In this document: one piece after another, positions 1 to 35,207 of the stretch | Numbering within the stretch: position 1 is the stretch's first letter | How the letters are laid out: every line of letters starts with the position of its first letter | Source of the DNA: a virus | Lineage: Duplodnaviria > Caudoviricetes | IMG/VR virus record: IMGVR_UViG_3300025639_000010 | Span: 1 to 35,207 of that record | DNA: 35,207 nucleotides | Strand: one strand, 5' to 3' | Program-made: the position numbers and the translations under genes | Notes under the pieces: generated by a model | What the model was told of the DNA's origin: nothing | Seen by the model: the letters and a program-made list of their open reading frames with translations, nothing else | Database searches by the model: none

Positions 1-123
1 TGTGCTCTGGTTTGAAGTGTAGCATCTGGTCTAAAAGTGGTACAAAAATGTGTGGGGGTATTAAACAATAGGTCGGAGCGATTTCCCCCCTTGCCATAAT
101 ATGGCACACTGTGGGGCGTGGTG

Positions 124-139
124 TGTTCCACGTGAAACA
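124..139. promoter_or_regulatory. parS-type centromere site (ParB binding)
   Basis: TGTTCCACGTGAAACA matches the conserved bacterial parS consensus TGTTNCACGTGAAACA at all positions. Confidence 0.75.
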
Positions 140-169
140 ATAGCACAGCGTGTATGTGTACTGCAAAGT

Positions 170-185
170 TGGCACGATTCTTGCA
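170..185 (+). promoter_or_regulatory. sigma54 -24/-12 element
   Basis: TGGCAC-GATTC-TTGCA matches TGGCAC-N5-TTGCW. Confidence 0.7.
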
Positions 186-215
186 TGACCTACACGTTAT
201 TTGTAGCTCATTTGT

Positions 216-231
216 TGGCACGTTTCTTGCA
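216..231 (+). promoter_or_regulatory. sigma54 -24/-12 element
   Basis: TGGCAC-GTTTC-TTGCA. Confidence 0.7.
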
Positions 232-241
232 TAGTGACGAG

Positions 242-258
242 CGCACTACTTTGGTGCA
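242..258. promoter_or_regulatory. NtrC-type enhancer-binding-protein site
   Basis: CGCACTACTTTGGTGCA versus consensus TGCACCA-N3-TGGTGCA; lies between the convergent sigma54 sites. Confidence 0.55.
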
Positions 259-288
259 TGGCATAAATTTTTCACCTATGACGAACCA

Positions 289-304
289 AGCAATAACCAT
301 GCCA
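289..304 (-). promoter_or_regulatory. sigma54 -24/-12 element
   Basis: minus strand reads TGGCAT-GGTTA-TTGCT. Confidence 0.6.
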
Positions 305-324
305 ACTTAACCTATACTTAGCCT

Positions 325-340
325 AGCAAGAACCATGCCA
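325..340 (-). promoter_or_regulatory. sigma54 -24/-12 element
   Basis: minus strand reads TGGCAT-GGTTC-TTGCT. Confidence 0.6.
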
Positions 341-471
341 AATGCAAAATCCATGCTCTACGCTCAAACAGTGAATTCTGAATATAAAGCCGCTCACAAG
401 GCGTAAACCTAAAACCTGTACCACTGCACTACCTACACCCTAAACGGGGCGTAAGCAGAGTTACTAACAGG

Positions 472-570
472 TTATCCACAGGCTGTAAGTCACTGATTTA
501 TAAGGCTTTTATTTTACGCCTAAACACGCTATCCACAGGTTATCCACAGGTTATCCACAGGTTATCCACA
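472..570 (+). promoter_or_regulatory. DnaA box cluster (4 perfect + 1 near-perfect)
   Basis: TTATCCACA at 472-480, 540-548, 551-559 and 562-570; CTATCCACA at 529-537; the last four have an 11-bp period. Confidence 0.8.
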
Positions 571-584
571 CCGCTCTCAAAACT

Positions 585-600
585 TGGCACACTTCTTGCT
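585..600 (+). promoter_or_regulatory. sigma54 -24/-12 element
   Basis: TGGCAC-ACTTC-TTGCT. Confidence 0.7.
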
Positions 601-648
601 ACGTGTGTGTGCGCTTCTTTTAAGCAAAGCCAACAACTCCATGCCCTA

Positions 649-667
649 AATGATAATGATTCTCAGT
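649..667. promoter_or_regulatory. Fur box
   Basis: AATGATAATGATTCTCAGT versus gammaproteobacterial Fur consensus AATGANAATNATTNTCATT (1 mismatch). Confidence 0.65.
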
Positions 668-712
668 AGCGTTACCGATCTTCTGTTGATACTTTACTTT
701 AAAAACATGCCC

Positions 713-765
713 TAAGTCATTGATATTTGCCAATGCAAATTAATTTCACTCGTAAGTTATTGATT
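713..765 (-). promoter_or_regulatory. two IHF consensus sites
   Basis: minus strand TATCAATGACTTA (713-725) and AATCAATAACTTA (753-765) match WATCAA-N4-TTR; near-match at 486-498. Confidence 0.55.
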
Positions 766-784
766 TATAAGGGTTTTCTAGTTA

Positions 785-804
785 GTTTGGCTTGCAAGTG
801 AAAT
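785..804. repeat. 20-bp palindromic repeat copy 1 (degenerate right half)
   Basis: GTTTGGCTTGCAAGTGAAAT, immediately upstream of the -35 of the first promoter. Confidence 0.6.
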
Positions 805-810
805 AAAGTG

Positions 811-839
811 TTGACGGCCTGAAAGTATGGTGATAATCT
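811..839 (+). promoter_or_regulatory. early host sigma70 promoter
   Basis: TTGACG (811-816), 17-bp spacer, extended -10 TGn-TAATCT (831-839), upstream of the first gene. Confidence 0.7.
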
Positions 840-881
840 GGTGTCGACTTCAACAACAACCAACCAAAAAAGAGGCATATT

Positions 882-1559
882 ATGAACACATTAACAACAA
901 CACAAACAGTAGTAAATGAAGACGCAAAGTTAGACCATAACCTAGCAAGTGACATACTCAGTAAACATGTGTTAGACCATGTTAAGGCAGAAACAAGCAC
1001 TACTGTAGCTGATGCAGGGATTAATGAGTACTTAAAAAATACCTTGATCGGTGTACCACTGACTGATGCAGTCAAAAATATCCAACAGGATTTCAACATA
1101 ATACTGTTTTGTAATTGGGAGCAACAAGCAAAGATTAGAAAGCTCTTGAATAATAGACTTTCCAACTTTACTAAGAAAGGAACAAAAGACAGTAAAGCAT
1201 ACAAAATGCAATCCGATTCAAGAGCTTTGGGTATGGAGTTGGAGCTTGGACGGGGCAAAAGTAAAGAGAAATTGCTTAAGCAAGCATACTATGCCAATAA
1301 AGCACGTAATGCAGGTGTATATACACCTGAGGACGTTAGTACAGGTTACAGCCCTTTTGTTATCACTATTAAAGAACCTACACCAGAAAAAGAACCTACA
1401 CCAGAAAAAGAAACTCAAGAAACAGAACAGTTTAACGGCATGTCGCACTTAATTGCCGCTTACAAAGTAGTGTTAGACAAACACAATAACGGTTCAGGCA
1501 CCCTGATCGGCTCAGAATATGATCGGATTGTTGCTAGTCTCCAAGTACTACAAGGCTAA
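882..1559 (+). CDS. first early protein, hypothetical (225 aa)
   Basis: RBS GAGG, directly after the sigma70 promoter; basic central region; KEPTPE x2 linker from an 18-bp tandem repeat at 1371-1406. Confidence 0.85.
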   Translation: MNTLTTTQTVVNEDAKLDHNLASDILSKHVLDHVKAETSTTVADAGINEYLKNTLIGVPLTDAVKNIQQDFNIILFCNWEQQAKIRKLLNNRLSNFTKKGTKDSKAYKMQSDSRALGMELELGRGKSKEKLLKQAYYANKARNAGVYTPEDVSTGYSPFVITIKEPTPEKEPTPEKETQETEQFNGMSHLIAAYKVVLDKHNNGSGTLIGSEYDRIVASLQVLQG

Positions 1560-1560
1560 A

Positions 1561-1580
1561 GTTTAGATTGCAAGCCAAAC
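1561..1580. repeat. 20-bp palindromic repeat copy 2
   Basis: GTTTAGATTGCAAGCCAAAC. Confidence 0.95.
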
Positions 1581-1586
1581 CTAACA

Positions 1587-1602
1587 AGAGCATGGACGCT
1601 CT
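1587..1602 (+). promoter_or_regulatory. CsrA/RsmA-type hairpin
   Basis: AGAGC-ATGGAC-GCTCT: ANGGAN hexaloop on a 5-bp stem. Confidence 0.6.
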
Positions 1603-1630
1603 ACACTTAACCTAAACCGAGGGCAATAAA

Positions 1631-1822
1631 ATGAACACACTAACACTTGATAAAACATACTTAAATCATAATCTACATGTAGCGTTAGCTTTGGAACTAA
1701 AATTAAATCCGCTATCATTTGAAGCCTTTTTAAAGCAAGGTGCTACATTGAAACCACTATTTCAGGTAATGGGCGCACTAGAATCACTTGACTTTTTGCA
1801 GTCTTATTTCGACAATCTGTAG
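1631..1822 (+). CDS. hypothetical early protein
   Basis: RBS GAGG, ORF bounded by repeat modules. Confidence 0.75.
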   Translation: MNTLTLDKTYLNHNLHVALALELKLNPLSFEAFLKQGATLKPLFQVMGALESLDFLQSYFDNL

Positions 1823-1823
1823 A

Positions 1824-1843
1824 CTTTGGATTGCAAGCCAAAC
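1824..1843. repeat. 20-bp palindromic repeat copy 3
   Basis: CTTTGGATTGCAAGCCAAAC. Confidence 0.95.
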
Positions 1844-1849
1844 CTAACA

Positions 1850-1865
1850 AGAGCAAGGACGCTCT
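1850..1865 (+). promoter_or_regulatory. CsrA/RsmA-type hairpin
   Basis: AGAGC-AAGGAC-GCTCT. Confidence 0.6.
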
Positions 1866-1899
1866 TTAACCTAAACCTAACAAGAGCGAGAATAACATC

Positions 1900-2133
1900 A
1901 TGTATAACTACCTAGTAGAAATAGCACGAGAACGTACGGAAATAAAAGTATTCACAACTAAAAAGCAAGCACTTGATTGTTTTGCTTACTATGAAGGTTT
2001 CTACGATATAAAAGTATTCCAAGGTGCGTATTCTCAATCAAATACTTTTGGACGGGAATACCTAGTTAAACGGGGATATATATTTGACAATGAGCCAGTA
2101 TACGAGTATGGTTGTTTTCAAGGCGAACACTAA
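1900..2133 (+). CDS. hypothetical early protein
   Basis: ORF between repeat modules, RBS GAG. Confidence 0.75.
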   Translation: MYNYLVEIARERTEIKVFTTKKQALDCFAYYEGFYDIKVFQGAYSQSNTFGREYLVKRGYIFDNEPVYEYGCFQGEH

Positions 2134-2134
2134 A

Positions 2135-2154
2135 GTTTAGATTGCAAGCCAAAC
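2135..2154. repeat. 20-bp palindromic repeat copy 4
   Basis: GTTTAGATTGCAAGCCAAAC. Confidence 0.95.
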
Positions 2155-2160
2155 CTAACA

Positions 2161-2176
2161 AGAGCAAGGACGTTCT
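2161..2176 (+). promoter_or_regulatory. CsrA/RsmA-type hairpin
   Basis: AGAGC-AAGGAC-GTTCT (G-U wobble preserves the stem). Confidence 0.6.
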
Positions 2177-2210
2177 ACACTTTAACCACACACACAAGAG
2201 GGTACACGTT

Positions 2211-2315
2211 ATGAAACCATCACTAGTAATTATTTTAGTTTTATCAGGGATAGTAGGTATGCTATCAAGTCTCTATTACTTATGGTGCACTGTCGCAGTG
2301 TTAGCCAGTTTATAA
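2211..2315 (+). CDS. small hydrophobic membrane peptide (34 aa)
   Basis: GAGG RBS before ATG 2211; MKPSLVIILVLSGIVGMLSSLYYLW... Confidence 0.6.
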   Translation: MKPSLVIILVLSGIVGMLSSLYYLWCTVAVLASL

Positions 2316-2335
2316 GTTTAGATTGCAAGCCAAAC
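2316..2335. repeat. 20-bp palindromic repeat copy 5
   Basis: GTTTAGATTGCAAGCCAAAC. Confidence 0.95.
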
Positions 2336-2355
2336 TCAACCAAGAGGGTACGATA

Positions 2356-3147
2356 ATGAATAAGTTAACCAAAGCAGTAAAACAAACACTAACACCACGC
2401 AAGGCAAATGGAGCAGTAGTTTACAAAGGCATCAGTCAACTAGACGGAATCACAGAAATAGTAGTAATAGTTACAGGGTTAGAAAACCCTACCAACAATG
2501 TTAAAACAGGTGACATGCTCCAAGCATGGGTGCTCATAGAAAACACACCACCTCACGAAGCGGTTAAATCAGGGTTAGACTATGCTATATGCGGTGACTG
2601 TATACATCGTGGCACGACTTGCTACGTGACAGTACACCAAGCACCACTGGCAATATGGAAAGCGTACAAGAGAGGTAACTATACCGATCTAACAAGTTTG
2701 GATTGCAAGCCAAACCGTGAGCAACTATGTGCCACATACGCAACCGCAGAACAAGGTAGAAACTTAAGGATTGGAGCGTATGGCGACCCAAGCGCAGTAC
2801 CTGTAGAAGTATGGCAAGAACTAGCGACTACCGCAGACACCACTACAGGGTACACACACCAGTGGAAAAACCCTAAGCATGCACAACTTAAGTACTTGAC
2901 GATGGCAAGCGCAGATTCTGTAGCTGACTTCAATCAAGCGCAAGCGTTAGGGTGGCGTACGTTTAGAGTTAAGAACGCAAACGATCACCTTTTAGAGTCC
3001 GAAGTAGTATGCCCTAGCACTACCGTAGGGCTATCATGCGCTGATTGTGGGGCGTGTAAAGGGCTAAAAGGAACACGACCACTGCGATCAAACATAGTGA
3101 TTGACGTACACGGTAGAGGTGTTAAAGCATTTGGATTGCAAGCCTAA
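2356..3147 (+). CDS. Cys-rich phage protein, Gp88-like / radical-SAM-like Fe-S protein
   Basis: GAGG RBS before ATG 2356; N-x-KTG, CGDC...CY, RIGAYGDP, GYTH, MASADS, C-terminal CP..CADCGAC and HG motifs. Confidence 0.6.
   Translation: MNKLTKAVKQTLTPRKANGAVVYKGISQLDGITEIVVIVTGLENPTNNVKTGDMLQAWVLIENTPPHEAVKSGLDYAICGDCIHRGTTCYVTVHQAPLAIWKAYKRGNYTDLTSLDCKPNREQLCATYATAEQGRNLRIGAYGDPSAVPVEVWQELATTADTTTGYTHQWKNPKHAQLKYLTMASADSVADFNQAQALGWRTFRVKNANDHLLESEVVCPSTTVGLSCADCGACKGLKGTRPLRSNIVIDVHGRGVKAFGLQA
2696..2715. repeat. 20-bp palindromic repeat copy 6 (intragenic)
   Basis: GTTTGGATTGCAAGCCAAAC, read as SLDCKPN. Confidence 0.95.
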
Positions 3148-3148
3148 C
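3129..3148. repeat. 20-bp palindromic repeat copy 7
   Basis: ATTTGGATTGCAAGCCTAAC, overlaps a stop codon. Confidence 0.9.
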
Positions 3149-3184
3149 TTATTACCCTACACCTAACAACATTGGAGACTAACC

Positions 3185-3658
3185 ATGAAACACTTACAAC
3201 CAGAGTACGTACTAGTAGGATTACGGGTTTACGTATACTTTAATCTACACCGTAAATGCTTTAGTGTTAAAGCACTAGAGGGTGAACACAAAGGGCGTGT
3301 AGTCCACCATACAGACAGTCTGTACCTACTTGATGTAACCTTTAAGGTTAGTCAAAAGGGGCGTGAGCGTGTCCTTAGAACTAAACGCAAGAACGTACAT
3401 GCAGGAGTTGTGGGTACTTTTGTTACAACCTTTCAGGTAGCCGATCCTGTAGACTCTGGCCAGCCTGTAACGTACAACCCGTACTTGTACACCAGTTTTG
3501 TAAGAGCAGACACGCTAACACCAGTATACACAGCAGGTGCTGTTTACTTAAGAGGACGTACTATTACGAGGTGGAATTCTTGGTACGAGCCTGTGGTACT
3601 AGAATACACTACGAAAGGAAGTTTAGCTTGCAATCCAAACTCAACAACAGGAGACTAA
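3185..3658 (+). CDS. conserved hypothetical phage protein
   Basis: GGAG RBS; VYFNLHRKCFSV, GRERVLRTKRKNVHA and VTYNPY motifs of a recurrent phage family. Confidence 0.8.
   Translation: MKHLQPEYVLVGLRVYVYFNLHRKCFSVKALEGEHKGRVVHHTDSLYLLDVTFKVSQKGRERVLRTKRKNVHAGVVGTFVTTFQVADPVDSGQPVTYNPYLYTSFVRADTLTPVYTAGAVYLRGRTITRWNSWYEPVVLEYTTKGSLACNPNSTTGD
3621..3640. repeat. 20-bp palindromic repeat copy 8
   Basis: GTTTAGCTTGCAATCCAAAC, read as SLACNPN. Confidence 0.95.
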
Positions 3659-3659
3659 A

Positions 3660-3875
3660 ATGAGCTACAGATCAGAACAGTGGTACGTGTGTGATTCATG
3701 CGGTGATGAAAAGCCCGAAGAACAGTTTAGCCTAGTATGCGTAGAGTGTTGCGTAGAATGCGAAGATGAACAGATGATAGCGGATGAAGAGGAAGCAGAA
3801 TATGAAGCCGAACAAGCCAAGCTACAAGCCAACATTGCGGAAACAAACCTTACACTACAAGCGCACAACTTGTAA
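3660..3875 (+). CDS. small acidic zinc-ribbon-like protein
   Basis: CDSC...CVECCVEC motifs, acidic tail, GGAG RBS. Confidence 0.7.
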   Translation: MSYRSEQWYVCDSCGDEKPEEQFSLVCVECCVECEDEQMIADEEEAEYEAEQAKLQANIAETNLTLQAHNL

Positions 3876-3943
3876 GGCACAGCGTGAACGCAGAGAGCAG
3901 AAGCAAGCACATGAAGCGTTCAAAGATAACTTGATATACTAGG

Positions 3944-4016
3944 TAACCCCTTGATTTATAAGGGATAAAATTAAATACAAATAAGTGTTGACACCCTTTA
4001 AACAACACTTTATACT
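3944..4016 (+). promoter_or_regulatory. second early sigma70 promoter with upstream IHF site
   Basis: TTGACA (3988-3993), 17 bp, TATACT (4011-4016); IHF consensus at 3944-3956 on the minus strand. Confidence 0.8.
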
Positions 4017-4051
4017 TGACTTAACTTTTACACACCAACAGGAGAAACACC

Positions 4052-4261
4052 ATGATGTTACTACGTTATGACACCAAAGCACAGTTAAAAGCAAGCATAG
4101 GCAAGCCCCTAAACTATACAGAAACAAGTATGTTTGGAGCAGAGTACAAACCTAACGGTAAGTTTGCAGGAGCACGTAGACCACACCTTTTAGGCGGTAA
4201 AGGGCGTGAGTGGTTTGCTGAAATCACTATGGTTAACGGCTTGATTCACAAAGTAAGCTAA
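4052..4261 (+). CDS. conserved hypothetical phage protein
   Basis: AGGAG RBS; Y-x-ETS-x-FG-x-EY and REWFAEITM motifs. Confidence 0.8.
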   Translation: MMLLRYDTKAQLKASIGKPLNYTETSMFGAEYKPNGKFAGARRPHLLGGKGREWFAEITMVNGLIHKVS

Positions 4262-4281
4262 CTTTAGCTTGCAATCCAAAC
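4262..4281. repeat. 20-bp palindromic repeat copy 9
   Basis: CTTTAGCTTGCAATCCAAAC. Confidence 0.95.
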
Positions 4282-4283
4282 AC

Positions 4284-4299
4284 AGAGCAAGGACGCTCT
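4284..4299 (+). promoter_or_regulatory. CsrA/RsmA-type hairpin
   Basis: AGAGC-AAGGAC-GCTCT. Confidence 0.6.
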
Positions 4300-4327
4300 A
4301 CACCTAAACTAACAACAGGAGAACACC

Positions 4328-5035
4328 ATGTACACAACCAGAAGTATGCCCCTACGTAAAGTAGGTAAGTTGATGAGTTTTATCAACCAATTGAACGATA
4401 AGCATGAAGCTAGTGAAGCCCTGAGCTACGAAATGGGATCATGCCACCTACGTAAAGGTAACGCCTTCTTGTACATTCAGAATGAACAAGGCAACGTGTT
4501 ACCAGAAATGGAGTCAGCTATCATACAACATATAGCCACTGGTCTTATATTCACAGACCGTACATCATTACTTGATGACCTCGCTCAGCAAGAGTACTTA
4601 CGCCACTTGTTACTGACTAGCGGTCAGGTAGAAGTCACGTTCCGCAAGAAGAACGGTGACATGAGAACCATGAATATACACATGAACAGTATGTGGATGC
4701 GTAAAAACTCAGAGTTATTGAAGATAGTACCTGAAGGAGAGTATCCTGCCACGTATGTTATGCGTACCTTACTACGTATCAAGGAAGATGACACAGAAAA
4801 CACTGCATGGACAGTGTGGGACGTAGAATGTAAGGGTTGGAGAAGATTCAGACTAGACAGCGTAGTACGCATGAAGTCGCAGAGTCGCTTACTCTTACGT
4901 GTAGTAGATGACGCTGAGTTTGAAGCAGACACCAGTGCAGACAAGGATGCGCTGTATCAAGACTGTTACGATGTTATGAAAGAGATCAAGACACTGGAAG
5001 ACCTTTACCGAAACACACCATCTTACGGAGCATAG
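4328..5035 (+). CDS. WYL_2/DUF2693 SH3-like domain protein
   Basis: VEVTFRKKNGDMRTM ... VWDVECKGWRRFRLDSV signature. Confidence 0.7.
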   Translation: MYTTRSMPLRKVGKLMSFINQLNDKHEASEALSYEMGSCHLRKGNAFLYIQNEQGNVLPEMESAIIQHIATGLIFTDRTSLLDDLAQQEYLRHLLLTSGQVEVTFRKKNGDMRTMNIHMNSMWMRKNSELLKIVPEGEYPATYVMRTLLRIKEDDTENTAWTVWDVECKGWRRFRLDSVVRMKSQSRLLLRVVDDAEFEADTSADKDALYQDCYDVMKEIKTLEDLYRNTPSYGA

Positions 5036-5037
5036 CA

Positions 5038-5448
5038 ATGACTTACTTAACACCAAGCGTGGAAGAACAAATGGAAGCACAGTTAACTGAGCAACAGTTA
5101 ACAACACTAGAACAGGAAGCAGAGGTATTCAAAACTCTACTGACTGAGTTAACGAGTCGCACTATAATAATTGCGTTAGTACACCAACGTAAACACGCCA
5201 GTGCGATACATGGAATCAGAATGTTCGCAGACAGTATAGACGGCATAGCCGCTTGTACTATTGCATGTGATGCTGACGTAAGCCAAGCACACATGAGCTT
5301 GATCTTGGACTACAGGAACTGGCTGTGTGACAGACTGAGAACAGGGGAATTAAACATTCATGGCAAACATATGTGTGCTATGTACGACCCTGAAATAACA
5401 GACAGCATAGTTTGGGATTGCAAGCCAAACTCAACCAAGGAGCAATAA
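5038..5448 (+). CDS. hypothetical protein
   Basis: GGAG RBS, contiguous in the early operon. Confidence 0.75.
   Translation: MTYLTPSVEEQMEAQLTEQQLTTLEQEAEVFKTLLTELTSRTIIIALVHQRKHASAIHGIRMFADSIDGIAACTIACDADVSQAHMSLILDYRNWLCDRLRTGELNIHGKHMCAMYDPEITDSIVWDCKPNSTKEQ
5411..5430. repeat. 20-bp palindromic repeat copy 10
   Basis: TTTGGGATTGCAAGCCAAAC, read as VWDCKPN. Confidence 0.9.
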
Positions 5449-5449
5449 C

Positions 5450-5863
5450 ATGGGAGCACGGTACACAGACCTACGGTTTGAACCGCTTAACAAGGAAGAA
5501 CGTAACCTTATGAACTGGGGTGGATTTAGTAAGTGGATGACAGGTAGAGCAGATACTGCAAAGCGTGTCAGTGGTTCAGTGAGTAAGTGGACAGACGGCA
5601 AGGTCACATGTAGTCGTATTCCTGCTACTAAGAACGTACCACACGGGGGTTTAATACTGCACCTTAAGTACGAGGGCTACACGGGAGCAGACATTAAGTG
5701 TATGTTTCCCTTTCCCCGTGAAGAGATCGACCGCATACTAGACCGTGCGGTTGGTTGGACAGAGGAAGACGGGAACAAGGTAAGCTACGACCTAAACACC
5801 AACAGAGAGTACCGCCAGTTGATGGGTGCTTATCCTTTACAACACGAACAGGAGTACAAGTAA
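5450..5863 (+). CDS. hypothetical protein
   Basis: AAGGAG RBS, contiguous. Confidence 0.75.
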   Translation: MGARYTDLRFEPLNKEERNLMNWGGFSKWMTGRADTAKRVSGSVSKWTDGKVTCSRIPATKNVPHGGLILHLKYEGYTGADIKCMFPFPREEIDRILDRAVGWTEEDGNKVSYDLNTNREYRQLMGAYPLQHEQEYK

Positions 5864-6234
5864 TGGCTAAACTAATATTAAGTCTACAACCACGAACTAA
5901 CAGCAAGTCGTACAGGTATCTACATCGGTCAGCTATGTTAGCGTTTGACCCTGCTGACCATCACAACCTATCCTTTAAGATGCATGGTAGGGACAGCCCA
6001 GTACCAAGGTTGTCGTTTACAATCAATCAGCCAGAGGTAAACGTAGACTCAACAGGCACGGGTAGGGTGTACGACATACACCTTAAGAACAAGCTGATTA
6101 GGTTCAGGGACATGATGCGTTTATGGGGCATCTGTAGCGCAAGCACAGACTACTCGTATCTTGTTATCCGTGAGTCCACAGACAGCGTACTAGACTACAT
6201 GAGGTATGAGAATACACAACGGGGAGGTGAGTGA
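5863..6234 (+). CDS. hypothetical protein
   Basis: TAATG overlap and AGGAG RBS support ATG 5863 rather than 5755. Confidence 0.7.
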   Translation: MAKLILSLQPRTNSKSYRYLHRSAMLAFDPADHHNLSFKMHGRDSPVPRLSFTINQPEVNVDSTGTGRVYDIHLKNKLIRFRDMMRLWGICSASTDYSYLVIRESTDSVLDYMRYENTQRGGE

Positions 6235-6419
6235 TGACAACGTACTCAAAACAGAGCTTGTTTTTAGAGCAAGCACCTTGTTTCAACTTTGAACTAGACG
6301 CAGACGGGTTGGTAGCTAAAGGGTTAGAAGTAGGTTTCATTACTAAAGTAGGGGATGATCTGTATGAACGTAATGACAACTACGGTTATGCCTTACAAAA
6401 CAAATTTAGAGGAGAATGA
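6231..6419 (+). CDS. small hypothetical phage protein
   Basis: GGAGG RBS, overlapping stop/start. Confidence 0.7.
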   Translation: MMTTYSKQSLFLEQAPCFNFELDADGLVAKGLEVGFITKVGDDLYERNDNYGYALQNKFRGE

Positions 6420-6637
6420 AAATGGGTAGAGTAAAGAGTTGGTTTATGAACTTTGATGTAGCAGACGAGCAAGAGTACGATCAAGGTGAGTACGTGCAAG
6501 CACATGATATGCAGTCCAATATGTTACCTGTATATCCTAAGCACGATGTGCAGGTAGGTGAAATGGTAGCAGGTGAAGAGCCTACCGCACAGGATTGGGC
6601 TGAGTACACCCACTACATGCAGTCCAACGGGCTGTAA
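6416..6637 (+). CDS. small acidic hypothetical protein
   Basis: ATGA overlap, GAGGAG RBS. Confidence 0.7.
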   Translation: MKMGRVKSWFMNFDVADEQEYDQGEYVQAHDMQSNMLPVYPKHDVQVGEMVAGEEPTAQDWAEYTHYMQSNGL

Positions 6638-6642
6638 GTAAA

Positions 6643-6662
6643 CTTTAGATTGCAATCTAAAC
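6643..6662. repeat. 20-bp palindromic repeat copy 11
   Basis: CTTTAGATTGCAATCTAAAC (perfect 18-bp palindrome), just before the RNAP RBS. Confidence 0.95.
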
Positions 6663-6674
6663 TAAGGACACAAC

Positions 6675-9293
6675 ATGAGTCTTATAGATATTCAACGTAA
6701 GTACGAAGAAGCACAACTAGCGCACAGTCGTACCCGTGTACTGAATACATTTACTAAGATGGTGGCTAAAGGGGGTGGTGACAGCACCCCTGAAGGACAG
6801 GCACTTAAACGATTAGGCTTAGACAGAGTGCAAAGCACACTAGAAGAGTACTTCAGAGCACCATTACGAGGTCACAACGCTAAACAACGTGACGTAGTAA
6901 TGGTATACAAAGGCAAAGAGGACGTACTGGCATTTATGTTAGTGTCTACTGTACTACAGGTACTCTTAAAGCACCCACAGACCATGCAAAACCTAGCTAC
7001 TACGCTAAGTAAAGCACTTAACACGGACATGTTACTGGAAGCATTCCACAGCGAACACCCTAAGTTACTAAACTACATAGACTACGAGTACCGTAACCGA
7101 GGACAAGAGTACATACTTAGCCGCAAGCGTAGGTTAGCTAAGATGACTACTACCCTTGAGTACGGTAGTGTAGACCTTGCGGTTTGTTTGCGGTTGTTAG
7201 AACTACTACTTAAGTCAAATACAGGCATGTTTGAAGTCAAACGTAAAGCCCATCCTACTAGTCGTACCCTGACAGGTAAGGTAATAAAGCTGTATTTGAC
7301 TGAAGAATCACGCTTAATCATAACTAAAGTACAGGACGTACTAACTAAAATAGGAGTACTGTACAAACCCCTAGTTGTAACGCCTAAACCTTGGGATTTA
7401 AGCACTCAACGTGGCTCATCGCACGGTGGATACCACTTTACAGGTACTATTCCATTCGTAAGGCACAAAAGTAGGATAGCAAACCGTATATGGAAGCGTT
7501 TGCAGACTAAACATGCTAGATCTTCGCTACTAGGTAGGGATTTTAACGTAAATAAGGACAAACCACTGTATTTAAAGCGTTTAACTGACGTTATCAACGG
7601 AGTTCAGAACACTGAGTGGAGAACTAATCGTTTTATATTGAATGTAGCACAACATATTGTAGACAACAACATAGTAGACCCGTTGTCACCACCTGATAAC
7701 CCTAGATGTATAGGTGGTATTCCTCACATGGAGTTTTTAAACGTAGACACCATCGTTTTGATGCACAACTACGGTGAACTGTACACCACACAGAGCGGTA
7801 AGCAACGATTTGTACGCAAAGAGGACTACAAACGCTATTATACTGCCCGTGAGACAGCACTTACACGCTTGGAGTCTAACAACAGTAAACGTGTAGTCTA
7901 CAAACTAGCATTGGCACTAGCTGACGAGTTCAGCGTGTATGACAAGTTTCACTTTAGCTACAGTCCTGACTTCAGGTCACGTTTGTACCCTGTACAACAG
8001 TTGCTTAACCCACAGTCCAGTTCTAACGTAAAGGCACTACTAGAGTTCAAGAACGGTGTAGTACCTACGGACGAGGGCATATACTGGATTAAAATAGCAG
8101 TAGCTAACACAGCAGGTCAAGACAAGGAGTCATACGAAGACCGTATAGAGTGGGTAGAGTCCCACATGCAAGACATACAACAGTGCGCTGACAGCCCGTT
8201 AGAGAGCACTTCTATATGGGGTAAGGCAGATGAACCACTTATGTTTTTAAGTGGCTGTAAGGCTCTTAGAGACGGTCTGAGGGGCATTCCTGTACACTTT
8301 CCTATACCTTTAGACGGTAAGTGTAGTGGTATCCAGATATATAGTGGCTTACTACGTGACAAAGAGGGAGCGGAAGCAGTTAGTGTAGTGGAACGTTCAG
8401 CTTGCAATCCAAACTCTAACAGAAAACCTGCTGACATATACAATGCGGTTGTAGCCCGTGTAAATCTACTAATGAAGATGGGATTCCCACCTAAAACCAT
8501 CACGTTTACAGACAGCACAGCTACACGTAGGGAAATACCTACATCAGTAGAGCTTAAGAGCATGGAAGGCAACATAACACGTAGTCTGGTTAAGCGTAAC
8601 GTGATGACACAACCTTACTCAGTGACTGCACACGGTATGTATGCACAACTCAGGGAACTGTTTGAAGACATAGAAGCTAACACACCTGACCAAGTGTTCT
8701 GGCGAGGAGAAAAGTGGGTATGTATACGCTTACTGGTTATACTGAACACCAAGGCTATAAGCGACATAGTTAAAGGAGCAACTAAAGGACAGGAGTACAT
8801 TAAAAAAGTAGCATCTATGATGAACAAAGAAGGCAAAGTACTACAGTGGACTACACCGTTCTTTGACTTTCCTGTCATACAAGCACAAACAGTACGTAAA
8901 GAGCGCAGGATAACTACTTCAATAGGTAAACTTAAGTTCTTAGAGCACACAGACACGTTAGACAAGCTACGTCAGAGTAATGCTATTGCTCCTAACCTTA
9001 TCCACAGTCTGGATGCTACCCTGTTGTACTTAACAGTAGAGCGACTACTAGCATTAGGAGTTAAGGACTTCAGTTTGATACACGACTCATTCGGAGTAGA
9101 CTGTAACAGCGTAGGTAAGCTCAACATAGCACTACGTGAGAGCTTTGTAGAACTGTTTGAGTCTGACCCACTACTTAATTGGTATCAACAACTACAAGCG
9201 GAGTGTGATGTTGTATTGCCACACCCTGACACAGTAATGATTAATACATTAGACTTAAAGGAGGTAATGAACTCAAGGTACATATTTAGTTAG
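6675..9293 (+). CDS. T7-like single-subunit DNA-directed RNA polymerase (gp1)
   Basis: DFRSRLYP, motif A LDGKCSGIQ, motif B RSLVKRNVMTQPYS, PNLIHSLDA, motif C IHDSFG, C-terminal YIFS. Confidence 0.98.
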   Translation: MSLIDIQRKYEEAQLAHSRTRVLNTFTKMVAKGGGDSTPEGQALKRLGLDRVQSTLEEYFRAPLRGHNAKQRDVVMVYKGKEDVLAFMLVSTVLQVLLKHPQTMQNLATTLSKALNTDMLLEAFHSEHPKLLNYIDYEYRNRGQEYILSRKRRLAKMTTTLEYGSVDLAVCLRLLELLLKSNTGMFEVKRKAHPTSRTLTGKVIKLYLTEESRLIITKVQDVLTKIGVLYKPLVVTPKPWDLSTQRGSSHGGYHFTGTIPFVRHKSRIANRIWKRLQTKHARSSLLGRDFNVNKDKPLYLKRLTDVINGVQNTEWRTNRFILNVAQHIVDNNIVDPLSPPDNPRCIGGIPHMEFLNVDTIVLMHNYGELYTTQSGKQRFVRKEDYKRYYTARETALTRLESNNSKRVVYKLALALADEFSVYDKFHFSYSPDFRSRLYPVQQLLNPQSSSNVKALLEFKNGVVPTDEGIYWIKIAVANTAGQDKESYEDRIEWVESHMQDIQQCADSPLESTSIWGKADEPLMFLSGCKALRDGLRGIPVHFPIPLDGKCSGIQIYSGLLRDKEGAEAVSVVERSACNPNSNRKPADIYNAVVARVNLLMKMGFPPKTITFTDSTATRREIPTSVELKSMEGNITRSLVKRNVMTQPYSVTAHGMYAQLRELFEDIEANTPDQVFWRGEKWVCIRLLVILNTKAISDIVKGATKGQEYIKKVASMMNKEGKVLQWTTPFFDFPVIQAQTVRKERRITTSIGKLKFLEHTDTLDKLRQSNAIAPNLIHSLDATLLYLTVERLLALGVKDFSLIHDSFGVDCNSVGKLNIALRESFVELFESDPLLNWYQQLQAECDVVLPHPDTVMINTLDLKEVMNSRYIFS
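8395..8414. repeat. 20-bp palindromic repeat copy 12 (inside RNAP)
   Basis: GTTCAGCTTGCAATCCAAAC, read as RSACNPN. Confidence 0.9.
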
Positions 9294-9298
9294 TCCAG

Positions 9299-9318
9299 TT
9301 ATCCACAAGTTATCCACA
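9299..9318 (+). promoter_or_regulatory. tandem DnaA boxes
   Basis: TTATCCACA at 9299-9307 and 9310-9318 (11-bp period). Confidence 0.7.
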
Positions 9319-9327
9319 GGATATGGT

Positions 9328-9343
9328 TAAAAGGACACTGTAT
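9328..9343 (+). promoter_or_regulatory. candidate phage RNAP promoter (class II)
   Basis: TAAAAGGACACTGTAT, 15/16 identical to 20278-20293; resembles the SP6-type GACACTATA core. Confidence 0.5.
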
Positions 9344-9452
9344 GTACAGACGATAGCGTACAGGGGGGAGGGTATGCGTAGTACCGTATGTAGTATCAGT
9401 ACTACTAGTACCCCCGTTCAAAAGTAGACTAAAAATTTAGGAGACAAGTGTA

Positions 9453-9737
9453 ATGAACACTGTAAAGAAAATACTACTTGCTACACTACTGGTAGGAGTG
9501 GTAGGATGTAGTGAGATAGACTTAACTAAGGTAGTAGCGCAAACACCTACTACAGCACCAGTAGTTGAGGTCATAGAAGTAGAAGTACTAAGGGAGGTAG
9601 TAGAGCTACCTGAACTTGAACCAGAAGTAGTACATGAAGTAGAAGTAGAAGTGCCTGTCTTTGATAGTGAAGACAACGTGATAGGTACTGAAACAATAGT
9701 AGTACCAGTACCAGAAGTAGAACAACAACTTATTTAA
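9453..9737 (+). CDS. predicted lipoprotein, acidic Val/Glu-rich
   Basis: signal peptide MNTVKKILLATLLVGVVG-C (lipobox). Confidence 0.75.
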   Translation: MNTVKKILLATLLVGVVGCSEIDLTKVVAQTPTTAPVVEVIEVEVLREVVELPELEPEVVHEVEVEVPVFDSEDNVIGTETIVVPVPEVEQQLI

Positions 9738-9759
9738 TTAATGCAAAGGAGCAAGATCA

Positions 9760-10380
9760 ATGGCTAAAGTAAAAGCATTTGTAACACCACTGGGTTCAGC
9801 AAAATGGGCATCTATCGTAACACCTAACACTAAATGGGATGAAGCAGGTAAGTATGAAATTACTGTAGAGTTCAAACCAGAACAAGTAGTAGAGTGTAGA
9901 GCTTACTTGGACACCGTACTTAAGGACTTCATAGCTGAAGCAAAGCCTAAACTTAACAAGGCTAAACAGAACACAGTAACTGTAGTCAGTCCGTTTAAAG
10001 ATGTACTAGACGTTGACGGTAACCCAACAGGTGAAGTAAGTTTAAAGGGTAAGGCGTACACTACGTCTAGGGAAGGTGAGCCTTTGAAGGTAGCTATCGC
10101 AGACAGTAAAGGTAGAATCATGCCTAACTTTAGTAAGCTAGTAGGTAATGGTAGCAAAGTTAAAGTAGCACTGTATCCTAAAGCCTACTACATGGGTAGT
10201 AACAATACCTTTGGACTGTCACTGACTATTAACTCAGTACAAATAGTAGAGTTGGTTGAGTACACCCGTGATGGTTTCAAGGAAGAAGAAGGAGGGTTTG
10301 TAGCTGATGATGCTGACTTTAAAGCACCACACACTGACCAAGAAGCACAAGTAGAAGCAGAGGTAAGCGGAGACTTCTAA
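9760..10380 (+). CDS. single-stranded DNA-binding protein (gp2.5-like)
   Basis: TPLGSAKW, GNGSKVKV, GLSLTINSVQIVELVEY, acidic tail ending in Phe. Confidence 0.93.
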   Translation: MAKVKAFVTPLGSAKWASIVTPNTKWDEAGKYEITVEFKPEQVVECRAYLDTVLKDFIAEAKPKLNKAKQNTVTVVSPFKDVLDVDGNPTGEVSLKGKAYTTSREGEPLKVAIADSKGRIMPNFSKLVGNGSKVKVALYPKAYYMGSNNTFGLSLTINSVQIVELVEYTRDGFKEEEGGFVADDADFKAPHTDQEAQVEAEVSGDF

Positions 10381-12011
10381 TGAACAGGGATGAGGGAGAA
10401 TTTATAAGACATGACCCTTGTCCTGAGTGTAGGAGCGGAGATGCACTAGCAGTATACGATTCAGGTACTGCTTACTGTTTCTCTTGCTCCACCTACATTC
10501 ATAAGTATGAGGAACAAGAACAGATTGCAATCCAAACAGGAGGGGCTAATATGACCCGTGATTCATTCGTAAGAGGTGAATACCTAGATTTAAATGCACG
10601 TAAAGTAAGTAAAGCAACCTGTCGCAAGTATGGCTACCATGTAGCTGATGTGCAGGGAGTTAAGACCCAGATAGCTGACTACTATGACAGTAAGGGTGAG
10701 CTAGTAGGACAAAAGGTAAGGTACGCAGACAAGACGTTTAAAGTAAGAGGTGAAGTAAACACTAAGCACTTGTTTGGTAGACACCTGTGGCGTGACAAAG
10801 GGAAACAAGTAATAATATGTGAAGGCGAGATAGATTGTCTGAGTGTAGCTGAAGCGTTTGGTGCTAAGTATCCTATAGTCAGCCTGCCCAATGGAGCACA
10901 AAGCGCAGAGCGTGTAGTCAAGAACAACCTAGAGTGGTTGGAAGGTTTTGGTTCAGTACTACTGTGGTTCGACAACGACACAGCAGGTAAGGAAGCTGTT
11001 GAAAAAGTAGTCCCACTGTTAACAACAGGTAAGGTTAAGGTAATTACTACAGGCTACAAGGATGCTAACGATGTGCTTATCAATGAGGGTAAGTCAGCAG
11101 TCGTAAGTGCTACGTATGAGGCCAGTGAGTGGCGGCCTGACGGTATACTTAGAGGTGCTGACCTGTTCAAAGAGTACAAAGAGAAACAGGTGTTTGCCAA
11201 GTGTGACTACCCGTATCCTAAGCTGAACGACATGTTCAAAGGACTACGCAAGGGTGAGTTGGTTACGTTTACAGCAGGCTCAGGTATGGGCAAGTCAACT
11301 GTGGTTAGAGAAATAGCTTACGACTTGATGCTTAAGCAAGGACAACGTATAGGTTACGTAGCGTTAGAAGAGAACTGGCGAAGAACACTGACTAGTTTCT
11401 TAGGCATGTATGTTAACAAGCCTTTGTACTACGATGATGAGCTTACACCAGAGGAAGAAAAGGAAGCATGGGACGAGACTATAGGCAAGGAGCGACTGTA
11501 CTTGTACGATCACTTTGGGTCTATTGAAACAGAGAACCTGCTTAACAAGATACGTGTCATGGTTAAAACATGTGGAGTAGACTACATTGTGTTAGACCAC
11601 GTAAGTATAGTGGTCAGTGGTATGGATACATTTGATGAGCGTAAGGCGATTGACAAACTGATGACTGACTTGCGTAGCTTAGTAGAAGAAACACAGGTAG
11701 GTATGCTTATCATTAGCCACTTACGTAGGACAGGTGAGAACAAGAACCATGAGGACGGAGCACAGATTAGCTTAGGTCAGCTACGTGGGTCAGGTGCTAT
11801 TGCTCAACTGTCTGATGCAGTGATCGGGTTGGAGCGTGACGCACAGCACGAAGAAGACGGAGATACAATCAGGATACGTGTACTTAAGAATAGGTTTGCA
11901 GGTACGTTAGGGCAAGCTGACACTTTAAGGTACGACCATGTAACAGGACGGATAGACACTGTACTCACGGTAGAGGAAGAGGAGATAGACTTTGACAACC
12001 CTGACTTTTGA
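10380..12011 (+). CDS. primase/helicase (gp4-like)
   Basis: Zn finger CPEC..CFSC, TOPRIM EGEID / FDND, Walker A AGSGMGKS, DHVSI, LRGSG, KNRF. Confidence 0.97.
   Translation: MNRDEGEFIRHDPCPECRSGDALAVYDSGTAYCFSCSTYIHKYEEQEQIAIQTGGANMTRDSFVRGEYLDLNARKVSKATCRKYGYHVADVQGVKTQIADYYDSKGELVGQKVRYADKTFKVRGEVNTKHLFGRHLWRDKGKQVIICEGEIDCLSVAEAFGAKYPIVSLPNGAQSAERVVKNNLEWLEGFGSVLLWFDNDTAGKEAVEKVVPLLTTGKVKVITTGYKDANDVLINEGKSAVVSATYEASEWRPDGILRGADLFKEYKEKQVFAKCDYPYPKLNDMFKGLRKGELVTFTAGSGMGKSTVVREIAYDLMLKQGQRIGYVALEENWRRTLTSFLGMYVNKPLYYDDELTPEEEKEAWDETIGKERLYLYDHFGSIETENLLNKIRVMVKTCGVDYIVLDHVSIVVSGMDTFDERKAIDKLMTDLRSLVEETQVGMLIISHLRRTGENKNHEDGAQISLGQLRGSGAIAQLSDAVIGLERDAQHEEDGDTIRIRVLKNRFAGTLGQADTLRYDHVTGRIDTVLTVEEEEIDFDNPDF
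10518..10537. repeat. 20-bp palindromic repeat copy 13 (primase linker)
   Basis: GAACAGATTGCAATCCAAAC. Confidence 0.85.
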
Positions 12012-13833
12012 CCTTGAAACAGACGGACTGTACCGTGAGTGTACACGCATTCACTGTGCTGTTATTTATGACCACGATGAAGACAGATACCATACGTTTG
12101 ATCCTACAGATGTACACAGATTACCTGAGATTCTCAAGGAAGCTGATGTACTGATAGGACACAACATAGTAGGGTTTGATGTACCTGTCATTAACAAGTT
12201 GTTTGGTATTGATCTACACCATCACTGTGCACTACGGGATACGTTCTTGCTTAGTAAGTTAGCGTACTACGACATGGAAGATCACTTAGCTATGTCAGCA
12301 CCATGTGACACTAAGTTAAAGAGTAGTCACGGACTTAAGGCATGGGGTCAGCGTCTTAAGCTACACAAAGGAGACTATGGTGAGCAAGTGGATGCGTGGA
12401 CGGATTACGATAAAGGTATGTTGGACTACTGTAAGCAAGACGTTAAGGTAACCACTACCTTGTATCGTCACCTGATGCGTAGAGGTAACGTACCTCAACG
12501 TGCGCTGAGACTTGAGCAAGACTTTGCAAGAGTAATACAAAAGCAGACAGCTAAAGGGTGGTACTTTGATGTCAAGAAAGCACAGCAGTTACATGTACAG
12601 TTACACCAACAACGGGAGGAGATAGAGCGAGAGCTTAGTACAGTATTCAAACCCCTGTACTGTGGGACTAAGACAGATCATGTAACTGAACCTGCTAAAC
12701 TTAAGACTTACAAGAGTGGTACATACACACGAAAGTGTGAGGTCACAGGTGTACGAGTAGAGTACGGTACGCACACTCCTATTAAACTAACAGAGTTTAA
12801 CGCAGGTAGTAGACAGCACATACACAGGTGGCTACATGTTATGTACAAGTGGAAACCTAAGAAGTATACAGAGAACGGGAGTGCTATTATTGACAGTACT
12901 GTTCTTAACGCACTTCCTTATCCTGAAGCACAACTACTAGGCAAGTACTTTGAGTTGCAGAAGATATTAGGTATGTTAATAGAAGGAAAGAATGGATGGT
13001 TAAAGGTAGTAAACGATGAAGGCAGGATTAATGGGGAGCTTGATACTATTGGGGCTGTTAGCGGTCGCTGTACTCATAGGTCGCCCAACCTTGCACAAGT
13101 ACCCAGTAGCAGAGCGTTCAAAGGTAAGGAGTGTAGAGAGTTGTTCACCGTACCTAAAGGAAAAGTCCTTATAGGATGCGATGCCAGTGGGTTAGAGCTT
13201 AGGATGTTAGCACACTACATGGCGGCATACGATCACGGGGAGTACGCTAAACAAGTAGTGCATGGAGACATACATACAGTCAACCAAAAGGCGGCAGGAC
13301 TAGCTACTAGAGATCAGGCTAAGACTTTTATATATGCTTTCCTGTACGGAGCAGGTGCTAGTAAGTTAGGTGCTATCTGTGGTAAGGGTGCGGCACATGG
13401 TAATAGGCTTAAGGAAAGATTCTTTGACTCACTACCTGCTGTGAAGCAGTTAATGTCAGGAGTGCAACACGCTATAGCACCTAAGTATGACAACGGACAG
13501 ATGCAAGCGATGAACTTACGAGGTATATCAGGTAGGTTACTGTACATTCGGTCACCTCATAGTGCTCTTAATACCCTGTTACAAAGCGCAGGTGCTTATG
13601 TAATGAAGTACTATACGGTACAATTAGATATACACTTACGTAAGTATGGAGACAAGGTAGCATTTGTAGGCAACATACACGATGAGGTACAGCTAGAAGT
13701 AGACGAGGATATAGCAGAAGAAGTAAGGGTAATATGCGAGGATACATTTGATACAATAACTAAGATGCTTAAGTGGCGATTACCTTTAGAAGGTGAAGCT
13801 AGGATAGGCAGGACATGGAATGACACACACTAA
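11992..13833 (+). CDS. DNA polymerase family A (gp5-like)
   Basis: 3'-5' exonuclease FDLET / HNIVGFD / YCKQDV; DASGLELR; RDQAKTFIYAFLYG (Tyr type as in T7); HDEVQ; TTG start with GGAG RBS. Confidence 0.97.
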   Translation: MTTLTFDLETDGLYRECTRIHCAVIYDHDEDRYHTFDPTDVHRLPEILKEADVLIGHNIVGFDVPVINKLFGIDLHHHCALRDTFLLSKLAYYDMEDHLAMSAPCDTKLKSSHGLKAWGQRLKLHKGDYGEQVDAWTDYDKGMLDYCKQDVKVTTTLYRHLMRRGNVPQRALRLEQDFARVIQKQTAKGWYFDVKKAQQLHVQLHQQREEIERELSTVFKPLYCGTKTDHVTEPAKLKTYKSGTYTRKCEVTGVRVEYGTHTPIKLTEFNAGSRQHIHRWLHVMYKWKPKKYTENGSAIIDSTVLNALPYPEAQLLGKYFELQKILGMLIEGKNGWLKVVNDEGRINGELDTIGAVSGRCTHRSPNLAQVPSSRAFKGKECRELFTVPKGKVLIGCDASGLELRMLAHYMAAYDHGEYAKQVVHGDIHTVNQKAAGLATRDQAKTFIYAFLYGAGASKLGAICGKGAAHGNRLKERFFDSLPAVKQLMSGVQHAIAPKYDNGQMQAMNLRGISGRLLYIRSPHSALNTLLQSAGAYVMKYYTVQLDIHLRKYGDKVAFVGNIHDEVQLEVDEDIAEEVRVICEDTFDTITKMLKWRLPLEGEARIGRTWNDTH

Positions 13834-13843
13834 GGAGACGAGT

Positions 13844-14290
13844 ATGAAACCAGTTACATTTGATATACCTATGCCACTGATTAAAGGTAAGGGAGGGGTA
13901 CAAAGATTATTGAGTGCTAACCTGTACAGGAACGCTTACTTTCACACACTGAACGCAAGTAAAGTAGAGTACGACACTGTAATAGACAGCGTACTAGCTA
14001 CATTAAAACCGTTTGCAGTACCTGTTAAGATGGAGTTCAAGTTTTACTTTACTACTAAACGCAGAAGGGACATAGATAACTTCTTGTTTCCTGTGTCTAA
14101 GTACCTTTGTGACAGCTTAACTAAGCGAGGTATTTTAGTGGACGATAACATGAAGTACTATCCTGAAGTGTCAGCCCAGTATGGAGGACAAGACGAGGAC
14201 AACCATGTCACTGTTACTATATCTAAAAGCAAGGTTAGTGTTAAAGAATTGGATTGCAAGCCAAACTTAGGTAAGGGGGAAGAAGAATGA
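13844..14290 (+). CDS. rusA: RusA-like Holliday junction resolvase
   Basis: RRRDIDN ... K..CDSL..GILVDD; AAGGAG RBS before ATG 13844. Confidence 0.8.
   Translation: MKPVTFDIPMPLIKGKGGVQRLLSANLYRNAYFHTLNASKVEYDTVIDSVLATLKPFAVPVKMEFKFYFTTKRRRDIDNFLFPVSKYLCDSLTKRGILVDDNMKYYPEVSAQYGGQDEDNHVTVTISKSKVSVKELDCKPNLGKGEEE
14247..14266. repeat. 20-bp palindromic repeat copy 14
   Basis: AATTGGATTGCAAGCCAAAC, read as ELDCKPN. Confidence 0.9.
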
Positions 14291-14832
14291 ATCATGTCAG
14301 TAAAGCAGAGTACAACACACAAGGGACTATAGCATCCAATGTAAAGGACGTAGTAACGTGGAACTTAGTGAGGAATAACCTACACTTAGATGAGCAGTTA
14401 GAAGAAGACATGCTCAGTGAAGAGCTAAACGAGTTCTTTGTAGCTGAGACAATAGAGGATCACTTAGACGCATACGCAGACTTTAGATATGTAATGGAAG
14501 GTACTACTGCTAAGTTCTTAGGTAGTGGTGTACCTGATCGTGACTCATTAGCATGGTGGAGTAGGGTTAAGACATGGGGTCAGGCATCTATAGACTACAT
14601 GGACGGTATAATACGTGAGCATTTCTTTACTACATACTCAGGTATGACTGAGGACATTGTGGACAACGTGTTAGGTGAGGTGTTTGCTGTGGTGTGTGAA
14701 GCCAATAACAAGAAACCTGACGATGCTACAACAGGTAAGGTTGAGAAAGGCGATGAGTGGGAAGACCCTACCTTTACTATCACAGAGCTAGTACAGTGGT
14801 ACACACAGAAGTGTAAGAAAGGAGCACATTGA
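14287..14832 (+). CDS. MazG-like nucleotide pyrophosphohydrolase
   Basis: EELNEF...DAYADFRYV, V..AN..K, GKVEKG..W..P. Confidence 0.75.
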   Translation: MNHVSKAEYNTQGTIASNVKDVVTWNLVRNNLHLDEQLEEDMLSEELNEFFVAETIEDHLDAYADFRYVMEGTTAKFLGSGVPDRDSLAWWSRVKTWGQASIDYMDGIIREHFFTTYSGMTEDIVDNVLGEVFAVVCEANNKKPDDATTGKVEKGDEWEDPTFTITELVQWYTQKCKKGAH

Positions 14833-14833
14833 T

Positions 14834-15097
14834 ATGTCATACATACACACAACATCACGTAAGTTAAAAGATGTAACACCAGAGGAGTGGGATAAAGCGA
14901 CTAACCCTGACTACTATACTAAAGGGACTACACAGGCTATTGATTATATTATGGACAAAGAGATGTCGTTTGTAGAAGGCAACGTAATAAAGTACGTTAC
15001 TAGATACAAGGACAAGAATGGCATTGAAGACCTAATGAAAGCTAAGTGGTATTTAGAGCGTCTCATAGAGTACGAGAGTAGCAAGGTTCAAAAGTAG
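14834..15097 (+). CDS. DUF3310 protein (T7 gp1.7-like nucleotide kinase family)
   Basis: NPDYY, AIDYI, GNVIKYVTRYKDKNGIEDLMKAKWYL. Confidence 0.85.
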   Translation: MSYIHTTSRKLKDVTPEEWDKATNPDYYTKGTTQAIDYIMDKEMSFVEGNVIKYVTRYKDKNGIEDLMKAKWYLERLIEYESSKVQK

Positions 15098-15108
15098 GTT
15101 AAAAATTT

Positions 15109-15351
15109 ATGAGACATAGTACAAACGAAGACTATTGTGACTACGTGCATAGTAAGGACAGCGTAAGTGACAAACCAGAGGAGTGGGAAAAGAATGTGGA
15201 GCAGTACTTACATTACTTGAACAGGACAGGCTACAAAGTCCCAGTAGCAATGGTAATTGAAGCGATAGAGGTAGCACGACTAGCGGCAATTGCAGTGGAT
15301 ATAGAGAACGAGCATGACTTTAAATGTAAAGTCTGTACATGTAACCAATGA
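15109..15351 (+). CDS. hypothetical protein
   Basis: in-operon ORF with C-terminal CxxCxC. Confidence 0.6.
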   Translation: MRHSTNEDYCDYVHSKDSVSDKPEEWEKNVEQYLHYLNRTGYKVPVAMVIEAIEVARLAAIAVDIENEHDFKCKVCTCNQ

Positions 15352-15365
15352 TATAAGGAATGTGA

Positions 15366-15632
15366 ATGAGTAACAAGTTAATCAAGTTTAGCGCACGGTG
15401 GTGTAAGCAGTGCGTGTCATATCAATCGACTTGGAATGCGGTAACAAAGGAGTTAAAAGGGTGGGAGGTAGAAGAGGTAGCAGTAGATCAAGAAGACGGG
15501 ATGGACTTAGCGATTACTTATGGGGTCAAGTCGTTACCTACTACTATAGTAATTAAAGATGAGGACATTACTATACTCAGAGGAGTTCAAACTAAAGGTG
15601 AGCTTCAGGTTGCGATGGCAAGCGTAGGGTAA
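15366..15632 (+). CDS. thioredoxin
   Basis: FSARWCKQC active site, YGVKSLPT cis-Pro motif. Confidence 0.9.
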   Translation: MSNKLIKFSARWCKQCVSYQSTWNAVTKELKGWEVEEVAVDQEDGMDLAITYGVKSLPTTIVIKDEDITILRGVQTKGELQVAMASVG

Positions 15633-15643
15633 GGAGAGGAAAG

Positions 15644-16399
15644 ATGAAAGCACTGGTAGATGCAGACAGCATCGTGTACAAGTACGCCAGTATTCATCAG
15701 GATGTGGTTCAGTGGGACTCAGAAACTAAGACAGTATTTACAGACTTAGCCTTAGCTAAGGAAGGTTTTAATCTACATGTAGAGAGCATACTACGCAAGA
15801 CTAAAACAACAAGTGCTTTACTAGTCATGAGTCCTACTACTAACTTCAGGTATAAGGTATTGGATACTTACAAGTGGAATAGGAAGCCAAGTGAGAACCC
15901 ATTACAATTACTTATGCCACTGAAGAGGTGGGTGTATGAGACTTTTGATACTTATGTACCCTGCTACGTGGAAGCTGATGACTACTGTGTGTGGAGAATG
16001 TTAAAAGAACCTAAGCAATGGGTACTATGTCATATAGACAAGGACTTAAATCAAGCTAAGGGTAAGCATTACAACTACACAACAGAGAGGGGATACCATG
16101 TAACACAAGAAGAAGGGGAGTACAAGTTCTACGAACAGGTGCTATCAGGAGACAGTAGTGATGGGTACAAAGGATGTCCTAGTATAGGAGCTAAACGTAC
16201 TGCTGTTATACTTGACCCTGACAACTTAAAGAAGAACAAACAAACACGTTGGGAAGCTGTGGTTGCTACTTACGAAAGTAAGGGGTTGACTGAAGCAGAT
16301 GCATTACAACAAGCTAGAGTGGCTAAAATGCTCACGCCTGATGAGTACGATGGGTACGATTCAATTAAACTATGGACACCTACTAAGGGGGATAAATGA
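15644..16399 (+). CDS. 5'-3' exonuclease (gp6-like)
   Basis: DADS, NFRY, YKWNR, EADD, DKDL, GDSSDGYKGCPSIG. Confidence 0.93.
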   Translation: MKALVDADSIVYKYASIHQDVVQWDSETKTVFTDLALAKEGFNLHVESILRKTKTTSALLVMSPTTNFRYKVLDTYKWNRKPSENPLQLLMPLKRWVYETFDTYVPCYVEADDYCVWRMLKEPKQWVLCHIDKDLNQAKGKHYNYTTERGYHVTQEEGEYKFYEQVLSGDSSDGYKGCPSIGAKRTAVILDPDNLKKNKQTRWEAVVATYESKGLTEADALQQARVAKMLTPDEYDGYDSIKLWTPTKGDK

Positions 16400-18165
16400 C
16401 TGAACTAAGAGTAGAGCACAATATAGTTATAGACTATGCGAGGGATGATTTACTGAGTGACTTCAGTAAGGCAACTTTAAAGGACAGGTATTTAAAAGAA
16501 GGGGAGTCACCACAAGATGCGTTTGCACGTACAGCACATGCTTTCAGTGATTCAGACACGATGGCACAACGTATCTACGACTACGCCAGTAAGTTATGGT
16601 TTAGTTTTAGTACACCAGTACTAGCTAACAGTAGCAAGAACAACAAGGGGTTACCTATCAGTTGTTTCTTAAGCTACGTAGATGATAGTATTAAAGGACT
16701 CAACGATCATACACTAGAATCTAGGTTACTGTCCGTTGCAGGTGGAGGAGTAGGAGCACACTGGTCTGATGTTAGGGGTAACAACGTCAAGAGCGGTGGT
16801 GTTATTCCGTTCTTAAAGACACAGGATGCTGACGTATTAGCGTACCATCAAGGTAGCACTAGGCGTGGGGCATATGCGGCATACATGCACATACGTCACC
16901 CTGACGCTCAAGAGTTCATGAGTATCCGTAAGCCTACAGGTGGAGACAGTAATCGTAAGAGCTTGAACATACATCACGGTATTGTTATTAACCAAGAGTT
17001 CTTAGACGCTGTACGACACGATGCTGACTGGTACTTTGTAGCACCTGAGACAGGTAAGGTTACTGGTAAAGAAAAGGCTAGGGAACTGTACAAGACTATC
17101 TTGACTACACGCCACCAGACAGGTGAGCCTTACATCATGAATGAGGACGTAGTACATGACCTACAACCAGTTGCACACAAGGAACGTAACTTAAAAGTAC
17201 ATGGCAGTAATCTGTGTGCTGAGATAATGCTACCTACTAATGAAGAACGTACTGCTGTTTGTTGTTTGAGTTCATTGAACTTAGAGAAGTATGATGAGTG
17301 GAAGGATACATTCATTGTTGCTGACTTAGTGAGGTTCTTAGACAACGTGTTACAGTTCTTTATAGATACTGCGGAGTCAGAAGACTACAAGAAGGCTGTT
17401 TACTCAGCAGTACAGGAGCGTAGTATCGGTATTGGTGCTATGGGTTTCCATTCGTTACTACAGAAGAGGGGTATTCCATTTGAGTCAGCACTAGCAGTGT
17501 CTATAAACAGGACTATATTCAGGGACATAAAGTACAGTGCATCCCGTGCAAGTGAGAGGTTAGGAACAGAGCGAGGAGTGCCTAATGATATTAAAGGAAC
17601 GATGGATACTGACCGTAGGAACACTCATCTTCTTGCTATTGCTCCTAACGCTAGTAGTAGTATTATTGTCGGTACGAGTCCTAGTATTGAGCCTTACAAA
17701 GCTAATGCTTTCCTGCAAAAGACAGCTAGTGGTAGTTTCGTTGTACGTAACAAGTACTTACAAGAAGTACTAGAGCAGTACTATACAGACGATACCCGTA
17801 TGACCTTAGATGAGTGTTGGCAGTCTATACTAGGTAACAACGGAAGCGTACAACATTTAGAGCAACTGACAGAGTGGGAGAAGGATGTATTTAAAACAGC
17901 TATTGAGATCAATCAGTCGTGGGTAGTACAACACGCAGTAGATCGACAACCCTATGTGTGTCAAAGTCAAAGTGTTAACTTGTTCTTTCCTCCTGAAGTG
18001 GAGTGGTACTATCTACACAAGGTGCACTGGAAAGCTATGACTGAGCTTAAGAGTTTGTATTATCTAAGGACAGAAGCTACAAGTAGAGCAGAGAATGTAA
18101 GTAAGCAGATCACACGTAACGTGATACAAACAGATGAATCAGACTGCCTAGCATGTGAGGGGTGA
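16396..18165 (+). CDS. nrdA: ribonucleotide reductase class I alpha subunit (no ATP cone)
   Basis: FSTPVLAN, LPISCF, SNLCAEI, VCCLSSLN, APNASSS, SLYY, C-terminal CLACEG. Confidence 0.95.
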   Translation: MTELRVEHNIVIDYARDDLLSDFSKATLKDRYLKEGESPQDAFARTAHAFSDSDTMAQRIYDYASKLWFSFSTPVLANSSKNNKGLPISCFLSYVDDSIKGLNDHTLESRLLSVAGGGVGAHWSDVRGNNVKSGGVIPFLKTQDADVLAYHQGSTRRGAYAAYMHIRHPDAQEFMSIRKPTGGDSNRKSLNIHHGIVINQEFLDAVRHDADWYFVAPETGKVTGKEKARELYKTILTTRHQTGEPYIMNEDVVHDLQPVAHKERNLKVHGSNLCAEIMLPTNEERTAVCCLSSLNLEKYDEWKDTFIVADLVRFLDNVLQFFIDTAESEDYKKAVYSAVQERSIGIGAMGFHSLLQKRGIPFESALAVSINRTIFRDIKYSASRASERLGTERGVPNDIKGTMDTDRRNTHLLAIAPNASSSIIVGTSPSIEPYKANAFLQKTASGSFVVRNKYLQEVLEQYYTDDTRMTLDECWQSILGNNGSVQHLEQLTEWEKDVFKTAIEINQSWVVQHAVDRQPYVCQSQSVNLFFPPEVEWYYLHKVHWKAMTELKSLYYLRTEATSRAENVSKQITRNVIQTDESDCLACEG

Positions 18166-18167
18166 CA

Positions 18168-18851
18168 ATGGAAGTACAATTAATAGACTATATGGGTGAC
18201 GATCTGACTGTGGTCAATGCGGCTAGAGTTAGTATGGATAAGGAAAGTGATTGGAGACAAAACAAACACTTAAATTGGGTCATAAAAGAAGAAGACAAGA
18301 AGCTAATTAAATACTTAGCTAAACATAAGCACTGGACACCGTTTGCACATCCACATATAACACTACGAGTGAAAGCACCTGTGTTTGTCAGAGTCCAGTG
18401 TTTTAAACACAAGGTAGGGTTTACAGAGAACGAGATTAGTAGGCGGTATGTAAGTAGTGAGCCTACGTTTCATAGACCAAGAGAGTGGCGTAAGAGAGCT
18501 ACTAGTATTAAACAAGGGAGTAGTGATGAAATCATTGATGCGTTACCTAACCTCAACAAGACAGTCAGAGAAGCGTATGACTACTTGCTACTTCATAGTC
18601 TTAATCTGTACAATGAGTTACTTGACGAGGGTGTATGTCCAGAACAGGCAAGGATGGTACTACCACAGAGCATGGAAACGGAATGGTATTGGACAGGCTC
18701 ACTTGCATCATTTGCTAGGTTTGTTAAACAAAGGACTCATGCAACTAGCCAACGTGAAACTAGTATTATTGCTAGAAAATGTGCCGCCCTTATCCAACCT
18801 TTATACCCAGAAGCGTGGAGGGCTTTAATGCATGAAGACAGCGAAGAATGA
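18168..18851 (+). CDS. thyX: flavin-dependent thymidylate synthase
   Basis: VVNAARVS, H.TPF, KH..GF.ENEISRRY, EQARMVLPQ; start could be GTG 18162. Confidence 0.93.
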   Translation: MEVQLIDYMGDDLTVVNAARVSMDKESDWRQNKHLNWVIKEEDKKLIKYLAKHKHWTPFAHPHITLRVKAPVFVRVQCFKHKVGFTENEISRRYVSSEPTFHRPREWRKRATSIKQGSSDEIIDALPNLNKTVREAYDYLLLHSLNLYNELLDEGVCPEQARMVLPQSMETEWYWTGSLASFARFVKQRTHATSQRETSIIARKCAALIQPLYPEAWRALMHEDSEE

Positions 18852-19089
18852 TATAACTGGTGACAAACTGGTTACCAAAACAACAGACAAGTACAGAGAG
18901 AACTATGACGCTATCTTTCATACAGCGCAAGTAACACTTACTGAGCCAGATACACCAAGCAAAGGTAAGATGTGTCTACCTGAAGAAGGAGGGAACAGGG
19001 TAGCTTGTATTAGTTATGAAGACTTTAAGCGGTACGGGTGGGATCGTAAGTATATGTGGTTTGAACCAAAGAAGGAGAGTAAACAATGA
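18832..19089 (+). CDS. conserved hypothetical phage protein
   Basis: TAKNDITGD...YRENYDAIF motif, GGAGG RBS. Confidence 0.7.
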   Translation: MKTAKNDITGDKLVTKTTDKYRENYDAIFHTAQVTLTEPDTPSKGKMCLPEEGGNRVACISYEDFKRYGWDRKYMWFEPKKESKQ

Positions 19090-19211
19090 AAGACAAGTAT
19101 GACTTTATGTACGGGGTAAATAAGCCTAAACATTTACCAACACCTGACGAGATATTTGATTGGGCATGTATCTTCTTAGCAGGATTCACAGTGGGTGTGA
19201 TTCTATTTTAG
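19086..19211 (+). CDS. small membrane protein (41 aa, not in ORF track)
   Basis: AAGGAG RBS, ATGA overlap; MKDKYDF...WACIFLAGFTVGVILF. Confidence 0.6.
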   Translation: MKDKYDFMYGVNKPKHLPTPDEIFDWACIFLAGFTVGVILF

Positions 19212-19243
19212 ATTGAAGAGCAGTACTAGACACACCTAGCTAA

Positions 19244-19263
19244 GTTTAGCTTGCAATCCAAAC
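19244..19263. repeat. 20-bp palindromic repeat copy 15
   Basis: GTTTAGCTTGCAATCCAAAC, upstream of nrdB. Confidence 0.95.
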
Positions 19264-19284
19264 TACAGTAACAAGGAGACTGAA

Positions 19285-20280
19285 ATGAATAACAGTAACA
19301 TATTTAGACAGCGTGAGTCATATAGACCATTCAAGTATGAGTGGGCTTATGAGATGTTTAAAGAGCATGAGAAGATGCACTGGACTAGTGAAGAAATACC
19401 ACTACATGAGGATGTTAAAGATTGGCAGACTGTACTTACGGAGGACGAGAAGTTCTTGATTCGTAACATACTACTGTTGTTTACACAAGCTGATGTAGAT
19501 GTAGCTACTGGTTACTACGACAAGCTAATTCCTTTGTTCCCTAGCCCAGAGTTAAGGATGATGATGGGGTCTTTCGCTAACCGTGAAGCTACTCACATTG
19601 ATGCTTACTCATTGCTTACTGACACATTAGGGTTTAGTGAAGACATATACAGTGAGTTCAGGGACTATCCTGTGATGGCACGTAAGCATGATTACATAGG
19701 TAAGTTTAACCCCTCCAAGTGGCATCCTACTGACGTAGCTAAAACACTAGCTGTGTACTCAGGGTTCACAGAGGGACTTCAACTGTTTAGTTCCTTTGCT
19801 ATGTTACTTAACTTCCAACGCTTCGGTAAGATGAAGAATATGGGAGTAGTAGTAGAGTGGTCTATCAAGGATGAGACTAAGCACATAGAAGGCATGACAA
19901 CAGTGTTCCGTACTCTCATTAAAGAGAACCCTAAGCTGTGGACTGATGACTTTAAACTGGAACTGTATACGATAGCTAGAGAAATGGTAGAGCTAGAGGA
20001 CGCATTTATAGACATGTGTTTTAGTAAGGGCAGTATAGAAGGTATTACTAGTAGTGAAATGAAGCAGTACATACGTTACATAGCAGATCGTAGGCTTATG
20101 CAACTAGGTCTTAAAGCTAATTGGGAAGTAGAGTCTAATCCGTTACCTTGGATTGATGAGCTACTAGGTAGTGTAGTACACACTAACTTCTTTGAAGCAC
20201 GTAGCACAGAGTACAGTAAAGGGGGAGTCAAAGGAGACTTCAAAACACTAACATTCCCGAAGATCAAGGGTAATAAGTAA
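19285..20280 (+). CDS. nrdB: ribonucleotide reductase class I beta subunit
   Basis: FTQADVDV, EATHIDAYS, EGLQLFSSF, DETKH, NFFE..TEY. Confidence 0.96.
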   Translation: MNNSNIFRQRESYRPFKYEWAYEMFKEHEKMHWTSEEIPLHEDVKDWQTVLTEDEKFLIRNILLLFTQADVDVATGYYDKLIPLFPSPELRMMMGSFANREATHIDAYSLLTDTLGFSEDIYSEFRDYPVMARKHDYIGKFNPSKWHPTDVAKTLAVYSGFTEGLQLFSSFAMLLNFQRFGKMKNMGVVVEWSIKDETKHIEGMTTVFRTLIKENPKLWTDDFKLELYTIAREMVELEDAFIDMCFSKGSIEGITSSEMKQYIRYIADRRLMQLGLKANWEVESNPLPWIDELLGSVVHTNFFEARSTEYSKGGVKGDFKTLTFPKIKGNK

Positions 20281-20293
20281 AAGGACACTATAT
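20278..20293 (+). promoter_or_regulatory. candidate phage RNAP promoter (late)
   Basis: TAAAAGGACACTATAT at the start of the structural module; matches 9328-9343. Confidence 0.5.
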
Positions 20294-20294
20294 A

Positions 20295-20471
20295 ATGGAC
20301 AAATTACCATCACAAACCGTTGATTTAATAACACAATTAGACAAGATGTATCCTGACAACTTCCCTATTAACGACTTAGGTATTACTAGTCCTTATGAAA
20401 TGGGTAAGAAAGCAGGAGTCATAGAGCTAATACGACTATTCAAACACTTACAAGAGAAAGGAGAATCCTGA
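20295..20471 (+). CDS. small conserved protein preceding the virion genes (58 aa, not in ORF track)
   Basis: MDKLPSQTVDLITQLDKMYPD...KAGVIELIRLFK; typical position in T7-like phages. Confidence 0.7.
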   Translation: MDKLPSQTVDLITQLDKMYPDNFPINDLGITSPYEMGKKAGVIELIRLFKHLQEKGES

Positions 20472-20472
20472 T

Positions 20473-20679
20473 ATGGGAGGAACACCAGAAGTACCTGCAC
20501 CACCACCACAGAGTCCTGCACCACCCCCTGAACAGCCTGTAGAAGAAGCTATCTTTTCGCCTACAGCAGATGAGTCAAGTGACAAAGAGAAGAAGTTAAA
20601 GGCTATTAAGTTAGGTAAGAAACGACTACAAGTACCTGTATCAGGTGGCACTAAAGCAGGCGTAAATAGGAGTACTTAG
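20473..20679 (+). CDS. small virion protein (gp6.7/gp7.3-like)
   Basis: MGG start, Pro-rich, GKKRLQV..GVN; located upstream of portal. Confidence 0.65.
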   Translation: MGGTPEVPAPPPQSPAPPPEQPVEEAIFSPTADESSDKEKKLKAIKLGKKRLQVPVSGGTKAGVNRST

Positions 20680-20681
20680 AT

Positions 20682-20885
20682 ATGGCAGGTTTAGCAGATG
20701 ATGATGATGTGCAATATGTAAAGACCCCTGCTCCTTTAGCGATGGGAGGTACTATGGCAGAGACTGAGAAGTTTAAACCAACACCTGCTACTCCTAAACC
20801 TGTAGTAAACAAAGGTAAAGGGAAGTTAAAGATAACACCTAAGAAAACAGACTCAGGAATGGGCGTAAACACAGGGTACAAATAG
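20682..20885 (+). CDS. small virion protein (gp6.7/gp7.3-like paralogue)
   Basis: MGGT, GKGKLKI..GVN; located upstream of portal. Confidence 0.6.
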   Translation: MAGLADDDDVQYVKTPAPLAMGGTMAETEKFKPTPATPKPVVNKGKGKLKITPKKTDSGMGVNTGYK

Positions 20886-20904
20886 ATAAGAGGTTCAATA
20901 TAAA

Positions 20905-22413
20905 ATGGCAATAGAGCAGGAAGAAACAACGTCTCTAAAGTCTAGGTGGTCTAAGTTAGAAACCAGTAAGACTACAGTACTTGACAGAGGTCGAGCCTGT
21001 GCAGAGCTTACTATTCCTTCCTTACTTACTAAACAGGGACATAAGGAGCAAGATACATTACCTACTCCTTATCAGTCCTTGGGTAGTAGGGCTATTAACC
21101 ATCTAGCAAGTAAGTTACTACTTACTTTACTCCCTCCAAACGCTCCTTTCTTTAGGCTTATACCTAACAAGGAAGAGACAGCACCACTAGATGAAGTTCA
21201 ACGAGCAGAGTTAGACAAGACGCTAGAAGCGTTTGAGCGTGAGCTTTACACATACATCGAAAAGAAAGCATACCGTGTTCCTTTATTTGAAGCCTTAAAG
21301 CTACTGATAGGTACTGGTAACGCTTTGCTACGTCTTGAAGAAGGTACACTCAGAGTATACAACCTAGAAGAATATGTCGTAAAACGTAATGCGCTAGGTA
21401 AAGTAATTGAGATCATTGTAAAAGAAGCAGTACATCCTACTGACGTACCTGAAATAGACCTTACGGAGGAAGAAAATGACCTGTACACATGCTGTAAAAT
21501 CATGGAAGACGGGAAATACCATGTTTATCAAGAGGTCAATGAAGAACCTGTACCGAGTTCCGAAGGTATTGTCAAAGCAGAAGATATACCCTTCCTCGCT
21601 CTACGGTGGACAGCTATCAACGGTGAGAATTATGGTAGAGGTCTAGTAGAACAGTACTTAGGTGACTTACGAAGTCTTGAAGCCTTAAGCCAAGCAATGG
21701 TTGAAGGAGCAAGTGCAAGTAGTAAGATCGTGTTTATGGTTGATCCTACCGCTACTACTAGAGCTAAGGATTTAGCCAAAGCTAAGTCGGGTGACTTTGT
21801 TCAGGGACGTATGAATGATGTTACTACTTTACAGGTACAGAAAGGTTCTGATATGCAGATACCATTCCAACTTGCAGAGCAGTTACAACAACGACTAGCG
21901 GCCGCTTTCTTACTTACTGAAGGAGCACGTAGAAACGCAGAGCGTGTAACAGCAGAAGAGATTAGGTTAGTAGCAGGTGAGTTAGAAGATGCACTAGGTG
22001 GTATTTACAGTATCTTAAGTCAAGAGCTTCAGCTACCACTAGTTAAGATCATACTTAAAGACAGTAAAGTAAAACTACCTGATGGACTTGTAGAACCAGT
22101 TATTGTTACTGGACTAGAAGCACTAGGCAGAGGACACGACTACAACAAGTTAGTTATGTTTGCACAGACTTTACAACAACTACTAGGTGCTGAGATATTT
22201 GCTCAAGCTACTAATGTAGATGCTGTTATTGATCGTGTTGCTACTAGCTTAGGCGTAGATGTTACGGGTATTATTAAAGACCCTGAACAACGAGCACAAG
22301 AGCAACAGCAACAGGCACTAGCACAATCAGGACAGGTTGGAGCAGACGCTATGGCACAGTCAGCAGGACAAGCGGCAGGTGCAGGTGGTGCTCAAGCAGT
22401 GATGGGTGGTTAA
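20905..22413 (+). CDS. head-tail connector / portal (gp8-like)
   Basis: LTIPSL, PYQSLGSRAINHLASKL, YGRGLVE, RVTAEEIR, LEALGRG. Confidence 0.97.
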   Translation: MAIEQEETTSLKSRWSKLETSKTTVLDRGRACAELTIPSLLTKQGHKEQDTLPTPYQSLGSRAINHLASKLLLTLLPPNAPFFRLIPNKEETAPLDEVQRAELDKTLEAFERELYTYIEKKAYRVPLFEALKLLIGTGNALLRLEEGTLRVYNLEEYVVKRNALGKVIEIIVKEAVHPTDVPEIDLTEEENDLYTCCKIMEDGKYHVYQEVNEEPVPSSEGIVKAEDIPFLALRWTAINGENYGRGLVEQYLGDLRSLEALSQAMVEGASASSKIVFMVDPTATTRAKDLAKAKSGDFVQGRMNDVTTLQVQKGSDMQIPFQLAEQLQQRLAAAFLLTEGARRNAERVTAEEIRLVAGELEDALGGIYSILSQELQLPLVKIILKDSKVKLPDGLVEPVIVTGLEALGRGHDYNKLVMFAQTLQQLLGAEIFAQATNVDAVIDRVATSLGVDVTGIIKDPEQRAQEQQQQALAQSGQVGADAMAQSAGQAAGAGGAQAVMGG

Positions 22414-22418
22414 ACTTA

Positions 22419-22438
22419 GTTTGGATTGCAATCCGAAC
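22419..22438. repeat. 20-bp palindromic repeat copy 16
   Basis: GTTTGGATTGCAATCCGAAC, after the portal gene. Confidence 0.95.
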
Positions 22439-22464
22439 ATACTAAACAAGAGACAATACATACA

Positions 22465-22782
22465 ATGAAAAGATTATTACTACTACTTCCTTTACTACTA
22501 CTATTTAGCGTAGTAACACCAAGTCAAGCAAGTGAAGCGTTTGCAATCAAGATGAAAGACGCAGGTATTCGGTGGACACATGACGCAGATAATATGGGTA
22601 ACTTTATGAGTACTCCTACTAATCAAATGAGGTTGTACACGACTGCTTACGTAGGCAGTAAGTCACATGAAGTACGGGTAGCATGGGATCAGACTAACTT
22701 AGCCGCTCCTTGGGACACATTTAGATCAAGGAACTCTGTAAGTGAAACTGTATTCATGCAGTACCAATACAACTTTAAGTAG
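22465..22782 (+). CDS. secreted / outer-membrane-like small protein
   Basis: Sec signal MKRLLLLLPLLLLFSVVTPSQA; C-terminal alternating aromatic FMQYQYNFK. Confidence 0.7.
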   Translation: MKRLLLLLPLLLLFSVVTPSQASEAFAIKMKDAGIRWTHDADNMGNFMSTPTNQMRLYTTAYVGSKSHEVRVAWDQTNLAAPWDTFRSRNSVSETVFMQYQYNFK

Positions 22783-22839
22783 GCATAGGCATGGGGGAAA
22801 TTAGATACAATGTATATGTACAAGACGAGGAGACACTAG

Positions 22840-23637
22840 ATGGCAGACCTACAGATAAACGAAGCACAAGCGACACAAGCTCCAAACCTAAGCGAACACG
22901 AGCAAGCGATGGTAAACGTGGCAGACGCAAAGGAACAACAAGTAAACGAAAGTCTACGGACTGATGCTGAGAACGCTGAGAATGCACCTCCTGAAGAGGA
23001 AGAGCGCAAGTTAGCAGGAAAGTATAAGTCAGTAGAAGACCTAGAAAAAGCCTATGCTGAATTAGAAACTAAGTTAGGACAACGTGATACACCTTCTGAG
23101 GAAGATACTGAATCACCTACGCCTAATGAAGCTGAAGAAGCAGTGAAGGAAGCAGGATTAGATTTCTCTAGTCTTGAATCTGAGTATGACACTAACGGTC
23201 AACTTAGTGATGATTCATTTAAGAAGTTAGAGCAAGCAGGCATCCCAAGAGAAGCAGTAGACCGATATATCCAAGGACAAGAGTCCATGAATACTGGGTT
23301 TGCTGATCGTGTTCAAGCTGAAGTAGGCGGTGAGCAGGAGTACAACTCTATGGTAGAGTGGGCTAGTAATAACTTAAGCACATCAGAGCAGACAGCTTTT
23401 AATAATGCTTTGACTAATGAAGACTCAGCTAAGTTTGCTGTACAAGGGTTATACAGTAGATTCAAGACAGCTAATCCTAACCTGATCGGAGGTAATCGTA
23501 TCTCTGGCCAGACAACTAACTCTGGTGGATTTGAAACCAAGAGTGAAATGATAAAAGCTATGGGAAGCCACGAGTACAAAACAGACTCTACATATAGAGC
23601 GAGAGTACAGGCTAAACTAGCTAAGTCAAACTTCTAA
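22840..23637 (+). CDS. capsid assembly scaffolding protein (gp9-like)
   Basis: LAGKYKSVEDLEKAY, VGGEQEYNSMVEWA, C-terminal Y..D..YR..V..KL. Confidence 0.93.
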   Translation: MADLQINEAQATQAPNLSEHEQAMVNVADAKEQQVNESLRTDAENAENAPPEEEERKLAGKYKSVEDLEKAYAELETKLGQRDTPSEEDTESPTPNEAEEAVKEAGLDFSSLESEYDTNGQLSDDSFKKLEQAGIPREAVDRYIQGQESMNTGFADRVQAEVGGEQEYNSMVEWASNNLSTSEQTAFNNALTNEDSAKFAVQGLYSRFKTANPNLIGGNRISGQTTNSGGFETKSEMIKAMGSHEYKTDSTYRARVQAKLAKSNF

Positions 23638-23762
23638 GCAAGTATAAGTATGTATAAATGCCCTATTCCTTGGACTGAGGTCTAAAGTAGTAGGACACCG
23701 TTTAAACTAACGTACACGTAAAGGAGATACATTTAATATTTATACATAGGAAATAAAGTAAC

Positions 23763-24686
23763 ATGGCATATACTACAAGTAACCCAGCAGGTGCGGTAGC
23801 ATGGGCGGCAAATGCGGCAGGTAACATTCAAACAGGAACAGACATTGCACTAAAAGTATTTAGTGGTGAAGTCTTAACAGCGTTTGCAAGCAAAAACGTG
23901 TTCATGCCGCTAGTGACTACTAGAACTATCAGCTCTGGTAAGTCAGCACAGTTCCCAGTAATTGGTAACTTAAGCGATGAAAAAGTACACACTCCGGGAA
24001 ATGACATCGTTCCTAGCTCAATTGGGCAAGCAGAACAAGTCATCTCAATCAATGCACGTAGATACAGTTCAGTATTCGTAGATGACTTGCAAGAAGCAAT
24101 GTCTCACTATGAAGTACGTGGACAATACTCTACTGAGATTGGTAACATCCTAGCTAAGAAAGTAGACATTGCAGTAACAGCCCAGTTAGCGGCTTGTACT
24201 ACTGCTACTCCTAAAGTAGGTCAGCCTGCTAAGAATGCCGCTAAAGTATTAGGCTTAACTAATACTCCGGCATTGAAAGCGGCTTTTCCTGACAAGCTAG
24301 TAGAAGCAATGTTTGATACTCAATCTGCTTTCGATAGCAAAGATGTAACTGGTGAGCGTACTTTGGTACTGAACCCTGAAGCATACTACTTGCTTGTACA
24401 GTCTAGTAAAGCGGTTAACCGTGATTGGACTTCAAGTAATGGTGGTATTGATACAGGTAATGTATTCAAGATCGCAGGTGTTCCTATTGTTGTTAGTAAC
24501 AACTTGCCTGCAGGCACATGGGGCTTCATGTTTACACCTCAAGCAGTTGGTGTTGTTAAACTTATTGACATCAAGTCAGAAGCTAACTACATCCCTGAGA
24601 AATTAGGTACTCTACTTGTCTCATCTTATGCGATGGGCGAAGGCGTACTTAACGCAGGTTGTTCACAGCAGTTCACAACTACATAA
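23763..24686 (+). CDS. major capsid protein (gp10-like)
   Basis: ALKVFSGEVLTAF, RTISSGKSAQFPVIG, Y.VR..YS.EIG..LA. Confidence 0.97.
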   Translation: MAYTTSNPAGAVAWAANAAGNIQTGTDIALKVFSGEVLTAFASKNVFMPLVTTRTISSGKSAQFPVIGNLSDEKVHTPGNDIVPSSIGQAEQVISINARRYSSVFVDDLQEAMSHYEVRGQYSTEIGNILAKKVDIAVTAQLAACTTATPKVGQPAKNAAKVLGLTNTPALKAAFPDKLVEAMFDTQSAFDSKDVTGERTLVLNPEAYYLLVQSSKAVNRDWTSSNGGIDTGNVFKIAGVPIVVSNNLPAGTWGFMFTPQAVGVVKLIDIKSEANYIPEKLGTLLVSSYAMGEGVLNAGCSQQFTTT

Positions 24687-24725
24687 TCTTAACCTAGTGT
24701 AAGCTAGGAGTAAGTGTAGGACATA

Positions 24726-24789
24726 GGGATACATTCTAGTTTACGTGCCAACTATGGTTGCGTATGACTAGGGTGTGTCCCTTTTTTTT
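24726..24789 (+). terminator. intrinsic terminator after capsid (T-phi position)
   Basis: GGGATACATTCTAGT...ACTAGGGTGTGTCCC stem with G-U pairs, followed by T8. Confidence 0.85.
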
Positions 24790-24813
24790 CACCTCCTAAA
24801 GTAAGGAGATTTA

Positions 24814-25716
24814 ATGAAGAAGTTAAACGATGCTATCAATATCTGCCTGACTACTATAGGAGAACGACCTTTAGGTGCTACTGTAGTAAACCAAGGGGAT
24901 TCTTACTTCCATGATGTTGCGGTAGATGCGATACCTGCATGGAATATTACAACAGCGTATAACATAGATGATGAGGTAAAGCATGGCTCTCCCTCTGTAT
25001 GGTATGTAGCTAAGACAGCACACACAGGTTCTGCTCCTCCCAACTCGACAGACTGGGCAGTAGGAACTAAAGAATTAAAAGTATACACTGGAACAGCGTG
25101 GGAATCAGCAAGTACCAGTAGTTATACAGCGTCAGGACATTATTGGGGAGCATTATTCACCCAGACATCAAGACCACCGGCTTCATCAGTAGTAACACCT
25201 ATCGTAGGTATATACGAAGCTGAGTTAGCAGACATAGCTCTTGATGAAGCTAGAGTAGAATTACTAGGTAGAGGTTACTCCTTTAACACAGAGTTAGCAT
25301 GGCCTTTAATGCCAGATTCAAGCAACACAATAGTAAAGCCATTTGGTGCACTGTCAGTAGATGCTACTGCGGCTGACCCTAATTACATTATAAAAGACAA
25401 CAAGCTGTATGACAATGGTAATCACACATATACGTTCACTGACGTAGTTGAAGCCGATGTTATATGGGACATTGAATTTGATGACTTACCCAGTTATGTA
25501 CAGATATTAATAGTAGACAAGGCTAAAGCAAAACTATATTCCCGTGTAGTGGGAGTGAGTGCTTCAGATGGCACTGCTAAGATACTGAGAGATGATATAA
25601 CAATATCTACTGCGGTTTTAGCTAGTGAAGAAATGAGAGTAGGTAAATACAGTATCTATGATGATGGGTCAAGCAATAGGGCAATGAATCGTTCAAGAAA
25701 CCCATCAGGACTATAA
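24814..25716 (+). CDS. tail tubular protein A (gp11-like) with ~100-aa insertion
   Basis: DAINICLTTIGERP ... GYSFNTE, KLYD, FDDLP. Confidence 0.88.
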   Translation: MKKLNDAINICLTTIGERPLGATVVNQGDSYFHDVAVDAIPAWNITTAYNIDDEVKHGSPSVWYVAKTAHTGSAPPNSTDWAVGTKELKVYTGTAWESASTSSYTASGHYWGALFTQTSRPPASSVVTPIVGIYEAELADIALDEARVELLGRGYSFNTELAWPLMPDSSNTIVKPFGALSVDATAADPNYIIKDNKLYDNGNHTYTFTDVVEADVIWDIEFDDLPSYVQILIVDKAKAKLYSRVVGVSASDGTAKILRDDITISTAVLASEEMRVGKYSIYDDGSSNRAMNRSRNPSGL

Positions 25717-25725
25717 GGAGGAGAT

Positions 25726-27924
25726 GTGAGTGAAGTAAACCAAACTATACCTTCTTTTGTTAATGGGGTATCCCAACAGGCAGTAGAGTCACGGCATGTT
25801 ACTCAAGTAGAAGATATGGTGAACTGTAGCGTGTCTTTTGTAGACGGAACACGCAGAAGAGCACCACTTGAAAAGGTAGCCGAACTCACTGAGTTAGACG
25901 GCACAAAACCTTTCTTGTATTCATACGAGCGAGGAGACGGAGTAGAGTCTTATCTTGTAGCTATTTTAAGTGGAGCGTGGTTCGTATACAACTTAGTCGG
26001 AACAAAGATAGATGAAGGTACTGACCCCTATCTGGATATACCTGTAGGATCAGACCCAGTAGATTCATTTACTTCTACTACTATTGGTGATACTACTTTC
26101 ATTGTAAACAAAACTAAGGTTGTGACAGAGAACTCAACGTTTACACATGGTACTAGTAACACAACACAGAACCAGAAGTATGCGTACTACTGGGTTAAGC
26201 GTACTTATATTGCTTATGGTGGTACAGACAATCAGCAAGCGGCAACCTATCAGTATAAAGTAATTAACGGTAATGACATAACAACAGGAACAGATAGGAC
26301 AAGCATACGTCCTACTGACACCGAGTCAGCAAGTACAACAGGGGATAATGCTTACGGCAAGAACTCACTTACAGTAGCTAACTCTATCGCAGGGGATATT
26401 GGAGGTAGTAACTCAGGGTCAGTACTCCGTAGATTGAAATGGAATGCGTCAGGAGTACCCACAGGTACGTGGGAAGTATCTGACACATGGGGTAATATGG
26501 CTTCCGAAGGATGGTGGGGCTACATGAGTAAAATACAAGACCTTCCTAGTGACATGGGTGAATACTCTGGTAGCAATACGCTAATCAAGATAACAGGAGA
26601 TGAGAAGAATCAGTTTGAAGGTTTCTGGGCTACACATGAAGATGGTATATGGAAAGAGTCAATAGCATCAGGTTTAAAAACAGGTATGGACAAGGCTACA
26701 ATGCCCCATACACTTGTTCGTAATACATTAACTGACTTTACGTTTGGAGAGTTTGACTATACTGACCGTAAGGTAGGGGATGACTTTACTAACGCTATGC
26801 CTAGCTTTGTAGGCTACACAATAGAAGACTTATTCTTTTATCGTAACCGTTTAGGTATGATTAGTAGAGACTCTATTATCTTAAGTGAAGTAGGGTTGTA
26901 TGAGAACTTCTTTAGGACTACTGTTACTGACCTGCTTGCTACTGACCCTGTGGATGTAGCTGTTGACTCAAATAAAGTAGTCAACCTTAAATATGCTGTA
27001 CCTTTTAAACGTAACTTACTACTGTTTGGAGCTAACGCACAGTATATTCTTAGTTCTGAGAACGAGTTAAGACCCGATACTGTGTCTATCAGTCAGTCAA
27101 CTGAGTACAGTTTAAATCCTAATACGAAACCTATGGCAATCGGCCCGAATACTTACTTTACAGTAAATAAAGGGGAAGGCACACAGGTAAGGGAGTACTA
27201 CAATGTACCTGACTCTGTTGATAATATAGCTGAAGATGTAACAGCACATGTTAGTGAGTATGTACCTAAGAATGCTGTTGATTTAGAAGGCAGTGACAAG
27301 TATGACATGTTGTTTATCCTTGCTGAAGGCTCAGATGCTAATAAGTATAGAGCTAATATCTATGTCTACAATCAGACATGGGAAGGTACTAAGAAAGCAC
27401 AGTCAGCATGGCATAGGTGGGAGCTTGCAAGTGCTAAGACACACATCTTGGCAATAAGAGTAGTAGGGGATCACCTATATATGATATGTCACTTTAACGA
27501 TCCTGATCTAGGCGTACAAGGCGAGATGGTACTGAAAAGAATCAGCTTGGCTAAGACAGACTTTGCAGATGAAGTTTATATGGATTTAAAAGCTGATCCA
27601 ACTCCTGCTGATATAGGACTTCCTTACACAAGCTCTATTGAGTTAAGTGAGTGGGGTTTTAACACAGGTGGTACGTCTAAGGTAGATGACAAACAAGGAA
27701 GACTACAAATAAGAAAGGTAGAGTTACAGGCTAGAACTGGATCGTCACAAAAGATCAAGGTACAAGTAGGTGATGCTACTCACACTAAAACAGGAGACAG
27801 CGCAACTGTGATGGGGGAAACCAAGAAGACAAGAATAACAATTCAAAGTGATGGAGATGCAGGGTTCTGTATTGATTCCACTAACTTAAAAGGCAGATAT
27901 AACAGTAAATCAAGAACTGTATAG
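25726..27924 (+). CDS. tail tubular protein B (gp12-like)
   Basis: GVSQQ, MPHTLVR, PSFVG, FFYRNRLG, QSAWHRW; GTG start with AGGAGG RBS. Confidence 0.95.
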   Translation: MSEVNQTIPSFVNGVSQQAVESRHVTQVEDMVNCSVSFVDGTRRRAPLEKVAELTELDGTKPFLYSYERGDGVESYLVAILSGAWFVYNLVGTKIDEGTDPYLDIPVGSDPVDSFTSTTIGDTTFIVNKTKVVTENSTFTHGTSNTTQNQKYAYYWVKRTYIAYGGTDNQQAATYQYKVINGNDITTGTDRTSIRPTDTESASTTGDNAYGKNSLTVANSIAGDIGGSNSGSVLRRLKWNASGVPTGTWEVSDTWGNMASEGWWGYMSKIQDLPSDMGEYSGSNTLIKITGDEKNQFEGFWATHEDGIWKESIASGLKTGMDKATMPHTLVRNTLTDFTFGEFDYTDRKVGDDFTNAMPSFVGYTIEDLFFYRNRLGMISRDSIILSEVGLYENFFRTTVTDLLATDPVDVAVDSNKVVNLKYAVPFKRNLLLFGANAQYILSSENELRPDTVSISQSTEYSLNPNTKPMAIGPNTYFTVNKGEGTQVREYYNVPDSVDNIAEDVTAHVSEYVPKNAVDLEGSDKYDMLFILAEGSDANKYRANIYVYNQTWEGTKKAQSAWHRWELASAKTHILAIRVVGDHLYMICHFNDPDLGVQGEMVLKRISLAKTDFADEVYMDLKADPTPADIGLPYTSSIELSEWGFNTGGTSKVDDKQGRLQIRKVELQARTGSSQKIKVQVGDATHTKTGDSATVMGETKKTRITIQSDGDAGFCIDSTNLKGRYNSKSRTV

Positions 27925-27926
27925 CC

Positions 27927-27946
27927 TTTTGGATTGCAAGCCAAAC
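27927..27946. repeat. 20-bp palindromic repeat copy 17
   Basis: TTTTGGATTGCAAGCCAAAC, after tail tubular B. Confidence 0.95.
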
Positions 27947-27977
27947 ATTACATGCAAACTAAGTAAAAGGAAAGAGT

Positions 27978-29705
27978 ATGATTTCAGATAAGGTGTTTAC
28001 AGGTGATGGGGTAACAAGCACGTTCAGTGTTGGTTTCCGTATCATCTCAAGTGACCACGTAAAAGTATATTCTCTCATAGGCGGTACAGAAACTATAGTA
28101 AGTAAAAGCGACTACACAGTCATTCACAACTCTATTGTATTTTACACCGCACCTGCTAGTTCTACGTTGCTTACTATTCAAGTATCAACAGATGCGGCAG
28201 ACCTAATATCATCTCCTTCAGATGTCGGCTTAGTAGCCGCTAATATAAGTGATATACAACAACTAAGTAATACTAATACAATTAGTGATTTACAGGCTGT
28301 AGCTACAGCTACTGCTTCTACTGGTTGGGCATTAGTATCATCTGACCTAGAACTTGGAGCAGGTACAAATAGTACCTCTGACAGTAAAATACTCAACGCT
28401 TTAACTAATGCAAACACCGCATCCACAGCTTCTAGTGAGGTCACCACAAAACACGCTGATGTAGTCGATAAACACGGGCAACTGTACAACCTGACTACGC
28501 AAGTAGACTCGTTGAGTGCCGCTCCTCTAGGCTCAGTCAGCCCTGCATCCGATTATGACGCAAGTACAGGTATCTTAAAGATTTATGTATCGGAAGGCCC
28601 ATCAGGTGCTACTGGAACAACTGGAGCAATAGGGCCATCAGGTAGCATAGGTGCTACAGGGCCGCAAGGTATTCAAGGTGTTCAAGGGGAAGACGGAGAC
28701 AGAGGGCCAATCGGAAATGATGGGCCTATTGGGCCAACTGGGCCGCAAGGTGTAAAAGGTGATGAGGGTGACCTTGGGCCGCTTGGGCCTACGGGAGCGC
28801 AAGGCATCACAGGCTTGCAAGGAGTTGTTGGATTAACTGGTGCTGTAGGTGCTGTAGGTGCTACTGGAGCGCAAGGTATTGTAGGTCTTCAAGGCCCAAC
28901 AGGTGCTACAGGAGATACTGGAGCTATAGGAGCTACAGGTTCAACGGGTGATGCAGGCCCAACTGGAGCTACTGGTTCTCAGGGTAGTATAGGTTTAACT
29001 GGGCCAACTGGAGCTATGGGCGGTACTGGGCCAACTGGTGACGCAGGGCCAACAGGAGCTACTGGTTCTCAAGGCAGTATAGGTTTAACTGGAGCTACTG
29101 GAGCTATGGGTTCTACCGGCCCAACTGGCGATGCAGGAGTTATTGGAGCTACGGGAGCTACTGGAAGTATCGGATTAACAGGGGCAACTGGTTCTATAGG
29201 CCCAACTGGTGACACAGGTAACACGGGGGCAACGGGAGCTACAGGCCCACAAGGTTCTACTGGAGCAACAGGTTCTATAGGTGCTGATGGTGTTACAGGT
29301 GACGTAGGGCCAACAGGTGCTACAGGAAGTACAGGGCCAACAGGTGCTACAGGAGCCACAGGTTCTATAGGTGCGGATGGTGTCACAGGTGATGCAGGGC
29401 CAACTGGCCCAACAGGTGCTACAGGAAGTATGGGGTCAACTGGCCCAACAGGTGCTACTGGCCCTCTAGGCCCACAAGGAATCACAGGTATTACAGGTTC
29501 TACTGGTGCAACAGGACTTCAAGGTTCAGCAGGGCCACTAGGACTTCAAGGCCCAACGGGAAACATGGGTTCAACGCCTATGGCTTTAGCTTTTGGTCGC
29601 TTTGAGATTAACAGTAGTGGAGAGTTGCTCATAGAACATTATGGGAGCGCATCTGACAATGATTTCAGTATTGACTCCAACGGATATTTAGAGGTAACAG
29701 TTTAA
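27978..29705 (+). CDS. tail fibre with gp17-like N-terminal anchor and collagen-like Gly-X-Y shaft
   Basis: [14 protein letters not shown]...F.TAPA N-terminus; >100 Gly-X-Y triplets. Confidence 0.88.
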
Positions 29706-29706
29706 T

Positions 29707-31140
29707 ATGGCAACAATTAATATAGGACGAGTACGACTTGGATGGCAAGGTACTTGGAGTAGTTCAACGAGCTATGTGGCAATGGATGCTGTCGTTCAAG
29801 ACGGTACAAGCTACACAGCATTATCAAACAATACAAATATGTCACCTGATGCACAACCATTGGTGTGGCAGGTCATTGCGGAAAGCGGTGACGATGGTGC
29901 AACAGGTGCAACAGGTGCTACAGGTAGTCAGGGTATTCAAGGTGCTACGGGTGCTGTTGGTGCTACGGGTGCTACAGGTAACACTGGGCCAACAGGTTCT
30001 CAAGGCCCACAAGGCGATGACGGTGCTGTAGGTGCTACAGGTTCTGTAGGTGCAACTGGTGCTGTAGGTGCTACAGGAGCAACAGGCTCACAAGGCCCAC
30101 AGGGTGACGATGGTGCTGTAGGTGCTACAGGTGCTGTTGGTGCAACAGGAAGTACTGGTGCTGTTGGTGCAACAGGAAGCACTGGGCCAATTGGTAACAC
30201 AGGTAATACAGGAGCGGTAGGTGCAACTGGTGCTGTTGGTACTACAGGAAGCACTGGGCCACAAGGCCCACAAGGTGATGATGGTGCAGTTGGAGCTACT
30301 GGTAATACGGGTGCAACAGGAGCGGTAGGTGCTACTGGTTCAACAGGCCCACAAGGCCCACAAGGTGATGACGGTGCTGTAGGAGCTACGGGTAATACTG
30401 GAGCTACTGGTGCTGTGGGAGCTACTGGTTCAACTGGCCCACAAGGCCCACAGGGTGACGATGGAGCAGTCGGAGCTACTGGAGCAGTCGGAGCAACAGG
30501 CTCACAAGGCCCACAAGGAGCTACGGGGAACACAGGCCCAATAGGTAACACAGGCCCGACTGGGGCTACTGGATTAACAGGGCCACAGGGTGCTGTTGGT
30601 AACACGGGTGCTGTTGGTGCTACTGGAAGTACAGGAGCGGCAGGGACAGACGGAGATGACGGTGCTACAGGTGCTACAGGCCCACAGGGTGCTACTGGTG
30701 TTAAAGGTGACACAGGCAACACTGGGCCACAAGGCTCGACAGGAGCTACAGGAAGTACGGGTAGTCAAGGCCCAAGTGGTGCTGATGGTGCGGTAGGTTC
30801 TCAAGGCCCGTCAGGCCCAGTGGGTGCGACAGGTGCTACGGGTAATACTGGAGCTACTGGTAGTCAAGGCTCACAAGGCCCACAAGGCCCAACGGGTGCT
30901 ACGGGTACTACGGGTGCTACAGGTGCAACTGGCCCTGCAGGAAGTGCAGGAGCTGAACTCTCTGTATCCTTTAGTGGTGGTACGTTAATACTACAATCAA
31001 CATCGTCCATAAACAGTTCATCCAGTAATTTACAGTATCTAGGAAATGTAGGTACCGCTAAACTGGTTGGTATAGATTATGCCGATACATCCTCTTTCAC
31101 TTTCGCCTGTCACGGGCGTATCGCATGGTCGGTGACTTAA
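29707..31140 (+). CDS. second collagen-like fibre with N-terminal CBM-like module
   Basis: [30 protein letters not shown]; long Gly-X-Y run with ~30-aa repeat units. Confidence 0.88.
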
Positions 31141-31142
31141 CA

Positions 31143-31700
31143 ATGAAGAATATTATCAACTTTAATGACATTGCCGATGTTAAACACAACGGTTCTAATG
31201 TAAACACCGTAGTTATTTCTGGGGGAGGTAATACCCAAACGGTATGGAGTGTGGGAGGGAGTACGACTGCGACAATGCCTACTTCAACGCACTATGTAAA
31301 TACTGGCCCACAGGTTTTTACCACTACTTTAAATTTATCAACCCCAATTCGTGCGAGTAGATCGGGTGCTTTTAATATCAAGACAACCCTAACGAGAAAT
31401 AGAACAGGGTCGAACGCAGGTGGTGACACGGAGAGCTATTGGGCGGAGTTCTATTTTGATGGTTCGCTCATGTTTATAGACAAATCTTTGATGAGTAATT
31501 CAGCACAATCTAATTCTCCTACCGTGATGGGGCAAGGAGGGGGTTGGGATACTTACACTTCAACGGCCCCACTATCCTACGACAGTAGCGTTGGGGTACT
31601 CATAGACAAGATTGTATGGTACTCAAAAATAGGGTCGGGTACGTCACCAAACTACCCATGTACTTACAACTATACCAATCGACAGGCGATATTCACATAA
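31143..31700 (+). CDS. putative fibre-associated / receptor-binding beta protein
   Basis: Ser/Thr/Gly-rich beta-type sequence immediately after the fibres. Confidence 0.55.
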   Translation: MKNIINFNDIADVKHNGSNVNTVVISGGGNTQTVWSVGGSTTATMPTSTHYVNTGPQVFTTTLNLSTPIRASRSGAFNIKTTLTRNRTGSNAGGDTESYWAEFYFDGSLMFIDKSLMSNSAQSNSPTVMGQGGGWDTYTSTAPLSYDSSVGVLIDKIVWYSKIGSGTSPNYPCTYNYTNRQAIFT

Positions 31701-31713
31701 AAGGTAACTCTCC

Positions 31714-32274
31714 ATGCAAAGATTAAATACAATATTAAGAGAAAACATGGTGAGGGTTAAGGGGTTAGATGACTCTTTAGAAATCCCACTATTCAATGAA
31801 GACCGCTCTATTCCGCTCAAAGAATATCTTTCGACTCCCATCGGAATTGCTTTGTTAGCGGTGCTTAGATACGATTTAGCGGTCAGTTTCGCACAGGCAA
31901 TGGACTTGGTTACGAAGTACCCTATAGATGACTTCAATCTAGCAGGTATTTGTAAGGTAATGACACAGACCTCTAAGGATGCCTTGGGGGAACACATCCC
32001 TCCTTACACCACTACTAAAACATTCAATAGTGACAAACCTTATGTTGGGATGCTGACTGTGGCAGGGTCATACGCACCTGATAAAACTTGGGAGCATTAC
32101 ACGGAAAAGGATGAAGTATGCGAATCTACTATATCAACAAGTAATGAAAACGATTACAACACTATAGGTATTTATCTAGATGGGTTTGGGTGGATGGTGT
32201 TTGATTCCTTACTTTCTTCAGTTCCTATGGAGGACGTAAAAAGCTACATATTGTTCAGTAATGAGGAAACATAA
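31714..32274 (+). CDS. hypothetical protein
   Basis: AAGG RBS, contiguous. Confidence 0.7.
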   Translation: MQRLNTILRENMVRVKGLDDSLEIPLFNEDRSIPLKEYLSTPIGIALLAVLRYDLAVSFAQAMDLVTKYPIDDFNLAGICKVMTQTSKDALGEHIPPYTTTKTFNSDKPYVGMLTVAGSYAPDKTWEHYTEKDEVCESTISTSNENDYNTIGIYLDGFGWMVFDSLLSSVPMEDVKSYILFSNEET

Positions 32275-32450
32275 TGATATACGTTAACACTACGACAGGA
32301 GCTTGTAGCGAAAAGCAACGAGATGACACATGGGTTGGGATTGACGATGACATATCAAATTATCAGATATACACCCTAGATGCTGATGGGCAAATAAACG
32401 ATGCTTTAACGTGTAAGTCGTTTGGCACTCCCTTAACTAATATAGATTAG
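32274..32450 (+). CDS. small hypothetical protein (58 aa, not in ORF track)
   Basis: TAATG overlap, GAGG RBS; MIYVNTTTGACSEKQ... Confidence 0.6.
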   Translation: MIYVNTTTGACSEKQRDDTWVGIDDDISNYQIYTLDADGQINDALTCKSFGTPLTNID

Positions 32451-32462
32451 GAGCAATAAGGC

Positions 32463-32711
32463 TTGAATGCACACGAAGAAAACGAACCGTGTTATCTAGA
32501 AACTCGACTAACCAAGCTAGAATGGCAACAAGCAGAACACGCTGAAGAAATACGAGAAGTAAAGAGAACAGCAAACGAGTTGTCTGTGGCACTCAAGGAC
32601 ATCTCAGCGTGTCTACAACAAATCAAGTACACAGCTTTTGGTGCTGTGGCAATGTTGTTGCTTTCTACGCTTGGGGTCTTGGATACTATGTCGCTAATTC
32701 TAAGTAAGTAA
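32463..32711 (+). CDS. coiled-coil protein with C-terminal TM (XhlA-like / lysis-associated)
   Basis: RLTKLE heptads, then hydrophobic AFGAVAMLLLSTLGV; AGGAG RBS, TTG start. Confidence 0.65.
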   Translation: MNAHEENEPCYLETRLTKLEWQQAEHAEEIREVKRTANELSVALKDISACLQQIKYTAFGAVAMLLLSTLGVLDTMSLILSK

Positions 32712-32720
32712 ATAATACCG

Positions 32721-32744
32721 AGGGGGAATAATACCCCCTTTTTT
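32721..32744 (+). terminator. intrinsic terminator
   Basis: GGGGG-AATAATA-CCCCC followed by T6. Confidence 0.7.
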
Positions 32745-32787
32745 ATGCTTGGTACTATTAATATTACCGTAGAGGAATATATGAACT

Positions 32788-33075
32788 ATGGAGAAATCAG
32801 CAATAACCCTCATTACAATAATGAGTAGTGTTGTCAGCATCGTAACTATGAGTGTTGGCTTACTACTTTTTGCTGATGGTAGATATGCTTCAGCAGATGA
32901 GTTAGAGGATTTAAGAATAGAGCAACACTCAGCGTTTGTTGATATGCGAATGAGGTCTATTGAGGATGAACTCTTTGACCTTCAAAGCGTACCTGACGCA
33001 CAACGTACACCGCTTGATAGAGCGAAAGTAGAGAGGTATCTCCGTGAACTACGAGAACTTCAAGATAGCGATTGA
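32788..33075 (+). CDS. membrane-anchored coiled-coil protein
   Basis: N-terminal TM followed by a charged helical domain. Confidence 0.65.
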   Translation: MEKSAITLITIMSSVVSIVTMSVGLLLFADGRYASADELEDLRIEQHSAFVDMRMRSIEDELFDLQSVPDAQRTPLDRAKVERYLRELRELQDSD

Positions 33076-33265
33076 ACACATTAAGAACCTCATTTATTAC
33101 ACCGCTCTTTGTGCCTTTGGTAGTGCATTAGCGGTTGTAGTTCTTCATGAGATTCTTGGTGTTTATTACACATAAGCGTATGTAATACGAAAGATGAAGT
33201 TGGGGATTGCATGAAATACTTTACATACCCAACTCACATATACCAAATGTAAAATATAAACAACA

Positions 33266-33454
33266 ATGGGAGAAACAATGTTTCAATATATTTTAGCAAG
33301 ATTAAGCGAGGCCAGTACCGTCAGAGGAATTATAATGTTCTTTGGGGGCTTAGGTTTGACTATAGAGCCAGAGTTAATGAACCAGATTGTTGCAGCAACT
33401 ATTGCAGGGTCAGGGATTATAGGCATGGTCTTTAAAGATAGTAAAGATGAATGA
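33266..33454 (+). CDS. holin-like small membrane protein
   Basis: RLSEAST.RG motif, two hydrophobic segments, charged C-terminus. Confidence 0.6.
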   Translation: MGETMFQYILARLSEASTVRGIIMFFGGLGLTIEPELMNQIVAATIAGSGIIGMVFKDSKDE

Positions 33455-33690
33455 GAGACTACAAGAAAGAGTATCGGGAATACCATGGTAAACCTGAGCA
33501 AGTAAAGAGAAGGCATCAAAGAAATCAATCAAGAAGACTGATGATTAAATCAGGGAGAGTTAGAAAGGGGGATGGTAAGGAAGTAGATCATAAAGACCAC
33601 AACACCTCTAATAAGTCTCCTAGTAACCTAAGGATACTCTCTAAGAAAGCCAACCGAACTAAACAACCTAAAAGAGGTCGCAATGGATGA
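33451..33690 (+). CDS. HNH endonuclease (packaging-associated type)
   Basis: RDYKKEY...GDGKEVDHKD.N..N...NLR....NR. Confidence 0.85.
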   Translation: MRDYKKEYREYHGKPEQVKRRHQRNQSRRLMIKSGRVRKGDGKEVDHKDHNTSNKSPSNLRILSKKANRTKQPKRGRNG

Positions 33691-33925
33691 TGATAATATC
33701 TTATTTGTATTACATTCTGCTGTCGCTCAGACCTTGCTAGAAAAGATCAAGGATGGTACAGCTAAATCTGCTGACTTGGGTGTAGCTGTACGATTCCTAA
33801 AGGATAACGGAATTGAAGCTACTCCTATTAACGATAACCCTCTTGCACAACTCCTAGAATCATTGCCCTTCGATCAAGAAGAAGAAGAGTTAGAAAGGCA
33901 GTTGGTAGACATCCCTAGACACTAA
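33683..33925 (+). CDS. terminase small subunit (gp18-like)
   Basis: LH..VA..LL..I..G.A..ADL.VAVRFLKDNGI..L..LPF. Confidence 0.85.
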   Translation: MDDDNILFVLHSAVAQTLLEKIKDGTAKSADLGVAVRFLKDNGIEATPINDNPLAQLLESLPFDQEEEELERQLVDIPRH

Positions 33926-34045
33926 CCAAAGTACCCCCTCAGAGGCCCTCAGGGGTCATCTGAGAAGGGGGTATTAGGAAAAGTAATGGGTAGCATAGGG
34001 GTAAGAAAAACACCCCTCCTCACCCCACTTATATGGACATAACGC

Positions 34046-35207
34046 ATGAGTAAAAAGAACCCTTTAGAGTCGTTTAAGAACTTCCTATGGTTAACATGGG
34101 ATCACCTTAACCTGCCTAACCCCACACCTGTACAGTATGACATAGCCGAGTATTTACAATACGGCCCTAGGAGGGCTGTCATTGAGGCCTTCAGGGGAGT
34201 AGGAAAGAGCTATATTACCTCTGCATTCGCTTGTCATCAGCTACTGTTAAACCCAGAGATGAAGATACTGGTTGTTAGTGCAAGTAAGGTTAGAGCCGAT
34301 GATTTCAGTACGTTTACTCAGCGGCTCATACATGATATGCCCTTACTCCAACACTTGATCCCTAGGGATGGTCAGAGGCAATCTAAAATATCCTTTGATG
34401 TTGCTCCTGCTACTCCTTCTCATAGCCCTAGTGTGAAGTCTGTTGGGATTACAGGGCAGCTTGCAGGATCAAGGGCTGATCTGATTATCGCAGATGACAT
34501 TGAGATTCCTAATAACTCAGCCACACAGGTCATGAGGGATAAGTTATCGGAGTCTGTTAAGGAATTTGATGCGATCTTAAAGCCTGATGGGAGAGTGATC
34601 TACTTAGGAACACCTCAGACCGAGATGTCGTTGTATGAAGAGCTACCGAACAGAGGGTATGTCACCCGAATATGGACTGCTAGGTACCCTGAGGAGGCCC
34701 TGAGGGAACGATTAGGAGAGAGGTTAGCCCCTAAGTTAAGAGAGGGAGAAGGGAAGGTGATGGAGCCTACAGACCCCCTGAGGTTCGATGATGATGACTT
34801 GATCGAAAGGGAACTATCTTACGGACGCTCAGGTTTCTCGTTACAGTTCATGCTTGATACTTCCCTTTCCGATATTAACAAGTACCCTTTGAAGTTATCT
34901 GACTTGGTAGTAGCTCAGGTAGATAACGAAAAGGCCCCTGAGAGAGTCATTAAGAGTCGTGATGAAGCTGTAGATGTCCCTAACCTAGGGTTAAGAGGGG
35001 ATAAGCTCTGGATGGCAGAGAACATAGGGGATTGGATTGAGTATAGCGGTTCAGTCATGGCTATTGATCCCTCTGGACGGGGTAAGGATGAGACATCATA
35101 TTGTATCATCAAGATGCTTAATGGGTTCCTATGGGTTGCTGACATAGGAGGCATACAGGAAGGTGGGTATGAAGAATCTACATTAGAGAAGTTAGCGTAT
35201 TTAGCTA
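34046..35207 (+). CDS. terminase large subunit (gp19-like), truncated at window end
   Basis: MSKKNPLESFKNFL..PTPVQYDIA, AFRGVGKS, GSRADLIIADD, LGTPQTE, IDPSGRGKDET. Confidence 0.96.
   Translation, partial: MSKKNPLESFKNFLWLTWDHLNLPNPTPVQYDIAEYLQYGPRRAVIEAFRGVGKSYITSAFACHQLLLNPEMKILVVSASKVRADDFSTFTQRLIHDMPLLQHLIPRDGQRQSKISFDVAPATPSHSPSVKSVGITGQLAGSRADLIIADDIEIPNNSATQVMRDKLSESVKEFDAILKPDGRVIYLGTPQTEMSLYEELPNRGYVTRIWTARYPEEALRERLGERLAPKLREGEGKVMEPTDPLRFDDDDLIERELSYGRSGFSLQFMLDTSLSDINKYPLKLSDLVVAQVDNEKAPERVIKSRDEAVDVPNLGLRGDKLWMAENIGDWIEYSGSVMAIDPSGRGKDETSYCIIKMLNGFLWVADIGGIQEGGYEESTLEKLAYLA

Follow-up and report, generated by a model that had tools for sequence, protein, structure and literature searches.

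The DNA under study is the complete 35,207-nt stretch of IMG/VR record IMGVR_UViG_3300025639_000010 (positions 1-35,207; Caudoviricetes), to which we refer as the window. It belongs to a marine, T7-like phage that encodes its own single-subunit RNA polymerase (6675-9293), a primase-helicase, and the large and small subunits of a ribonucleotide reductase, the latter two identified by eye and by synteny with Lauvirus lau218. Lauvirus lau218 is also the best match of the polymerase in the cultured-phage collection (37.5%), and the portal protein shares 77% identity with the Lau218 portal. No credible gene is present in window 1-881. The first early ORF (882..1559, + strand) encodes 225 amino acids without a PHROG family and starts approximately 820 bases from the putative physical end, and a PHROG profile search with 13 early proteins named none of them as an inhibitor or regulator. 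Over window 1-14039 the contig L001 is identical, and to the left it extends through 439 non-coding bases into the gene of the terminase large subunit (terL). The same terL-to-window junction is present in the contig L200, and a Logan contig spans from terL to window 364. As terL is joined to the window start in all three, this stretch belongs to the phage and spans the junction of its genome ends, as had originally been predicted, and the possibility that the left end is host DNA or a chimera is ruled out. L001, L200 and the best sequencing runs possibly derive from the same sample as the window, whereas L002 is a different phage, a separate relative with a polymerase 93% and a terminase 96% identical and with the layout of L001. 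The region has the location of an Autographiviridae left end, with terL on one side and the first early gene on the other, in a phage encoding a single-subunit polymerase. The other end of the window is chimeric or recombinant. When bacterial genome contigs were searched with terL for a clue to the host, no match was obtained; a polymerase search of genome contigs found one 3.6-kb contig in a Sulfurimonas bin (54%), and this incomplete bin contains no ntrC, ihfA or parB above the cut-off.

The left end can be placed by homology to T7. Window 44-60 (+ strand) aligns with the 17 bases preceding the right-hand repeat of T7 and Ship_A7, and window 82-91 (+ strand) aligns with a C-run located approximately 23 bases inside the T7-type repeat, as the counterpart of T7 nt 23-31; the copy of the C-run region in L042 matches T7 nt 15-38 at 22 of 24 positions (BLAST). 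Of 92 loci, 48 exceeded the maximum of the null scores with a two-part terminus model, whose training set includes this window. Contig breaks in run X2 fall at L001 3387 and 3589, which are window 61 and 263 and coincide with both predicted repeat borders, and the depth is 131-148 over 61-263 versus 86 and 67 in the flanks. Run X1 is flat at a depth of 18.8 with no step across 61-263, so that one run of the two shows the doubling; copy number is poorly measured by contig depth, and run X2 is possibly the source sample. From the T7 terminus homology and the contig breaks in one of the two runs we infer the physical left end at window 61 and a direct terminal repeat of approximately 203 bp at window 61-263 (+ strand). 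This length is near the 206 bp given for the repeat of P-SSP7 (PMC3350473), and for Ship_A7 a repeat of 177 bp is reported from end sequencing (PMC8427288). With the end at 61, window 1-60 would lie before the physical end and represent unique DNA of the right end in a circularised assembly. The window thus holds the leading end of a T7-like phage as had been proposed, but its first 60 bases would precede the cut.

The inner border of the repeat is marked by a conserved element at 259-273 (+ strand). Its top leave-one-out match lies at +167 to +291 past the terminus in all 16 clade loci and at +203 here; the model was trained on +120 to +330, three of the clade loci entered by their best match, and the Lau218 match is weak. 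T7, T3 and Ship_A7 have a comparable element past the repeat, and by analogy 259-273 is likely the counterpart of the T7 concatemer-junction signal, for which a role in pausing is described (PMC3276506). A weak Fis-like site that had been suggested at 261-275 falls on this boundary element and is not supported as a Fis site. The outer terminus signature and the inner boundary element of an Autographiviridae left end are therefore both present. An exact-match scan with the terminus signature recovered nine contigs already in the set and two others without a T7-like left end; the signature offers a means of placing genome ends in uncultured T7-like contigs.

For the host-protein sites, weight matrices were built from the oriC, glnA-ntrBC, fep/ent and hyc/hyp/nor/psp loci of E. 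coli and from lambda attP. We chose the score thresholds below the training-site scores and used 1000 dinucleotide shuffles of window 1-880 as null. The E. coli and lambda training sites had been selected as best matches to the window sites, which makes the test partly dependent; nevertheless, they were located where such sites are expected, in host promoters and the origin. The scan covered six types, and sites for other host factors, such as LexA, CRP or MetJ, may be present in addition. Window 1-880 contains five DnaA, five sigma54, two Fur, two IHF and one NtrC site, and with a parS-type site the first approximately 700 bases harbor 16 matches for six bacterial DNA-binding proteins. All six types occurred together in none of the 1000 shuffles, the best of which reached four of six. 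The original prediction of a mosaic of sites for unrelated host proteins at the leading end is thus borne out, and the presence of these sites in the first approximately 700 bases can be regarded as a confirmed, real feature, with the binding itself predicted from sequence.

The parS-type (ParB) site at 124..139 begins 64 bases from the end and is identical at 16 of 16 positions to a 16-mer in the phi29-family phage phi-15, by which it qualifies as parS-type in sequence. It also presumably matches the universal parS consensus. Its figure of 1 in 1000 shuffles is circular, as the parS model was trained on the window itself, and with up to two mismatches the 16-mer was found in 0 of 30 Campylobacterota parB loci. 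The sigma54 -24/-12 elements are located at 170..185 and 216..231 (both +, within the repeat), at 289..304 and 325..340 (both -, facing the genome end, the former being part of a 36-bp duplication) and at 585..600 (+, facing the early genes), in the places and on the strands that had been proposed, and no shuffle contained five. When a model made from these five sites was run on 38.5 kb of E. coli sequence, the highest ranks went to hypA, hycA, norV, pspA and glnAp2, which are sigma54 promoters. Of the five, the element at 585 is the only one that faces a gene and could be a working promoter; the remaining four lack a downstream gene or coincide with the region of the NtrC box. Both L002 and L021 retain the 585 element together with the flank on its 3' side. 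The NtrC-type box (242..258, within the repeat, present also in the repeat of L021) has one equivalent in 30 of 1000 shuffles, and its three best matches in the 6.5 kb around glnA-ntrBC are the upstream sites of glnA and glnL. The DnaA boxes, all on the + strand, comprise a single box at 472..480 and four boxes with 11-bp spacing at 529..570 (starting at 529, 540, 551 and 562), of which three are perfect and one has one mismatch. As expected from the original prediction, there are five between 472 and 570, a count found in 0 of 1000 shuffles, and four are identical to oriC R1/R4. Fur boxes are predicted at 649..667 and, weaker, at 732..750 (pair in 1 of 1000 shuffles), with the best host matches in the fepB-entC and fepD-entS promoters; the second overlaps a Fis-like site that had been suggested at 735-749 and is likewise not supported as such. 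IHF-type sites at 712..733 and 752..773, the latter ahead of the early promoter, form a pair found in 12 of 1000 shuffles. They correspond to the sites proposed at 713 and 753, while the near-match proposed at 486 (here 485..506, beside the first DnaA box, with the same pair in L002) scores below the threshold and has its best lambda attP match in the same site as 752. The candidate sigma70 early promoter at 811..839 (+ strand) was read by eye and has a -35 with 5/6, a 17-bp spacer and a -10 with 3/6 and an upstream TG; the sigma70 promoter scan returned 0 sites at its threshold.

The parS-type site, the sigma54 elements at 170 and 216 and the NtrC box lie within the putative repeat, and the other 12 sites are located in the 618-base left leader. 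Given a repeat at 61-263, these four sites would stand at both genome ends, which refines the earlier idea of docking at the entering end, with which the position of sites in relatives agrees as well. The predicted sites cover 65 of the 203 repeat bases and leave the first 63 bases free, and they score at or above native host sites. The remaining 34.3 kb of the window contain no NtrC, Fur or parS match, one sigma54, eight DnaA and nine IHF matches, and neither the 1,616 bases of internal gaps nor the 439 bases of trailing non-coding DNA harbor a sigma54, NtrC, Fur or parS site.

For comparison with relatives, 204 terminase loci were reduced to 200 with a terL C-terminus, 128 with at least 1300 bases downstream and finally 92 after dereplication; counts anchored on the terminus were made without the 44 of these whose terminus signature did not pass. 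In the 2.5 kb downstream versus upstream of the terminase, the 92 loci contain 46 versus 0 Fur, 10 versus 0 NtrC, 5 versus 0 parS, 43 versus 9 sigma54, 110 versus 50 DnaA and 72 versus 50 IHF matches, and since the upstream part is mostly coding, shuffle controls were added. In the close clade (12 loci with at least 73% in the terminase, own phage excluded), the first 300 bases past the terminus harbor 18 DnaA (1.9 expected), 12 Fur (0.4), three parS (0), two sigma54 (0.3) and one NtrC match (0.1), and +300 to +700 contains 11 IHF matches in nine loci (1.4 expected). Before the terminus and beyond +700 the counts are within the shuffle range; such sites recur in these relatives only in the first approximately 700 bases past the terminus. 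The five IHF matches in +0 to +300 probably include four artefacts, which coincide with DnaA arrays. The signal is weak in the 35 distant loci, whose first 300 bases contain five sigma54 (0.8 expected), two NtrC (0) and two DnaA matches (3.0); before the terminus they have ten DnaA matches versus 3.6 expected.

Although the location recurs, the types of sites are not conserved but are exchanged between close relatives. Among the putative repeats of 16 Lau218-like clade loci, 11 contain known-type sites, two only other repeated dyads, and three, including that of Lau218 itself, have no array. The repeat of our phage carries parS, sigma54 and NtrC sites, that of L012, whose terminase is 96% identical, Fur sites and a triple dyad of no assigned type, and that of L021 sigma54 and NtrC sites; parS is combined with four to five DnaA boxes in L026 and L210, three to four DnaA boxes are present in L032, L033 and L042, and two to four Fur sites in L034 and L209. 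A parS-type site lies 45-56 bases past the terminus in L018, L026 and L210. Seven loci with tip branches of at most 0.07 form a 99/99-supported group in the tree, from which L012 and L016 are absent, and carry DnaA, Fur or unassigned arrays. The orientation of sigma54 elements is mixed in L070, all reverse in L075 and all forward in L103, mostly with no gene to drive, and a forward sigma54 site in the leader is common to our phage, L002 and L021. The site types of relatives are separated by spacers that cannot be aligned, and arrays often adjoin the inner boundary of the repeat. Judged from these sequences, the borders of the repeat appear fixed while its interior is exchanged between sites predicted to bind unrelated host proteins.

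Similar arrays are also present in cultured phages, which were picked through BLAST matches and, for Roseobacter phage CRP-143, by polymerase similarity. Ship_A7 has eight DnaA-like boxes in its sequenced repeat; DnaA is not mentioned in the paper describing this phage (PMC8427288). The phage phiEap-1 has five perfect DnaA boxes in its first 175 bases, and four DnaA boxes lie close to an end of Vibrio phage BD1. In Vibrio phage 1.293.O a sigma54 site is 34 bases away from the genome end, the T5-like KIT04 has Fur, sigma54 and DnaA sites together, and CRP-143 has three Fur-type sites downstream of terL. None of the seven model left ends (T7, T3, SP6, phiKMV, VP4, KP34 and phiIBB-PF7A) contains such arrays. 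T7 and T3 share with our phage the terminus signature, the boundary element past the repeat and a gene-free leader of approximately 820 bases, but differ in having no arrays of the six site types.

Known systems resemble parts of this arrangement. T5 is likewise a lytic phage, and the DnaA boxes of its injection-stop region lie in terminally repeated DNA that is free of genes and injected first; they have been proposed to hold the DNA during the entry pause (Davison, bioRxiv 10.1101/866236). As described there, T5 is a siphophage with a 10-kb repeat and with sites for one factor, whose conserved, fixed arrangement is kilobases away from the end, whereas here a T7-type repeat of approximately 200 bp is combined with six factors starting 64 bases off the end and with sets swapped among relatives. 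The eight DnaA boxes, paired inverted repeats and approximately 10-kb repeat of T5 are not found in the window; its five same-strand boxes outside a repeat of approximately 200 bp in a T7-like genome show that it is not a T5 injection-stop region. A bacterial oriC or captured host origin was rejected as well, since all five boxes are on one strand and flanked by phage terL and early genes. The lytic phage phi29 has sites for two host proteins, parS for ParB/Spo0J and boxes for Spo0A, some of them near its ends; there, a function in spore entrapment and repression is shown, the host is Gram-positive, the ends are protein-capped and the sites conserved (PMC2731898), in contrast to the unprotected T7-type ends and changing factors here. 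High-scoring sites for the host regulator CtrA are concentrated in terminal repeats or gene-free ends of pili- and flagellotropic phages of Alphaproteobacteria, for which a "lytic deferment" is discussed; these are large, prolate phages that are not T7-like, with a single regulator whose binding and promoter control are shown (PMC9437464). An array of this type was rejected for our phage, as its regulator type changes between close relatives. The glnAp2-type NtrC/IHF sigma54 promoter of E. coli has the same three site types, and the sites here match those of E. coli. It differs from the window, where five sigma54 sites point in both directions and the only one facing a gene is approximately 330 bases from the NtrC box. 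The precedents of T5, phi29 and the CtrA phages each rely on one factor or two, which stay the same throughout the respective group. In a survey of mainly open-access literature, we found no report of T7-type repeats that harbor host-site arrays for several factors or arrays that are swapped. The present analysis adds the mapping of the putative terminal repeat and the swap of site types among close relatives.

These arrays bear on the question of how linear phage DNA survives and stays engaged in the minutes preceding the first phage protein; terminal repeats are commonly regarded as signals for packaging and recombination alone. We tentatively favor, as quite possible though short of probable, that the region is an accessory, interchangeable coat of host proteins that holds and shields the entering DNA end. 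The sites are present and match host sites; with the end at 61 and the repeat at 61-263, as T7 homology and contig breaks suggest, the stretch would, by comparison with T7, enter first and pause before any phage protein is made. ParB, sigma54 holoenzyme, NtrC, DnaA, Fur and IHF would then load on it, and the bulk of bound protein, rather than a sensed signal, would hinder back-slipping or the loading of end-seeking nucleases or sensors while the first approximately 800 bases wait in the cytoplasm for the host RNA polymerase. The fixed borders, the swapped interior, consensus-grade sites in either orientation and their absence from other non-coding DNA argue for occupancy of the end, and not for one signal or a free-standing sponge. 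Likewise, the swap of types between close relatives argues against the proposed protective cap that specifically mimics oriC/parS. Conventional roles of their own are likely for the promoter-proximal IHF site and for the DnaA boxes next to phage promoters. On the other hand, the arrays are dispensable, being absent from all seven model left ends and from three of the 16 clade repeats, coverage of the repeat is partial with its outermost bases free, enrichment in the distant loci is weak, and RecBCD pushes bound proteins off DNA, which counts against shielding. Moreover, promoters also lie in the leader, so that position alone cannot separate coating from regulation. T7 entry already has a motor: gp16 is described to move in and clamp the first approximately 850 bp until the host polymerase pulls (PMC8954989). 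The Brownian ratchet that had been suggested for the sites is thus not needed in T7, whereas the clamped pause itself speaks for a coat. A further and rather doubtful version sees the terminal repeat of T7-like phages as a fast-evolving, DNA-encoded counter-defence cassette, in which borrowed tight-binding host proteins (ParB clamps, locked sigma54 polymerase, DnaA filaments, Fur arrays) would disguise both ends from end-sensing immunity, with cassettes swapped as hosts change. The swapped interior within fixed borders makes occupancy directly testable by replacement with foreign operators, and cultured T7-like phages of E. coli with DnaA-filled repeats make such a test feasible now. If true, the coat would connect T7-type entry to the DnaA boxes at the injection pause of T5.

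Instead of coating the end, the sites could control early transcription according to the state of the host, which we consider somewhat unlikely but a serious competitor of the coat. The NtrC box at 242, the IHF near-match at 485 and the sigma54 element at 585 would then form a nitrogen-starvation promoter pulling the genome in when sigma70 activity is low, and Fur, DnaA and IHF would tune or defer the lytic cycle, like Spo0A in phi29 (PMC2731898) and, as proposed, CtrA in Caulobacter phages (PMC9437464). The candidate sigma70 promoter of our phage is weak, the forward sigma54 site is kept in three leaders, IHF sites precede the early promoter in nine of 12 relatives, and L067 has a textbook layout of two NtrC boxes, IHF and sigma54 ending approximately 40 bases before the first ORF; part of the array may therefore be ordinary promoter architecture. 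In the window the order of the three sites is right, but the IHF match is below threshold, the other four sigma54 elements do not fit, and the NtrC spacing to 585 exceeds the approximately 150 bases stated in PMC8657755. Many sites are 250-700 bases away from the promoter, and nearly identical phages would have to differ in whether they sense iron, nitrogen or the cell cycle. A role as decoy is unlikely: multiplying genomes would titrate the low-copy regulators sigma54 holoenzyme, NtrC, ParB and DnaA, so that the host could no longer replicate, segregate or respond to stress, or would sequester Fur and release iron uptake for the iron-dependent ribonucleotide reductase encoded by the phage. 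The native-grade scores and the site dose that the repeat would double fit this, but a sponge could sit anywhere and the gaps and trailing DNA are empty of sigma54, NtrC, Fur and parS, which weakens the pure decoy that had been considered; moreover, a single incoming copy titrates little, and the outcome would differ for each swapped factor.

It is similarly improbable that the arrays serve genome handling, with ParB positioning or spreading on phage DNA and DnaA and IHF opening an end-proximal origin or organising recombination and concatemer cutting. The use of parS with Spo0J by phi29 (PMC2731898) and the arrays adjoining the inner repeat boundary are in favor of it. DnaA boxes also directly precede a phage-promoter-like 15-mer downstream of the RNA polymerase gene (9299-9346) and downstream of terL in L001 and L002, which are the positions of the T7 primary origin and of phiOR, and these boxes probably do belong to a role in replication or segregation. 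Genome handling leaves repeats with only Fur or only sigma54 sites unexplained, though, parS is present in just five of the 92 loci, and the phage has its own polymerase and primase-helicase. The coat that we favor, early control, titration and replication or segregation can all be compatible with one another. That the region has no function at all and consists of captured host fragments, chance-like short duplications or an assembly artefact is very improbable, as six types in one segment are not reproduced by any shuffle, the types recur in relatives between unalignable spacers, and the terL joints are found in three contigs, even if the region turns over fast, the far end of the window is chimeric or recombinant and the 11-bp and 36-bp duplications could inflate the counts. 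A natural variant that lacks one unit of the 36-bp sigma54 duplication is present in run X5 (joint 3620-3657).

The window contains a two-fold symmetric 18-bp repeat in 16 copies, which are spread over 786-27945 (at 786, 1562, 1825, 2136, 2317, 2697, 3130, 3622, 4263, 5412, 6644, 8396, 14248, 19245, 22420, and 27928). Directly downstream of most copies a gene starts, one copy adjoins the candidate early promoter (811-839), and natural variants that lack early genes have joints running across copies of the repeat. Six weaker copies are present in the relative L002, and none was found in the relative L021. The repeat could be a phage operator or an element for cassette shuffling. Repeated dyads were also found in relatives, where they fill the slot of the known sites, namely at 2498-2557 of L002 and in the inferred terminal repeats of L213, L033, L032, L034, and L041. 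One dyad type is 18 bp long and occurs in three copies with 21-bp spacing, and a second type occurs in three to four copies with 25-bp spacing. These dyads are probably the sites of additional host regulators.

The right end of the window (approximately 32460-35207) belongs to a different lineage and matches locus L235 with 90% DNA identity and 98% identity of the terminase, whereas the right-end terminase is only 45% identical to the terminase joined to the window's left end. Since, moreover, no internal-virion-type genes are present ahead of the right end, the window is either a chimeric assembly or a recombinant, whose joint probably falls within the collagen-like repeats or beyond them. 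A 3.6-kb contig (L223) from a Sulfurimonas MAG bin encodes an RNA polymerase that shares 54% identity with the one of the window, but a host link to Sulfurimonas via this contig is doubtful.

An alternating purine-pyrimidine tract follows the forward sigma54 site in three phages, one of which belongs to another family (window 601-615; L002 2794-2810; end of Vibrio phage 1.293.O). In three distant T7-like phages, sigma54 sites are crowded straight after a terminus-like element: L070 has six in mixed orientation, 70-320 bases past the terminase large-subunit gene terL, L103 has three in forward and L075 three in reverse orientation. In locus L067, a pair of NtrC boxes is combined with one IHF and one sigma54 site 426-680 bases past terL, immediately 5' of the first early ORF, an arrangement that is a candidate nitrogen-regulated phage early promoter.

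DnaA boxes also occur away from the leader. At 9299-9346 of the window, 3' of the RNA polymerase gene, two perfect boxes are immediately followed by a phage-promoter-like 15-mer. This pairing, a putative DnaA-assisted origin, is kept in L002 and L003, and boxes and 15-mer are found again 3' of terL in L001 (identical to window 1-14039) and L002. The relative L026 has three DnaA boxes 563-594 bases past terL, shortly ahead of the inferred terminus and thus on its trailing side, in which it differs from other clade members. Among the records MG945484, PQ006258, PV105567, and MH910041, tandem DnaA-box-like arrays are present in microvirus intergenic DNA and, in Arthrobacter phages, within approximately 100 bases of the ends.

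Follow-up and report, generated by a model that had tools for sequence, protein, structure and literature searches.

Graded palindromes across a T7-like phage genome as possible operators for a phage-encoded dimer

T7-like phages are, to our knowledge, taken to regulate their genes through promoters and inhibitors of the host polymerase, not through genome-wide operator arrays. A dispersed array has been described in phiC31, a temperate siphovirus of Streptomyces, which reportedly carries about 16 intergenic palindromes (conserved inverted repeats) bound by the phage repressor c; we know of no gradient among them. The array reported here is likewise made of palindromes spread across a phage genome, many of them between genes, and the repressor-c cluster is a weak Atlas neighbour (0.80) of the candidate reader, gp1. 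Gp1 has no Pfam hit to E 1, and no sequence homology links it to the phiC31 protein.

Three further systems offer useful comparisons. According to the account in PMC9283540, the stoperators of Cluster A phages (read by L5 gp71 or the TipsytheTRex repressor) are asymmetric 13-mers oriented with transcription, are proposed to block both initiation and elongation by the host polymerase, and are bound by a monomeric repressor with an HTH and a second domain, in temperate phages. As in that account, a single phage-specific word recurs here many times over the genome, both at a promoter and between genes; in contrast, it is a palindrome of 20 bp, the candidate reader is a predicted dimer in which no HTH family was detected, and no integrase was seen in the parts of the phage lineage examined. 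The KorB protein of plasmid RK2 is described in PMC11790492 as a CTP-dependent sliding clamp that requires KorA and silences from dispersed palindromic OB operators, 4-10 bp or far upstream of its target promoters. The present array also combines dispersed palindromes with one at a promoter, its first site lying 6 bp upstream of the -35 hexamer (16 bp in the relatives L188 and L189); no CTP-clamp domain or KorA-like partner was detected for gp1, which has no Pfam hit to E 1, and the passages on OB in PMC11790492 mention no gradient, whereas this array is graded. Finally, the SAS/ESAS repeats of Cluster K mycobacteriophages are presented in PMC3203893 as gene-start repeats of lineage-specific consensus and unknown function, the ESAS having 17-bp arms, a variable spacer and an adjoining asymmetric 13-mer. 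As in those parts of that description, our repeats are tied to gene starts and have a lineage-specific consensus, but their spacing is fixed and some copies lie deep within genes.

The window, that is, the whole 35,207-nucleotide stretch of viral DNA analysed (Caudoviricetes, record IMGVR_UViG_3300025639_000010), carries 17 copies of the palindrome GTTTRG(A/C)TTGCAA(G/T)CCAAAC. The array is lineage-specific, starts at a putative first host-type promoter and thins downstream. Its features are as follows, with the strand where one is assigned.

785..804: site 1, the weakest copy, 6 bp upstream of the TTGACG of putative P1
811..837, + strand: P1, putative sigma-70-type promoter of gene 1 (TTGACG ... 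GATAAT, 15-bp spacer), identified by eye and absent from the promoter scan's list
882..1559, + strand: gene 1 (225 aa), candidate reader, an orphan
1561..1580: site 2, 1 bp past the gene-1 stop, heading a repeated leader cassette of ~60 bp
1824..1843: site 3, 1 bp past a stop
2135..2154: site 4, 1 bp past a stop
2316..2335: site 5, immediately past a stop
2696..2715: site 6, at codon 114 of the 263-aa gene 2356-3147
3129..3148: site 7, over the 3′ end of 2356-3147
3621..3640: site 8, at the 3′ end of 3185-3658 and 19 bp ahead of the following start codon
3988..4016, + strand: P2, putative sigma-70-type promoter (TTGACA-17-TATACT, 11/12)
4262..4281: site 9, immediately past the stop of 4052-4261
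5411..5430: site 10, at the 3′ end of 5038-5448
6643..6662: site 11, 12 bp before the RNA polymerase (RNAP) start
6675..9293, + strand: single-subunit RNAP (872 aa), 37.5% to Lauvirus lau218
8395..8414: site 12, at RNAP codon 574, in a length-variable loop
9333..9350, + strand: separate asymmetric word GGACACTGTATGTACAG, after two DnaA-type boxes
10518..10537: site 13, inside the primase/helicase, 13 bp before an in-frame internal ATG (10551)
14247..14266: site 14, at the 3′ end of a RusA-like gene
19244..19263: site 15, before the ribonucleotide reductase small subunit
22419..22438: site 16, 5 bp past the portal stop
27927..27946: site 17, between tail tubular B and the tail fibre

All 17 starts given by an initial annotation of this DNA were correct, and the copies lie well beyond chance: 15 sites (30 strand-matches) have two mismatches or fewer, against 0.00 expected from 100 dinucleotide shuffles. 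With a symmetric weight matrix, exactly 17 window sites score above 11, the lowest at 19.0, and the next best match in the window scores 5.2. The TTGCAA core is indeed invariant, being unchanged in all 28 sites of the window (17) and of its relative L024 (11). Seven sites fall in coding sequence, three of them internal (2696, 8395, 10518) and four over 3′ ends (3129, 3621, 5411, 14247). The early sites head repeated leaders of ~60 bp, and a small hairpin follows several of them. P2 has no site upstream and is followed by one 69-aa gene and then by site 9.

The substitutions among the sites are informative about the reader. Positions 5/16 carry G or A and their complements, positions 7/14 A or C and theirs, and pairing is kept at these positions in just 14/28 and 15/28 sites, respectively. 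On the mRNA strand, seven of the 17 sites have zero folding energy, and the best DNA hairpin among the sites reaches -3.5 kcal/mol. To judge from the sequence, such mirror-symmetric changes combined with poor hairpin pairing point to a dimeric dsDNA-binding protein, as the initial annotation had argued against an RNA hairpin. Its view that the A..G, C..T and A..T flanks are reverse complements of one another holds as regards symmetric tolerance, but not for the C..T copies as inverted A..G copies: conservation of the outer four bases is stronger in the right arm (AAAC) than in the left one, which means that the C..T copies are not true inversions. In site 785 it is the left half that is good and the right half that is degenerate. 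Altogether, we consider it quite probable that the sites are read by a dimeric dsDNA-binding protein encoded by the phage.

The leading candidate is gp1, the product of gene 1, and its earlier nomination as a binder appears sensible in view of the sites that bracket its gene and of its predicted homodimer. The protein is mostly helical with a basic middle (18 K/R versus 9 D/E in residues 61-150). No Pfam (to E 1) or PHROG family and no fold match was found for it; a search of 1.84 billion representatives gave 2 hits, neither from outside its clade, and it diverges fast (30% over 103 aa between the relatives G001 and L036). A homodimer model gave an ipSAE of 0.57, against 0.00 for the best of three controls; the mark used to call a homodimer was passed by 20 of the 30 solved homodimers tried and by one of 23 single chains. 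Runs agree in at least 80% of contacts, with a partner pLDDT of 66-73. Gp1 is therefore a predicted homodimer, and we place its identity as the reader just on the probable side.

From 1561 onward the gaps are 263, 311, 181, 380, 433, 492, 641, 1149, 1232, 1752, 2123, 3729, 4997, 3175 and 5508 bp, and successive distances from the left stand in ratios of 1.08-1.35, which bears out the near-geometric progression first described. Gap size rises with rank (Spearman 0.90). The comparison with intergenic-only placement proposed at that stage was carried out, and none of 20,000 boundary permutations reached the observed gradient; gene-boundary density does not explain it. Sites accompany 10 of 15 gene starts up to the RNAP versus 3 of 25 later (Fisher p 0.001). 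On a logarithmic scale the spacing is more even than random placement (CV 0.31 versus 0.91; 0/20,000), in a test that takes position 0 as its origin and ignores the minimum spacing imposed by gene lengths.

Position 1 need not be the left genome end, as had been assumed: same-strain contigs continue upstream, and the terminase gene ends there ~400 bp before it. No strong site occurs in the 9.1 kb before position 1 (internal virion genes and terminase on a same-strain 42.2-kb contig; best score 10.6), and there is none in the non-coding stretch upstream on that contig or in window positions 1-784. At the other end, the window right of about 29.7 kb is another phage's DNA, so that the absence of sites there is uninformative; the survey covers the true genome except for about 3.4 kb.

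The scan of relatives suggested in the initial annotation found arrays in six of the seven related loci with sufficient upstream DNA (RNAP 46-93% identical). The closest (RNAP 93%) keeps the window word, and the other five use different words. In G001, L036 and G002, whose RNAPs are 77-83% identical, all copies are related but differing 19-mers, orthologous in-gene copies included; G003 and L104 use TACTTATAAGTA and L110 uses TGTTAAGACTTAACA. No array was seen in the parts examined of L028-L032 and L106 (RNAP 51-53% for L028 and L106), which hold little or no early region. Gaps widen along the array in L024 (Spearman 0.93), L036 (0.90), L104 (0.86) and, over a whole-genome array, weakly in G004 (0.58); in G001, G002 and L036 the array ends ahead of the RNAP gene. 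Of all copies, the first is the weakest in six of seven genomes from two independent clades (window, L188, L024, G001, L036, G002) and the second weakest in L189. The copy after it overlaps the gene-1 stop, or falls only a few bases away, in the window, L188, L189, L024, G001 and L036; this comparison is confined to sequences that include the left end, as those of the G003/L104 and L110 lineages do not. The first site of L036 overlies the -35 hexamer, and in L188 and L189 the places orthologous to P1 read TTGACA-18-CATACT. Site 12 retains its DNA word in L024 although the residues differ, and in L024 and L189 the slot of 2356-3147 is filled by a gene from a different family, again with a site inside it.

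Similar organizations exist in other T7-like phages. Alphaproteobacterial T7-like (pro)phages with a DUF3102 (PF11300) first-gene protein carry palindrome arrays: a GGTGCAG..CTGCACC array is present in 6 of 10 loci with a DUF3102-type gene, and none was found beside those of L227, L229, L233 and L234. The left 12 kb of SP6 contain a 16-bp array, and the gp7 of this phage weakly matches the DUF3102 profile (E 1.3e-5, single comparison). As in the window, these are palindromes dispersed over a T7-like genome with some copies inside the RNAP and primase, and in G004, which is of the DUF3102 type, the first gene is bracketed by sites. They differ from the window in their words and flatter spacing, and G004 has an ORF read as an integrase. 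For the DUF3102-type model, the closest structural match is the DNA-binding domain of Spo0J/ParB (1vz0, Z 8.0, rmsd 3.4, 88 aligned), with a Z that lies within the tool's 'common' range for a helical domain. DUF3102 is also a weak Atlas lead for gp1 (0.82, 91 shared features). The analogy may nevertheless not extend to the gp1 protein, because HHalign gives a probability under 1% for gp1 against the DUF3102 family (0.08% for its alignment) or the first genes of G001 and L036; no ParB is among the best 50 VIA matches of the gp1 model (built from 5 sequences, pLDDT 72).

Our preferred reading, which we hold tentatively and at somewhat less than even confidence, is that the 17 palindromes are operators for a phage-made dimer, most likely gp1, that damps host-RNAP transcription beyond gene 1. 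This would be a stoperator- or KorB-like version of one earlier proposal, that the sites meter early transcription. The weak promoter-proximal site could provide for gp1 autoregulation, and because gene 1 lies between the weak first site and the strong site at its stop codon, gp1 would be the one product still made once all the sites are occupied. Dimers on the sites would occlude the promoter and block elongation, a mode of action toward which we lean slightly, and would be densest where host-polymerase traffic is highest. The outcome might be shut-off of the early region in lytic growth, or silencing of an integrase-less carrier state. T7-type genome entry is transcription-driven, so slower entry would follow as a side effect.

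A different possibility is structural docking, in which graded phage dimers pull, pace, compact, tether or shield the DNA and transcription is affected only secondarily. The log-even spacing, the widening gaps in L024, L036, L104 and G004, the gain of in-gene sites where a long gap would otherwise arise, the mostly coding, start-distant sites of G003/L104 and the ParB-like model of the analogous DUF3102 protein all speak for it. Yet the array begins at a promoter-like sequence instead of a DNA end, with no site in the first 784 bp or the upstream non-coding stretch, and in relatives it is early-only (G001, G002, L036) or nearly flat (G004), which weakens the entry-coupled ratchet and nuclease shield put forward initially. 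A ratchet should also be needed most late in ejection, and the log-evenness has the dependencies given above. We regard docking as unlikely. Positive elements at gene starts, either phage-RNAP promoters or phage-activator sites that make 5′ ends before ribosome-binding sites, are improbable. Fourteen of the 17 sites do lie 12-77 bp 5′ of a start codon, one being the internal primase/helicase start, at whose equivalent L110 also has a site; late sites precede the scaffold region and tail fibre, and the small hairpins noted above would fit as well. However, a single-subunit RNAP would not be expected to tolerate mirror-symmetric changes, and a T7-type promoter would be an asymmetric word before late genes including capsid. 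Here the capsid gene is preceded by a different word and by no site, the late regions examined of G001 and G002 lack the palindrome, and five of nine G003 sites are deep in coding sequence. The word at 9333..9350 is a candidate phage-RNAP promoter or origin word; similar asymmetric words follow the RNAP in relatives, and one is found both there and before the capsid gene in lineages whose palindromes differ. The initial annotation, which did not recognise the palindrome as a T7-type promoter, was probably right.

Reading by a host regulator or nucleoid protein is very improbable, even though host-type boxes (DnaA-, IHF-, sigma-54- and parS-type) crowd the left 780 bp and three bacterial genomes checked each contain 3-9 exact copies of the C..G palindrome, within longer repeats that come mainly from Burkholderiales. 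That form is not among the 16 full window sites. The proposed motif scan of host genomes gave the 16-bp core only once each in 9 of 401 sampled genomes, in the class of G009 (Psychromonas), which may not be the host's class. Since the word changes between phages with RNAPs 77-83% identical and no multi-copy host regulon was found among the bacterial genomes sampled, the phage half of the initial "phage or host protein" is the likelier one, although a narrow host regulon is still conceivable. RNA or single-stranded DNA hairpins, serving processing, stability or a REP-like role, are a faint prospect. REP elements directly follow stop codons, as many sites do, a REP-like repeat family shares the word, and G.T wobbles are mostly on the bottom strand (22 versus 6). 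REP/BIME elements are, however, extragenic hairpins with a constant 5′ tetranucleotide, whereas seven copies here are coding, some within essential genes, folding is weak, no constant GTAG-type flank was seen at the window sites, and the relatives' 19-mers tolerate either central base. Cassettes that shuffle early genes by recombination, with no reader protein, would suit the ~60-bp leaders and the differing genes between early sites in the window, L024, L188 and L189, but cannot account for lone 12-20-bp copies inside the RNAP, primase and DNA polymerase or for the symmetric tolerance, and we give them hardly any credence.

Finally, we note what the array may mean for T7-like phages. It is a genome-wide array in a T7-like lineage whose sequenced parts, as far as examined, show no integrase; relatives repeat it using other words, and cultured SP6 has a comparable one. 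An orphan first-gene protein thereby gains a concrete and cheap binding test, and the gradient makes it possible to ask directly whether early transcription or DNA entry is governed by how the sites are spaced. It is conceivable, though we doubt it, that log-even spacing is itself functional, with gp1-type brakes pacing transcription-driven entry or silencing an integrase-less, DnaA/parS-borne carrier state. If so, a self-encoded entry timer, testable in SP6, would be common to several T7-like lineages with changing DNA words. If reader and word co-vary, such phages would supply orthogonal pairs of operator and repressor and serve as a model for the way in which binding specificity can change at many sites together.

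All 17 palindromes reported in the initial annotation are present where it placed them, and their number is far above chance. The thinning from the left end that it described was borne out as well (Spearman 0.90 for gap against rank), and gene-boundary placement, put forward as a check on the spacing, reached the gradient in none of 20,000 draws that combined randomly chosen gene boundaries with three positions taken at random. Sites accompany 10 of the 15 gene starts as far as the RNAP gene (single-subunit phage RNA polymerase) versus 3 of 25 beyond it. On a log scale the spacing is far more even than random placement (CV 0.31 vs 0.91), a result that hangs on the origin chosen and leaves gene-length limits out of account. 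Three sites are wholly intragenic. The one inside the RNAP gene falls in a loop of variable length in an alignment of 16 RNAPs, and in the close relative L024 the DNA word is conserved there though the encoded residues differ.

The layout recurs in related phages, another point on which a check had been proposed. Among 26 RNAP loci, each with at least 3 kb of upstream DNA, a clear array is found in six of the seven with RNAP identity of at least 46%, the lone exception being L035 with two copies, and in none of the 19 at 40% identity or below. Three of these 19 fell marginally within the array rule with AT-rich words and were left uncounted. L024 (RNAP 93% identical) has 11 sites at orthologous places and one weak promoter-proximal site, and the arrays of the close relatives L188 and L189 are similar to it. 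Farther relatives keep the layout with different words.

Palindrome words in farther relatives
G001: 6 copies of GTTTTACAGSCTGTAATAG, all ahead of the RNAP gene
L036: 6 copies of GTTTTACAGVCTCGAAAAC, all ahead of the RNAP gene
G002: 7 copies of GTTTTAGACAGTCGAAAAC, all ahead of the RNAP gene
G003 (9 copies) and L104 (8 copies): TACTTATAAGTA, mostly intragenic
L110: 5 copies of TGTTAAGACTTAACA

Short non-palindromic repeats were also seen: direct repeats of GCATTCGGGCA in the early region of L043-L045, and ACTCACTCAA throughout L044. Another relative, G005, has two RNAP-like genes (L184 179-2686 and 5000-7528).

Two questions about the kind of element are: (i) whether the palindrome is read as DNA or as RNA; and (ii) whether it could be a promoter for the phage RNAP. 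Across 28 sites (17 in the window and 11 in L024), positions 5/16 and 7/14 accept mirror-image bases, base pairing being kept at 14 and 15 of the 28, respectively, and 7 of the 17 window sites do not fold as mRNA. Because this tolerance comes without consistent pairing, and because of the unfolded sites, the palindrome fits two half-sites for a dimer, which agrees with the earlier preference for a dimer on double-stranded DNA over an RNA hairpin. The sites do not appear well placed as RNAP promoters, since none lies ahead of the capsid gene, the late regions of G001 and G002 have none, and another, asymmetric word occurs after the RNAP gene and before the capsid gene in lineages whose palindromes differ. 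In the window, two DnaA boxes followed by GGACACTGTATGTACAG lie after the RNAP gene (9298-9350); GGACACTGTATGTA, the same word as after the window RNAP, is found towards the right end of both L010 and L024, and a conserved GTATRTAAATGCC-like word stands ahead of the capsid gene in relatives (window 23640-23710). These words are candidate promoters for this RNAP clade.

Bacterial genomes hold few matches, as the proposed motif scan made clear. An exact-word scan of 185,579 species genomes returned 36 stretches, chiefly the perfect C..G form in Burkholderiales repeats, and the palindrome core occurs as a single copy in each of 9 of 401 sampled genomes; this distribution does not resemble that of a host regulon. 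The likeness to the Burkholderiales repeats is probably coincidence. The perfect palindrome GTTTGGCTTGCAAGCCAAAC is a module common to several different REP-like or tRNA-derived repeats (L192-L223) of Herbaspirillum, Oxalobacteraceae, other Burkholderiales and a MAG labelled Bifidobacterium, with 3-9 copies per genome in three genomes checked. That MAG has repeats in common with Burkholderiaceae MAGs, so its label may be wrong.

The most economical reading is an operator array whose reader would be a phage-made dimer, probably gp1, the 225-aa product of the first gene (882-1559). In six of seven genomes, from two clades, the site nearest the promoter is the weakest of the array; in L024 it scores 17.3, the lowest of 12, against a background of at most 7.9. 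It lies 6 or 16 bp upstream of the -35 element in the window's clade and overlaps the -35 in L036, and the second site is at the gene-1 stop. With the first site at the promoter and the next at this stop, gene 1 would be the single gene to escape a filled array. The reader dimer would weakly autoregulate P1, the putative first sigma-70-type promoter (811-837), and would stop host-polymerase read-through at every subsequent boundary; where host-polymerase traffic is lower, fewer sites would be expected.

gp1 is a helical orphan with a basic middle. It is predicted to be a symmetric homodimer, with contacts through helices 1-2 and the C-terminal domain, at a score of 0.57 against 0.00 for the best control; 20 of the 30 solved homodimers reached the mark used, as did 1 of the 23 single chains. 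The model supports a dimer and is silent on DNA binding. There was no PHROGs or Pfam match for gp1, no tblastn match for gp1 or the first genes of G001 and the distant complete genome G004 in 50,697 phage records, nothing at E <= 0.001 by Foldseek in BFVD and PDB, and no tie of fold or profile to a known DNA-binding family in structure searches, Pfam and HHalign. The top VIA match to the gp1 model, KaiA (Z 6.4), reflects just a common helical arrangement, and the best PDB sequence match, a stretch of RNAP beta (E 0.068), was taken as chance. An Atlas search with the G001 first gene gave nothing usable. A 137-aa gene at 5450-5863, also in G003/L104, was weighed as an alternative reader and is an unsupported candidate (HHalign to DUF3102 0.75%).

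The window covers most of a T7-like genome. Every gene read is on the + strand, in the order RNAP (6675), SSB, primase/helicase, DNA polymerase, reductase, portal, capsid and tail genes, and the sole long minus-strand ORF lies opposite RNAP. A search of 49 window proteins turned up no integrase family. The nearest cultured match to its RNAP is that of Lauvirus lau218 (37.5% identity), whose RNAP gene is on the minus strand (L022 5439-7934). A 42.2-kb contig identical to window 1-11556 has internal virion genes and terminase directly upstream of position 1. The terminase of this contig shares 77% identity with that of G001 and 45% with the one encoded in the right end of the window. The right arm (about 29700-35207) has a different small and large terminase, lacks internal virion genes and joins within collagen-like repeats, inside which, at 29735, agreement with the independent contig L008 ends. 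From the terminase identities and the end of L008 support, the right 5.5 kb is DNA of another phage, probably through misassembly or recombination, and position 1 lies inside the terminal non-coding region. That region is crowded with host-type boxes, which are kept in L188.

Host-type boxes in the terminal non-coding region (window 120-780)
124: parS-like box
170, 216, 290, 326, 585: five sigma-54-like boxes, none elsewhere in 28 kb
242: NtrC-like box
472-570: four DnaA boxes
652: Fur-like box
713, 753: IHF-like boxes

The boxes may be decoys or, alternatively, a mini-origin for a carrier state. Early sites are followed by a repeated leader (1581-1620, 1844-1880, 2155-2190, 4282-4315) that has a boxA-like tail and a small hairpin, GAGC...GCTC, and the gene content between the leaders varies from strain to strain.

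A structural or entry-pacing role for the array, to which T7 entry biology is the background, is unlikely and keeps what probability it has because the sites are evenly spaced. For the operator array, a comparable case is the phiC31 CIRs, inverted repeats reportedly read by a phage repressor. The proposed mode of action of the operator array is like that of stoperators (PMC9283540), but the 20-bp palindrome departs from them in the stoperator symmetry test. It is likewise similar to that of KorB-OB (PMC11790492), although the structure and profile searches linked gp1 to no ParB-like domain. The part of the literature that was searched holds no account of an array of this kind in a T7-like phage.

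Similar organizations exist farther afield. In G004, GGTGCAG-N4-CTGCACC occurs 23 times, along a weaker gradient; of 401 Pseudomonadota genomes sampled, 3 contain the word. The first gene of G004, flanked by sites on both sides, has a sub-threshold match to DUF3102 (PF11300; E 0.0018), a model nearest to a Spo0J/ParB DNA-binding domain (Z 8.0), and homologues in Roseomonas, Azorhizobium, Martelella, Bosea and Chelatococcus; of ten loci with such a gene, six have this array and four do not. A common GGTGCAGTSACTGCACC array and a DUF3102-type gene were seen in the alphaproteobacterial T7-like (pro)phages L226, L228, L230, L231, L232, L235 and G004. Six of seven cultured phages scanned over whole genomes (Lau218, CRP-143, Pasto, Lo5R7ANS, ProddE and S2B) have no clear array. 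In the seventh, LUZ100, each of the two early host promoters has TATCCACYAGCGCATA in its spacer, and the word recurs downstream of several genes; the consulted part of the LUZ100 paper mentions neither operators nor palindromes (PMC10134795). A 16-bp palindrome occurs 6-7 times in the left 12 kb of SP6, once within RNAP and once within primase, and SP6 gp7 matches the DUF3102 profile weakly and the gp1 profile not at all.

Repeated words in two cultured phages
LUZ100 (L236), TATCCACYAGCGCATA, not a clean palindrome: 377, 578, 6690, 11570, 22151
SP6 (L245), 16-bp palindrome: 493, 4805, 6093, 6264, 7071, 8547, 9383; gene 7 at 2435-3319

The G004/DUF3102 and SP6 arrays are analogues of the window array; HHalign gave gp1 no link to the DUF3102 family.

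Finally, the array may serve either lytic shut-off or a carrier state. With DnaA-, IHF- and parS-type boxes close to its end, the genome could sustain a carrier state; such boxes are found in lytic phages as well. We suggest that cultured SP6, with its 16-bp array and weakly DUF3102-like gp7, is the easiest place for testing the idea.
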